Positions 1-64,000 of a DNA stretch of 64,000 nucleotides are shown here, in pieces (within the stretch, counting starts at the first letter, position 1; every line of letters begins with the position of its first letter). The DNA is from Chiloscyllium plagiosum (lineage: Eukaryota). A model generated the notes under the pieces. It did not search any database, had not been told where the DNA came from, and saw only the letters and a program-made list of their open reading frames with translations. Location of the stretch: NCBI RefSeq assembly GCF_004010195.1, contig NC_057718.1:42248584-42312583 (forward strand), given 5' to 3'. The translations under genes and the position numbers were made by a program.

Positions 1-740
1 TATACACTTAATGGTAAGGTCCTCGGGTGTGTTGCTGAACAAAGAGACCTTGGAGTGCAGGTTCATAGCTCCTTGAAAGTGGAATCACAGGTAGATAGGA
101 TAGTGAAGAAGGCGTTTGGTATGCTTTCTTTTATTGGTCAGAGTATTGAGTACAGGAGTTGGGATGTCATGCTGCGGCTGTACAGGACATTGGTTAGGCC
201 ACTGTTAGAATATTGCGTGCAATTCTGGTCTCCTTCCTATCGGAAAGATGTTGTGAAATTTGAAAGGGTTCAGAAAAGATTTACAAGGATGTTGCCAGCG
301 TTGGAGGATTTGACCAATAGGGTGAGGCTTAACAGGCTGGGGCTGTTTTCCCTGGAGTGTTGGAGGTTGAGAGGTGTCCTTATAGAGATTTACAAAATCA
401 TGACAAAGTCTTTTCCCTGGGGTTGGGGAGTCCAGAACTAGAGGCCATAGGTTTAGGGTGAGAGGGGAAAGATACAAAAGAGACCAAATGGGTAACGTTT
501 TCACACAGAGGATGGCACGTGTATGTAATGAGCTGCTAGAGGAAATGATGGAGGCTAGTACAATTGCAACATTTAAAAGGCATTTGGATGGGTACATGAA
601 TAGGAAGTGTTTGGAGGGATATGGGCCAGGTGCTAGCAGGTGGGACTAGATTGGGTTGGGATAGCTGGTTGGCATGGACAGGTTGGACCGAAGGGTCTGT
701 TTCCATGCTGTACACCTCTATGACTCTATGACTCTATGAT
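1..740 (+). mobile_element. CR1-clade LINE (HER1-like), 3' part of ORF2 and 3' UTR
   Basis: ORF 55..441 reads LYRTLVRPLLEYCVQFWSP...ERVQKRFTRMLP (CR1 ORF2 C-terminus); ends in a (TATGACTC)n tail at ~719-740. Confidence 0.95.
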
Positions 741-2202
741 TGAGATGAATTCTTTATACTATGAACTGAAGAATACCAAGGATACCCAAGGATTGCCCAG
801 AAGTCATTTCTTTCTCAAAGCATTTAATAATTTAGAAAGGAAGAGTTCCAATCAGACAGCTTCAACTTCTGTCACATGCAACAATCATGATCAGTAGATG
901 TTAGGTTATGTTTTCCCAGGTGAAAATTTTAAAATCTCTCAAGACAAAGTACTTTTGTAATAAATAGGTCAAAATAACAGTGGGACAATAACTTCAATTA
1001 TTATATGACCTGTTTGTATCCCAGCAGCTTCACCTAAGTTGTTTTAATATAATTCCGAAGTTACATTATACCCATGTGGAGTGCACTAGAGCAGAAATCC
1101 ATCAAAAAGACATTCAACTTTGAGGCAAAATCTTAAGAACACACACAAAAATTCTTTTTCTTCAGATAACATCTCATTATTCCCTGCAGGAAGATGTACA
1201 TTCAAAAAAAAAATCAAATTCTGTCCCTCTTGAGAATCACTTTGTAGAGATGACAAAACTCTGAAAATCTTAAATCATGATGCTGTAGCAATGAACAGAA
1301 CTCATACGAATGCAAATCCAGTAGTAATGTCAAGAAAGGGAATTATCTTTCCCTGTTGTCATGATGATTCTCAATGAAATTATCAGATATTCATCTCATT
1401 TTAGATGGGCTATCAATGTCCTTTAAAGAATGCAAATGTAGATGCATATTTCTATAGGGGGATATGTTGGAGTTGGACTATTCTTGGCAACACACCTACT
1501 ATCTTGCTAATCATCAGGCTTGGCTTTTTAATTGCCACAAAAAGCAAATCAGTCATTTGGACTTGTGAATGTATGCAGCATATGTAGGTCACAGAATGTA
1601 GGAGCTCCAATTTAAACTGCTGGTACTGATTTTAATATCCAGATTACAACAACAAGCTTTCCTTAAATCAAGTTACATTAAAATACATTGAGTTGAAAAT
1701 TCTTGTAGTAAGATTGTGAATCTAACGTCATGTCAAAAATGCCAAGCATATGCAATATCTGCTACAGTTGTTGTTGGTGTTTACTTGGCATTTACATGTG
1801 TTAAATATCTATCATTTAATATTATATAATTATGATCTATCCTATAGATATTGTCAATTTAATTTATCTTCTGTACCAAAGTGTATGATTTTAAATTATG
1901 TCCAAGTATCAAAGTTTTTTTTTGATCTGTTTCTTTTTGGTAAGTCTAATAGCAAAATAATGGTTATTCTAAGCTCTTTGAAAAATAACTATCGACATAA
2001 GTTCCCAAGGTAGCAATCGAATAACTGGTATTTCCTAACAGAAATGTCATTTTGTTTTCTCTTCCACTCAAATAGCCTTATATCTGAAAATCTGTGCACA
2101 CAGACTAGTTGCTTTCATATATAAATTAATGGCAGAAAATTAGGTGTTGGAATATACTGCTGAATTGCACAATCTGGTTCCACAAGAATACTATTTCTTT
2201 AA

Positions 2203-3228
2203 GCCGTGGGAAATCATGTCTCACAAACTTGATTGAGTTTTTTGAAGAAGTAACAAAGAAGATTGATGAGGCCAGAGCAGTAGATGTAATCTATATGAAC
2301 TTCAGTAAGGCATTCAACAAGGTTCCCCATGGGAGACTGGTTAGCAAGGTTAGATCTCATGGAATACAGGGAGAACTAGCCATTTGGATACAGAACTGGC
2401 TCAAAGGTAGAAGACAGAGGGTGGTGGTGGAGGGTTGNNNNNNNNNNNNNNNNNNNNNNNNNNNNNNNNNNNNNNNNNNNNNNNNNNNNNNNNNNNNNNN
2501 NNNNNNNNNNNNNNNNNNNNNNNNNNNNNNNNNNNNNNNNNNNNNNNNNNNNNNNNNNNNNNNNNNNNNNNNNNNNNNNNNNNNNNNNNNNNNNNNNNNN
2601 NNNNNNNNNNNNNNNNNNNNNNNNNNNNNNNNNNNNNNNNNNNNNNNNNNNNNNNNNNNNNNNNNNNNNNNNNNNNNNNNNNNNNNNNNNNNNNNNNNNN
2701 NNNNNNNNNNNNNNNNNNNNNNNNNNNNNNNNNNNNNNNNNNNNNNNNNNNNNNNNNNNNNNNNNNNNNNNNNNNNNNNNNNNNNNNNNNNNNNNNNNNN
2801 NNNNNNNNNNNNNNNNNNNNNNNNNNNNNNNNNNNNNNNNNNNNNNNNNNNNNNNNNNNNNNNNNNNNNNNNNNNNNNNNNNNNNNNNNNNNNNNNNNNN
2901 NNNNNNNNNNNNNNNNNNNNNNNNNNNNNNNNNNNNNNNNNNNNNNNNNNNNNNNNNNNNNNNNNNNNNNNNNNNNNNNNNNNNNNNNNNNNNNNNNNNN
3001 NNNNNNNNNNNNNNNNNNNNNNNNNNNNNNNNNNNNNNNNNNNNNNNNNNNNNNNNNNNNNNNNNNNNNNNNNNNNNNNNNNNNNNNNNNNNNNNNNNNN
3101 NNNNNNAGAGATATGGGCCGGGTGCTGGCAGGTGGGACTAGATTGGGTTGGGATATCTGGTCGGCATGGATGGGTTGGACCGAAGCGTCTGTTTCCGTGC
3201 TCTACATCTCTATGACTCTATGACTCTA
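2203..3228 (+). mobile_element. 5'-truncated young CR1 LINE spanning an assembly gap
   Basis: [35 protein letters not shown] motifs before the gap; same 3' UTR and TATGACTC tail after it. Confidence 0.93.
2438..3106. other. Assembly gap (N run)
   Basis: Run of N inside a CR1 copy. Confidence 1.
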
Positions 3229-3842
3229 AGTTCTGCCATTTTCTAATAGGGGTGTGGAGGAGGGACAGGATGGGTAGATCTTCTGCCTTGTTCTCCGGGA
3301 AGATTAATTACTTTATTTACAAGAATGTGAGTTCTTATTTGAATTGAAAGGCAATTTGTATTAACATATTGTAACTTTTGGTGAGGCTGATTGATCTCTA
3401 CAGATTTATTGTTCGCCTTGCACCTACCACTCTGATCCTGTAGCCACAATTTGGAATGAAGACTTTATCCACTGCAAAGCTGGATGAGGTTACCACCAAG
3501 ACACATTTGACTCAGCATGATGGGACCATGGCAATCTCAACATAGTGTTTAGTAGTACTGTGGTGGGTAGTGCAAGGAGAAGGGTGAGAAACTCATTTGT
3601 TTACCAGCATGGTAAACAATTCTGGTTTGTAGTTACACTATGGGAATTATTCTGGAATTTAGCAATGCAAGGGCGGTGAACTCCTAAATTTCAACAATGA
3701 TTGTCCTGTGGTTGAGCAAGACTACAGAAGTTAAGCTTGGATTTTGGCAGAACCTTGGACATGCAACATGGGGATGGATTTAATGGTCATCCACCAGTCT
3801 CTCTGAAGGTTCATAAAGTACCTTGCTAGAGGCATTGCTTTT

Positions 3843-5515
3843 ATAGAGTCAAAAAGTCATAGTACAGAAAAAGCCCCTTCGGTCCAACCAGTTTATGCTA
3901 AACATAATCCCGTAATAAACCAATCTCACCTGCCTATTCCTGGCCAAAATCCCTCCAAACTTTTCTTATTCATGTACTTATCCAAATGTCTGTTAAACAT
4001 TGTCATTGAAATGACATCCACCACTTCCTCAGTAAGTTCATTCCATACACGAACTATCTGCAGTGTAAAAAATTTGCTCCTCATGTTTTTTTTTAATTTC
4101 TCTCCTCTCACCTTAAAAATATGCCCCCTTGTTTTGAAATCCCCCATTTTCACCCAGAAGTGAAAAGACAACTACCATTAACTCTATCCATACCTCTCAT
4201 TATTTTGTAAACTTCTATAAGATCATCTCTCAACCTCCTACCCTCTAGTGAAACAAGTCCTAGCCTATCCAGTCTTTCTTTATAACTCAAACCTTCCATA
4301 CCCAGCAATATCGTGGTAAATCTCTTCTAAACCTTCTCTAGCTTAGTAATATCCTTTCGATAACTGGCTAACTACAACTGGACACAATATTCCTGAAGAG
4401 GCCTCACCAATGTCCTGCTCAACCTGAAGATGACTTCCCAACTCCTATAGGCGCAAGTGAGTACTGCAGATGTTGGAGATTAGAGTCGGGAGTGTGGTGC
4501 TGGAGAAGCACAGCAGGTCAGGCAGCATCCGAGGAGCAGAGAAATCAACGTTTCAGGCAAAATTCCTGATGAAGGGCATTTGTCCGAATCGTCGATTTTC
4601 CTGCTCCTCGGAGGCTGCCTGACCTGCTGTGCTTTTCCAGCACAACAATTCCCAACTCCTATACTCAAAGGACTGAGCAATGAAGGCAAGCATTCTAAAT
4701 ACCTTTTTAACCACCCTGTCTACATGTGATGCAAACTTCACAGATTTATGTACCTGAACCCCTAGGTTCCTCTGTTCTGCAGCACTACCCAAGGCCCTAC
4801 CATGAATTATAAAAGCCCTACCCTTATTTATTGTACCAAAATGCAATACCTCACATTTATCCAGATTGAACTCCATCTTCCATTTTTCAGCCCATTGATC
4901 CATTTGTTGAAGATCTCTTTGTAATCTTAGGAAACCTTCTTCACTGTCTACTATGCCACCTATTTTGGTGTCAACTGCAAACTTACTAACCATGCCTTAT
5001 TTACTATCATCCAAATCATTTATATAAACAACAACAAAAGTGGACCCAGAAGTGATCCCTGGGGAACACCGCTGGTAACAAGCCTCCAGTCTGAAAAACA
5101 ACCCTCCACTACCAGTCTCATGTGACCTATCTTTACTAATGAAACTACCATGTGGAACCTTGTCGAAGGCTTTACTAACGTTCAAGCAAGTAACGTTTAC
5201 TGTTCTGCCCTTACCACCCTTTTCACAAATTCCTCAAAAAACTGAATCAAGTTTGTGAGACATGATTTTCCTCACACAAAACCATGCTGGCTATCCCTAA
5301 TCAATTTTTACCTCTCTAAATGTCCATAAGTCGTTTATTTTATAATCCCCTCCATCAATTTATCCACAAGCAAAGTCAGACTCAAGTTTATAGTTGCCTG
5401 GTTTCTCCTTACAGCCTTTCTTCAACTAAGGTACAACATTAGCCACCCTCCACTCACCAGGCACCTCATCTTTAGTTATAGATGATGCAAATATTTCTGT
5501 TAGGGGTCTCAAAAT
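3843..5515 (-). mobile_element. Diverged CR1 LINE (RT to 3' tail), interrupted at 4450-4648
   Basis: Minus ORFs [39 protein letters not shown]; tail remnant ATAGAGTCA at the left end. Confidence 0.92.
4450..4648. mobile_element. Penelope-derived fold-back insertion with hammerhead-like motif
   Basis: Inverted arms GCTGGAGAAGCACAGCAGGTCAGGCAGC / GCTGCCTGACCTGCTGTGCTTTTCCAGC; CTGATGA-AGGGC-ATTT-GTCC-GAAT-CGTC at ~4566-4593; perfect 15-bp duplication TTCCCAACTCCTATA at 4435-4449 and 4649-4663. Confidence 0.85.
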
Positions 5516-5649
5516 TCTGCCATTTTGAAACCTGTTTCCTATTTTATGGCGTGCCATTGAAGTGTTAAGCAGCCCAATTCACTTGGGTCTTTTGCGGTCC
5601 TTTTCTGGCTAATTAATGGGAGACGTTCTGCTTGCACTATGATAAGGTC

Positions 5650-5851
5650 ACCAAGGTCTTAGCAGGCCATGGAGCTACTCTCCCATTAGAGAGAGTTGAC
5701 TGGTGGTGGTTTAACCTGAGGCCACCAAGTCTCAGGTGAGGGGAGAGGTTGAGAAAGAGAATCCTTCATGGTAACTTCAGTTGCAGTGGGAATTAAATCC
5801 ATGTTCCTGCATTACAAACCAGCTGTCCAGCCAACTGAGCTAAAACAACCA
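5650..5851 (-). mobile_element. tRNA-derived SINE, decayed
   Basis: Minus strand starts GGTTGTTTTAGCTCAGTTGGCTGG (A-box-like), followed by GGATTTAATTCCC (decayed B-box). Confidence 0.65.
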
Positions 5852-6104
5852 CCCCTGCTGGTCCACCAAGCACAAAAGGACTGCAGGCAGCTAGATTTTC
5901 TCCAGACTGGCATTTCAGGGGAGGACAGGGAACATAGCTACTTTACAATCCAGCCCTCGTGGAGATTTTTTGCCTTGTAGATTTCTGGGGTTTGTCAGTA
6001 GTAGCTGAACAATGAGAAAGCAAAGCAGTTTGACAGCACACAGGGAGGGTCAAGTGCTGGGAGTGTAGACGGTTGTCAGGCCAGTAGAACTGATCTATAT
6101 GTTT

Positions 6105-6520
6105 CTCTGTAACAGGAACAGGCCTTCAGCCCAACTTGTCCAAGCAGGTTTCCTAAATTGAAGCAGTCTCATTTGCCTGCATTTGGCCCATATCCTGCTA
6201 AACCTCTCCTAGCCAGGTGCTTGTCCAAATGCCTTTTAAATGTTGCAATTGTACCCAACTGTACAAGTTCCTCCTGCAGCTCGTTCCATATACGCACCAT
6301 CCTCTGTGTGAAAGATTTGTCCCTCAGGTCCATTTTACATCTTGCCTCTCTCACCTTGAACCTATGCAACCTAATTTTAGACTTCCGTACCCTTAGGAAA
6401 AGACCTTGGCTATCCACCTTATGTGTGCCCCTCATGATTTTATAAACCTCTATAAAGGTCACCTCTCAGCCTTCTACACTCCAGGGAAATAATGTCACAG
6501 CGTCTCCTTATAACTCAAAC
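6105..6520 (-). mobile_element. CR1 LINE 3' fragment
   Basis: ORF 6169..6462 IEVYKIMRG...FTQRMVRIWNEL...FKRHLD. Confidence 0.9.
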
Positions 6521-7119
6521 TATGGAAAATCCATTCTGGAGACTATATTGCATTACTCAGCCTTCTTACTTTAGCTCTAAATCACTGAAATTGAACTTAA
6601 CAAAATTAATTTCTGAAAACCATTGATGCTAATGACAATCATGGGTAGGGGGCTGGAGTGTGAAGATTGGTGGTGGGGTAAGGGGGATTGGATGGCATTG
6701 AACGGAACCACCAACAGGTTCATCGAGCATGGACTATAATTAGTGTGGTAAGTGTGAGATGTTTTGAACTTTTAGCTGTTATTACTGCATCCCCTCCGTG
6801 TTCAGATCACCCTTTAGTGCCTTTGCCTCTATGCACAGGTAAATTAGTATATAGGCCCAAATTATCTGATCTGCATCAGAAATAGGGATTCAAAATCAGA
6901 TCAGACAAGTTACCTATTTACCTCACAGCATTTTCAAGCCTTTCTTTGATGCAGGATACATTATAATAGATGTAGCTTTACAACCATATCAGAAACATTT
7001 TAGGGAGTTATCACAAAAAAAAATCCCCTCTTTTATAGCAATAACTAGTATCTTCTAGTAACTAAACATAGCTTAAAGCTCCCAGAGTTTCTTTAACAGT
7101 CATTGGGAGAAGATAAGAG

Positions 7120-8230
7120 TATAAGTTAAATAGGTGTGGTAGTATGGTGGGTAACAGTTGAGATCACAGGTGGGTAATGGTGCAGGGTAGGAGTCGGGGT
7201 GGTGGAAGTGTGTCAAGTGGTAAGGTGTCAGGTGATGATGAGATAAAGTGTCAAGTGGTCAGGTGGTAGGGAACCAGGTCTAATAGGGGGTAGAGTGGAA
7301 GAGGAGATGGGGTGTTAGATGGGTGAATGATAGGGCGGGTGAAAGATGCATAGGGTGACAGGTAGGTAGAAGATAGTCTGGCAGACAGGTGAAAGAGTAG
7401 AGTGGAAGAAAAGTGGCTCATGGGATAGGATGATAGGTGACTGAGGGTGTAGGGTTGCAAGTAAATGGGTGAACAGATAAGGTGACTGATGGTCGAGTGA
7501 GTAGGGTAGCAGGTAAATGGGTAAGAGGATAGAATGAGTCATGTCTCAGCAGGTGTTCAAGTCATGGGGGGATGTGTTCAGTTGCCTGTAGGATATGTGA
7601 TGCCTGGGGTTAACTGGGTGTTGAGGATCAGATGTTCTGGTAGACAGGAAAGAGGTTATTACCTGATGTAAATGGGGTTTATTCAGGCAGCTGGTGGTTG
7701 GAAGCCTGGGGCAAGTGTGATTCAGTGTCTCAGCAGTGGGAAGCTATTGAAAGGCAGCCTGCTGTCAGGCAGAGTAGTCAGATATCAGAGTGGATCGGGA
7801 GCCAGGGAAGTGGGTAGGTACCAGGGTAAGTGATCTGGTGTCTTTGAGGTTGGGTATTGCAGATGTGGTTGGGTGTCTTTGGCGTCAAGTATCTGGGGAA
7901 GTGGTGGAGTGAAAAGGCAATGGTCAAGTCTCAGGAGAGAGACAGGCATTTGCAGGTGTTGATCTGCTGCCCTGGGGGTCAGGGAAGGGTCAACATGAGC
8001 AATTGGTCAGTTTTAATCCTTCTAACTTTCCCTGGTTAATTGCTCAAGTAAGTGAATTGGAATCCTCCAAAGTCTCCACTTAAGCAGAGTTTGGAGCCTT
8101 TTCTGAGAGTTCAAAATATCAGGTAATCACCCACTAGATGTTTAAGCTTTCCAAACCGTTACCAATGAATCAGACTTCCAAAGGGTCCTGACATGCATCT
8201 TTCATAATATTCCCAATCTATGGATACTGG
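7120..8230 (+). repeat. G-rich strand-asymmetric tract followed by an unclassified interspersed repeat
   Basis: Long GT/GA-rich, C-poor stretch. Downstream TCTAACTTTCCCTGGTTAATT...TTTCTGAGAGTTC resembles 31330-31410 TCTAAATTTTCCTGGGTAATT...TTTCAGAGAGTTC. Confidence 0.45.
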
Positions 8231-8845
8231 AGTCAGAGACCAGAACATATAAACCATGGTCACTTTAATAAGATGCATCTTATTTTCAAAAACAGCAATG
8301 TTCAGTCAGCCACCTTTGCATTTCCTGGAAAGTGGGAGTGAGATTCAGCAGTCTGATCAGCATGCTTGGTATATGGATCGCTCCCATGTCAACCCAAAAC
8401 TCTTCCAAAATGCAGCTCCAAACACATTATTTGCCCGAGGTAAGAGGCCCAAAGAATTTGAAGAGAAAAAATATTTGAGAACAAAGAACTGTATTCTATA
8501 ATTAGCAGATTAAGTTACAAATAGAATATCTTCCACATTTCCAGTAATTTCCAGTTGACAACAAATCATTAATATTCTATCATAGCAGCTGTATAAACAA
8601 CCTTTTTCTAAAAGTGATTATGTGCAAACATTTGGACAATATTTCTGCCTCTTGCTTTCTTCAGATGTTAATTGCTTTTATTTAATAGTTTAGTGGAATA
8701 GCTTTTATTTAAAGGTTTTGTTTGATACCTGCTCAAATATGTCATCTAAAGTGTAATCAAATGATTTTCTAAACACACCAACTGAAACATTACATGGACA
8801 GAGAAATCATTTGACTCATCCAGCCAGAAAAAAAGTTAAACTTTA

Positions 8846-9579
8846 TTCAAAGTTTGTGAGAAGATTTGTAGCTCGGGTGCTCATTGTTGTGGTTCTGTTC
8901 ACCGAGCTGGGAATTTGTGTTGCAGACATTTCGCCCCCTGTCTAGGTGACATCCTGAGTGCCTGGGAGCCTCCTGTGAAGCGCTTCTGTGATGTTTCCTC
9001 CAGCATTTATCTCTGCCGCTTCCGGTTGTCAGTTCCAGCTGTGCGTTGCAGTGGTCGATATATTGGGTCCAGGTCGATGTGCTTATTGATTGCATCTGTG
9101 GATGAGTGCCATGCCTCTAGGAATTCCCTGGCTGTTCTCTGTTTGGCTTGTCCTATAATAGTAGTGTTGTCACCGTTGAACTCATGTTGCTTGTCATCTG
9201 AGTGTGTGGCTAGTTGGTGTTCATGGATGCGGATCGTTAGCTGTCTTCCTGTTTGTCCTATGTAGTGTTTTGTGCAGTCCTTGCATGGGATTTTGTACAC
9301 TACATTGGTTTTGCTCATTCTGGGTATCGGGTACTTCGTCCTGGTGAGTTGTTGTCTGAGAGTGGCTGTTGGTTTGTGTGCTGTTATGAGTCCTAGTGGT
9401 CGCAGTAGTCTGGCTGTCAGTTCGGATACCCGCGCGATTTCATCAACAGATGCCTAAGGGAAAGACAACGGAACGAAAACATGCCGCAACCTAAAGGACT
9501 AGCCACACTACCATACATCAAGAGCATTTCCGAACCATGAGCAAAATCCCATGCAAGGAGTGCACAAAACACTACATAG
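8846..9579 (-). mobile_element. Penelope-like element, 3' part with GIY-YIG endonuclease and inverted 5' segment
   Basis: ORF 9007..9318 NVVYKIPCKDCTKHYIGQTGRQL...REFLEAWHS; plus-strand 9423-9534 encodes the preceding GYPRDFINRCL...LPYIKSISE; decayed hammerhead CTCAGGA...GAAA on the minus strand at ~8920-8960. Confidence 0.93.
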
Positions 9580-11202
9580 TCCTTATTCCCCATAATAAAT
9601 TCACCCGTTTCTGTCTTCAAGGGCCCAATTTTAGTCTTAAACATTTTTTTTCTTTTCACATATCTAAAAAAGCTTTTACTATTCTCCTTTATATTTTTGG
9701 CCAGTTTGCCTTTGTACCTCATTTTTTCTCCGTGTATTGCCTTTTTAGTTATCATCGTTGCTCTTTAAAGTTTCCCAGTCCTCTGGCTTCCCACTCATCT
9801 TTGCAATGTTATACGTGTCTTGTATCTTTATACAGTCCTTAACTTCCCTCGTCAGCCACGGGCGCCCCTGCATCCCCTTAGGATCTTTCTTCCTCTTTGG
9901 AATGAACTGATCCTGCATCTTCTGCATTATATCCAGAAATACCTGCCATTGTTGTTCCACTGCCATCCCTGCTAGGGTATTGCACCATTGAACTTTGGCC
10001 AGCTTCTCCCTCACAGCTCTATAGTTCCCTTTGTTCAACTGCAATACTGACACTTCCGATTCTCCCTTCTCCCTCTCAAATTACAGATTAAAATTTATCA
10101 TATTATGGTCACTACCTCCTAATGGCTCCTTTACTTCTAGGTGCCTGATCAAATCTAGTTCATTGCACAACACCAGATCCAGAATTGCCTTCTCTATGGT
10201 AGGCTCCAGTACAAGCTATTCTAAAAATCCATCTTGGAAGCACTCCATGAACTCCCTTTCTTGGGGTCCAGTACTGATTCTCCCAATCTACCTGCATGTC
10301 GAAATCCCCCATAACAACTGTAGTAATACCTTTGTGACAGGCTAATTTCAACTCCTTATTCAATATGTGGGGACCAGGCTACTGTTTGGGAGCCTGTAGA
10401 TAACTCCCTTTAGGGTCTTTCTATCCTTAGAATTTCTCAGCTCTATCCATACTGACTCTACATCTCCTGATTCTATGTTCCCCCTCGCAAAGGACTGATA
10501 TCATCCCTCAGCAACAGGGCCACTCCACCCCCTCTGCCCATCAGTCTGTCCTTTCGATAGCACATATAGCTTTGAATATTCATTTCCAAGGCCCTGCCGA
10601 TTTGAAGCCATGTCTCAGTTATCACCACAACATCGTACCTGCCAATTTCCAACTGAGCCTCAAGCTCATCCACCTTATTTCTTATGCTTCATGCTACTCC
10701 CCTCACCATTCCTATCAATCCCTATTTCACTTGACCATACTGTATGGTCCCTTCTTGAGTTTTCTGCTCCGTTGATTCTGTTGTCTTTCTTAACGTCTCT
10801 TATTCCCACTTTCCCTTTAACTTCCTTCCTAAATTTCCAGTTTGTCCCCTCCCCTCTCCCCACTACTTAGTTTAAACACACCTGTGTTGGAGTGGCAAAC
10901 CTGCCAGCCAGAATGTTGGTTCCCCACCTATTAAGGTGCAACCCAGCCCTCTTGTCTAATTCAACCTTACGGCAAAACATATCCCAGTGATCCAAGAATT
11001 TAAATCTTTGCTTCCTGCACCAGTTCCTCAGCCACACATTCAAGTCCATTATCTCCCTATTCCTGCCCTCTCCAGTTCTAGGAGCTAGAAGCAAACTGGA
11101 GATAACCACCCTGGAAGTCCTGCTTTTCAGCCTTCTTCTGAGTTCTCTGAAGTCCCACTGTAGATTGACCTTCCTCTTCTTCCCAACGTCATTTGTGCCA
11201 AC
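9580..11202 (-). mobile_element. Older CR1 LINE: ORF1 esterase C-terminus, APE endonuclease and linker
   Basis: VGTND...SRVVISSLL...GLHLNRWG (SGNH-esterase-type ORF1); YDVVVITETWL and VVMGDF (APE endonuclease); PWLTREVKDCIK. Confidence 0.92.
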
Positions 11203-12695
11203 TAAGATATTTGTATCATTGATAGTCACAGGTGAGGTGCCGGAAGACTGGAGGCTGGCAAATGTGGTGCCACTGTATAAGAAGGGCGGTAAAGACAAGC
11301 CAGGGAACTATAGACCGGTGAGCCTCACCTCAGTGGTGGGCAAGTTGTTGGAGGGAATCCTGAGGGACAGGATGTACATGTATTTGGAAAGGCAAGGACT
11401 GATTAGGGATAGTCAACATGGCTTTGTGCATGGGAAATCATGTCTCACAAACTTGACTGAGGTTTTTGAAGAAGTAACGAAGAAGACTGATGGGGGCAGA
11501 GCAGTAGGTGTGATCTATATGGACTTCAGTAAGGCGTTCGACAAGGTTCCCCATGGGAGAGTGGCTAGCAAGGTTAGGTCTCATGGAATACAGGGAGAAC
11601 TAGTCATTTGGATACAGAACTGGCTCAAAGGTAGAAGAAAGAGGGTGGTGGAGGAGTGTTGTTTTTCAGACTGGAGGCCTGTGACCAATGGAGTGCCACA
11701 AGGATTGGTGCTGGGCCCTCTACTTTTTGTCATTTACACAAATGATTTGGATGCGAACATAAGAGGTACAACTAGTAAGTTTGCAGATGACACCAAAATT
11801 GGAGGTGTAGTGGACAGCTAAGAGGGTTACCTCAGAATACAACAGAATCTGGACCAGATGGGCCAATGGGCTGAGAAGTGGCAGATGGAGTTTAATCCAG
11901 ATAAATGCGAGATGCTGCATTTTGGGAAAGGAAATCTTAGCAAGACTTATACACTTAATGGTAATGTCCTAGGGAGTGTTGCTGAACAGAGACCTTGGAG
12001 TGCAGGTTCATAGCTCCCTTGAAAGTGGAGTTGCAGGTAGATAGGATAGTGAAGAAGGCATTTGATATGCTTTCCTTTATTGGTCAGAGCATTGATTATA
12101 GGAGTTGGGAGGTCATGTTGCAGCTGTACAGGACTTTGATTAGGCCACTGTTGGAATTTTGCAAGCAATTCTGGTCTCCTTCCTACCAGAAAGATGTTGT
12201 GAAACTTGAAAGGGTTCAGAAAAGAGTTACAAGGATGTTGCCAGGGTTGGAGGATTTGAGCTTTTGGGAGAGGCTGAACAGGCTAGGCCTATTTTCCCTG
12301 GAGCGTCGGAGGCTGAGGGGTGACCTTATAGAGGTTTACCAAATTATGAGGGGCATGGATAGGATAAATAGACAAAGTCTTTTCCCTGGGGCCGGGGGGT
12401 CCAGAACTAGAGGGCATAGGTTTAGGGTGAGAGGGGAAAGATATAAAAGAGACCTGAGGGGCAACTCTTTCACGGAGACGGTGGTACGTGTATGGAATGA
12501 GCTGCCAGAGATGTGGTGGAGGCTGGTACAATTGCAACATTTGGATGGGTATATGAATAGAAAGGGTTTGAATGGATATGAGCCGGGTGCTGTCAGGTGG
12601 GACTAGATTGGGTTGGGATATCTGGTCGACATGGACAGGTTGGACCGAAGGGTCTGTTTCCATGCTGTACATCTCTATGACTCTATGACTCTATG
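11203..12695 (+). mobile_element. Young 5'-truncated CR1 LINE nested in the older CR1
   Basis: [41 protein letters not shown]; premature stop at 11819-11821 and frameshifts; TATGACTC tail. Confidence 0.96.
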
Positions 12696-13350
12696 CACCA
12701 CCACCTATGCACTTCATCTTCACCTTTGGGGATTCCCTACACTCTGTCAGTGACATCCTGGATCCTGGCACCAGGTAGGCAACACACCATCCTCAAATCT
12801 CGCCCGTTGGCGCCAAAGCCCCTTTCAATCCCTCTCACTATAGAGTCCCGTATTACCATGGCTCTGCATGATGTCTGACTCCTCAGCTTTGCCTCCATGC
12901 CAATTTTCCTTTGGGAGACCTGTCTGCCTCTCGGATTGGCATTGTAGTCTAACTCAACAGTTTCCAAGAGATTCAACCTGTTCACCAGAGATTCAACCTG
13001 TTCACCAGGGGGTCTTTTGTACTTGAATCATCTCTTCCTTCCTCATTGTCATCTCCCTTCTTCTCTTTTCTGTTATGCTTGGTGTAATGACCTCGCTGAA
13101 GGTCCTGTGCAGAAAATTTTTGCTCTGTCGGATGAGCCTGAGATCACCTAGTTCTTTCTTCAGTGCTGCATCATGCTCATTTAGAAGCTGAATGTGTACA
13201 CACTTTCCACATCTATAGGAGCCAGAGACACCATCAGTGTCCCTGACCTCCCACATCATGCATGCAGCATACTGAATCAGCCTGGCAGTCATGTCTTCAC
13301 CCTCTTCAACTATAGCGTAATCTCCTCACTCAGCCTCTTCGCTGAAGATT
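12696..13350 (-). mobile_element. 5' remainder of the older CR1 (ORF1 N-terminus)
   Basis: CMMWE...YRCGKC zinc-finger-like start; VIRDSIVRG...VCCLPGARIQDV esterase block; joins 11202 in frame as VVVH|VGTND. Confidence 0.9.
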
Positions 13351-13816
13351 CCTAATTACGTTATCAAAGGTATTCTGAAAGGTGCTTTATATCGGCTACA
13401 TTTCCCCATTAGCCTGTTTCTCATTTTGTAAGAAATCCTTCAGGTTTGCCCATCATTCTAAATATTTTCGATTCATCCACACATTTAGCAATGGTTTAAT
13501 ATTCATTGCAAGCTTTTTGCAAGTGTAACACATGACTCATCTTCAAGATCCCAATGAAGATCTTGACCACCAGTTGGAAAACTAGCAAGATCCCCTTATG
13601 ACATCTCTTTTTGGAAAAGGCCACATCTTGTGTCCTCAGGCACTTAATCGGCCAGCAAAAGGTGTTTTTCCAGAATCAAGGTGCCCTGGAATCAGAAGTC
13701 TGCCTGCTGAGAATTGCTGGCCAATCAGAAGCCACAGCTTTGCTGTATTCAGCAGTGCCATCAGAGAGGTGGTGACTGCTGCTGGTATTAATCCCATCTG
13801 AAGTATTGGATAAGGT

Positions 13817-13908
13817 CAGAAGTTAGTTATAGACACCAGGTTATAATCCAATAGGTTTATTTGAAATCACAAGCTTTTGAAGTGTTGCCCCTTCATCAGT
13901 TGAAGTGA
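13817..13908 (-). mobile_element. Penelope-derived terminal fragment (same family as 26541)
   Basis: ACACCAGGTTATAATCCAATAGGTTTATTTG shared with 26594-26625; minus strand CTGATGAAGGGGCAACACTTCAAAAGCT. Confidence 0.7.
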
Positions 13909-15394
13909 ACGAGAGAGCCAGGTCACAGCTGAATAACGGTAAGAGGGTATCACAGAATGGGATCATGGGGGATAGATGATGGTCAGCAACAAGATCAGGT
14001 GTTGTTTCTCAGTGCCCACCTCTCCCCAATGCTGGGTGACTTACACAAGCACTAAGTGAATCACTCTCATGGAAGCCTACAAGTTTTTCTTGTCATACTC
14101 TATGCCAGTTGAGTCTGCTGCCAGCCACTGACTTCATGATTTAATTTAGTTTAATTTAGCCATTGGCCTCATATCCGATATAGTGGAATAAAGTACTTAA
14201 GTGGCTAATAATTGCCCACTTAGGTACTACAATCAACTTCTCCAATCCCACAAGCCATCACAAATATGTAATACAATGAAACCAACAAGATAATCAATTT
14301 GCCTAACTGACTGCTATTCAGGATTAAAGTAATTCACAGTCAATTATAATTGATAGGAAACTAACTATTTACTACAAACAAACCTATCCTTTAAAAAATG
14401 CCAAAAACCATTTGCAATTTACCACTATGTGACTTAAGCAAAACTCTTTTAAAAACATCACTCTTTCTCTCTCTCACACACAAACACTCACACACACAAA
14501 TTCATCCATTCACACATAAAATAGATAAAAAAATTGATACAAATATTATGGATGGAAGAAGTGTAGACAGGGAAAACAAATTCTATAGATGTAAAGTATA
14601 GACCATAAGAATTGAGTTATTTTTAACAGTTTTTAAAACTTCTTGCAGCGATGGTGACACGTGACCAGGACAATGGTCAATCTTCAATTTAGTAGCTGAT
14701 TGGGTGGATCTAGGTATTTTCTTGAATTAGAATTTTCCCTTTCGAGTCTGTAGATTTTTAGGGTTTTTTTTGCCACTCACAGAGAATGGTCAGCGCTCGT
14801 TCTTGTTTGATGACTTCTGGATGTTTCTGTTACTTCTGTTTGGACAGTCTAGAACTTGTGTTCATAGGGGTGAATTTTGCTGAAATTACCAGCACTACAT
14901 TGGATCACTTTCAGTTTCTGAGCCAATTAGAGATTGGAGTGAGGCACATGTCTGCCTTTTGCTGGAGGCGACAAAATAGTAAGGTGCCTCCGTGATATCT
15001 GGCCAAGTGTGATCTTTTGGAGTAATCATGAGGCAGGAGTTTGAAATGCCATTCATACTCCAACACGTGTCAATCCAGAAGGAACACAATTTCATTAACA
15101 TAGCAACTTGTTATGTTAGGGTTCAGTGCCATTTCCCTGAAGGTCTTGCAGAAGTAGTAAAAGCCGGTTGGAACATTTACTTCTAGAGAGTGGCAGGATG
15201 AAGACTATCCAGCAAAGGAAGAAGTTATGACTGTAGATCACCCAAAGATACTTACAGCAACTGGAGTGTGGTCAGCAGCTCCAATATAGGGGAACCTTAG
15301 TTACCTTCTGAGTTCGTGCAAGAAAAGTACCATCAAAATCCAAGCTGTCAGCCATGAAGATCTTAAAGGGACAGCACACCTCTGAATGGGAGTG

Positions 15395-15562
15395 CTGAAA
15401 ACAAAAATGTTGGACATCACAGCGGGTGAGGCAGCATCCGTGGAGAGAGAACAAGATAATGGTTCGAATCTAGTTGACTCTTTATCAGCTGCCTGGCCCT
15501 TTGTGATGTCCAACATTTGTTTTCAGCACTTATTCCAGCATCTGCAGCCATTTGCTCCTACG
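15395..15562. mobile_element. Penelope-derived fold-back insertion
   Basis: Arms AAATGTTGGACATCACA / TGTGATGTCCAACATTT; tail CCAGCATCTGCAG; 15-bp duplication CTCTGAA(TG/CA)GGAGTG at 15380-15394 and 15563-15577. Confidence 0.8.
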
Positions 15563-16539
15563 CTCTGAACAGGAGTGACTCAAAACAGCCAAGTGGATGT
15601 GTGTCTAATGTCAACCTTCAACCATTACAAAGACAGCAGCGTGAAATTTGGGAGGATGTTAGAGTTAGTCAACCAATGTGTGAATTGTGATGGTCAATGA
15701 TGGTTAACTGTTGCTGAATAATTCATTGCAGGAGAAAACAAAAAAAAAAGCATACACTTGTTGCAGGAGTGGTCCAGCAAGTGGAAAGACCAACCTGGAA
15801 ATATTAGCATCAGGGAGGGGAATATCCTTTCTCTTGAAAAGATGACCATAGTCCAATCAATCAGCAACTTTGAGATTAATGTCTATCAGAGAGTGTGAAG
15901 GTCTAATGAATATTTCCCAAATACACCTTGGAACTGTTTGTGTTGAATTATGTCTGATGAATTAGCTGCTGAAATAAAGGAGGGGAGTAATTGATACCTT
16001 TAATCTTATATGCAGCCAATATGCAGCTGATATGAAGGGAGTAAGTATCTCAAAGGATAATTTTACTCAAAAGAACTACTGTCACAGGAATCAAAGTCAT
16101 CCTTGACCCACATCTCTACATCCATCAGCACAATGTGACTGCTAGGCTTCTGGATTCACTGCTCTTCTCCACTGCTTAGGTTTAAGTAGGTGTCCCAACA
16201 TTCAAATATAGCGTCAGTCAGTAGGGCCTCAAATACTAAAATTTCCTTGCACCTTGATGAATGTGCAGTTTTGTAAGTCTTACAATCTAAGTCATGGTTC
16301 TGACTCTAGAGATTACCCATGGCAAGGTAATGGATATACATGAGGTCCTGATTGTTGACTTCCCTTTTCATAACAAGATAATGCCTTCACAATGCAGCAT
16401 CTCATCTGCTTAGACAGACAAAGGATTCTGTATGTCTGAAAATGTAGAAATGCTATCTCAAGCTACTTCTCAACTATCTACTTAATCAACTGAATAGCCT
16501 GTCGATCACTACTGCATAGACATTCATCTTCTCTAAGGA

Positions 16540-16737
16540 ATCACTTTCTGGAAAATCACTCAGAGGTGAGCTATCTAAAGAGAGAAGAATTAATGTTTCA
16601 GGCTTCTTTCAAGGTCACAAACCTGAAATATTAAATCATTAATTCTATCTTTGTCTTTCTACACTGATACTGCTTTCCATGCTTGGTTTTTGTTTACACT
16701 TTCTGCTTTATCTCAGATTTCCAGTATTTTGCTTTTC
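16540..16737. mobile_element. Highly decayed Penelope-derived fold-back
   Basis: TTAATGTTTCAGG / CCTGAAATATTAA inverted pair; end TCAGATTTCCAG..TTTTGCTTTT resembles the other copies. Confidence 0.5.
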
Positions 16738-16937
16738 AATGAATGGAAGGAACAGATGGGGATAAACTGGTAATGGTCGAGTTGATGTCAAAATTCAGGC
16801 ACAATCATTACTTATTGGGGGCATAGTGAGAGGTGATGGATGGCCTATTTCTGCTTCTATTTCTTAATTACATTGCAGCATTTACCATTAAAACAATTCA
16901 ATAAAATGGTTTGACAGATTTTGACCCAAAAGCTGTA

Positions 16938-17285
16938 TCATAGAATCATAGAATCCCTACAGTGTAGAAGCAGGGCACTTGATACATCGAGTCACACTGC
17001 CCCTGCATAGAGTATCCCACCCAGAACCACCCCTCCACCCTATCCCTGTAACCCTGAATATCCCATGGCTAATCCACCAAGCCAGCATAATCCTGAGCAG
17101 TCTGGACAGTTTAGCATGGCCAGTCCAACTAACCTCCACAACTTTGAACTATGGAAAGTAATCGGAGCATCCAGAGGTAACCCATGCAGATATGGAGAGA
17201 ACATGCAAACTCCACAAAGACAGTCACCTGAGGCTGAAATCGAACCTGTGAGGCAGCAGTGCTAACTGCTAAGCCACCATGCCGT
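16938..17285 (-). mobile_element. HE1-like V-SINE, diverged
   Basis: Minus strand CGGCATGGTGGCTTAGCAGTTAGCACTGCTGCCTCACAG head; TGTGGAGTTTGCATGTTCTC core; tail seen as ATCATAGAATCATAGAAT on the plus strand. Confidence 0.9.
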
Positions 17286-17383
17286 GTACAGTAAATAAAA
17301 TTTGTAAGTTGTTTAAAAGGTTTGTGGAATCTGAAATAATTTTACAGAATGCTTGAAAAGTTTTTTCAAATATTTGCATTAAT

Positions 17384-18188
17384 TGTAAGGGAATTAATTG
17401 TACCTTTACTGGATAATAATAAAAAAATGATCCTTATTACCCTTTACCAGGCAGCAGTACTAATAAGAATGATGTTAAGTTATGGATAGACACAAAGGAG
17501 AGCAGTAAGCAAAGGAGCTAGAGAGTAAAGGACAATGTGCAAATTACAAGACCAAGCTCATAGGGCAAATACCCAACAAAATCTGTAAGGAGAAGAAGCA
17601 AACTGCTCTCTAGGTTTACTACTTGACAGGAAAAGGAATTGGCAGCTCTTACAGGCAATGTGTGAGTTGGTTAACTGTGATCTATAAAACATGGAAAGTT
17701 ATGTGAATAGTTTGGAGATGCTAAAGTTATGTGTGGTTTCACAGAAATGACCAGATCATAACCCAAGTAGTTATTAATTAGTCAGTTAAAAAGGAAACAT
17801 GTTTAATTAGTCAGTTAAAAAGGAAAAAGCCAAATCATCAGGCCTACTGTGATCTGAGGGAGAGAGGATTCATAGAATTTTGCTTTGGTGATGACAATCA
17901 TAACTATGAAACGTGGAGGTGAAAGCTGTTGTCAGATAGGACTTCTAATCTACTCTGAATGAATAAAAAGTAGCATATTGGTATGTAGAAAAGTGTAGCT
18001 ATCTAATGCCATGCAAACTGAAGGGGAATTGTTGTTATTGTACAAGATGTACCTTGGTTGATTTGAACTATTATTTGCCTATTAATTCATGTGTTGGCTT
18101 GGAGTCATGTCCAAGTAAGTGAAATATTATTGGTAATTTCTTAATTTGGGAGTAATTTGGTTTATGGTTCTCACATGGCATTGTAACA
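17384..18188 (+). mobile_element. Possible old solo LTR
   Basis: TGTAA start and TGTAACA end; no TSD confirmed; internal tandem duplication (24-bp unit, 29-bp period) at 17774-17826. Confidence 0.25.
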
Positions 18189-19879
18189 AACTCCCCTTAG
18201 AAATAGAAGAACTGGTTTGTATCCAGAGACAATTTTCTTCATACATTGTTTTAAATAACTGTATCAAAGGTAAGAGTAAAAGAGGACAGGAAAAGCAACT
18301 AATCTATACATGATACTATAAACTTTCAGCACATGAGATACAATTTAATGTGAGCTAATGGCAAGTCAGATACATTAGTTTCAGCATAAGACCATCATCT
18401 AAAATTGTAGATACTCTGCTACACTACTTGAAGGACAAAAGATTGCAATCACACTTTAACTCATCTTCCAGATGCACAAAACTCCAAAGAAGCACATTAA
18501 AGTGATAAGAGATAGCCAGTCAAAATCAGAGTTTTATGGCAGTGGTTTTGCCTGGACGATGCCAACAATTACAAGATGGACGGAGCTTTGAGGAATAATG
18601 CAAAGTTGTCTGTTGAAAGCATATTTCATCCCAATCAACATGTAGAAGTACAATTATCCATAACCAAAGCTTGCTTCACAGCTGTAAAGTTCAGCTGTAA
18701 TGATCCCTGCACATTGCACTTGCACATCAATTATGATAATCATAATCACGGTCGTTAAGCTGAATGTTCATTACTGTCAGGATGCCACTGACAGCAGTTT
18801 CAATCATCAGCTGCAATGGGCAAGCAGTTGCAGTTGCACCTATGTATCTGCACCCAAGGTTTTGCAACATTAAATCCATGATCTGTTCTACTTCCCACTC
18901 TATTTTACAACTATTGAGGAAGAAAAGTTGACTTTATGTTCTATATAATGTACTAAGATAGTTTCCTACTGATTTGTTTTAATGCTTTTTCCTCAGTGAA
19001 TGATTAACTGAAATCTTTAAATCTGCTTTGCTCCACTATTACTTTTTAACAGCATAATTTTAGAGTTTAGTATGAAAATATGCTCACAATGTAATATTGC
19101 CTTTGAAATAAAACTGTTTTCAGAACTTTGTATTTTTTGCAGAGGAGACTATACTGTATGGCTACAAATTTATTTATTGATGTCACTGTCCTTTGCTAAT
19201 TCCAGTTTTAGGCATTCACAAGCCAGAGCCATCAGGAAAGATGCAAAGTTAACAGCAGCAATAAATAAACTACAGAGAATGAATACAATTTGATTTAATT
19301 ATTCTAAAATGAATTTTTTTGGAAGCATGAAATTAATATGTAGCTGGGGGTGCTGCAATTTAAATTAGTTAATTGTCACATTAAGCGTTTAACTCCAACT
19401 AATTCAATAGTTTTAGTGCACAAGTTTCTAGTCATATTTTGTATCATTGTGGTCACAAATCTATTGCTTTTACATTATTTTTGATTTTATGACAAGTAGG
19501 ATAATGTTAACAAGAGAAACTTTCAGACAAGATCCAAAACAATGATTATGGAAAATTAGTTTGAATCTTTAAATTAATCAATGGAATTTTACAAAAAATA
19601 TTCAATATTGTTTGTGAATTAACATTTTATATGTACCCTGATCAATCTTAGAAGTTATGATGTTTATTTAATGTACCAACTGGAATAGACTTTTTAATAT
19701 GCAATGTATTATAGCAGTCTTCCATTGTTTTAACCTCTAAAGACTCCTAGCAGCTGCTTATTTATACAAATATTGAAGATCACAGATATATTAGATTTTG
19801 GATTTGACATAAGAAGATAGCTTTGATCAACTTAAGTATGTCATATATAGTAAAATTCCAAGCAACTTCAAAACAGTGT

Positions 19880-20492
19880 AGCATAATTGTCAAAGATATG
19901 GCAAAATATGTACTTGGATTTATATTTTGATCTGTGCCAAGTACAAGAACAAGGTGATTATGCTCAACTTCTGTAAGATCCTAGTTACATGTTTGCTGAA
20001 ATATTGTGTAACCTGTCCCCACTACATTTCAGGAGGGACGTAAATGCATTGGAGATAGTACAGAAGATGTTGGCAACAATGGCTCCAGGGATGAGAAACT
20101 TTGGTTATGAAGACAGATTCAAGAAGTTTGAATGTTTTTTCTTGGAGAAGAGAAAACTTAGAGGAGATTGATAAGATTTTCAAAATCATTAGGGGCTGGG
20201 CAGGTGGATAAATTGTTCCCACTTATAAAAGGATTAAGAACAAGAGGGCACAAACTTAATTTAATTTTCAAAAGAAATAAATGCAATTTTAGAAACATTT
20301 TTGCAGATAGTCACTATTTAGGGTCTGGAATGCATTACCTGCTGGTGTGACGGAGGCAGGCATTATTGAGGTAATCAACAGGGTATTAGATATTTATTTG
20401 AAAGAAACAATGTGTTGGTTACATTGAACTAGAATAGACACAATTCGTTGAATGGCTTCCAACTGGACCCACAACAATTTTATAATTCTGTG
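19880..20492 (+). mobile_element. Old CR1 3' fragment
   Basis: RDVNALEIVQK...LEKRKLRGD and RTRGHKL remnants. Confidence 0.8.
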
Positions 20493-20831
20493 TGTAAGTT
20501 TATAACAAGAAAAATAGGTGCAAGTAAATAGAGAAACAAGGTTTACTAAAGAAATAGTAACTCAAATGAAGTAATGTTGTTTTTGGCAGATATTGGCTAT
20601 TTAAATATTCATTCAAAATTCAAAAACTACGCTCATTTTTCCTGCTCGGAAATGAATACTTGTGGGTTGAATGTCCACTCCTCATCTTTCCATACAATTC
20701 TTCAGCTATTCTTCAAAGGTTTTGTGGACCCTTTAATTTTATGAGTCAGATATATGTCAGGAATATTAATTTAGGATCAATCAAACTGTTTGAGAAACAT
20801 CATTCCCACTACTAAATAATGAAGATGTAGT

Positions 20832-21150
20832 GGGCTGCACGGTGGCACAGTGGCACAGTGGTTAGCACTGTTGCCTCACAGGCCAGAGACCCGGGTTCAA
20901 TTCCCGCCTCAGGCGACTGACTGTGTGGAGTTTGCACATTCTCCCCGTGTCTGCGTGGGTTTCCTCCGGGTGCTCCGGTTTCCTCCCACAGTCCAAAGAT
21001 GTGCAGGGTCAGGTGAATTGGCCATGCTAAATTGCCCGTAGTGTTAGGTAAGGGGTAAATGTAGGGGTATGGGTGGGTTGCGCTTCGGCGGGTCGGTGTG
21101 GACTTGTTGGGCCGAAGGGCCTGTTTCCACATTGTAATGTAATCTAATCT
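20832..21150 (+). mobile_element. Full-length young HE1-type V-SINE
   Basis: A box GTGGCACAGTGG (8-nt duplication), B box GGTTCAATTCC, V core, CR1-like tail GGCCGAAGGGCCTGTTTCC, (TAATC)n end; CpGs retained; TAGTG on both sides. Confidence 0.96.
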
Positions 21151-21635
21151 AGTGAGTGAAAGGAACGCACATACATTGTAATTGGCTGTATTTGTTCAAT
21201 ATATCAAAAACAGGTATTAAACTAAATGAGACTTCAAATGGAATGTACACATTTTATTTTCATTCCTTAAGGAAACGATTTTTTCAAATGTTGTACTCAA
21301 GTCAAAAATTGGTAAACATTATCATTGTTGATTTTGCTAATGTTGGAGTTGTTCTGAGATGGATAAACTCACCTTCAGGATATCAGCCTTTAACACTTTT
21401 CTCATGGTTTCAAAACAATGCATATTGCAAATAGGTAACTATTCTTAATAAACAAAGAACATCTTAAATAGCACAAAATCATTTACAGATTTTGAAAAGT
21501 TACATTCACATTGAATATAAACAACTATCGCTTTATATTTTCATTGATTATAGGTTATGAAGAACTAATAGGCAATTACTATTAAATCATTGAGAAACAT
21601 GAAGCGTCAATTATACTGTTTTATTGCTTGCCTAC

Positions 21636-21768
21636 CTTTTTCTTGCTTGGCATATCTTCAGTTGCTCTAAAGTGCTTAGTTCCATAAGCAATAGGTTCAT
21701 ACTTGGTGCTGGTATGAAGAAGTGGCTCGTACGTTCTGTATCTATTTGTATTGCTGAATGGCAGGAAT
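21636..21768 (-). other. Candidate internal exon (133 nt), unknown transcript
   Basis: Minus strand ttttctcacaaatcctgtttag|ATTCC...AAAAAG|gtaggc; non-repetitive; two frames open; peptide not recognised. Confidence 0.3.
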
Positions 21769-22374
21769 CTAAACAGGATTTGTGAGAAAAGGAATATTGA
21801 ACATATGTAAAACATTCAGAGTTGAAAACTGTCATTGTATTTTCATAGATAACAGATGTTACTTCCTGAAGATGGCAAACTGTTACAATTTGGAGTACCA
21901 ATGTATGCATCAATGAATGGTGGGATGTGGGTTTTACTGCTATTTGAAATATTAATTATGCCCAAACAAGTATTGAAAATCATGTCCACTTCATACCGAT
22001 CAGGTACTAATTCAGACAGGGGATAATGAAAACCTGGAAGCAGATTTTACACCTGTCCATTCTTTTGGTTTCAACTGATATTTAGCTCATAGAAGCCACT
22101 CAAAGTGATAAAAATCCTCAGTTATTTTCTTAAATCATTGTTTAATGTTTTAATTTCCAAAACAAGCATCCCAAATCCAATATGCATGACTACAAACAAA
22201 ATCATTACCCCATCCCCTCCCATGAGAATAATCATTATTTTAGATGTATTCTTGGAAGTTAAGCAACAAATTCAGTTCAGAAAATGTTATTTTAAAGGAT
22301 ACAATTTCATCTCAATACAAGGGGTATGTTACATGTGATTACAATGCTCGTTTTTTTTGCCACAACTTGTGATG

Positions 22375-23735
22375 AAGGGAAAAAAGACTGCAAGAATTTC
22401 TGTAGATATGTAAAAAGGAAATGTTTGGCGAAAATGAATGTAGATTCATAATTGGCAGAGTCAGAAGAGTTTATAATGGGAAACAAAAATGGCAGGGAGG
22501 CTTTACTGAAGAAGATACTAAAACATTCCCAGAAGTATGGATCCAAGTGGCTAGAGAGAATGAAGAATTGAAGGAAATTAGCATCAGTAAGAAGATTGAC
22601 ATTCGGAAATTGATGGGGCTGAAATTTGATAAATCTCAAGGACCTGATAATCTATGTCTTAGAAGTGGAAAGAGATTGTTCTACAACAATTGATGCATTG
22701 GTGGTTATCTTCCAGAATTCGATAGATTCTTGAAAATGTAAGAGTATATAGGGACCTGGGCGTCCTTGTCGATAAGTCCCTGAAGGCTAACATGCAGGTG
22801 CAGCAAGCTATTCAGAAGGCTAATGCAATTTTAATATTTATTGCAAGAGGATTTGCTTTCAAAAGTAGAAAGTTTTGCTTTAATTGTATAGGAGCTTGGT
22901 TAGATTGTACCTGGAGTACTCTGTGCAGCTTTGATCTCTTTATCTGAGCAAAAATATCATTGCCATAAGGAGAGTGCATTATAGGTTTGTCAAACCTGTA
23001 CCTGGGATGATGGATCTGTCCTATAAATACAGGTAAAACAGGCCTGTATTTTGGCGCTTTGAAGAATGAGAGGTGACCTCATTGAAACCTCCAAAACACT
23101 AAAAGGAATAGTGTAGATGCAAGTAAGGTGTTTCTGTTGATTGGTGGTCCACAACCAGAGATCATAATTTAAGAATAAAGGGAACGCTATTTAGCTACTA
23201 AATGAGAAGAACTGTTTTACTCAGAAGGTTGTGATTTTTAAAAAACTCTCTACCACAGACAGCTGCAAAAGTTCAGACTTTGAGTATGTGCATTGTAGAG
23301 ATTGATAGATTTCTAATTATGAGTCAAAAAGTGTAGTGCTGGAAAAGCACAGCCGGTCAGGCAGCATCCAAGAAGAATGAGACTTGATGTTTTGAGCATA
23401 ACCTTTTTATCAGGAATGTCTCGGATGCTGCCTAATCGGCTGTGCTTTTCCAGCATCCAAGAAGCATGAGTCAATGTTTCAAGCATAAGCTCTTCATCAG
23501 GAATGTCTCGGATGCTGCCTGACCATGCTGTGCTTTTTTAGCATCACATTTCTTGACTCTGTTCTCTAGCATCTGCAGTCCTCATTTTTTTCTAATTACG
23601 AGTGCAACACTTGTAATTAGAAGAATTATGAAGATGGGGTAGGTAAAAGACATTGAAGTATTCAATAAGTCACACTTGTGGTTAATGGCGAGGAAATTTT
23701 GATGAACTGAATGGTTTACTTCTGTGCCTATTTTC
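22375..23735 (+). mobile_element. Old internally deleted CR1, interrupted at 23325-23588
   Basis: KLMGLKFDKSQGPD; GACCTGGGCGTCCTTGT; CTGGAGTACT; GAGAGGTGACCTCATTGAA. Confidence 0.8.
23325..23588. mobile_element. Penelope-derived fold-back with internal tandem duplication
   Basis: Arms GCTGGAAAAGCACAGC / GCTGTGCTTTTCCAGC; ~90-nt unit duplicated; minus strand CTGATGA-AGAGC-TTAT-GCTT-GAAA at 23471-23503; flanks TTTCTAATTA(T/C)GAGT. Confidence 0.85.
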
Positions 23736-24497
23736 CTCAAGATTTGCATCAAATCTTACCATTGGAAATATGGATATGTACATATATATAAATAAAATTA
23801 GATTGATAGTTATTTTCTCACATCAGCAGTAACTGAGAAACTGTCACCATAATTTTCAAAGACATTCTTTCTTTTAATTGTTTGTTACAGCAAACAAACT
23901 CACATGCATATGCAACTTGTACATGCAATATTCAGATAATCTGTCCAACGCAAATAAAATTTAGAGCATACACTACATTAGGGATGCTCAGTTGGAGATT
24001 CATCGCTCCTCAGAAGTAAATGAGCAGGTTTCAAGGATCTGCCACAAACAAGCACTGAGCAATACTTTCCCCAGAGGTGTTAAATCAATATAATTTATAA
24101 TTAGTAATATAAACAAATAAGCACTGAAGTTAGTGTTGCACTGAATGTGAGAAAAAAACAACAAAACCCTTGTGATTTCATAAAGGTTTGAAAAAGGAAG
24201 TAGCAGTCAGAAATGGAATGATTCACATGAGCAAAATGTGAATTGAATGTGAAAGGATAGGATCAACAAATATTTTGGGACATACTTAGTCCTCTGAGTG
24301 GTTGAAACTTGAGCTTTTTCTAGCTGGAGATATAGTGCATCAAATCTGAATGTTATTCAGGTTCCCAGCAGCAGATCAGAGGAAAGTGAAGTAGACTTGT
24401 TGGGAGCAAAGCACCATCCAGGCATTATGATGTTCAGACATATCGAGCTTCTTCAAAACTATTTATACAATTTCTTTTGGAGGTAGGATTGATTATG

Positions 24498-24800
24498 TGC
24501 ACGGTGGCTCAGTGGTTAGCAATGCTGCCTCACAGCACCAGGGTCCCAGGTTCAATTCCAGCCTCAGGTAGCTGTCTGTGTGGAGATTGCACATTCTCCC
24601 TGTGGGTTTCCTCCGAGTGCTCTGGTTTCCTCCCACAGTCCAAAGATGTGCAGGTCAGGTGAATTGGCCATGCTAAGTTGCCCATAGTGTTAAATGCATT
24701 AGTCGGACGGAAATGTGTCTGAGTGGGTTACTCTTCAGAGGGTTGGTGTGGACTGGTTGGGCTGAAGGACCTGTTCCCACACTGTAGCGAATCTAATCAA
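24498..24800 (+). mobile_element. HE1-type V-SINE
   Basis: GCACGGTGGCTCAGTGGTTAGC head, GGTTCAATTCC B box, V core, tail ending AATCTAATC. Confidence 0.94.
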
Positions 24801-24876
24801 ACACATTCCAAACTCAGTTAGACCTCTGCTTCATTGAATTTGAATGGAATTGATAGAATGCTAACTGGAATCTCAC

Positions 24877-25078
24877 CGGTTGGAAGTTCATTTACTTTGC
24901 TGTTGAGCACCACAATATACAATGAAAGAAGAGATTTGCTAGCTGTCCTGTCCTGACTGGGAGCAGCAATGCATTCCAGGCTACAGGAGTTGGCATATTG
25001 ATACTGCATTTTGATTTTGCCCAGACATAACGATTTGGACACAAACTAATGTAGCAAACCTTTTCTACTAACTTATAC
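24877..25078 (-). other. Candidate exon (202 nt; alternative end 24896), unknown transcript
   Basis: Very strong minus-strand acceptor ttgttttttttcttttacag|GTAT; donor CCG|gtgaga; non-repetitive; peptide not recognised. Confidence 0.3.
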
Positions 25079-25550
25079 CTGTAAAAGAAAAAAAACAAAT
25101 AATTCTACCTTAACTATAAAAATTAAAAATAAAAAATTCATTGATTTAAGGGAAAGAATATTAGGATTAAGAAAATCAGCAACTGGGCACTTACTAGTCA
25201 GACAGAGTATGTCAATAGACCTGTTTGACAATTCCAATCTCAGGAGAAAATCCCTCTACTAAATCCTATCTATTTCCCCAAACTCATGGTGGAACAATCT
25301 GCTGTACACTTGTCACCTACAAGCCCCTTTAGTAAAGCTAAAATGCCATCCCCTAATCCATTAAATATTTAAACAGCTGAATCCCTTAGTTCAATGAAAT
25401 GCTGCTGATGACAATTTAGAACTATGGAAATGTTATGCCCCAAAGAGGCCATTGCTGAAGAAACTAGCTGCCCATTCTATTCCCACTTCCTAGCACCTGG
25501 TCTACTTTCTTGCCAGGTTACAGTTCAGGTGCAGATCCAATCTGCTTTTA

Positions 25551-27175
25551 ATAGAGTCACAGAGTCATTCTGGATGGAAACAGGTCCAACCAGTCTATGC
25601 TGACCATAATCCCAAACTAAACCTGCCCCACTTGCTTGCGCTTGGCCTATTATCCCTCCAATCATTTCTTATTCATGTACTTATCTGAATGTCTGGAAGT
25701 TTATTCCACACACAAACCACTCTCTGTGTAAAAAAAATTGTCCCTAAAGTCTTTTTAAAATCTTTCTCCTCTCACCATAAAAATATGCCCCCTCGTCTTG
25801 AAATTTCCCACCTTATGGAAAAGATACCTGCCATTCACCTTATACATACTCTCATGATTTTATAAGGTCATCCCTCAATCTTTTACGCTCCAATAAAAAA
25901 AAGACCCAGCTTATCTAGCCTGTCCCCATAACTCAAACCCTCCTTTCCATGCAACATCCTAGTTAATCTGTTCTGAACCTTCTCCAGCCTAATAATATCC
26001 TTCCTATAACAGGGCATCAAGACCTGGACACAGTACACCGGAAGCAGCCTCACCAACATTCTGTACAACCTCAACATAATGTCCCAACTCCTATACTCAA
26101 AGGACTGAGCAATGAAGGAAAGTGTGCTAAATGCCTTCTTAACCACCCTATCTATATGTGATGAAAACTCCAAGGTCTTTCTGTTCTACAATGTTAACCA
26201 AGGACCTACTTTTAATTATATGTCCTGTGTTTGTTTGTCTTACCAAAATATAATACCTCACCTTTATCCAAATTAAACTCCATCTGCCACTCTGCAGCCC
26301 ATTGACCCAATTGATCAAGATCTCTTTATAATCTTAGATAACCTCTTCACTGTCTGCAAAACCATTAATTTCGGTGTCATCCACAAACTTACTAACCAAG
26401 CCTTCTATATTCTCATTTAAATCATTTATATAAATGACAAACAAAAGTGTACCCAACACCAACCCTGCAGAACATTATTGGTCACAGGCGTCCAGTCCGA
26501 AAAGCAACTCTCCACCATCGTTCTCTTTCTTCTGCTGTTACAATTTGGAGGTGCCGGTGTTGGATGCGGGTGGACAAAGTTAAAAATCACACAACACCAG
26601 GTTATATTCCAACAGGTTTATTTGGAGGCACCAGCTTTCTAAGTGCTGCTCCTTCATCAGGTGGTTAGAAGCAGCGCTTCGAAAGCTGGTGCCTCCAAAT
26701 AAACTTGTTGGACTATAACGTAGTGTTGTGTGATTTTTAACTTCTTCTGTTAAGCCAGTTTTGTACACAATTGGCAAGCTCACCCTGAGTTCCATGTGAT
26801 CTAACTTTATTAATTAGTCTACCATGCAGAACCTTGACAAAGACTTCACTAAAGTCCAAGTAAACAATGTCTACTGCTCTGCCCTCGTTCTCAAAAAACT
26901 CATATCAAGTTTGTCAGACACAATTTCCCCACACAAAACCATGCTGACTATCCCTAATCATTCATTATCTCTCCAAATGCATATAAATCCTATCTTTCAG
27001 AATTATTTCCAACAACTTACCCACCATTGAAGTCAGATTCACAGGGCTATAGTTCCCAAGCTTCTCCTTACACCCCTTCTTAAACAAAGACATAACATTA
27101 GACACTCACCTGTCATCCAGCACCTCACCCATAGTTTTAGATGACACAAACATTTCTGAAAGGGGCCCCACAAAT
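25551..27175 (-). mobile_element. Diverged CR1 LINE, interrupted at 26541-26743
   Basis: ORF 25883..26173 KKAFSTLSFIAQSFEYRSWD; RT remnants to ~27170; ATAGAGTCACAGAGTCA tail. Confidence 0.92.
26541..26743. mobile_element. Penelope-derived fold-back (second family) with hammerhead motif
   Basis: ~70-bp arms AAGTTAAAAATCACACAACAC.. / ..GTGTTGTGTGATTTTTAACTT; minus strand CAC-CTGATGA-AGGAGC-AGC-ACTTA-GAAA-GCTG-GTG at 26629-26663; flanks CT(G/T)CTGTTA. Confidence 0.88.
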
Positions 27176-27204
27176 AGGTTTTCCCTGTCAACTCTATACA
27201 AGCC

Positions 27205-27732
27205 CCTTTTTTTTCTTTTTTTTCATTTGTTGCCCATCACTAATATGCCCTTGAGCTGACCAATTCAGAGGGCAATTAAGAGTCAATCACATTGCTGTGG
27301 GTCTGGAGTTACATGTAGGCCAGATCAGGTAATGATGATGGACTTCCTTCTGTAAAGGACATTTATGAATCAAATGAATTTTTATGACAACTCATGATAG
27401 TTAGCATGGTCACCATCAATGAAACAAACTTTGTGTTCCAGATTTATTAATTGAAATTCCACCAGATGCCGTGGTAGGATCCCAGAGTCTGAGACTGTGT
27501 GTCAGAATTACCAGGTAAAAACAATGACTGCAGATGCTGGAAACCAGAGTCTAGATTAGAGGGTGCTGGAAAAGCACAGCAGCTCAGGCAGCATCCGAGG
27601 AGCAGGAAAATCGACGTTTTGGGCAAATGTCCTTCATCGGATGCTGCCTGACTTGCTGTGCTTTTCCAGCACCACTCTAATCTAGTCTCTGAATTACCAA
27701 TCTAGTCACATTGCCAATAGGCTACCATCTTC
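27205..27732 (-). mobile_element. tRNA-headed SINE with LINE-type tail, interrupted at 27514-27690
   Basis: CACATTGCTGTGGGTCTGGAG...TTCCTTCTGTAAAGGACATT shared with 60140-60460 and (inverted) 49950-50030; tail TTTGTTGCCCATC shared with the 3' end of 58925-60615. Confidence 0.75.
27514..27690. mobile_element. Penelope-derived fold-back insertion
   Basis: Arms CTAGATTAGAG.GTGCTGGAAAAGCACAGCA / TGCTGTGCTTTTCCAGCACCACTCTAATCTAG; decayed hammerhead in the loop; GAATTACCA duplicated at 27505-27513 and 27691-27699. Confidence 0.88.
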
Positions 27733-27939
27733 CTAATCTGGGCTTGCTTGGCAATGTAGCTGACTCTAGATAACCTTGGACTAATTGTACATCCTTGCCC
27801 AACACATCTGGGCTCATTTGATAATTTTATTGACTGACAATAACAAGGCTGATTGCACATCTTCACCATTATTTTGTGTACCTCAATTAGGTTGCCTGCT
27901 AGCCTCTTCTATTCGAAGGAAAACAACATTAGCTTATCC

Positions 27940-28350
27940 AATATTTCTTCATTGTTGGAATTTTCAAGTCCTAGCAACATTCTTGTGAACCTACTTTGTA
28001 CGTTCTCTCTTCGCAATTATGTCCTTCTATAACTTGGTGATGAGAATTGTACATATAACTCCAGCAGTGGCCTAACCAGTGTATTTATGTAGGTCCAGCA
28101 TTATATCCTTGCATTTGCATTCAATACCTCATTCAATGAAGAGAAGTATCTCATGTGCCTTCTTTACCACCTTATTTATGTGTCTTGGCATCTTTAGAGA
28201 CCTGTGAACATGTATTCTTACTTACTCTGCTCTTTTCAATATTCTCCAGATATTTTCTATTCTTTCACTTTGTTTACCTTCCTCAAACACACAGCATCAT
28301 ACTGTCCTAGACTGCTCCACACACTTAACCAAGGTATCGACATTATCCTA
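27940..28350 (-). mobile_element. Old CR1 fragment
   Basis: AACTCCAGCAGTGGCCTAACCAGTGT and TGCCTTCTTTACCACC are reverse complements of CR1 ORF2 C-terminal motifs. Confidence 0.7.
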
Positions 28351-28914
28351 CAGCCAACAGCCATCCTTTTGGTTTGAATGATCAAATGAAACTATGGTTT
28401 CACAAAACTTCACCTCCTTATGGTTAGGTCGTGTTGGCTATTCAACAACACCATTGCAAAATGTGTAGAGAATCTTTTGGCCAACTTTCTTCCCATAATC
28501 CAAATTAATTGGTCATTCAGTTTGCTCACAATGTATATAAATCTGCCTTATTTACCAACATACACCCGTCAACTTAATAACACTTCAAAAATAATAACTT
28601 ATTTGTGAATGTCCTGAGTTGTAATAGAGCGCTTTAGAAATAGAAATGCTTTCTTTCTGTATCACTTTATAAAATAAACATCAAAATATTTAATGGGCTC
28701 ACTTTATTTGCACTTTTGCTAACAATGGATAATTCTCAGAAAATCAACAGTTTGTTGGTAAACACATCCAAACACCTTGGGGTCAATCTGAACCAAATTT
28801 TGTGTTGTGACACCTTGGACAAAAGGGCGTGCTATAGGGGAGTGGACATCTAAGCACATTTACTTATGTTTTTTTTGTCCCTGATAACATAATATGCTTT
28901 AACTAATAACAATG

Positions 28915-29088
28915 AATTTAAGGAAAAGATAGACAAATTTTTAATTAGTAACGGGTTGAAGGATTGTGGAGAGCAGGCAGAAAGTGGAGTTGAGGCTGAG
29001 ATGAGATCAGCCATGATCATATTAAACATTGGAGCCGCTTTGAAAGGCTGAATTGCTGACTCCTGCTCTTTGTCCTTATGTTCTTATG
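28915..29088 (+). mobile_element. Old CR1 3' UTR fragment
   Basis: AGATCAGCCATGATCATATT...ACTCCTGCTC...TTATGTTCTTATG tail. Confidence 0.75.
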
Positions 29089-29899
29089 CCATAAATACCC
29101 AACTTCTGTTCATATGTTCATTGTGTTTCTTTCTCATTTGTTATTTACTGCTTGTAAATTATGTTCTGAGGCACTAAATATTATTTCTTCATAAGGGGAA
29201 AGGACAGGCAGCATCCAGAGACAGAGAAGATGAAAAGACGAGAGCAAAAGCAAAGGACGTTGACAGAGACAGAAAATGCAAGTAAAAACCCAATACTGCT
29301 TAAGGATGCATTTGATTCTCACCCATAATTGTGAACTTTGATCAGAATATAATCTTGAAAGTTAATCAGAAATATGTCAATATTGTGGTATTAAAAGGTA
29401 CAGGAAAAAACAGCCATTTTCAAGGTGTTGTACAAATGACTGCCAATCTAAAATGAGCTTTTGCATGTTCTTACTGGAACAATAACAAAACTAAAACTCT
29501 TCATGAAAAATATCAGAAAATAAAACAGTGAGTAGAATCTCCAAACTACTTATTTTTATTGGATCAGAAGAACTTTTAATGTGGTTGATTGTGAAATATT
29601 TAATGACTCAAGAAACAGTGATAATGCAGACAATAAGACTGAAATTTTGTGTGTAATTCCACACATGTTGTTTTTGACACGGATGATGAAGTACTCAGAG
29701 TATTAACAAACTATTGAGGAAATAGGCGTGGAAGTAGATTTTAAGAGGGACATTGGAGATGTAGAGGTTAGTGGAAATCATATAGTGAAAGCTTACAACC
29801 CTAATACGAGTCAAGTAACCAAAGCAAATTAACAAAAACTAAATATAAAGAGAAATATAGAGCCAGATTTCCTGCTGAGTGGCAATCACAGATCACAGC

Positions 29900-31125
29900 T
29901 TAGAGTCATAGAGTCATAGAGATGTACAGCATGGAAACAGACCCTTCGGTCCAACCCGTCCATGCCGACCAGATATCCTAACCCAATTTAGTCCCACCTG
30001 CCAGCACCCGACCCATATCCCTTCAAACCCTTCCTATTCATATACCCATCCAAATACCTCTTAAATGTTGCAATTGTACCAGCCTCCACCACATCCTCTG
30101 GCAGCTCATTCCATACACGTATCACCCTCTGCATGAAAAAGTTGCCCCTTAGATCTCTTTTATATCTTCCCNNNNNNNNNNNNNNNNNNNNNNNNNNNNN
30201 NNNNNNNNNNNNNNNNNNNNNNNNNNNNNNNNNNNNNNNNNNNNNNNNNNNNNNNNNNNNNNNNNNNNNNNNNNNNNNNNNNNNNNNNNNNNNNNNNNNN
30301 NNNNNNNNNNNNNNNNNNNNNNNNNNNNNNNNNNNNNNNNNNNNNNNNNNNNNNNNNNNNNNNNNNNNNNNNNNNNNNNNNNNNNNNNNNNNNNNNNNNN
30401 NNNNNNNTACCTGCGACTCCACTTTCAAGGAGCTATGAACCTGCACTCCAAGGTCTCTTTTTTTCTGTAACACTCGCTAGGACCTTACCATTAAATGTAT
30501 AAGTCCTGCTAAGATTTGCTTTCCCAAAATGCAGCACCTCGCACTTATCTGAATTAAACTCCATCTGCCACTTCTCAGCCCATTGGCCCATCTGGTCCCG
30601 ATCATGTTGTAATCTGAGGTAACCCTCTTCACTATCCACTACACTTCCAACTTTGGTGTCATCTGCAAACTTACCAACTGTACTCCTTATACTCGCATCC
30701 AAATCATTTATGTAAATGACAAAAAGTAGAGGACCTAGCACTGATCCTTGTGGCACTCCACTGGTCACAGGCCTCCATCCAAAAAACAACGCTCCACCAC
30801 CACCCTCTGTCTTCTACCTTTGAGCCAGTTCTGTATCCAAATGGCTAGTTCTCCCTGTATTCCATGAGATCTAACCTTGCTAATCAGTCTCCCATGGGGA
30901 ACCTTGTCGAACGCCTTACTGAAGTCCATATAGATCACATCTACTACTCTGCCTTCATCAATCTTCTTTGTTACTTTTTCAAAAAACTCAATCAAGTTTG
31001 TGAGACATGATTTCCCCTGCACAAAGCCATGTTGACTATCCCCAATCAGTCCTTGCCTTTCCAAATACGTGTACATTCTGTCCCTCAGGCTTCCCTCCAA
31101 CAACTTGCCCACCACTGAGGTCAGG
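29900..31125 (-). mobile_element. Young 5'-truncated CR1 LINE spanning an assembly gap
   Basis: [61 protein letters not shown] tail. Confidence 0.96.
30172..30407. other. Assembly gap (N run)
   Basis: Run of N inside a CR1 copy. Confidence 1.
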
Positions 31126-32051
31126 CTGAGGTCAGGAGGGATCACGTCCAGCAGTCAGTGGATGATGTTGAGTTTGGTTTTGGGGAATGTTCAGTCCCAG
31201 GGTAGAAGGGGTGACAGATCGGGTTCTGGGAGCATTGGAGGTTTGAGACAAAATGTAGTTGAGGGTGAGTGAGGTAATTTGGAGATGGCAATCAAACTGT
31301 TGCCCAAAAGTCAGAATACTTGTTCAATTGTCTAAATTTTCCTGGGTAATTATTTAACTGCAGTGAAACCCTCAGAATTATCTGACTTAAATGGATTCTT
31401 TCAGAGAGTTCTAAGTATTGGGGAATTGTCTAGTTGAACCTTCAATATTCTGATAATTACTTCAAAGTTTGCTCTACTGGAGATTCTGTAAGGTTATATG
31501 TGCAACTCCCATCTACACTTCAGAAACAGGCATCTGGTTATTGGAAATTCAGGGACATTATTTGATCAAATAATGATTTTGATTATAATAATTTTATGTG
31601 AATGCAACTATTTATGTTTCATATTTATGAGCTTAACATTTTTCATTTAAATAATTGTATGTAAGGGTAATTAGATGTTCTGTTGGATGAAAACTCTTGA
31701 ATATGCAGTGTATATAATTGTAAAGTTAAAATCTTAGTTTATTACTCCTTTAAAACATTTTCTTTACCTTATTTTTAAAATGTTATATTTAACTTTCATC
31801 CCGTTATTTCTTGGATATAGGATGGGTAGCACCGCTTATTATTCAAGCTATTAAATAAGTCATGGTGCACAAATTTCCTGATAAGCTTGAAAGGAAGCAT
31901 TCTTATTTTGCTTTCAGTGATAACAATATTACCAAAACTGAAATACTGAAGTCAACAACTTGTCAATATAAACATATTTTATAGAAGGTGTTCTTAGAAG
32001 CAATTTGAGACATTTTACTACATTAAAGATTCTATATAAATATAAGTTGTT

Positions 32052-32280
32052 GCCAGCAGGATGCCATTCTTGCTACCCTACAGAGTTGCCAATTTCTATG
32101 TGGGTGGGATGAGTGACTGCAGTTGCACTTTCACACCCACCAACAGCCTGACCCCATTTCACAGGCTGCCCATACGACAGTGACGAATGCAATGGGCCCA
32201 TGAGAAGACCTTTAATAACTCACTGGCGACTTTGTCATTCATGAGTTATTAGGTCTTTCTCACTCATGGAATAAACTGGC
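32052..32280. other. Island of five consecutive hairpins (unclassified structured element)
   Basis: AGCAGGA/TCTTGCT; GTGGGTG/CACCCAC; CAGCCTG/CAGGCTG; GCCCAT/ATGGGC; long stem with TAATAACTCA/TGAGTTATTA; possible closing pair GCCAG/CTGGC. Confidence 0.7.
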
Positions 32281-33984
32281 TACTTCATTGTCCCTCTTGT
32301 GTATTCTCTATTTATTTTGACTGCTGAAAGAATCATAATTGTACAATGCAAAAACAAAGAATAGAAAGTTGGAAAATTATTTCAATGACAAAAGAACATT
32401 GAGATTAATGATTATTTGACAATCAATATGTAGTCATAAAGAAATGACTTTTCAGAGATAGATTCTGAATACTTGGCATTACTATTAACATTTCAGGTTA
32501 AACAACTCCTTGGAGCAAATAATGATCTCAAACAAAAACCTGTAAAACTTGGTGAATAGATGTTTAAGTAAATGTAAATAGAAATATAAATGTCTTAATT
32601 AACTATTGCAACATCTTGAAGAACTAGCAATGTAGAACATGTCCAACAGCCACAATCAGACAGCAATTATTTAATAAAAAATTCTAAATTAAGTGAAGAC
32701 TTTAACAGAAGGGTTATGACATAAAGGTGTGGTATTGTGTAAACAATAGATTTCTAGGAAGACTGCCAAATGTTAATTAAAGTGTATGTTGATTTTGCAA
32801 ATTACACCCTAGACACTTAGCTGGGGGTATTCTATAAACAGATTTAACCAACATGAAAAGGTGGAGTGTCAGAGGAGTTCTAAATACCATTGGGCTTGCT
32901 GATGCTGATGTTGATGCTCGAAGTAGACATTTCACAGGTTCACAAGTGAAAAACTAAACTTGTTTAACATTTTAAAATTAAAACTGGTTAGTTACCTTCG
33001 AAATACAGTTTATGTCTTGCATTGATTTTCAATAAGAATTTATTTCTTTGCATGTTACAAATGCTTTTATTTTGCTAAAATGAAACTGACCTGTGATCAT
33101 ATCTTATTAAATACTCCTAAACCAATCAGATTAATCATCAGATGGACTAATTTGTTGTAATTTTGTGTTCTTCTCAAGCATTTTGCTAGGAATCTTCTAA
33201 TAAAGGCAATTAGATTATCCAATTCAATATTTATATTTTCAAAAGAAGGAAACCTAATCTGGTGTTCTTGATTTTTCAGTATTTTAAATATTAAATTGTA
33301 AATAAATGTTACTAATAAAATGTTATTCAACATAACATGAAAATGTACATGTAAGATTTAAGCATTATTACTTGTACTGGTGTGACTTGGTGACTTAGAA
33401 GAACAACAGCAAGCTACTGATACAGCTCATTTAAAAGGAATGTAAACAAAATGGACTATTTCTGGCCAAGTTATTTAAATAATGAAATTTCTAAAATCAG
33501 ATTTATCACAACCTCAGTTGTGAAAATACATGTCTGTTCTTCATCATTGTCACCAATTTGCATGTTCTCAGCAATATGTTACTTTATGCACTTTACCTGG
33601 AACAAGCTTTTAGAACTAGAAATAGAACACATGCATCAGCTTCTGCAATGCAGAACAGAGGCAGGTCATCTTCCAAAAATTTACTTCTCAATAAACAAAG
33701 GAAACTAGACTTGAAATGATTTCTATACTGCTAAAATCCACAATAGGGTATTGATTTTGAGATGTTTCTGGTTATTCTGCTTTTTAGAACAGAGAAATGA
33801 AAATTTTGGGTAAAAAGGAAATATTTTGAAGTACACTGAAAGATCAAAAGACGCCACACACTCCATGTCTAAACTCTCTGAATAACATTCATGAATCATA
33901 ACTGTGAATCACTATAAATTAAAAAAACATAATCCCGTGTACAAAACTATTATGCTATTAGTAGCAAGACATTCTAAATTTGCA

Positions 33985-34290
33985 GAATTACTGCAGTGTG
34001 AAATAGGCCATTTGGCCCAACAAGTCCACACCGACTCTCTGAAGGGCATCCCACCTAGATTCACACTGAACCCCTGCATTTCCCATGGCTAATCCACCTA
34101 ATTTACATCCCAGGACACTGTGGGCAATTTAGCATGACCAATCCACCTAACCTGCATGAAACCTGAGCACCTGGAAGCCCAAGCAGGTACAGGGAGAATA
34201 TGCAAACTCCACATAGACAGTTACCCAAGGCTCGAATTGAACCCAGCAGTGGTGAGGCAGCACTGCTTAACACTGAGCCACCATACCACA
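33985..34290 (-). mobile_element. HE1-type V-SINE, internally deleted
   Basis: Minus strand GGTGGCTCAGTGTTAAGCAGTGCTGCCTCAC head, TGTGGAGTTTGCATATTCTCCC core, GGGCCAAATGGCCTATTTC tail. Confidence 0.88.
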
Positions 34291-34669
34291 CCAGTAAAGG
34301 AGCACCTCTGTTTCTGCCTGACTCTTCATCAGGGACCTTTCATGAATGAGGTGAATGTGATAACCACTACACTAGAGAAAATGACAATACATTCTCAATA
34401 CAAATGCAAGGACAATGTATCTTTTAACAAAAGTAAGTTTCCACCATATAAAATACGTAGTCATGAATAGCAAACAAACAATGGTCATACCACTCATGGG
34501 GACTAAGCCTCAATTTTGTTTGAATGATAATGGGTATTTAGCTGTATTTATTTTTTTTTACAGTTTTAAGTTAGACTCTGCTATGCCGATTACAAAAAAG
34601 TAACCGCTAAACTATGTTTGTAAACAAAATGTTAATAATGGTTGTATGATACAACCAAACTTGAATAAT

Positions 34670-35286
34670 ATTACTGAAAACAGAGCCACCGTGTTAAAGC
34701 TTTCCATCTTGCACTCATCAGGACAAATGCAAAAATATTGAATGTCAAATGATCACAACAACTTAAACTACAGGAGGAAAGGGCAATGATTGGTTGCTGC
34801 ATTAACTAATTGGCTCAGGCATTTCCATGGAGAAAGTGACAAGCAACTATAGGCTCCCCAAGTTCCTGCATAATTTAAAGGAAAGCAATCGGCTTTCCCT
34901 ATATTCCTTTCATTTGTAGAACAGCAAATTCCTTTCAATGCATGTATGCATTTCCAGGAAAGTATAAATGAGCCATATTACAAACTCAAACAATTATTTT
35001 ATATTGGCTGTTAGTGTTGGTATTAGCACAAGCTAGATTATTTAGCCTAATCGCAGAACCATGTGTAACAAAAGATGTTTTACTTTGGATTTTGCAAATG
35101 CTGAACTTGTGGAGCCAATAGTTTCCTGTGATTTCACTATGGCAAAACTTTAGCTAATTAGAGTTTACTTGCCTCTCTTTTCGTCCAGTATAACTTGTTG
35201 TGATCATTTCAAAATTTGCATTCTTACATATATTCTGGTAAGTGCAAAAAGAATAAGATTCAACAATACATTTTTCTCTTCAGCAA
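34670..35286. mobile_element. Old Penelope-derived element with inverted ends
   Basis: Minus strand GTC-CTGATGA-GTGCAAGATG-GAAA-GCTT at ~34697-34723; decayed inverted counterpart TTCTGGTAAGTGCAAAAAG at ~35233. Confidence 0.5.
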
Positions 35287-36204
35287 TAAAATATTATTAT
35301 GACAATTAATATGAAAACATTTAAGACTGATAAAAAATATCTAATTATCTTAAAATAAATTACTGTGTTAATATTATCCAAAAAAGACAGTAGCTTGCAG
35401 GGGGGCAATGTATTTCTATACTTCAACGGAATCAGTGCTCTTCTTTACAATGAATAATTATTTACCTTTTTAGATAATAAATCAGCTTTTGTGATGAAAA
35501 ATGCTTGTCAGCACTCTATGTCACTTAAAAGAAGTCATCAACGGAACTTAGAAATATATTAGAATATAGAATCTATTGGAATTAGATGCTATTGATTCTT
35601 ATGTTTGGATATTTTCTTCTCTCCCCAGCAGGAGTTGGCAAATTGTAGTGTTTTACCTCCTGCTTCCACCTGTAAGCTAGACAAAATTGGTTTGCTTCCA
35701 TGGTTACAATATCAGCATGTTTCCAATCTAAGTAATACCTTATGTAAAACACAAGCTACTGCTGTGTACCATTGTTTTAGCATTAAGTAGATTTTGACTT
35801 TTATCAGATATCTAATCCGCATCATTTTCCATTTCTACTTTGTTCTTTTTTCTCAAAATTATATATTATTATTATGATTTTAATCCTATTGTCTCTTTAG
35901 CAATAAAGAAAATGAATGTGTTTAAACTAACATTTGCGCAGTACTATTTATACATAGAAGAAACTATTATAAATATTAATGAATCGTTTTTAAAGCAATA
36001 AATCCATTTCGATATCTGATTATATTTAATCTGATGTTATGTTGCCTTTGCAAATCAACTTTAACTATCGAGTATAGCTGAGTATATATATTTTTAAAAA
36101 GCCAAGTTTAATTGTCAGTTTCAAAAACTCTTAATCTTGAAGAATGCCATTGACATAAGATAATTTGATTGTATACTTTAAATTCTAAATATGTCTATAT
36201 CTTT

Positions 36205-36395
36205 CAAACTTTTCCTCTATGGATGCGCACATTGCTGTCAAAGCTAGCAGTTGTTGTCCATTCCTAATTGCCCTTGAAAAGGTGAGCACATACTGGAACT
36301 GCAGCAGGTCATTTCTAAGTGCAGTGTTGTTAGGACGGGAATTTCAATTTGCCCCAGCAACAGTGAAAGAATGGTGATGTAGTTCAAAGTAAGGA
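36205..36395 (-). mobile_element. 3' fragment of the LINE family at 58925-60615
   Basis: TTGTTGTCCATTCCTAATTGCCCTTGAAAAGGTG matches that element's 3' end. Confidence 0.65.
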
Positions 36396-36830
36396 AGGTA
36401 TTGTGGACCCCATCAGATTATGTAATTGTGGAATAATTCAAATCTTAACATATAAATATGCTTTGAGAATAGAAGGTTGTTTTAATATTCTCAACTGAAT
36501 TTCCAGTTTGAGTATTCCATTTTTGAAATAAAGCAGAATAAATTCATAATCTAATGAAAGTTGAGCATTGCCTTTTTAAATTCAGAGAGGTGTATAGGTA
36601 TACAAATACTCATGAGAAAAACGGCATTCACACAAGACAGATTACAGTGCTAGGAATGCTAATTTGCACATGGGACAGACATCACCAAAAATTAATGTGG
36701 CCCCAATGTCCCAGAATATATAGAACTGATGCTGTGAGCCGGCTGCTGTAGTAACAGTTGCCATCCTGTTCAAATCGGAACAGTCCATCTTTCTTTCTTT
36801 TCAGCTCTATTTAAAACATTATATTTTTCC

Positions 36831-37002
36831 TCTAGTGGATTGCTTAGTGTGGTACCCCAGGAACACAGTCTGACACTGTTCTTCATACATAAAGGTAGAG
36901 ATTTGAATCCAGCCCAGGAGTTGGTGACAAAGGTCACCTCTTCCAAATAGCTGTTAAGAGCTTCCAGTGAAATGAGATCAGCCAACCTCTGTCAAAAATT
37001 CC
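36831..37002 (+). mobile_element. LF-SINE-like ancient tRNA-derived SINE relic
   Basis: Ordered blocks TGGATTGCTTAG, TTGAATCCAGCCCAGG, GTGACAAAGGTC, GCTGTT, GTGAAATGAG follow the 5' part of the LF-SINE consensus as I recall it. Confidence 0.6.
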
Positions 37003-37367
37003 AAATATATCACTCTGGTCTCTGACACTCCATATAGTGTAAGCAATTCACCACAGTAAGCATCAAAAAGCATCTATGTAGACTTTGAAGTATGTAACCT
37101 CCACTGAATTGAAACATAAGTGCCTCAGTCTATCACCTGTAAAGAAAAATTGTTAGATTGTCAGATAAATAATTGTGTTACTATTACTACTGTCTTTGTG
37201 TTCAGTTATCATGGGTCATACTGTTAGTTGAATTATAGGGGCCAATTTTAGACTCATTACATCTGAAAATGGTTGCCGACGGGATGTAATGATCTGTGAA
37301 ATTTGGCAGACATCAGTCCCAACTATCTCCGCCTATTTTCTGCCCAGTTCAAGTTTTTGATTTCTGG

Positions 37368-37755
37368 AGGCTTTAGCACATAATCTAAGCTGACAACTCA
37401 TTGTTCTACTGAGGGAGCACTGGACTATCAGAGGTGTCAACTTTCAAATGAGATGTTAAACAGATGCCCCATCTGTCCTTTTGGATAGTTCTAAAAGATC
37501 AAAAGGCACAATTTGAAGAAGAACAGGGGAGTTCTCTCCTGTTTCTAGCCAATATTTTTCCCTTAATCACATAACTAAAATAAACAGACAATCTGGTTAT
37601 TATCTCATTAGTTTTGTTGGATATTGATGCTCATGAATAAGGTGTCCTCCATTAAATATTTCAAAAGTATTAAGTTTACTGTAAACCACTTTAAGATATT
37701 ATGAGGTCATGAAAGCTGTTCTATTAATGTTATAAGCTATTACTCTTTATTTTTG
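37368..37755 (+). mobile_element. DeuSINE (SacSINE1/AmnSINE1-related), 5'-truncated
   Basis: TACTGAGGGAGCACT..GAGGTGTC..ATGAGATGTTAAAC..AAAAGATC..TTTGAAGAAGAACAGGGGAGTTCTC Deu-domain blocks; tail TGAGGTCATGAAAG. Confidence 0.85.
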
Positions 37756-39439
37756 GTTGTTGTTGGAATAGGTGATAAAAGCTTCCATCTGAAGTACTTT
37801 GGATACATATTATACATCACTGCTGAAAGGACAGACATGCAGGATAACACTAGCAAGACACATCTAGAAAACTAGGTATCCAACATTGCTATGGCCTCAG
37901 AAGTAATAAGGAAAATGACTTAACAGTACAGTGATGTAAAGTACATGGTTTCAAGTGATTGCTGAATTAGTTTCATGATTCTCACTTCAGGTTCCTGCTA
38001 ATAATTTGGTTTGTAACCCTTAAAGTCACCACCTGGATATGAGGCCATCAAGCAAAGGAGACTCCTCAACAAGCTAACTAACTAACTAACATGACACTTA
38101 AGAAGAGCTTTCAGTTAATTAATGCACAGATGTCAGCAGATAGTACAAATAGAATATATGGATGAGTAAAGAAAATATACTCCACATAAATCCTGTCTAG
38201 GTGTCTTAGCATAAGTTCTACCACTTTTGTGAATCTTATTGACTCGTTAGTACATTCTGTTTTTTGGTAACAGTCAAAATGCCTTCATTCTGTGCTGGTC
38301 CATTGTGAAAATGCTATTTCAAAAAGAGGCTGATTAGACAACTATTCTCTGTAGCTTTGGCTATGTACACTAGAGAAGAACTTCTAATAAGAGAGTAAAA
38401 TAAAATATGGTTATTCCTTCACTTTATTCAGATATACCGTTGGAGTATTGAAATAGGTTTCACTATGTGGGCAAACCAACTCATATACTGCTCCACATTC
38501 CTCAGAAGATGCAAAATTCTATAACATTTGCTGTTTTGGGCATAATTTTGCCTCAAAGAGAGAAAATATTCATAAGTCACAGGATCAGAAGGGTTGGACT
38601 GCTACTTTGGCAAAAGAAAGAGAAAATCTTGAACAAGAATGAAAGGAAGTTGAAATGGAAAATATGACCAGAAATTCCCTTAAAATCTAAAATAAAATGT
38701 CCTTTATAAAGAGTGTTGTAGGGCTAGATTTTGGTGTTGCAAGGATGGCTAAACTGTCCATCAGCATTCATCATCATTGCACTATAAAACTTCAGAACTT
38801 CTGAAAATGCATATTTAAGCCAATAAAATGAAGAAGCTGGTTTCAGTGATAGCAGAAATAAAGCACAAGATGCAAAATTGATATGAATTTTAACAGTATC
38901 ATTCTCAATGTAAAAAAATTTGAAAAGGTTTTAACTTATTGAGTGAAGTATAACTGGGGTTTTAACAGTACTGTATAATGAATCATAATTATTCTTGAAC
39001 TGTGCAATATCAAGTCTTTCTCCATCCTTTAAAACAATATTACAATATTTAAAATAATTAAACTTTTTTTTAGTTTACAACATTTCAGATTCTACCTTAA
39101 CTGGATTTATATGTCTTTATTAAAGTATAAAGTTAAATTAAAAACCTGCTTGTTACTTCCAGGATTGCTGTCTGTGAAGATTCTTCAATGAGATTGGTTT
39201 CTGTTCCTGCTTGACTATGTCACTATTGCTTGAAATAGGAGATTGTTTATATTTTGTGCCAGAATGAAATTAATGGTGGGAAAAGTGAAATATTTGCCAT
39301 AAAGTTGAGTAGACTTTTGACAGCAGATCTGTGAATGATAGCGTGATCAAGGAACAAAGTGCTATCTAATCTAAGGTGTTAAAATCATAAATTTGTTGCA
39401 AGTGGAAACTTGGCATAGATCAGAAGAAATTATTAATTC

Positions 39440-40290
39440 TTTTTGTCTTGCCTTTGGTAACTGTTGAGTTTTGTTATTTTGTCTTCAAGCTAATAGACTT
39501 TAACTTGACTTCAGGCACATTCAATGGCATCTTATTCTTCTTGTTCCATTCTTTTTTCTTATCATACTTTCTGATTTCCTGGCCTTTCTTTCTTTCCATT
39601 TTTTGGACCACTTGGATCAACCAAGCTGTCAATTTCTCTATCATGTCTTTCTGGCTGTACTTAGTAACAGGTGGAACTCTCCTTGGCATGGGGTGAGATG
39701 GTCTCCCACTCTAACCTACTTCAAGATAATGGTCACCAGGAACACATTTGAAACAGCTTTGTAACCTTCTAGCGTCACCAGCCTTATCCAGTTTGCACTG
39801 GTCTGTGTAACTCATGAAGTTGTACAAAGCACCATTATCTATCTGACACCTCACAATCATTTGTTGATCTCCTTCAACAGTCTTCATTCTAACAGTCAGA
39901 AACCATTTATCACCTTTAGATCTGATGATGTATGGTCTAGAGTGATTCATCAGAATCATTGGCTGCCATCTCTCCAACATCTATCTTTATAGGCTTGCTT
40001 TTCTTCTTAAACTGTTGCATGTAAAGTGATTCAGTTTCTTGCAATTATAGCACTGCTTTCCCTCTGCTGGAAATGCTTTTTCTTTATTGCTTTCCAAAGC
40101 AATGACATATTGTTCTCCAATTTGTTCTTTCTGCTGGCCCTTCTGCAAATATATTTTCTTCTTTTCCTTTATGTTCCTCTCATTTGGCCTGTTATGTCTC
40201 TCAGCGTAATGCAAAGCTTTGTCTGTTCTCCCAATAATATGTTGTAGCTGATGATTAACAACATCACCTTCAAGGCATAGGTCCAAAGTG
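39440..40290 (-). mobile_element. Gypsy/Ty3 LTR-retrotransposon gag-pro relic
   Basis: PAEGKQCYNCKKLNHF (gag zinc knuckle), CQIDNGA (decayed DTGA protease), PRRVP (pre-RT motif) in the correct order with frameshifts. Confidence 0.85.
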
Positions 40291-41450
40291 TGATAGAATA
40301 TTCTTCACTTAGCTGGGGAATGAAGTACCAACATGACTCAAAAAGCTCAACACTATCAAGGCAAAGCAGTCCTTTTAGAATTACTCCTCTCTCTATTCTC
40401 TGTTCATAATCACATGTGACTGTAGTGTTCCCTGCAATAGTAAAATTTGTGCAGAGATTATGTAAAAATTATTTGGTAGCTGACTGTAAATTCGTGAAGT
40501 CACATACTCACTTTACCAGCAATCATTGTACTCCCTTTGCCTTTTTCTCTAAGATTCTGAAAATTCATTGTAATACATTTGCAAGTTTAACAATGTAATT
40601 CCTCACTTCAGTTCAGGATAATACAAAACTATTTCACGTTTCTGAAAGCTGTATTATTTAAATCAAGCATCAAGGATTAATGAGTTGATTGCAAAGGTGT
40701 TATCCTGCTGCAAGAAAAAAGCTAAAAGCATTAAATACTCAAGGTCACTTCAATAACCAAAGGGATAATATTTATACAATTTTATGGCCATAAGTCCTAT
40801 CAATATTTATTTCATCATACCCTTTGCCTTGAGTCATTTACCAGTACTTCAGCTACACTGTCAGTTAGTTCAGAAAGCAACAGTATTTATTTTGACATCA
40901 GAAGCCAAAGTTCATTCAACTGGGACATAACTCAGAGGGAAATAATGTTCTTTGTGACATCCAAAATCAAAGGTCATCAATAAAGGATAGTGTTAGCTAG
41001 GTGAACCGTTGTTTTTCACACTCTCCCTCACCTATTTGAAAGTCAGGGTGAACAGAAGTTCACCTGAATTTGGAAACTAAATTTCATTTATAGCAAAAAA
41101 TATGATCTTGGAAGAACTGTTTTGGTTTTCCTGATTTTTTTTTCAATATCGATATTACACTTGGGAAACAGGTTGTATGTAATGAAAACTAAGTATAACC
41201 TATTTAGTCAAAGAGAGTGCAACGATTTTCACATATTTATTACAATGATTTAATACATAGGATCCACAACAATAGAATATGTTATTTCATAAAAAGAAAT
41301 CATGGGAATCATGCTTGCTCTTTATCTTAAAGAAGTAGTTATCTAAGCAGCAATTCTGTCATTTATAGCTCTGCTAATCTTTCTAAAGATTATATTTAGT
41401 GATGGCTAGTAGATATCATGATGGCAACATGAATTACAATAAGCCTTCTA

Positions 41451-41566
41451 GGAGAAAGTGAGGACTGCAGATGCTGGAGATCAGAGCTGAAAATGTGTTG
41501 CTGGAAAAGCGCAGCAGGTCAGGCAGAAGGTTACCTGCTGCGCTTTTCCAGCAACACATTTTCAGC
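41451..41566. mobile_element. Minimal Penelope-derived fold-back insertion
   Basis: Perfect ~35-bp arms AGCTGAAAATGTGTTGCTGGAAAAGCGCAGCAGGT and its reverse complement; 34-nt unpaired tail; TTACAATAA(G/A)CCTT duplicated at 41434-41447 and 41567-41580. Confidence 0.88.
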
Positions 41567-42253
41567 TTACAATAAACCTTGCAATCTAAGTTTTCAGTCT
41601 GTCAGAAAACACATTAAAAAGCACCATTTGATTATGAAGATAAAGCCATTAAATTGGACTACAAAATTCAGAGATATCATAGAGTAAATTTTAAGGTGAC
41701 TCATTTGTGCAGGTGAAAGGCAGGGTGATACATGCAAATGAAAATGGTTGGAAAGCAGATTCAATTAGGTGGTTGAGCCTCATAAATATTTTCGCAAGGC
41801 CCTGCTTAAACATCTGGTGCAGTGTACCAATCAGGGGTCAAGGAGACTACAGTATAGAAAATCTGCTCACTCCTCAGCAAAGCCAAATTTTTTGTGTCAT
41901 GTTTAAGTGGATAGATGATTTTGGAGAAGTGCTGTGAAAGGTCAGATGACATGACACAGATATCTTTGTGGGGTTAGGAAGCTTCTAAACACATAAAAAT
42001 TACAAAAAGTAAATGAATCCAATCTGCTTTTTGAAACTTGGGATGAGTGTTGTGGTATTTTCTCAAATATCCACTTATGGTACCTTGCCGCATTTGCCAC
42101 TTCTATTATTATGCGGTTCTGGGTAAGGGCTATTTGAGGTAGGTTGCTGCCACTATTTGTCCTTAGTCTATGCTTTGTCTTGGACCTATCTATTATCGAT
42201 AGAATATATACCGCCATACAGCATCTACAGAAGAAGCAGTATTCTTAAATAAC

Positions 42254-42935
42254 AAGAAGATTTATTGCATCATAGCAAAAAGTACAACTACATTTGGTCA
42301 GGCATAATTATATGGTTCAGGGGAAGCTGGATTAGAGATACATGTACTCCCCCTGAAAGCTAGAATAGAACTCCTTGTCCCAACAGTGTATACACACAGA
42401 ACATGAAGTCCTTGATGATGAACTCTCTTAAAGGCAAGACAAAGTGGACTCACACCAATGCCTGGTACACTTTAATCATTTTACACTCCAGCCCTCCTGC
42501 AATAAATGCCAGCATGCAATTTGCCTTCATTCTCAGTTGCACTCACATACTGATGTTTTGTGATTCATGTACGTGGACATTCTGATCCCTCGACTATAGC
42601 ACTTTGCAGATTCTATCCATTTAAATAATTTTCTTCTTTCTATTGTTTCTTGAAGGCAAATTGCATGCCGGCATTTATTGCAGGAGGGCTGGAGTGTAAA
42701 ATGATTAAAGTGCTATAATTGTACTGGGCATTGGTGTGACTGCACTTTGTCTTGCCTTTAAGAAAGTTCACCATTAAGGACTTCATGTTCTGTGCGTATA
42801 CACTGTTGGGACAAGGAGTTCTATTCTAGCTTTCAGAGGGAGTACATGTATCTCTAAACCAGCTCTCCCAGACCCATATAATTATGCCTGACCAAATGTA
42901 GTTGTACTTTTTGCTATGATGCAATAAATCTTCTT
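42254..42935. repeat. Long inverted repeat: arms 42254-42529 and 42651-42935, 121-nt spacer
   Basis: Continuous reverse-complement match from AAGAAGATTTATTGCATCATAGC to GCATGCAATTTGCCTTCA with scattered mismatches. Confidence 0.95.
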
Positions 42936-44719
42936 ATTTGAATTGTATTGAATTGAATTGAATTTAATTTGTTGTCATGTGTACTGAGGCACAGTGAAAA
43001 TCCCAGTCTTGCGAGCAATACGAGCAGATCATAGTTAAGTAGCATAGATAGTATATAATAAGTAAACAGCGGCAAAAACAGAAACACAGGTACAGGCAAA
43101 TGTTAAGAGTTTGTGACTCCATCCAGTACTCTAACAACCGTAGGGTAGAAACTATTGTGAAACCGGCTGGTGCATATGTTCAGGCTTCTGTAACTTCTCC
43201 CTGATGGTAGAGGTTGTGGAAAAACATTGTCAGGGTAGAACGGATCTTTAAGAATGCTGGCAGCCTTTCCTTGACAGCGGGCCTGGTGGTTGGATTCTAT
43301 AGATGGGAGGTTGGCCTTTGTGATTGTCCGGGCCGAGTTCACCACTCTGTAACCGTCTCTGATCTTGAATAGTACAATTGCCATACCAAGTAGTGATACA
43401 TCCAGATAGAATGCTTGCGATGGCGCACATATAAAAGTTGGCAAGGGTATTCACCGTCATGCTATATTTCCTCAGCTGCCTGAGGAAGAAGAGACATTGT
43501 TGGGCCTTTATAACCAATGCGTTCTCATGAAGAGTCCAAGAAAGCTCGTTGTGGATGACTACTCCTAGGAGTGTAACACTCTCCACTTGTTCCACCCCCT
43601 TGCTGTTAATGTGTAGCGTGCATAAGTAACATCCCGCCGAAAGTCAATAACGAGTTCCTTGGTTTTGCTGGCATTGAGAGCTAGGTTGTTCCCAGTGCAC
43701 CATTTTCCAGGTCTTCCACCTCCCATTGGTAGTCTGTTTCGTCGCCATCTGAGATTCAACCAACTATGGTGGTGTCATCAGCAAACTTGTAAATGGCATT
43801 AGTCTGGTATTTGGTAACTCAGTCATGGGTATACAGTGAGTACAGTAGGGGGCTGAGTATGCACCATTTGGGGCTCCAGTGTTGAGAGCTAGTGATGATG
43901 AAACATTGTCCCACACTGATTGTGGCCTGTGGGTCAGGAAACTGAGGATCCAGTTGCAGAGAGTTGGGCTTAGTCCAAGATCACTAAGTTTAGTAATCAG
44001 TTTCAAGGGGATATAAGTGTTGAAGGCTGAACCTTGATCAATGAGTAGGATTCTTACAAAGCTGTTCTTGGTGTCAAGATGTTCTAGGGAGGAGTGAAGG
44101 GCAAGTGATATGGCATCTGATGTGGATCTATTGGTCCGATAGGTAAATTGGAGTGGGTCAAGAGAAGTGGGGAGGCTGGGTTGATAAATGCCATGACCAG
44201 CCTTTCAAAGCACTTCATGACTACCACTGAAGTTAGGCCCACTGGGTGGTAGTCATTGAGACATGTTGCATGAGCCTTCTTAGGCACAGGGATGATGATG
44301 ACCCTCTTGAAACAGGCAGGGACAGTAGCCTGCTGCAGGGAGAGGTTGAAGATGTCCGAGTAGACCTCTGCCAGTTGATCTGTGCATGCTCTGAATGCAC
44401 GGCCTGGTACTCTGTCTGGTCCAATCGCTTTCCTTGGATTCACATGAAGGAAAACTGATCTGACCTTTGATGCAGTGACTGTTAGGAGAGGTTCGTTTGG
44501 ACTGGTCAGAATAGGTGTTACCTCTCTGCCAAAATTCTGCTCAAAGCGAACATAGAAGGCATTGAGACGATCTGGGAGAGATATGTCATTGTCTGCTCTC
44601 TTGCACTGTCTCTTTTTAGAATCTGTAATGTAATTCAGTCCTTGCCATAGTCGCCGGGTGTCTGTCTCGGTCTCTAGTTTGGATTGGTATTGGTCCTTGG
44701 CTGTCCTAATGGCTCTTTA
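42936..44719 (-). mobile_element. Rex1/Babar-clade LINE, 5'-truncated
   Basis: [85 protein letters not shown]; (TTCAA)n tail at 42936-42965. Confidence 0.93.
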
Positions 44720-45625
44720 AGTCAACAATCTCAGTTTCCCACATATTCCAATTGCCAAATTTTGCCTATTCACTTCATCTATCAAGATTATTTTATGACT
44801 CCTTCTCTCAACTTGTATCATTCTTGAAACATGCTTTCCTATCAATCCTTGTAACGTCATCAAATCTGGCTTCAATATACTCAGTCATTTCATCCAAGTC
44901 ATTAATCTTGATTGTTAACAGTTGAAGTCCTAACACTGAACTCTGTGGTACTCACTAGTTACAATTTTCCAACCTGAAACTGACAACACTTATCCCACTT
45001 TCTGTTTCCTGGCAATCCGCAATGCAGGATAATATATGACCCCAACATGACGAGTTCTTAGCTTGTGTCGCATAATCTTTTGTGGTACCTTATCAAGTGC
45101 CTTTTGTACTTGTAAATACAACTACTGTGACAATAAAATTTAACTGTAATTCTAATTCACTCTGCTTGCTACATTCTTAAAAGAACTCTAATAACTTTAT
45201 TAAACCAATCTTTTCTTTCTCAAAACCATGTTGACTCTGCCTGATCATATTAAGATTTTCTAAATAATCTGCTACTACTGTCTTTAAGAATACAATGCCA
45301 TTTTTTAGACAATTTTTCTTTCTTTCTGTATCCTTTCTTCTTTGAATAGAGTTGTCATATTCATGGCCTTCCAATCAAATGGAACTTTCAATGTCGAAGG
45401 AATTTTGGAACTAATGCCAGTTCTTTTTTGACATGAGGATGCAGGCCATCAAGACCAGAGTATTAGTTTTCCTCGTATTTTTTATTGGTGGAGATCATTA
45501 TTGTTTTAAGCTCGACTTCCCTTTTGTCTGTTGATTTTCTGATATTCTTGGGATTCTTTTTGTATCTTCTACTGTTAAAACAGATACAAAATAATTGTTC
45601 AAAATCTCTGCCATTTTAATTTTTA
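44720..45625 (-). mobile_element. Old CR1 relic (continuation of the CR1 sequence at 42440-42650)
   Basis: ORF 45177..45374 YLENLNMIRQSQHGF..LLEFF; CATCCAAGTCATT (NDLD) remnant. Confidence 0.78.
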
Positions 45626-46844
45626 TCATTTCGTTGCAAATATCTGATACCACAATTCATGTGTTTTCAGGAATATATTTTCTAGATTGAATACTAAAGT
45701 ATTAAATGTCAGAGAAATTAAACCATCTGATTGAGAAAGTAAGAAACACTGAAATAAGTGCAATTCAAACAGATGTGGAGTAATTAGCATTTGAAGGGTA
45801 ATCTATGTTTATATAATGCCATCATAATTCGAAAGGAGAAACCTTCAGCAATGAATAACCTACCTTTCAGCTTTTAGTTAAGACAATAGGGCTACAATTA
45901 TTTCAAGGCAGTGTTTGCTGACACCCACAACTATATACAACAATGCATATCTGCTAATCCAGAAATGTGCATGTGCATAATTCTGGACAGTATGGAATAT
46001 TTTATTTCAATAAAGGATTTTGGATTATTCATATAGTTCCCAGATCAAAGAAACTAAGAGAATCTTTGTAAATAAAGGAATCCAGTGTGAAGCTAAAGAG
46101 TTCAGAGAGAGGGCCATTAAGGAAATAAATAATAAAAATTACTCATGTAAGAACCAGAATCAATGGAATTGTTTTGCACGTAAAATATATCTTAATTTTT
46201 ATTTCACTTTGGAATATTCAAAATATGCCCTTATTCCCATGGAGTTAGGCCATGTGATATATTTTAATTTGCTTTATCCATGTCCATTCTGTGCTCACAG
46301 AAGCAGGTAAAGTCAGTTGCACCTTGCCTGTGGTGGAGGTTGCAGTTCAATGAGTCAAGAGAGCATAAGAGTTAACTTTTTCGCCAGGCTTGCACCTTAA
46401 GCAAAAAGAAAAACTAATTTATTAGTTCACTGCTTGGAATATGTGAAAGCTCATGCTCAATTTGTAGACAGAGTTCTCAGAAAAAAAGTGAAGCTTTGCA
46501 TAGCTTGGAACTAGAGGAAAAAATCTGAAATAATTCTCAATCTGCAGAGTTGTGGCATAATTTGGATTTCTTTAAAAGAAGTTAATGTATCTTTAAAGTC
46601 TCGTAATATATATGGGAACTCTTCGGTGGAATTACAAAGTAAAATGAGACCTGGATTTATTCTTTAAGTCTTGACAAACTATAATGGTTGTTAATGGTGA
46701 TGCTTATTTTTGTGTAGATTGTAAAGTTTGCCTTTGTTTACAAATGTGAAATTTTGTAGCATAATTTATGTCAATTAATCATGGGGTATTTAAATCTCTC
46801 TTTAAACGCTAATTCTCTCTACTGAGATTACTACTTCACCAGTT

Positions 46845-47420
46845 ACATCCTCTAGGTGACTACTGCTCACTTCAACTATTATTTTCTTCTTTTAAAACTT
46901 ATTTAGAAGTTTTTACTGTCTGTCTTTATATTTTTGCTGGGTTTTTTTCACACACTAAATTCTCCATCTTTCTATTCAGCTGCACTTTGTTGGTTCCTAA
47001 AGATTTTCCACTTCTCTGACCTATCACTAATCTTCACAGAATTTAATACCATTTGTTTCAATTTTTTTATCACCCTCAATTTTACTTCCCTACCAGCTTA
47101 TCTTCTAACCTATTTTCCCAGTCTCCAAAGCCAATTCTGTCTTCATTCCCTAATTACCTTCATATAAGTTTAAGGCTCTAATTTGAGAACCATATTTCCC
47201 ATCCTCAGACTGAATCTTAAATTCTGTCATGCACGATCACTCTTGTCTAAACTTCCCTTATTACATGGACATTAGTTAATCCAGTTTTATTATTACTATT
47301 ACAGAATGTCCTGTTCTAAGAAATTTTCCCAAATACACTCAGTGAACTACCCTCCAAGGTACCTTTGCAAAAATTATTAATCCAATCTAAATGAAGATCA
47401 AAATCACCCATGATTATTGT
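46845..47420 (-). mobile_element. Old CR1 endonuclease/linker fragments
   Basis: AAATCACCCATGATTATT (IIMGDF on minus); CGATCACTCTTGTCTAA (SDH-like motif). Confidence 0.6.
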
Positions 47421-49914
47421 AGGGATGGGAGGTAGGAGCTAGAGGGGTTATGTGGGTTATTTGGGCAATCATAAGATGGTACAATGGACCATGGGTGTTT
47501 TTTTGGTGGTAATGAGATTCCACGAATGGGGTATGGAATGTGACGGGTTACAGTGCCTGTTTTCAATGCAGCTAAGAAAATGTCCTACTGCACTGAAGAA
47601 GAAATTTTAAACAGACCCAGCTGATCCAAGGATACCTCCAAACTTTTGCCTAATTTTGCCAGCCGAGCTGCAGCTTGCGTCTACCACTACCACAATCAAG
47701 CTTGTGCATCCAGATTCAGTAAAACTAGCCCTACTTTATAACAACCTCCCCAGCATTTAATTATGTTGTACATCAGTTGCACTATGTGCTTAAGTGTTTC
47801 CATACAAGTATTTCTCTTGCTTCTTCTGTGTGATATCTTAAACTGAATCTAATCTTAAAATAGGTATTCAGTGACGATGGAAGTGAATGGCTGCTGAGTG
47901 CTTCTCAGGATCTTTTGGGACTGAATTGAACTTTTCGCAAAATAGCTATATCAAAAATGGATCTGCAACATATGACATCTCATGTATTGTTGGATTGGTG
48001 GCCTAACCTCATTTCCTTTACACCATATGCACAGGTAATGAAGATCGGTAAAGGGGCACACAATGCTCATATCCTGAGCAACTGTAACACACTGATTTAA
48101 TTCCTGTTATGCCACTGGTACCGGACACTAGCTCTGCATGTCCACTGAACTGGAGGAAAACAGACAAAATGCTAGTAATCAGATTAGTGAAGTCCTTTAA
48201 GATGATTATCTCTAATTGTTTGCTAGGCCTGTTGAGGCTGCAAGATAAAGCCGCCTTCTCCACTTTGATGCCGAAGGCCTCTACAGCAGCAATTTGAGCA
48301 CTCAAGCAGAAACTAAGATTGCCCTTAGGATCTCTATCATGGGGGTCACAGCTGCAGATTGGCCGCAAGCTCATGGGGGGCTACAGACCTAGGAAGTCAT
48401 CTATCATAGTGTCACAGATGTAGGTAATGGACCGTTCCAATTGACCCACCATCTGCTACACATCCCCAATGCCTGCACATATTTCTGATGTTCTACAGGA
48501 ATTCTTCATTTAAAGGCAGAACCTGTAGACTAGGATTCAGTAGTTTTCTGACCCTTCAAGTCAGCAATGTTTTCATTTTCAACTTTTCAACCTCCAACTT
48601 CTCTTCCCTATCCATGTTATATGCTTTATATGCATCAATCCATAATGCCTCTAGAATGAAACTTGATGTAGTACTGAGTAGGGAAAAGGCACTTCATTAG
48701 TTGTCCAGTAGGATTTGTTTGAAAGAATGGATGTTTATGTTCATAACTATAGCCTATCTCTCTTTCATGTCAGAGTTATCTGGTCTTTTAAGTAAAATGC
48801 AAAAAGTGAGAATGATGTAGCAATAAGACAATGACAAACCCATGTAAAAGTGTACATCGAAGAGGAATGACAGCCCAAGGAATTAAACATTTGTATGTAT
48901 ACCAGTCTATAAGTGAGGTACAATTGTGTTATGTTGTGACTGCAGGAACATTTGAAGGTGGGAGATCTACGGGATCCCATCACAATATGTATTTGCCATT
49001 GGTAAGTTGTTCTTCAAATTCCCTTAAGCAGGGGACATGATTGTAAGTGGACGTTGTGTTTAGCACAGTGCATTTTTGATGGTTTGGATGATAACTCTTA
49101 TCTTCTCTGATATGATTATTCAACTTCTTATGGCACTCAATCACCATGTGCAAAATCACGTATTTTGAGGCTCTGTGCAGGAAGTTATCATTCCTCACTG
49201 GGATCTTCTAAGCTCTAAGGTCCATTTATAAAAGGCACCTGAACAGCACTATACTATCTGCAACCCATGAGAATCACTCAACTTTGCTCACCACCCCACC
49301 CATCCCTGCTGATGACAAACACCTAGCAAAAAACAGCACCACAATTTAGGAACATTTTCTGAGAAGTTTGTCAGAAGATTATCTAGGAGTTCCAGGATTC
49401 CAGGTTAATCTCTGCCAGCAATTTGCAGCACATCCCTAAAAAGGAACAGTCACATGCCTCATATAGGCAAGGTTATGCTTTCCAACCTCACCAGTGTAGA
49501 GACACTTATCTTGGTGGATAATCTGCCTCGAGTAGGCTCAATGAAAGGTTCTTGTTACTATAGCACTGACACTGTCCCATAGGTACAGAAGGAAGAAACA
49601 AACAAGGTTTCTTAAACTTAGAGAATGCTTGAATGCAGACCCTGCTGATTCTAGCACAAATGATGAGTTTCTGGCCTTGACCTTTATTGAGCTGATGGAG
49701 GTGAAGAAGCAAGCAGGGGACCATTAGGCAGAGATCCCAGTGATCATGTGCAGACTGGAGAGATGAGCAGAGAAGTCAGTCTAAGTTCTGTTTGATCCTG
49801 TGGCTCTGGTATGAAAGTACATCAAAGTTTCCACAACCAGAGTGGTAACTACTGTGGACAGCCAGATCCAGAGGAACAGTAAATATCTGCAGGTTATGTG
49901 TGGGTGGCACCAGT

Positions 49915-50145
49915 GCATCATCCAGTCCATGGGTGCATTAAGGTTGAATAATGTCCTTTAGAGTAGGAAATCCACCATTCTTATCTGGACTCGTTTAGAT
50001 GTGACCCCAGACCCACAGCAATGTGGTTGCCTGGTAACTGCCCTCTAAAATAGCCTTGCAAACAGATCAGTTTAAAGACAATTAAGGATGGGCAACAAAT
50101 GCTAGCTTTTACAACAATGCCCATATCCTATGAAAGAATAACAAG
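49915..50145 (+). mobile_element. 3' half of the tRNA-headed SINE family seen at 27205
   Basis: ATGTCCTTTAG..CCAGACCCACAGCAATGTGGTTG..CAATTAAGGATGGGCAACAAATGCT. Confidence 0.75.
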
Positions 50146-50254
50146 AACTCTTAATAAAACTAACAAAGCTCCTGGGTTAAGCAGTCAAACAGTAAAGTTA
50201 GTTCACTTGAGATTTAGGGTGTGCTTGCCAATTAAATATATAATTGGTTTAACA

Positions 50255-51296
50255 GCAGAAGACAGAGAGAAATGGTAGAAGGTTGCTTTTTGGACTGGAG
50301 GCCTGTCACCAGTGGTGCTCCCCAGGGATCAGTTCTGGGTCCTCTTTTGTTTGTCATTTATACAAATGATTTGGATGAGAATACAGAAAGTATGGTTAGT
50401 AAGTTTGCAGATGATACAAAATCGATGGCGTAGTAGACAGTGATGAAGGTTTTCTAAGATTAAAAAAATTTTGATCAAATGGGTCAATGGGCTGAAAATG
50501 GCAGATGGAGTTCAATCTGGATAAATGTGAGGTATTGCATTTATTGCAGAAATAAGGGTAGGTCTTTTACAATTAATGGTAGGGCCTTGGGTGGTGTTGT
50601 AGAACAGAGGAACCTAGGGGTGCAGATACATAATTTCTTAAAGTTTGCATCACATATACACAGGATGGTTAAAAAGGTGCTTGGCATATTTGTCTTCATT
50701 GCTCAGTCGTTTGAGTATAGGAGTTGTGATGTTATGTTGAGGTTGAGCAGGATATTAGTGAAGCCTCATCTAGAATACTGTGTCCAGGAAGGATATCATC
50801 AAGCTGAGAGGGTGCAGCAGAGATTTACCAGGATGTTGCCAGGTATGGAAGGTTTGAGTTATAAAGAAAAGCTGGATAGGCTGAAGCTTTTTTCACTGGA
50901 GCATAGGAGGTTGAGAGGTGAGAGGTGATCTTACAGAAGCGTATAAAATAATGAGAGGTGGACAGAATTGATAGTAGTTGTCTTTTGCCTAAGATGGGGG
51001 GATCTCAAGACTAAGGGGCACATTTTTAAGGTGAGAGGAGAGAAATTTAAAAAAGACATGAGGAGCAAATTTTTACACAGCAGATGGTTCACATGTGGAA
51101 TGAGCTTCCTGAGGAAGTGGTGAATGTGTGCGCAATTACAAAGTTTAAAGGACATTTGGCTGGATACATGAATAGGAAAGGTTGGGGGGATATGGGCCAG
51201 GAGCAGGCAGGTGGGATTAGATTAGTTTGGGATTAGGTTCGGCATAGACAAGTTGGACTGAAGGGTCTGGTTCAGTGCTGTATGACTCTATGACTC
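50255..51296 (+). mobile_element. Diverged CR1 LINE, RT to 3' tail
   Basis: [49 protein letters not shown] tail. Confidence 0.93.
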
Positions 51297-51784
51297 CAAC
51301 TGACTTGCAAGTACAGATCTATGAACAAATATAAAACATTAGTTTTTTTGGGGATCTCGATAATCAATCTATCCTTTGGGTCCTTGTGAAGCTACTCACG
51401 TTTCTGGTGAATGCCTGCTGTTCAGTTGTCCCAATGTGATGAGGTGCAATCTCCATGATCCATTACTGCTTTGCACCTTCCTGATGCTGCCATGTGCTAG
51501 ACCTTTGTAACTTTGACCTTTGCATTGTTTTAAAAGATCATGGCAATCAGCATACTCTGATTCTTGGTGGCCTTGTTTAAACATTGCAATGTAACTCTGT
51601 CGACTTGGTATGTGAAGCCTGCTTAATGATTTCTTCTCCACACCTTTAATTTTCATGTATGCAGGCCTAAGAATACTTTTCCATGGTGAAATTATAGGTC
51701 AATCTCCCCCGGAACCATCAGTGTTGCTGGTCACTCTTTGGTGCCTTTTTTGTCAAATGTGTATCGATCCACTTGGGAAAATGA

Positions 51785-51883
51785 AACAAAAATAGAAATT
51801 GCTGGCAAAGCTCAGCAGCCTGGAAGAATCTGTGGAGAGAAATCGGAGTTAATGTTTTGGGTCGAGTGACCCTTCCTCAGAAA
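51785..51883 (-). mobile_element. Penelope-derived terminal fragment (third family) with hammerhead motif
   Basis: Minus strand CTGAGGA-A-GGGTC-ACTC-GACCC-AAAA-CATTAAC with a perfect 5-bp stem II; related to 57770-57870 and 58110-58207. Confidence 0.75.
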
Positions 51884-52326
51884 GCGGACTGAGTCTCATG
51901 TCCCATGACTCCCGGGGTCACCACAAAAGTTAAAGATTCAATCAAAATATGCAAAGTCCACAACTTGACTGTCCGATGCAATCATGTTAACACAAACCAC
52001 TGACTAGATTCCCATACTTAAAAATAACTACTGTTTATTACCAATAAATAAATTATAATTACAAGCAAACAGATATGAATTATCAAGGTCTCGATCTACT
52101 AGTTAAAACTCTTAACCCCCTTTTAAACCTGTGCACACAAAAACAGACAGATGCAGGCAATCAAAACAAAAATAATAGTGCTATGGGTGGAGGGAAAAAG
52201 AACTGGCAAACACAGTTCAATAGCATCAGTCCACAGGGATTGATGAGATTTTCCTTTTGCTTATCAATATCTTATGTTCTTCAATTTCTTTTCTCGAAGT
52301 TCTTTCTCTTCTTTGCAGGAGGCATA

Positions 52327-53009
52327 GAGTTTACTGAACTTTATTACCTTTATTCTGCATTCAGTGTTTCCCTTCAAAGCTAAGCCTTTTAACTGAGTGC
52401 TCTTACAATAGTTACTGGTTAAAGGCAACAGCTTTATCCCAGCGGGGAGAGGATATAACTGGTTTTCTTCATGGTTTCAGGTGCTTTTAATACAGTGCCA
52501 TAGAGGCACAGAACTTGTTCTCCATCAGCCCAAAAACATTTCCTCCTATATGATTCACACACATAAATTGCTAAGGAGCCAATCATAAAATTGCCACCAG
52601 GCTGATGACCTTTGACATCATAAATAATTACAATTGCAGAACCCAATCAGCTATCTGTTACTGGCCTATTCTCACTCTGCACACACCACAGAACCATGCC
52701 GTCTTATCTCAACTGTTCCACTACTTACAAAGCAACAACGCAAACACAACTCACAAGTTCAAGTTATTTGTTTTAAAAACTGCAGCAATTCCTTCCACAG
52801 TGCTTGGTTTTAAAAACAGCCTTTTTAAAAATTTTGGTCCCCAGTCAAAAACTAAAGAAAAATAAGGTAATGTGGTCTTTGCAAATGTTAATGAATGATA
52901 TGGCATGCAATACTTTTTGCAGGGAGTTTACTGAACTTTATTACTTTTATTCTGCATTCAGTGTTTCCCTTCAAAGCTAAGCCTTTTAACTGAGTGCTCT
53001 TACAATAGT
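52327..53009 (+). repeat. 86-bp direct repeat (52327-52412 and 52924-53009) in or next to an LTR-like repeat (~51900-52885)
   Basis: GAGTTTACTGAACTTTATTAC...CTCTTACAATAGT twice, one mismatch. Confidence 0.9.
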
Positions 53010-53847
53010 ATTTTCAACTTTCTATTCTGAATCTTTCAATTATCTGTTTTGCATTGTACAGGAACACATGCAAGCAATCTGGGGCTCATCTGATTTGCAC
53101 TGTGCAGTCTCTGAAATTTTTGAAAAGAAACTATTTTGAGAAACAAAACTTTCTAAACTTTTGAAATGTTCTTCCATTTTATTTCATCTTCTACACTCCT
53201 CCTCCAGAATACACTTTCCACAATAAGTGTAGATGGTCTTCTTTCCTTTGATGTATACTCAGCCTTCTTCAGACTCCCATTGTGACTAAAATTTTTTTCA
53301 CTATCTCATTGACATTCCTGCTCTTCCCCCAATCCTAATCTCATATGGATCCATGTCCCTTCTTACCCTTACACTCTCTTTATTCAGTTCACCTACTGTT
53401 TGTCAATCCCCAACAAGCCTAACTGGCTCATTGTGTTCACCATATTTAATATATAGTTCTCACCCTTCCTTGTCCCTATTGCTACCATCACTGCGACTCT
53501 CCCCTCTGCACCCAGTAAGCTCTTTGCATTCTCCAGGATTATTCCAGTGAGCATAACAACCATGCCCTTTAAGTTACATATCTTACTGTTTCTTTTCACT
53601 GAACCTATCTTACTGAGAACTTTTTCTGTTGTCTCCCTGCTTGGAAGAGGAAACCTCCTTTTCATTTCAAAAGTCTTTTCAATTACGACCCCTTGCCTGC
53701 CCCAGTAACGTTTGATGGCTTCAGCCAATATGTTCCTAACATTTCCTGGATAACTACTCAAGTAATTACTTTGGAACTGAATGAAGTCACTAACTCTAAC
53801 TCAGATACAAAAATTGTTGTGGAGGGTTCCAAGGAGGATGGGAGTTA

Positions 53848-54045
53848 ATAGAATCATAGCGTCCCTACAGTGCGGAAAGAGATCATTTGCCTCATCAGGT
53901 TTGCACCGACCCTCCGAAGAGCATCCCACTGAGATCTAGGTTCCACCTGTCTCTGTAACCCACATTTACAATAGCTAATCTACCAAACTTGCACAATCCT
54001 GGACACTACAGACAATTTAGCAAGGCCAATCCACTTAACCTATGT
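53848..54045 (-). mobile_element. HE1-like SINE 3' half
   Basis: ATAGAATCATAG..CCCTACAGTG..CACCGACCCTCCGAAGAGCATCCCAC..CAATTTAGCAAGGCCAATCCAC. Confidence 0.85.
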
Positions 54046-55019
54046 CCATTGGAAGTTCAAACTTCCCAAGAAATTCCCCTGGAGTCAACATGTTGGGACC
54101 TCTTTAGGGTACTGATGTAGATCTTGGATGACATATCTCATCTCCAATAGAAGATTTCAGCCTGACATTGGTAGGAACTCATCCACAATAACTAAGCTGA
54201 CTGGAAATTTTGCTGGTGTCAGCCTTCGATTTTCTAGGCCAGAAAAAGCCTCAACCAACCATGGTTTTGACAGTTACAATGATCCAAAAAAAAAGTCAGT
54301 TTCATATTTATCACTATGAGGTTTACATAAAATTATTGTTAAACAAAAGGACAGTTACTTGAGAGAGATTCATTGAGGATAAAACAGGAAATTCCTTCCA
54401 AAACCTATTAAATTACAATGCAATTGTAAGAGCAGAGTATAGAATGTCTCTATTTCCCAGCCCCACATAGACCCATTCTGACCCAACCCCATCCCTTCCT
54501 GATGTTGACACTATCCCCAACTGAATCTGCCCAGATAGATGAAAATCTCCTCTCTCTCTCTCACAAAGACATTCAAGAGGATATTGGAGATGATTTGGAA
54601 AGAAATAGTATACAAGGATAACAGGAATAAGCAGGAGATTGGCACAAGTTAATAACATTCATTTGAAGAGCCAGTGCATGTAAGATGGGCCAAATATATG
54701 TCTTTTGTGCCATAAGAATTCCATAGTTCTGTGATTCTGGGTCCCCGAGAGTAATATGGACTGTTATGGGACATAATTTGTTAAGGAATACTAAGCAGGA
54801 TGAATATGGCAATAAATGTGTCAATATCAGATATCTTTGCTTTGTCTCACAAAAGGGAAGTTAATGAAATATTTCACCAGAGAGTAGCTGTGTCATTGGA
54901 AAATGAAAAACATGAGTATTGATCTTCCATCACAGCTCAGAAGGAATTGTATGTGGAATGAGAGATACTCTTGATTACTGTGGTTTATGGAATTAACACT
55001 TTTCCCACAATGTGATCAG

Positions 55020-55520
55020 TTGTTTCTAGTTCTTTTGATGTCAGCTCAATAGATAGATTCATGTGCCAATCACTAGTTGATTTTGTCTGCAATCATGTGA
55101 TCTGTGTGCATATGGGTAAACATATCTTGATGTAGAATTTATGGAATAATCCTGTGTTTGCATTTTGAAAACTATGTTCCTAAATCTTCCTAATCATCTC
55201 AGAATGAATAGAAATAAGCTTGCTCAGGGACATGTTAAATGTGTTTGGGATGCCCGCTGATGATCTTTCTGGGCTTCAGTGTAGTTGCTATGGCTCTCGA
55301 GAAAGATATATGGAACAATATCTATTCTTGGCATTGATAATGGAAAAATGCTTGGCTGATGACACAATGATGTGGACGAAACCATCACTATCTGCATATG
55401 ATATGGCTGTTTTCCTGTATGGTAGCCCATGTAACATTTGCCACAAAGACTGGATGCTTGTTGAGAAAGATGTCTTGAAGTTTATTAACAACACTAACAT
55501 TATGCACTGATATGATATCC
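55020..55520 (-). mobile_element. Internally deleted Gypsy-like relic
   Basis: Minus strand AATAAA...GTTACA|TGG (LTR end/PBS-like), then AKHFSIINAKNRYCSIYL resembling the Gypsy RT motif AKYFSKLDA..GYWQI.L. Confidence 0.45.
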
Positions 55521-55673
55521 TAGACTAACATTTAATATGGGTTCTACATTTACTCATATTATTGTTACATTATGTACATAACTAACCAATTGACTAACTA
55601 ACCAACTGTCTGACTGTTTAACTGATTGATAGTAAGAATAAGAACATGTATACTAAAGCAATGTATGTCATAA

Positions 55674-56332
55674 TGTTATGGGCTAGGCCAGACCACTCAA
55701 AACATTCTTAAGCAGGCAGCCCCAGATCATAACTTTGCAAATTGTTTTGGTAAGTGTACAGTGAACATTACCCCAAGTAAGCTACCTAGGTTGACTACTA
55801 GAGTTTAAAATAGACAAAAATTCATTCACAAAATTACACAATGAAACACAAAGAACAGAATAAAGAACACCTACAGAACTCAACCTATCCAACTTGACTT
55901 AATTATGCTGTTTTGAATATACACAACAGTCCCAATAAACGCTCTCCCTTTAAAAACACAGTATAAATGGAACACATGCTTACAGGTTGAAGTTGAAGGG
56001 CAGAAAAGAGAGAGAGTTTCCACATAACTCCCTGTTGAACTTCCAACCAGTTCAAAACTGAACTAAAACTGCTCAGCTCAGCTTAGCTAAGCTAAAGAGC
56101 TGACCACTCCCCTTTCATTATACAGGTCACTTCTAAAACATGACCACTTTGGCCTGAAGTCTCATCTGTTTACATATAAATGAAAGGCCTCTCAAAATCC
56201 TTGTCATCTCTGTACCAAAGTAGACTGATGGGAGCCCAGCCCGGTTTATTGCCCCCTGAGAAAAATTAAGGACAGAGTCTCCTTAAGCCAAGGAACAGCT
56301 TTTAGTAAAGAAAAAGGACTAGCTTTGTGATA
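55674..56332. mobile_element. Solo LTR (659 bp) with 4-bp TSD
   Basis: Ends TGTTA...TGATA (decayed TG...CA); ATAA on both sides (55670-55673, 56333-56336). Confidence 0.7.
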
Positions 56333-56574
56333 ATAATGTTAAAATAAAACATAAAATTGCAAAAGTTGAAGGTCTGAATCAAAAATTCTACTTTCTTTCT
56401 GTAGACACTGCTGAGTTTCTCCAGCAGTTTCTCATTTTATGTCATAATGTTACCCTGTTGTCTTGAATGTTTTGTGCCTTTCTGTGATTTGTATAATATT
56501 ATAAGTTGTGTTTTAAAGAAAAAGTGCTTTAAATTCTCTAGCTCTCAAGAAATGACAAGTTTCCTTATAATAAA

Positions 56575-57110
56575 ATTTAAAAATCTTGGAAAGGTTATGC
56601 AGCATCTGGATAGAAACAAAATTAATGTTTCAGGTTGAATGGCCTTTTATCATTGAGGTAGAAATTAAATTTTAAGCCAATTCAAAGGATGGTTGCAAGT
56701 ACAAAAGGCAGGCTGTGTTTAGGATGGAGGCCAGGGAGATTAAATGACAAAAGATTTCATGATGCAACATCAAAAAGGGTGGAATTGAGTACAGTAAAGA
56801 GAAAAAGCATGTCTCTAAATGAGTTGTGAATGACCTCATAAAAGCCATCTAATACACATGAAAGGGAGAAGAAAAAAAAACACCAGGCCAGTGAAACAAA
56901 AGAAAATGGGAAAAAATGTTAGAAAAAACTGGAGGCAGAGGATATAATGTAATGTTTTAGAACAGAATGTTGAGCCCAGAAAGCCATTGAGTAGAAAGAT
57001 GAGGTGCTATTTATCAAACTTGTGCTTAGCTTCACTGGAAGACTGAAGTAGCTGTGGACAGACAGATCAGCAAAGGAGCTAGAGGGAGAATTAAAATGAC
57101 AAGCAACCAA
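56575..57110 (-). mobile_element. Old Penelope-like 3' fragment
   Basis: VACHFNSPSSSFADLSV resembles the GIY-YIG C-terminal region; left end GCAGCATCTGG..TTAATGTTTCAGG matches the terminal fragments. Confidence 0.65.
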
Positions 57111-57479
57111 AAGTAATCTTTCTGTTTACAAGTGCTCAATCTTTCAAGCTTTTTCTTAGTTTTTCCAGATTTTTAGCAATTATATCGGTTGTCAATCTCA
57201 ACTGTAGTGAAGAAATGGCTTGACTTTGTTAATCTGCAGGTAATAGGATAACCTTATTTCTCTGTCTAGTGTGAACCTTTAGGGAGGGTTCTTCCTTAGT
57301 TTTGAGGAATCTCTTCACTTTGAGACACTTTATCTCCCAGGCTAACTGATACATTGCTCAATAAAGTGTTTCTTATTACAAGTTGGTCTCTTTCAGATGA
57401 TCATGGTATTGGTGTTCCCATTGTCTGTACAGATGGTCCCTGATGAAGTTATCATTGACATACAATGACGTTTGAACTT

Positions 57480-57870
57480 TGGTGACACAAGCAGATTTTG
57501 CTGTAAAAACATGCCAGGTATGGCAGCATCTGTGAAGAAAAGGCAGAACAAACAGTGTCCAGTGACCCTTCATCAGAACTGCGTTTCAGATTGAAATTCC
57601 AATGTGGGAAAAATAACATTCCCTCACAAGTAAATGCAAATAGCCAAAATTCAGAAAAACAACACTGAACTTGAGTTCTGAAGAAGAGTTGTGGACTGAA
57701 GCATTGAACCTGGGTCTTTGGTGCTGTGAGGCAGCAGTACTAACCACTGAGTCACTGTGCCGCCCCAAACATTAATTCTGTTTTCTCTCCACAGATGTTC
57801 TCAGACCTGTTGATTTTATGCAGCAATTTCTGTTTTTGTTTTTGATTTCCAGCATCTGCAGTTCTTTGAT
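57480..57870. mobile_element. Composite Penelope-derived fold-back containing an HE1 head fragment and an inverted copy of the flank
   Basis: Arm GGCAGCATCTGTG..GACCCTTCATCAGAAC (57480-57580); opposite arm GTTCTGAAGAAG..TCTCTCCACAGATG..CCAGCATCTGCAG; HE1 head (minus) at ~57700-57766. Confidence 0.7.
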
Positions 57871-58109
57871 AGTTTTGAATTTTAGCTATTTGCATTTGCT
57901 TGTGAGAGAATGGTATCTTTTCACACCCATTTGTGGAATTTCAATCTGCAGCCACTAAGTCCGTGTGACCACTGTACATCAGTTTCTGCTGATATTTAGA
58001 CAAAACCAGCTATTAATTCCAGAGATAGGATCACTTGCGTTTTTACTGTCACTTCACTGGAATGATCCGAAAACATTGTTAACTGTCCAATCATGCAGGC
58101 ATCTTCCTA

Positions 58110-58207
58110 AAAACAAAGAACTGTGGTTGCTAGAAATCTAAAACAAAAACATTAATTATTGGAGAAAATCAGCAGATCTAGCAGCATCTGTGGAGAGAAA
58201 GCAGAGT
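58110..58207 (-). mobile_element. Penelope-derived terminal fragment
   Basis: AAAGAACTG..GCAGCATCTGTGGAGAGAAAGCAGAGT is the reverse-complement counterpart of 57775-57868. Confidence 0.65.
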
Positions 58208-58924
58208 ACCTAACTCAGGGTTGTTTCAGTCTGGGCAGTTTCATGTATGCTAACAGAGAATGGAGATATCACCTGTTCCATTTTGTTTCAAGGTAAATTA
58301 CCCATTTTCTTTGCCTTTTAAAAATGAACAGTTAAATTTTTTCATAAGTTCTCAAGTAGAACACTGTCAAGACAGATGCATGATTACTTGCCCTGTTTAC
58401 ACAGATATTAGACGCCCTGCAGAAGGTGCTTCACTATTTCTATCTCCAAATCCAAAATTTTCTGCAAGTTAAGCACTTAAGAGCAAATCTAACAATCAGC
58501 TGAGGGCATGTATATTTATTGGCCACAATCAATTTTGGACCACCATATTGAGCATCAAAATATATTACATTCATGCATTCCAATGCTCCAGATTTGGTGA
58601 ATACTCTTGGAGGCAAAAGTGTTGGCGCATTCTATCAAATTGACAATTGAATACATTCAATTCATCATTCAGTTGTACTATAAACACAAAGAACAAGTAT
58701 TGCCATATTTAAAAAAAATCAGAATAGTACTCAACATTCTATTGTGAAAGTGAAAGCTTAAAGCAGGGGAAACATTCCATGCCACTAATTTCTTAAAATT
58801 TTGCATTGTGAACATAAATTCACCCTTCACACTTTCAACTCAAATACTGAAAAGTATAGTGAAAAAGCAATCTACGCAGAAAGCAACATGAGAAAAAATG
58901 TACTTGGATTACTACAATGGGACT

Positions 58925-60615
58925 TGGATATTGTTGGATGGGCCAGCATTTACTGCCATTTTTTAGTTGCTTTTGGGAAGGTGGCAGTGAGCTGCCTTCT
59001 TGAACACCTGCACTTCATTTGCTATTAGTAGATCCATAATGTATTCAGGAGGGATTCCAGTGTTTTGAACCTGCGTCACTGACGGAACTGTGATATATTT
59101 CCAGGATGGTGAGTGGCTAGGAGGGGAATTTGCAGGTTGCAGTGTTCCCATGTAACTGCTGCCTTTGTCCTTCAACATGGAAGTAGTTGTGGGTTTGGAA
59201 GTTTCTGTATAAGGATCTTTGGTGAATTTCTGCAATGCATCTTGTAGATAATACACACTGCTGCTACTGAGCATTGGTGATAGGTGAAGTGGATGTTTAT
59301 GGATGTGGCAATTAACCAAGTGTGCTGCTTTGGCCTGGATGGTATCATGCTTCTTGAGTATTGTTGGAACTGACTAATTCAAGCAAGTAGTGAGTATTCC
59401 ATCTCATAACTGACTTGTGCCTTGTAGAAGGTGGATAGGCTTTGGGGAGTCAAGAGGTGAGTTATTATTCCCTGCAGGACTCCTAGCCTTTGACTTGATC
59501 TTGTAGCCATTGTATTCATATGGCTAGTGCAGTTCAGTTTATGGTCAATGGTAATACAAGGATATTGAAGTGGTGGATTAAATTATAATAGTCCCAATTA
59601 ATGTGAAGCGACAATGGTTAGATTGTCTCTTATTGAAGATGGTCATTGTTTGTAATCGATATGGCATGAATGTTACTTGCCACTTTTCAGCCCAAGCCTA
59701 GATATTGTCCAGGTCTTGTTGCATGAATTTCTTCAGTATCTGAGGTTTTCTTGCCCATGTTTGATCAGGAGCCATGAGACTTCATGTTGTTTGGTGTCTA
59801 TGTTGAGGTCTCCAAGGGCAACTCCCTCCCAATTGCATCCAATGGTGCCACCATCTCTGATGGGCCTGTCCTGCCAGTGGGACAGGACATATCCAAGGAT
59901 GGTGATGGTGTTTCTGGGATATTGTCTGTGAGGTATGATTCTGTGAGTATGACTGTTGCTTCAGTAGTCTATAAGACAGTTCTCCCATTTTTGGCATTAA
60001 TGCCCATACAGGAGGACCATGCAGGGGTGGCAGGATAATTTTTGCCATTGCCATTTACAGTGCATAGGTCAATGGTAGGTGGACATTCCAGTTTTATGTC
60101 TCTTTTGAGTCTTTCTAGTAATCAGAGGGCTGTGAGGAGTCCAACACATTGCTGTGAATCTGGATGTAGGTTTGCTCGCTGAACCGAAAGGTTTGTTTTC
60201 AGATGTTTCATCACCATACTAGGTAATATCTTCAATGAGCCTCGGAATGAAGGCTTCATTCGGAGGCTCACTGAAGATGTTAACTAGTATGGTGACAAAA
60301 TATCTGAAAACGAATCTTCCAGCTCAGCGAGCAAAACTACATCCAGATCCTCAACCTGAGCTACAAATCTTCTCAAAACTCACTAACATTGCTGTGGATT
60401 TAGAGTAAAATGTAGATCAGACCAGGCAATGATGGCAGTTTCCTTCCCTAAAGGACATTTGCGAACCAGATGAATTTTTCTATCAATGAAATGAATTCTC
60501 TTTATTCCAGGTGTTTATTCACTTCAAATTTCACCATCTACCATGGTGAGATTCAAACCCATGTCCTCAGAACATTACCTTGTTTGTGGATTAACAGCCT
60601 AATGATAATACCAAG
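58925..60615 (-). mobile_element. Internally deleted LINE (CR1/L2 group) with a tRNA-like 5' head
   Basis: Minus strand VILTESYLTDNIP (endonuclease start), FKKAAHCHL (ORF2 end); head GGGTTTGAATCTCACCATGG at ~60540-60560; head and tail shared with the SINE at 27205. Confidence 0.75.
60160..60385. mobile_element. Penelope-derived fold-back (family of the 8846 element)
   Basis: ~90-bp arms meeting at GAATGAAGGCTTCATTC; CTGAAGA-TGTTAAC-TAGTAT-GGTGAC-AAAA; tail GAGCTACAAATCTTCTCA shared with the 3' end of the 8846 element; ACATTGCTGTG duplicated at 60146 and 60386. Confidence 0.9.
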
Positions 60616-62049
60616 AAGTTGTTGCTCGACCTGTAGGTACTGTTTACAGTTCATGAGGAATTCAACATCAGTTGGAATGGAATGAGATTTTGCAAACTAT
60701 TAAACCACCCCAGAAAGAAACTGAACATTAAATTGCAATCACAGACACAAAAGTCTTCAATTTGCTGCCTACAGAGTACCTTAAAACTTTCATGAAGAGA
60801 AATTGCAGGATCTATGTGATCATCTCAACTACTTTATTTCATCAGTTAGGAGTAACGCAACAATTAGAAAATATTGAATGTTTGAATTAAGCAAACCATA
60901 CTTTAGTGCACACATATCTCAAAAATCTGTTTCTTTTTTGTGAGTAGTACATTCAAAAATGGTTTATAAATGGTATATCACTAAATCTACGAACTTCTGC
61001 CATGTAATCTTGTGATATTAATCACAATATTTTACACGGAAATAACTTATTAAATGTATCAATTGTAATCTGATTCCAATGAAAATTGCTTTCTATTGAA
61101 GAATTCATAGGTTATTCAAAGCTTTTCTGCTTCATAATAGATGAAAGAGCACATTATCAAATTCATTTCTAAGATTACACAATACAATGACACTACTTCT
61201 TAATTTTCATAAAGGTTCAGTTTCACTCAACTTCTGGAACAGTTATGCACAGGGTGTTATCTTTATCAAAATATTATAACATGACAACCTTTATTAGAAA
61301 AATATAAGCAAACTGGAATAAGTAAAAGATTTATTTTCAAAATTTCCATCGAAAATTAGCTGGATTAAGCAGCGTAACACTGGATCAAAGGAAACTTTAA
61401 TCATGCCTAGCCATGCCCCAGAGCCCTCACATACATAATGTGATTTGCACAGTAACTGCCTCTCTTATTATTAGTTGTTTAGGGTGTTTAGTGCTAATAG
61501 GCAAAGAAAAATCAGTATTCTTTACTCAGAAGCAATAGTAAATGATAAAAGCACCATGCTGAGATGGTAATTAATGCAAATATTACAAATTTTGTTTGTT
61601 TGGATGTATGACACTTTAAAAAAAAAAATACTGTGGTCCTCTTTGTACAGCATTTTGAGAATTTTAGTATGATTTCTATTTCTATTCTTTGACATTATAT
61701 ACTAAATTAAGATAATGATGAAAAACCTTTTACACAAGATCTGGAAAGCGCTATTTGATAGTCAGGTAGAGGTAGGTTAAACCATGGGTTTCAAAAGAGA
61801 CCTGGATCATAATCAGACCAGGAGAATATTACACAGCCATGGGGAAAACGCAGGGGAGTGGCACTTGGTTAATTGCTCTTGCAGAGATCCAGCAGAGAGA
61901 TGGTAGGCTGAACGTTTTCTATCCAAGCTGTGCTGGAACCATACTATAATTCAAATTTTTTAACAAGGGAGAAGAGGGAAGGAAAGAAGAAAGAGAGCAA
62001 GAGGACGAAGGGAGATGAGATAGGTGTGGAGGGGAAGAAGGAACTAGGA

Positions 62050-62330
62050 TCTAGAGAACAGGTTTAAATGGACTGGTAAGAAAAATCAAATGCACATTAG
62101 CAAAAACTATTTTTATACAGCAGATGATTGCAATCTTGAATCCTCTGCTGAAAGGATGGTGGAGGCTGATTCAATTATGGCTCTCAAATACAAACATCTG
62201 AATGGGAAAATATTTTTAGAGTACAAGGAAGGGTGTGGTTGAGACTTGTTAAATTGCTTTTGCTGATTGTTGACTCGGGCTTGATGGGCTGAACAACCCT
62301 TTTCTGTGTTGTACCCATTCTATGTTTCTA
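62050..62330 (+). mobile_element. Old CR1 3' fragment
   Basis: TCTAGAGAACAGGTTTAAA, GGTGGAGGCTGATTCAAT, GATGGGCTGAA..TTCTATGTTTCTA tail. Confidence 0.7.
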
Positions 62331-63377
62331 GGAAATTATACTGAATAAGTGGGGCAGTGGTAAAGAATCGTGGAGGAGAATATTGTGGATATGAGTCACA
62401 GCAGAACAGTGTAGTCATTGAAAGTTTCTTCAAAGCAAGAAAAGCCTTAGAGTTCCCTCAGCAGGAGGGTTATTCAGGGACACAGTATCCTTTGCAAATT
62501 TTTGGATTACTGACCAGTTGAAATCGATGATATAAATATCTGAGGCATGGCTGCAGAAAAAGAAAATATGGACTGGAGGTTTTCCAGAGTGCAGCTAAAA
62601 TTAATAATAGGTTTGAGAAACAATAGACATGCTCACAGTGTATATGCTATGAGAATAATGATGTTGATACTATTCCGAGAAGTCAGAAGAAAGAATAGTG
62701 CACTACAATTACTAATTCATATAAAGTGGGGATTACTTGAATACAGTAGCAAGGGCAGAAATCTGATTGCAGATTTAATTGCAAGACATGAGAAGATGGC
62801 AATATCTCAGGTGGACTGGGGAGATAAGTGGATAATGAAGTGTGGAGATGTGTGAAGTATGCAATAAAGATCAAAGCGATAAAGTGAAATAAAGGTAACA
62901 AAGGTGTGCAAGAGCAAAGGAAGGTTGAAGTGTACATGTATATAAGTCATTAAAGGTGACAGGACAAAGAGAGAGAGCTGTTAATTAAGCATGCGGTATT
63001 CTGGGTTTCATAAATGGAGACATAAAGTACAAGAGCAAGGAGGAGAGAGAACAAGACAGGATATTTTTTTCAGAAAGGAAGAAGGCAAAGCTGCAGTTTT
63101 TAAAAAGTAGGACAGTACCAGAGGAGAAGGAACTTTTCACAATGTTTACAGTGTAGGAGCAGGAAATAAATTTGTGTGCTCAGCAGCTATGTGGAAATGA
63201 GATCAAAAGAGTGGAAAGTGGTTCTGATAGGAAAAGTTATGATGAAGGCAGAGGAAACTGGAGAAAATGTATTTCTGTCTAGTATCCAGACAGCACAATA
63301 AAGCTGAAAAACAAAATGTGCATTGAGGTTTTATTAGAAGCACCGTAAGTAACAACAGCCAGCGAGGGACTAACGAG

Positions 63378-64000
63378 GAACTTGAATGATTCGTTTATTG
63401 TCACTTGCATTTTACAGTGAATAATACAATAATATACAGTGAAAAGCTTCAATGGTTCACCACAATTCACCAACATTTTGAATAGTTTAAGAATAAAAAG
63501 AATAAATAGATATAACTGAAAGAGAATCTATCTTTATTCCACCACCTCTACAATAAGTCCTGAGTCATAAGCTTGCTCACCAGCGACATTGGCACTGCCA
63601 TCATCCCTCTATCACCTCGCCATCATCTGCAGCGGACCCACCAATATAGGACTTACCACACTTTAGGTGCCACCTCTTCACCCCGGGCCTATCTCGCCAT
63701 GGGGTCCCACGCTGCCACTGAATACCATACTCACCCTGCAACCAGGAGTCCCGGGCTCCGCTGCTTCTGCTGCCTCCCCAGTAGGAGTCCCTACTCCTAT
63801 AACATGTCTATCATGACTGCAAACAGAACTCTCTGGCTCCGCTGCCACCTCAAATGATGCCAGGAGTCCCCTCTCAGGACATATCATGCTACCGCCACTG
63901 CAGCCATCACCTTCTCAATGCCAGGAGAGCCCTGTCTTAGACGTACTACAACCAGGAGTCCCTGGCTTCATTGCCAGGCCAGGCTCCATTGCTAAGAATC
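63378..64000 (-). mobile_element. Unclassified element with a Rex1-like 3' end and GC-rich imperfect repeats (runs off the window)
   Basis: GAACTTGAA..TTTATTGTCA..TACAGTGAAAAG resembles 42950-43000; CCAGGAGTCCC-like motif recurs at ~63742, 63782, 63860, 63922 and 63952. Confidence 0.45.

Follow-up and report, generated by a model that had tools for sequence, protein, structure and literature searches.

Short inverted insertions of Penelope-like elements in the genome of Chiloscyllium plagiosum and a possible two-ended priming mechanism

Introduction

How Penelope-like elements (PLEs) form inverted repeats with a tail on one side only is a question left by previous work (PMC8557442; PMC3846280; PMC11167929), and it is raised again by seven short insertions found in a 64,000-nucleotide stretch of the Chiloscyllium plagiosum genome, hereafter the window. 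The published insertion unit of endonuclease-bearing (EN+) PLEs comprises an inverted 5'-truncated copy, a pLTR and a one-sided tail of 30-40 bp, which measures 31 bp in Adineta and 34-37 bp in Drosophila virilis (PMC8557442; PMC3846280; PMC2377424). The insertions do not constitute a new class, their geometry being that of the published unit (PMC3846280; PMC8557442). As this architecture was already known, the addition made here is one of mechanistic detail, i.e., mutually exclusive arm sequence and arm stops at the hammerhead edge.

Geometry of the seven insertions

The seven loci were picked by eye, all within one window, and the duplication and tail lengths given below are those of these loci only. 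Self-comparison of the window revealed inverted repeats at all seven annotated positions (Table 1), although the insertion named 41451 starts at 41448 and has a duplication of 14 bp. In each insertion, and also in the element at 8846, a 5'-truncated inverted copy adjoins its partner head-to-head, and this inverted form represents 9 of the 12 PLE-like loci of the window. The whole units measure 116-264 bp and contain no ORF, and their arms are 82-100% identical over the paired part.

Table 1. Coordinates of the PLE-related features in the window.
Feature	Position	Strand	Remarks
Left target duplication, 15 bp, in CR1-type LINE copy	4435..4449	+	15/15 to 4649-4663; single in 4 paralogs
Family A tail-bearing arm	4450..4561	-	tail ~4450-4483; end in hammerhead stem II loop
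Family A tail-less arm	4562..4648	+	starts 4 nt 5' of CUGAUGA core (4566); ~17 nt exclusive
Right target duplication, 4450 insertion	4649..4663	+	direct-repeat test
Poseidon-type PLE 3' end	8846..9425	-	GIY-YIG-coding fragment 9007-9450, 11-aa deletion; core 8958; tail 8846
Inverted second arm of 8846 element	9424..9579	+	upstream ORF sequence; outer end lost
Left target duplication, 15 bp	15380..15394	+	final 4 nt common to element
Family B tail-less arm	15395..15488	-	extends to first base of hammerhead core; ~52 nt exclusive
Family B tail-bearing arm	15488..15562	+	tail 15531-15562
Right target duplication, 15395 insertion	15563..15577	+	direct-repeat test
Left target duplication, 15 bp	23310..23324	+	final 4 nt common to element
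Family A tail-less arm	23325..23416	-	stops 4 nt 5' of hammerhead core; ~43 nt exclusive
Tandem duplication (~97 bp) copying the inversion junction	23362..23545	.	83.5% identity; 7-nt microhomology at switch
Family A tail-bearing arm	23506..23588	+	tail 23560-23588
Right target duplication, 23325 insertion	23589..23603	+	direct-repeat test
Left target duplication, 9-12 bp, in CR1-type LINE copy	26529..26540	+	single in 3 paralogs
Family C tail-bearing arm	26541..26666	-	tail 26541-26576; stops 4-6 nt 5' of core (26660)
Family C tail-less arm	26667..26743	+	final 3 nt common to target
Right target duplication, 26541 insertion	26741..26752	+	direct-repeat test
Left target duplication, 9 bp exact, 13/15 extended	27505..27513	+	direct-repeat test
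Family A tail-bearing arm	27514..27638	-	tail 27514-27544; end within CUGAUGA
Family A tail-less arm	27639..27690	+	arm alignment
Right target duplication, 27514 insertion	27691..27699	+	direct repeat
Left target duplication, 14 bp	41434..41447	+	direct-repeat test
Family A tail-bearing arm	41448..41526	-	tail 41448-41484; short of hammerhead; tail end = read consensus
Filler (6 nt) and tail-less arm	41527..41566	+	34/34 identical to partner arm
Right target duplication, 41451 insertion	41567..41580	+	direct-repeat test
Left target duplication, 14 bp, 11 exact	60146..60159	+	microhomology of at least 4 nt with element
Poseidon-type tail-less arm, hammerhead core at 60235	60160..60252	-	P0006 C-terminal read-through match
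Poseidon-type tail-bearing arm, core at 60271	60253..60385	+	tail ~60349-60385; near-perfect palindromic centre
Right target duplication, 60160 insertion	60386..60399	+	direct-repeat test; empty paralog

Flanking duplications of 9-15 bp were above chance at all seven loci, since each observed score was attained by no more than 5 in a set of 1500 random intervals. The best direct repeats were 15/15 at 4450, 13/15 at 15395, 14/15 at 23325, 11/12 at 26541, 13/15 or 9/9 at 27514, 13/14 at 41451, and 11/11, extending to 14, at 60160, and five of the seven measure 14-15 bp. The annotated upper limit of 19 bp is reached at 60160 only if microhomology is counted. Paralogous empty copies of the host repeat carry the duplicated sequence once in three cases, i.e., 4450 (four copies, 15 bp), 26541 (three copies, a projected 9 bp that becomes 12 bp if the shared CTT is included) and 60160 (one copy, 14 bp), but no empty copy was found among the host-repeat paralogs for the remaining four, and no orthologous empty sites were seen in organisms B and C. 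One organism B contig reaches 23 letters into the 27514 insertion, below the 31-letter rule for presence.

The unpaired terminal tail on one arm, annotated as about 30-42 nt, was found in every insertion. In locus order it measures 43, 36, 33, 39, 32, 38 and 39 nt from the duplication edge, and 43, 32, 29, 36, 31, 37 and 35 nt beyond exact microhomology. Thus, the latter value is 29-37 nt in six insertions, across families, and 43 nt in 4450, where inclusion of an imperfect 7-of-8 match lowers it to ~34 nt. At the tail-less end, each insertion has 0-4 exact bases in common with the target, which add up to 17 nt over the seven loci when 4.7 would be expected (P=0.0006). All three microhomologies named at the outset (AGTG at 15391, GAGT at 23321, ATCTGGA at 60158) are present.

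The centres are uneven in both directions, and the annotated distinction between a long and a short arm proved misleading in three of seven insertions, where the tail-less arm extends further at the centre, with exclusive sequence of 17 nt (4450), 52 nt (15395) and 43 nt (23325). The tail-bearing arm is longer at 26541, 27514 and 41451, and 60160 is symmetric. The longer arm ends at the 5' edge of the hammerhead in five of seven insertions. The arms of 41451 are identical, yet its centre is asymmetric and contains filler, and 60160, which is older (arms 86% identical), has retained a palindromic centre. As anticipated, inversion points are particular to each copy, the four family A copies having four distinct junctions. 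The 23325 insertion is more than a two-arm unit, as it includes a ~97-bp tandem duplication that spans its inversion junction.

In the sequencing reads, opposite-strand joints of family C were supported by 14-38 reads each among the joints listed, at a depth near 36,000; beyond these there were 2,397 further joints, and none of those listed was dominant. The strongest joint, 27549 to 27675 (2,723 reads), was rejected as an inversion junction because it reflects a colinear copy of another subfamily, with the tail aligned to the left arm and the core to the right arm. No peaks of read begins or ends were listed.

Hammerheads and relationship to Penelope-like elements

Minimal hammerhead cores were detected in six of the seven insertions by a scan together with inspection of the arms; the scan alone matched four, and it is loose, giving 5-16 matches in shuffled sequence. 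In the consensus of 30,334 reads, stem II and GAAAC-GUC are preserved (agreement 0.9). Rfam recognized no hammerhead family in the window, and single-strand folding of eight hammerhead regions gave stem II in some and the full ribozyme fold in none. At the 5' boundary of the hammerhead, the consensus runs further upstream in many copies (agreement 0.40-0.56), and thus the arm-end boundary there is not absolute. Judged by their motifs, the hammerheads appear to be of the minimal type I and to lie in the terminal repeat. The minimal hammerheads described for truncated PLEs consist of CUGANGA, one unpaired base, stem II, GAAA and a palindromic short stem III, and in Schistosoma they occur as opposite-strand pairs 100-700 bp apart that belong to truncated PLEs (PMC4209133). 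The core layout and the opposite-strand pairing are like those of the shark insertions, but the accessible text gives no analysis of tails, duplications or junctions for the Schistosoma pairs (PMC4209133). In D. virilis, helix I marks the end of the intron (PMC4209133).

The element at 8846 encodes a fragment 84% identical to P0001, an RT+GIY-YIG protein that carries RVT_1; a GIY-YIG Pfam match (E=0.012) did not reach the curated cut-off. A tblastn search found overlapping ORF sequence in both of its arms. The tail-less arm of 60160 matches the read-through of the RT+GIY-YIG protein P0006 (61% over 31 aa, E=6e-5, tblastn), and the tail of this insertion is shared with 8846, as annotated (73% over 115 nt, E=1e-9). 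Both elements are presumably Poseidon-type, a label taken from inspection of P0001 and P0006. These matches tie an ORF for RT plus C-terminal GIY-YIG to the terminal repeat for 8846 and 60160 only, and the other six insertions (families A, B and C) are putatively assigned to PLEs by anatomy alone. Within the window, there was no ORF for families A, B and C; a protein search with the translated family A arm, a weak test, gave no match, and a scan of metagenome contigs with a 23-letter family A motif returned five loci, all unrelated. The annotated Penelope origin is nevertheless very likely for the seven insertions, being demonstrated for 60160 together with 8846 and resting on anatomy for the others. 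They probably represent the hammerhead-plus-tail ends of endonuclease-bearing PLEs of at least four shark families. No partial tandem with direct pLTRs around an ORF occurs in the window, but this form is expected solely of long copies, and thus its absence does not speak against truncated members.

Solo tail-less pieces were located at 13833 and 51776, and a solo tail-bearing piece at 58101; no flanking duplication was found for these three or for 8846. The inverted repeat at 42251-42938 was rejected as a PLE insertion, having no sequence in common with the PLE arms.

Proposed mechanism and alternatives

We favor the reading that both ends of the cut target prime separate cDNAs that become joined centrally, the insertions being dead-on-arrival, heavily 5'-truncated, head-to-head products. 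First, a GIY-YIG/RT protein, probably a dimer, would nick both strands at positions ~14-15 nt from each other, which would create two 3' overhangs. We infer this staggered cut from the duplications, and cleavage of both target strands, as well as their extension, has been shown in vitro for the anole element PAc (Poseidon, Anolis carolinensis) (PMC11167929). Priming from the two sides of such a stagger, as annotated, is favored by the mutually exclusive arm sequence. Second, one overhang would prime at the distal RT start site, including the tail, and the other at a proximal site 30-37 nt upstream, in a register that would depend on base pairing with the RNA over 1-4 or more nt. In PAc, the uncleaved RNA is the template and two internal RT start sites bound the tail (PMC11167929). 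The annotation probably errs in placing one priming site at the RNA 3' end, since both start sites are internal in PAc, the single PLE with in vitro data. The assignment of the two sites to opposite cut ends is our inference; the accessible PAc text does not make it (PMC11167929). Third, two template copies would be used, since the two cDNAs overlap in sequence, and each cDNA would end independently, very often at the 5' edge of the uncleaved hammerhead. The clustering of ends at this edge is observed, and the edge may be the RNA 5' end. Finally, the cDNA 3' ends would be joined via microhomology or filler and the gaps filled, so that the palindrome would be re-formed at every insertion and would not itself be mobile. 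Arms that are longer on either side are probably what two independent cDNAs produce, with the caution that a palindrome that was perfect at first can gain seemingly arm-exclusive sequence when it later loses bases on one side.

Snap-back copying, which we consider unlikely, would start from a tail-end-primed cDNA that folds back, copies itself and stops ~35 nt short of the tail end, the second target strand being joined by microhomology and the uneven centres arising when the palindrome later loses sequence. For rotifer PLEs, self-priming at palindromes has been proposed (PMC3846280), the tail-bearing arm includes the whole other arm in three of seven insertions, the centre of 60160 is palindromic, and microhomology at the tail-less end is predicted too. 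However, the 17-52 nt exclusive to the tail-less arm in three of seven insertions imply that neither arm is a copy of the other, which simple snap-back cannot yield, and these copies also contradict the terms fold-back and hairpin DNA of the initial annotation. Moreover, the tail-less end falls on a position at which RT has been demonstrated to start on RNA, solo tail-less pieces occur, and the least diverged copy is already asymmetric.

Sequential priming on a single RNA, to which we give slightly less credit still, would have the first cDNA displaced or released before the second overhang primes at the proximal site, the template being again this RNA or, in a tandem transcript, its second pLTR copy, with the same product. 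It accounts equally well for the exclusive arm sequence and the microhomology, and PLE transcripts arise from partial tandems with two pLTR copies, but the overlap of the 8846 arms in the ORF would require strand displacement over hundreds of bases or multimeric RNA.

Movement of the palindromes as intact units with a fixed centre, in the manner of MITEs or retrozymes, is very improbable, even though they are small, of high copy number and flanked by duplications, and a few joints are seen repeatedly, in 10-30 read starts. Pairing is limited to one end, the other being unpaired over 29-43 nt, the duplications vary from 9 to 15 bp, the arms continue past the position of ribozyme cleavage and terminate upstream of the core, and head-to-tail arrays are absent, the only local duplication being that in 23325. 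The differing junctions among copies (four centres in four family A copies) argue against a MITE. Assembly chimeras or chance hairpins have a negligible probability, because, despite 905 N in the window and no contig among those listed that bridges a junction by at least 31 letters, the arms differ by up to 18%, the duplications are significant, empty paralogs exist and other loci with inverted arms appear in sequencing runs of three organisms.

Comparison with known systems

In L1 twin priming, the second cut end primes on the RNA via microhomology, which leaves part of the sequence inverted and creates a duplication; this second site varies in position, and the two parts are free of overlap. 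In the shark insertions, by contrast, the second site is fixed 30-37 nt from the first, and thus the arms overlap and a palindrome forms. The EN+ PLE unit shares with them the head-to-head arrangement, the tail on one arm, the duplication and the hammerhead in the terminal repeat, but the shark units are tiny and lack an ORF, and their predominant 14-15 bp duplications differ from the 8-10 bp of the Adineta examples in the accessible text. PAc is similar in the order of hammerhead, ~45 nt and a ~35 nt tail between the two RT start sites; its initiation was reported without target homology, whereas the shark copies show microhomology, and the accessible text does not treat inverted products or duplications (PMC11167929). 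Among openly accessible texts, including the three text supplements of PMC11167929, our search found no published dual-priming model for PLEs; a model presented only in a figure may have escaped it. Non-LTR retrozymes are likewise short, non-coding, hammerhead-bearing PLE-related repeats of vertebrates, but they form head-to-tail tandem arrays and the shark units are single head-to-head pairs (10.64898/2026.07.22.740005).

Tentatively, PLE integration might be two-ended by default, with an RT-endonuclease dimer and two RNA copies, a ~14-15 nt staggered cut and, for each cut end, a fixed start site of its own, the two being 30-37 nt apart. As these sites would also lie close to the RNA 5' end, in the 5' pLTR copy, the majority of events would produce 'strong-stop-like' cDNAs that end at the 5' edge of the hammerhead. 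If true, such a rule would account at once for the tail, for the inverted pLTR, for the duplication and for the ~10^5 mini-palindromes of sharks, and it would take the place of the self-priming proposal. Shark genomes appear to carry ~10^5 of these tiny complete insertion products, and, with both junctions and the centre within one read length, dual priming and snap-back copying are separable by counting. The palindromes resemble MITEs and also miRNA hairpins, the only Rfam matches in the window being miRNA hairpins below the gathering score, and we advise annotating them as PLE stubs.

Structure of the insertions and their target sites

The seven insertions listed in the initial annotation were all recovered as inverted repeats, with an arm-to-arm identity of 82-100% (Table). 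They are real, derive from Penelope-like elements (PLEs), and represent a known kind of product whose architecture has already been published. The direct target duplications claimed for each of them were also found, the best repeats ranging from 9/9 exact to 15/15, and no more than 5 random intervals out of 1500 scored as high as the lowest of the seven. Other window copies of the host repeats carrying 4450, 26541, and 60160 provided empty sites in which the target sequence is single, and thus, the flanking duplications arose at insertion. Among the window copies of host repeats, no empty paralog was found for 15395, 23325, 27514, or 41451. The tail of 4450, i.e., the unpaired terminal part of one arm, becomes about 34 nt long if an imperfect 7/8 match is counted.

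Table. PLE-like loci and other repeats of the window. Tail lengths (nt) are measured from the duplication edge / past the exact microhomology; shared bases are those common to the tail-less end and the target.
Feature	Position	Best flanking direct repeat	Empty sites	Tail	Shared bases
4450 (family A)	4450-4648	15/15	4 paralogs, 15 bp once	43/43	0
15395 (family B)	15395-15562	13/15		36/32	4
23325 (family A)	23325-23588	14/15		33/29	4
Tandem duplication in 23325	23362-23545
26541 (family C)	26541-26743	11/12	3 paralogs, 9 bp projected (12 bp if the three shared bases count)	39/36	3
27514 (family A)	27514-27690	13/15 (9/9 exact)		32/31	1
41451 (family A)	41451-41566	13/14		38/37	1
60160 (putative Poseidon type)	60160-60385	11/11 (14 with three mismatches)	1 paralog, 14 bp	39/35	4
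Family D, eighth, older head-to-head locus	57481-57948	9/10 (weak)
Family D, tail-less arm	57481-57590
Family D, tail-bearing arm (interrupted by a SINE-like piece, 57703-57764)	57672-57872
Solo PLE-like arms (two tail-less, one tail-bearing)	13833-13902, 51776-51885, 58101-58207
8846 element, second arm	9424-9579
Large inverted duplication	42251-42938
Weak inverted repeat	34692-35265

A census within the window found 15 clusters. Once two bits shorter than 40 nt were left out and 57481 was merged with 57763, 12 PLE-like loci remained, of which 9 are head to head. The spacer of the family D locus copies its right flank (57873-57948) in inverted orientation (84%, ~76 nt) and extends ~12 nt into the antisense tail; it likely reflects template switching to the target DNA at the time of insertion. 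Both solo tail-less pieces terminate at the hammerhead 5' edge, and no significant duplication was found around the three solo arms.

Hammerhead and protein links to PLEs

In the RNA sense, the arms run from a hammerhead core through about 45 nt to the tail. The core (CUGANGA, one unpaired base, stem II, GAAA, and a short palindrome) is visible in six of the seven insertions, 41451 being too short to include it, and 30,334 paralogous reads yielded an intact stem II-GAAAC-GUC consensus. This layout agrees with the minimal PLE hammerhead described in PMC4209133. The motif scan is loose, giving 5-16 matches in shuffled sequence, and an Rfam search of the window returned no matching hammerhead family.

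The coding fragment of the 8846 element, a putative Poseidon-type PLE 3' end, shares 84% identity with an RT and GIY-YIG protein and leads straight into the hammerhead and tail. The nearest relatives of this GIY-YIG fragment are proteins labelled bamboo, epaulette, whale, and zebra shark, which makes a carpet shark the likely source of the window. The proposed link of 60160 to Penelope through this element proved correct, since its arm and the 8846 end are 73% identical, and the arm also matches the read-through at the C-terminus of P0006, another RT and GIY-YIG protein (61% over 31 aa). No ORF link emerged for families A, B, and C, and a metagenome contig scan with a family A motif and a protein search with a translated family A arm gave none either; the probable assignment of these families to PLEs rests on anatomy. 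The 8846 element is also head to head; its second arm carries an internal deletion and is truncated by unrelated repeat sequence (9534-9580), neither the outer end nor the duplication being present. GIY-YIG sequence of the 8846-type PLE lies as well inside predicted shark host proteins (P0003, P0010, P0013, and P0014), annotated as MAP3K7, 5'-nucleotidase domain protein 1, CUE domain protein 2, and WW-domain-binding protein 2-like isoforms, reflecting either exonisation or a gene-model artefact.

An inverted truncated copy with a one-sided tail of 30-40 bp is known from PLEs (PMC8557442; PMC8969392), and inverted pLTRs with a 31-bp tail and 8-10 bp duplications have been described together with a self-priming proposal (PMC3846280). 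A repeat of 34-37 bp is reported from D. virilis (PMC2377424), and hammerhead pairs on opposite strands have been noted 100-700 bp apart (PMC4209133). Retrozymes, in contrast, are tandem arrays (10.64898/2026.07.22.740005), whereas the window insertions are head to head.

Mechanism of insertion

L1 twin priming offers a comparison system for priming from both ends of a staggered cut, which had been proposed for these insertions and which we favor, with some reservation, as the best-supported mechanism. A 14-15 nt staggered cut would leave two overhangs, each priming its own cDNA from start sites 30-37 nt apart, and the two cDNAs would be joined centrally. At the proximal start site, a 3' overhang would pair with the template, and this is consistent with the target microhomology that had been claimed for several copies and is indeed present: exact bases shared with the target at the tail-less end, the only end measured, total 17 vs. 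4.7 expected (P=0.0006; P=0.003 with a relaxed measure). Two parts of the original proposal probably need correction, namely the start at the RNA 3' end and the fold-back product. With the anole PLE in vitro, both strands are cleaved and extended, uncleaved RNA is used, and reverse transcription starts at two internal sites bounding the tail, so that both start sites are probably internal here; this PLE is also predicted to dimerise (PMC11167929). In the text of that paper, the two start sites are not attributed to opposite ends of the cut, and homology with the target is reported to be absent; no printed dual-priming model for PLEs was found in the literature searched, within the limits of that collection.

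The alternative is snap-back copying of one arm from the other, with a later deletion of the centre making the arms uneven. It likewise predicts microhomology at the tail-less end, and a later deletion could account for uneven arms at any single locus. However, the tail-less arm extends further toward the RNA 5' end by 17 (4450), 52 (15395), and 43 nt (23325), and the tail-bearing arm extends further in 26541, 27514, and 41451, 60160 being symmetric. In the first three copies, each arm holds sequence absent from the other, which argues that neither was copied from the other; simple snap-back could explain them only with a later deletion of the centre. Two joined cDNAs, rather than a fold-back, are the more likely product. 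Against such a deletion, 41451 has identical arms and yet an asymmetric centre with a 6-nt filler, whereas the diverged 60160 retains its palindrome.

Counted from the first CUGANGA base, the end point of the longer arm is -4, 0, -4, -4 to -6, and +2 in five of the seven insertions; it is about -17 in 60160 and lies well downstream in 41451. The same hammerhead edge ends 2 of the 12 filler rows listed for contigs of other organisms, 720 further rows existing. In the read consensus, many copies outside the window run on upstream, and thus, this edge is a preferred stop and not a family boundary; the RNA 5' end may be the cause of the stop. Since the arms cross the ribozyme cut site, the template RNA was uncleaved.

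Copy-specific junctions and abundance

The view that inversion points are specific to each copy agrees with the junctions seen. The centres of the four family A copies are all different, and the three opposite-strand joints listed for family C have 14, 30, and 38 reads (2,397 further joints exist); thus, among those visible, there is no identical junction of the kind expected for a MITE-like unit. A joint with 2,723 reads was rejected as an inversion junction, being a mapping effect from colinear copies of another subfamily. The repeated junction in 23325 belongs to a local tandem duplication of ~97 bp with a 7-nt microhomology, whose divergence (83.5%) is the same as that between the arms, which places its origin at the time of insertion or shortly afterwards.

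When about 4% of the reads of a raw-read run from the same organism were mapped onto 26401-27900 at 80% likeness, the depth was close to 59,500 for family A and 36,000 for family C vs. 0-3 in unique flank. Given a genome of 3-4 Gb, the arms would number on the order of 10^5 per genome. The loose-end read consensus is sharp as far as a tail end and dissolves beyond, and the contig consensus decays 10-15 nt outside the core, matching the expectation for mixed tail-less and tail-bearing ends. In each of the three organisms, a few reads and contigs connect the core of family C with the tail end of family A (26589-27513 joint), possibly one family inserted in the other at a different locus.

Genomic setting

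The window consists of non-coding vertebrate DNA (GC 38%; 905 N) in which CR1-type LINE pieces are abundant. Its large inverted duplication (arms of ~290 nt, 91% identical, centre of 121 nt) is unrelated to the PLE arms, has no flanking duplication, and appears by eye partly CR1-like. The weak inverted repeat is 67% identical over ~175 nt.

Follow-up and report, generated by a model that had tools for sequence, protein, structure and literature searches.

A single long hairpin in a GC-rich, single-copy island of Chiloscyllium plagiosum DNA: possible fossil of an ancient DNA element at the left end of a slowly diverging block

In a 64,000-nucleotide stretch of Chiloscyllium plagiosum DNA (the window), a single-copy patch (the island) with sharp composition borders was found to hold one inverted repeat that is probably real, to abut the tail of a retroposon and to lie in a block of lowered divergence among sharks. 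Our leading but tentative reading (probability roughly 0.37; this and all other gradings of readings were set by judgement and not computed) is that of a fossil of an ancient nonautonomous DNA element in a constrained noncoding block, with the hairpin as a by-product at the level of DNA. The wider view that the island acts as DNA and that its hairpin is incidental, in which this fossil and a local origin of the hairpin are taken jointly, we hold to be likely. An earlier note had described an island of five back-to-back hairpins at 32052-32280, either a multibranch RNA or a low-copy relic of an ancient DNA element kept as regulatory sequence. Of these interpretations the relic is compatible with the present results (sharp GC borders, imperfect TIR, single copy, and lowered block divergence), whereas the multibranch RNA is not supported by them; the stems are present and the stretch folds well, but it contains one real hairpin and is not an island of five. 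The features are listed below, with a strand where one was assigned.

31997-32052, plus strand: 3' tail, now decayed, of a non-LTR retroposon present in very many copies, with a (GTT)n end, from contig depth and alignment breakpoints.
32052-32290: the island, a GC-richer single-copy patch, from GC in 40-nt bins and single-copy depth.
32052-33129: block of lowered divergence, with the island at its left end.
32055-32074: H1, a 7-pair stem at chance level, outside the preferred closing stem.
32084-32095: left arm of a 12-bp inverted repeat, imperfect (10/12), around H2 to H5; possible TIR.
32100-32197: H2, H3, and H4, stems of 6 to 7 pairs, jointly not significant.
32198-32269: H5, an inverted repeat of 72 nt (z, -6.84/-7.30).
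32270-32291, plus strand: AATAAA (32270-75), CA (32286-87), and TTGT (32288-91), by direct reading of the sequence.
32273-32284: right arm of the same 12-bp repeat, pairing with 32084-32095.

GC content was 0.40 to 0.57 in the 40-nt bins from 32060 to 32299 and 0.23 to 0.30 in the neighbors on either side, and the island ranked highest in GC among 160 windows of 229 nt from nonrepeated DNA at 17 to 42 kb. The GC-richer patch of the earlier note is confirmed and has sharp borders. The retained CpGs also ascribed to it are not, the island having 3 CpGs at an observed/expected ratio of 0.23 versus 0.20 in the whole window. Remains of LINEs and SINEs were abundant in the window. None of the 297 stop-to-stop open reading frames scanned (out of 436 of at least 42 amino acids; the scan took in all 225 at 17 to 50 kb and 72 of the 211 others) gave a Pfam match above the cut-off, the three weak matches all lying below it. 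A rough splice scan of the locus gave no convincing exon, and the locus has the character of intronic or intergenic DNA. That the patch is a small coding or noncoding exon with incidental stems we find hardly credible: it is GC rich and slow and has splice-like acceptors on the plus strand (32084 and 32165) and donors on the minus strand (32223, 32152, and 32140) when scored with home-made matrices, but no overlapping acceptor-donor pair combined two scores above 6 with an open frame, the three open reading frames over the patch were without a Pfam match, and stops were present in 6 of 6 frames.

Several other features of the window were recorded. A GC-richer stretch at about 37370-37720 resembles a relic of the DeuSINE/SacSINE1 type with its tail, and a MITE-like element with long inverted ends, matching itself within the window, lies at about 42250-42940. 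On the minus strand, 39477-39710 is a lysine-rich open frame of 78 codons in unique DNA without a Pfam match, possibly the fossil of a transposon protein. On the plus strand, 28390-28605 gave a weak Pfam match to Mpv17/PMP22 (E = 6e-4; 20.3 bits versus a cut-off of 27) that does not look exon-like and is probably spurious.

The 229 nt of 32052-32280 folded with minimum free energies (MFE) of -78.7 kcal/mol (plus strand) and -89.5 kcal/mol (minus strand). In the comparison with dinucleotide shuffles that the earlier note had proposed, they folded better than 200 of 200 shuffles on both strands, with z-scores of -4.74 (plus-strand RNA), -4.54 (minus-strand RNA), and -4.23 (DNA) and 0 of 200 shuffles as good in each case. 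Among 390 windows of 229 nt in nonrepeated DNA (8 shuffles per window, pooled standard deviation), the island had the lowest z (-4.65; runner-up, -3.67). Far stronger fold-backs than the island were seen in the 230-nt windows starting at 4486, 23231, 26566, 27486, 41401, and 60146 (MFE, -88 to -132 kcal/mol), all in repeated DNA. The coordinates of the five stems were borne out (H1, 32055-61:32068-74; H2, 32100-06:32134-40; H3, 32144-50:32162-68; H4, 32168-73:32192-97; H5, 32198-32269), and H3, H4, and H5 do stand back to back, but H1 and H2 are separated by 25 nt. As a unit, the five hairpins did not hold: H5 alone had z-scores of -6.84/-7.30 and H1 to H4 together of -0.94/-0.11, with 29 and 98 of 200 shuffles folding equally well. 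For H2 to H4 z was -1.71/-1.62 (equaled by 11 and 9 of 200 shuffles), and for the H1 region (32051-32098) it was -0.97/+0.23. The folding signal is that of a single hairpin, H5, and the other four stems are at chance level; here, a good folding z-score for a whole region arose from one hairpin. The 229-nt fold contained 5 G-U pairs on the plus strand and 7 on the minus strand, so that a strand bias was absent.

The closure of the whole structure by GCCAG and CTGGC that had been suggested amounted to only 3 pairs in the MFE fold, competes with H1, and gave way in the ensemble with flanks to 32088-95:32273-80 (probability 0.75 for 4 pairs on the plus strand and 0.95 for 8 pairs on the minus strand). 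This stem belongs to the imperfect 12-bp repeat 32084-32095:32273-32284, the preferred closing helix in both ensembles with flanks, which leaves H1 outside. On the minus strand, the helix probabilities of the closing stem and of H2 to H5 were all at least 0.9. With a score of 7.0, the 12-bp repeat ranked near the bottom of the 29 inverted matches that reached at least 7 in 550 nt.

Contigs of four public runs were aligned to 31560-33960 at 80% likeness, the relatives compared (organisms A to D) being about 98% identical to the window. The island had single-copy depth in runs X5, X13, and X15 and in the runs of organisms A, B, and C at this likeness; a small excess of depth in bin 32208-32288 in the three runs was within the range of other bins. 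No second island locus was found among the longest pieces listed for these three DNA runs, a search at 80% likeness that had 407 shorter pieces outside its scope and that older copies would escape. Within the window, blastn and nhmmer found no second copy, as the earlier note had stated. At 18778-18839, three 10- to 11-mers common to the island lie within 62 nt in a different order; this segment (local fold z, -1.68) was rejected as a relative, as it is not collinear, 10 of 300 shuffles give such clusters, and the alignment is not significant.

In organism C, listed substitutions numbered 11 in the 1,078 nt of the block 32052-33129 (1.0%) versus 35 in the 1,245 nt outside it (2.8%) (P = 0.0014; 0.023 after correction for the scan and 0.046 on the assumption that the block holds all 7 differences of that contig that were not listed). 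In organism B, the figures were at most 12 in 1,006 nt (≤1.2%) versus 46 in 1,397 nt (3.3%); the branch leading to the window genome is common to both comparisons, which are therefore not independent. Within the block, organism C had 2 substitutions in the 229 nt of the island and 9 in the adjacent 849 nt (P = 0.58); conservation of the island does not exceed that of the remaining block, and relative to just the outer flanks its lower divergence was marginal (P = 0.059). H5 had 1 change in 72 nt. Organism C has three changes within the island or beside it, of which two preserve pairing on the plus strand, namely, C32069>T, which retains a G-U pair in H1, and T32285>C just outside the right arm, which turns an adjoining G-T into G-C; G32269>A breaks the basal pair of H5. 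No indels within the island were listed for organism B or C. Farther into the block, 32632-32989 consists of 358 nt of AT-rich unique DNA with 0 listed substitutions to organism C and is a better candidate for a conserved element than the island. At 33369, organisms B and C have 8 extra bases, which places a deletion on the lineage of the window genome.

The arms of H5 form about 24 Watson-Crick pairs in three segments, separated by one 5-nt and one 2-nt bulge, with 0 G-U pairs and 0 mismatches in the paired segments and an inner loop of 17 to 19 nt. Among the gapped inverted repeats of some 50 kb of nonrepeated DNA, H5 ranked first (score, 31), the reverse-only and complement-only controls peaking at 26 and 31, respectively. 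Locally shuffled copies reached this score in 19 of 300 cases with plain scoring and in 2 of 300 with GC weighting, giving a window-wide P of 0.007 to 0.06; H5 is probably real, although not overwhelmingly so, chance being still conceivable in a large scan. The probability of 0 substitutions in 48 paired sites was 0.006 at 10% divergence, and the outcome observed, arms that differ by two indels and 0 substitutions, would arise by neutral decay of a perfect repeat in at most 0.8% of cases (substitutions to indels, 10:1). Rather than a new RNA gene, H5 seems to be an old inverted repeat of the DNA, placed where a slowly evolving region begins.

H5 may instead have arisen locally in unique noncoding DNA that is part of the constrained block, without a function of its own, through a template switch (an inverted copy of 10 to 30 bp), through fortuitous extension of such a core, or through chance alone. 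Replication template switches make perfect hairpins in a single event, and more than 6,000 have been described in primates, according to the available portions of bioRxiv 10.1101/2023.04.19.537475, PMC8794818, and PMC5453318. The single copy, the pure Watson-Crick stem, the lack of extra constraint on H5 in organism C, the 2 to 19 of 300 window-wide chance, and a complement-only control equal to the plain score all argue for such an origin, which we nevertheless consider rather doubtful, since two indels without a substitution are improbable by neutral decay and several switches or a chance extension would be needed. A local origin also leaves unexplained the sharply bounded GC patch and the position of the window's best hairpin inside it.

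At the left border, the bin 31965-32045 had a summed contig depth of 300 to 690 in the DNA runs versus 5 to 9 elsewhere, and many contigs matched 31997-32052 at about 80 to 85% and broke off at 32041-32053. The earlier statement that a tail is lacking does not hold, because 31997-32052 represents a retroposon 3' tail, and since its alignments stop at 32041-32053, G32052 is part of it. Judged from these breakpoints, the left border of the island is the end of the tail. We take the tail to be of the L2/DeuSINE type; its upstream body is not recognizable, and a good second copy is absent from the window. The island lies 3' of the tail and is therefore not the head or body of a SINE. SINE tails of this sort occur in sharks, and the 56 nt left of the island resemble the SacSINE1-like shark SINE/L2-type tails in the available text of PMC2746220 in their high copy number, 3'-tail nature, and short terminal repeat.

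At the right border, AATAAA follows directly upon H5, CA and then T-rich DNA lie downstream, and TTGT at 32288-91 repeats 32047-50, so that 32270-32291 is possibly a poly(A) site or an LTR-like right end. The downstream T fraction of this AATAAA (0.525) was the highest of 19 plus-strand AATAAA motifs at 31128-41448. The segment 32051-32287 begins with TG, ends with CA and is flanked by TTGT on both sides, the left copy lying within the tail repeat; given the AATAAA, 33 of 3,080 random border pairs (about 1%) had TG and CA ends with a 4-bp direct repeat. It is decidedly unlikely, in our view, that 32051-32287 is a short old solo LTR (TG at 32051, CA at 32286-87, and a TTGT duplication) that entered the retroposon tail at its end, H5 then being a stem of the R region just ahead of the poly(A) signal, or that the 3' end of a plus-strand transcript lies here. 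A solo LTR would account for a patch that starts exactly where the tail ends, and, for either proposal, the AATAAA stands 11 nt ahead of CA and is followed by T-rich DNA. Nevertheless, TTGT and TG on the left lie inside the (GTT)n of the tail, and any AATAAA can be expected to precede GT-rich DNA; the two signs are thus not independent, and several border models were tried. Direct reading showed no TATA box inside, and siblings would be expected of an LTR that postdates the tail, of which none were seen among the pieces listed (80% likeness; runs X5, X13, and X15). Against a 3' end, low divergence runs about 840 nt past the AATAAA.

No Rfam 15 family reached the gathering threshold in the window, a search that the earlier note had called for, and E values up to 10 yielded five chance-level matches in 31700-32700, one of them, CRISPR-DR58 (E = 9.7), in the island. 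With four stems at chance level, strand bias absent, and Rfam empty, a multibranch RNA of five hairpins is not supported. The reported lack of Pol III boxes agrees with ARAGORN, which found 0 tRNA genes, and with the absence of an Rfam tRNA match; a tRNA-derived SINE head was discarded on the same two results. HDV-like, hammerhead, H/ACA, SECIS, and IRE elements did not fit in a by-eye comparison with their motifs, in agreement with Rfam.

The pre-miRNA dimensions claimed for the last stem fit loosely as to size, H5 registers being 56 to 68 nt, but not as to stem and apical motif. Canonical pri-miRNAs, in the available portion of PMC9856966, have a stem of 35 ± 1 bp and a stable lower stem with fewer than 4 mismatches; H5 differs in having about 24 pairs, 6 to 9 of 13 lower-stem positions paired in 14 registers, apical UGU/GUG in 0 of 14, and flanks engaged in other stems. 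It is like them in that a basal UG (1 of 14 registers) and CNNC at +16 to +18 (8 of 14) occur together in one register, on the plus strand (32202/32267; UG at -14, CNNC at +16). In the main register, the 5-nt bulge lies within the duplex. The H5 arm motifs were absent from the bamboo-shark liver miRNA table in the supplement of PMC3789328 and from seven supplements of PMC6048248 (epaulette-shark brain), both searched with positive controls; the two lists are partial, and the full catalogue of the latter study (Table_3), outside this scope, could alter the result.

Run X20 (organism D), taken as RNA by guess only, gave a single contig of 161 nt, which covered 32153-32289 and showed 2 differences, a depth of 3.6, and 12 unaligned letters at each end, its ends coinciding with the donor-like site at 32152 on the minus strand and the region behind the AATAAA. 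Two duplicate read pairs from one 137-nt fragment with adapter read-through would give the same symmetry and a predicted depth of 3.63, and the contig was discarded as evidence of expression because such a single duplicated library fragment explains it.

A structured RNA of the shark lineage, either a suboptimal pre-miRNA (plus strand, about 32202-32267) or a minus-strand five-way junction (closing stem and H2 to H5) at the 5' end of a noncoding transcript, is unlikely. It would fit the best fold of 390 windows, the minus-strand helices at 0.9 or above, the one register with UG and CNNC, the two of three organism C changes that keep plus-strand pairing, and the lack of listed organism C changes in 32203-32262; it is opposed by H1 to H4 being not significant, by a lack of G-U pairs in H5, by the change at 32269, by the stem and apical differences from pri-miRNAs noted above, by Rfam matches at chance level only, and by the two partial shark miRNA lists. 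Very unlikely is the version in which, on the minus strand, the closing stem 32273-80:32088-95 and H5, H4, H3, and H2 would form a coaxially stacked five-way junction in the capped first exon of a spliced shark-specific noncoding RNA (start at about 32289, donor at 32152 or 32140), a transposon fossil exapted and absent from Rfam.

As for a transposon, the possible TIR (10 of 12 positions matched) scored at chance level. hAT-type elements make an 8-bp target-site duplication; none flanks the island, the only 8-mer near-repeat (32069-76/32276-83) overlapping the right arm. An 11-base terminal motif of the hAT type occurred twice in the island with 2 mismatches and 10 times in the window versus 16.4 expected, and no transposon paper was among the matches listed in a literature search for it. 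Viral and metagenome contigs gave 0 matches to the long exact hairpin patterns; of at least 243 loci obtained with relaxed patterns (121, 120, and 2), none aligned beyond the motif, the best alignment (E = 0.025) lying outside the island, and blastn against phages found nothing. Among the 80 metagenome loci listed (L001 to L080), 22 had 10-bp arms exactly 12 nt apart, a spacing far commoner than any other; this may reflect a recurring operator or recombination site of microbes and has no relation to the island. Literature searches with arm 12- to 13-mers and on hairpins in Eulor/UCON and in shark conserved elements yielded nothing on this element. None of the families for which membership could be checked includes the island.

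The fossil reading is favored by the sharp GC borders, strand-neutral z-scores (-4.7 for plus, -4.5 for minus, and -4.2 for DNA), closure of H2 to H5 by an inverted repeat in both ensembles, a block at about one-third of the flank divergence in organisms B and C, and the lack of a Pfam match above the cut-off, including all 225 open reading frames at 17 to 50 kb. Counted against it are the lack of a second copy at 80% likeness among the pieces listed, a TIR at chance level without a TSD, and an island (2/229) no more conserved than the adjacent block (9/849). Its weak point is that an old fossil should carry substitutions in H5 unless selected (P = 0.006).

On this fossil reading, for which we infer the transposon origin and the order of events, an element of about 200 to 240 bp would have carried short imperfect TIRs (32084-95 and 32273-84) and H5 as an internal palindrome, its age being too great for siblings to be retained at 80% identity. 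The relic would persist as the left end of a weakly constrained noncoding block of about 1 kb, most likely an enhancer-type element acting as double-stranded DNA (factor-binding sequence), and the hairpin would be inherited from the architecture of the element instead of being a folded RNA. The short retroposon tail would have inserted later at the left edge or already have lain there. A DNA-level reading is suggested because the hairpin is strand neutral and purely Watson-Crick, the GC patch is bounded and single copy, and it sits at the edge of a slow block; the enhancer function is inferred only from the lowered divergence and the lack of coding signs.

On the likely readings, the locus is of little importance, an inverted repeat in a modestly constrained noncoding block being common in vertebrate genomes. 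In the fossil or cis-regulatory case, it would add to the candidate exapted repeats or cis-regulatory elements known from sharks; the slow genomes of these fishes are useful for classifying ancient repeats. A structured RNA or de novo miRNA, if proved by covariation and expression, would carry greater weight, because few have been described in cartilaginous fishes.

Eulor elements have a hairpin character. Hairpins go unmentioned in the available portion of PMC5753468, in which a library consensus together with wide conservation defines Eulor and UCON and ancient unclassified repeats are reported to concentrate in conserved regions; animal Cryptons have no terminal repeats or diagnostic termini, according to the accessible part of PMC3212892. 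A tyrosine-recombinase frame, which would mark a Crypton, was not among the Pfam results above the cut-off for the 297 open reading frames scanned. Compared with template-switch hairpins and de novo miRNA stems, as far as they are presented in the parts available of PMC5453318, PMC8794818, and bioRxiv 10.1101/2023.04.19.537475, H5 is likewise single copy, purely Watson-Crick, of pre-miRNA size, and in noncoding DNA, but the arms there are perfect, whereas those of H5 have two bulges. From Eulor, UCON, MER12x-13x, and the classified nonautonomous hAT, Mariner, and Crypton members in the same portion of PMC5753468, the island differs in that no paralogue was found and that its conservation is known among three close sharks only; it resembles them in being short, low-copy, noncoding, slowly evolving DNA that is hard to classify.
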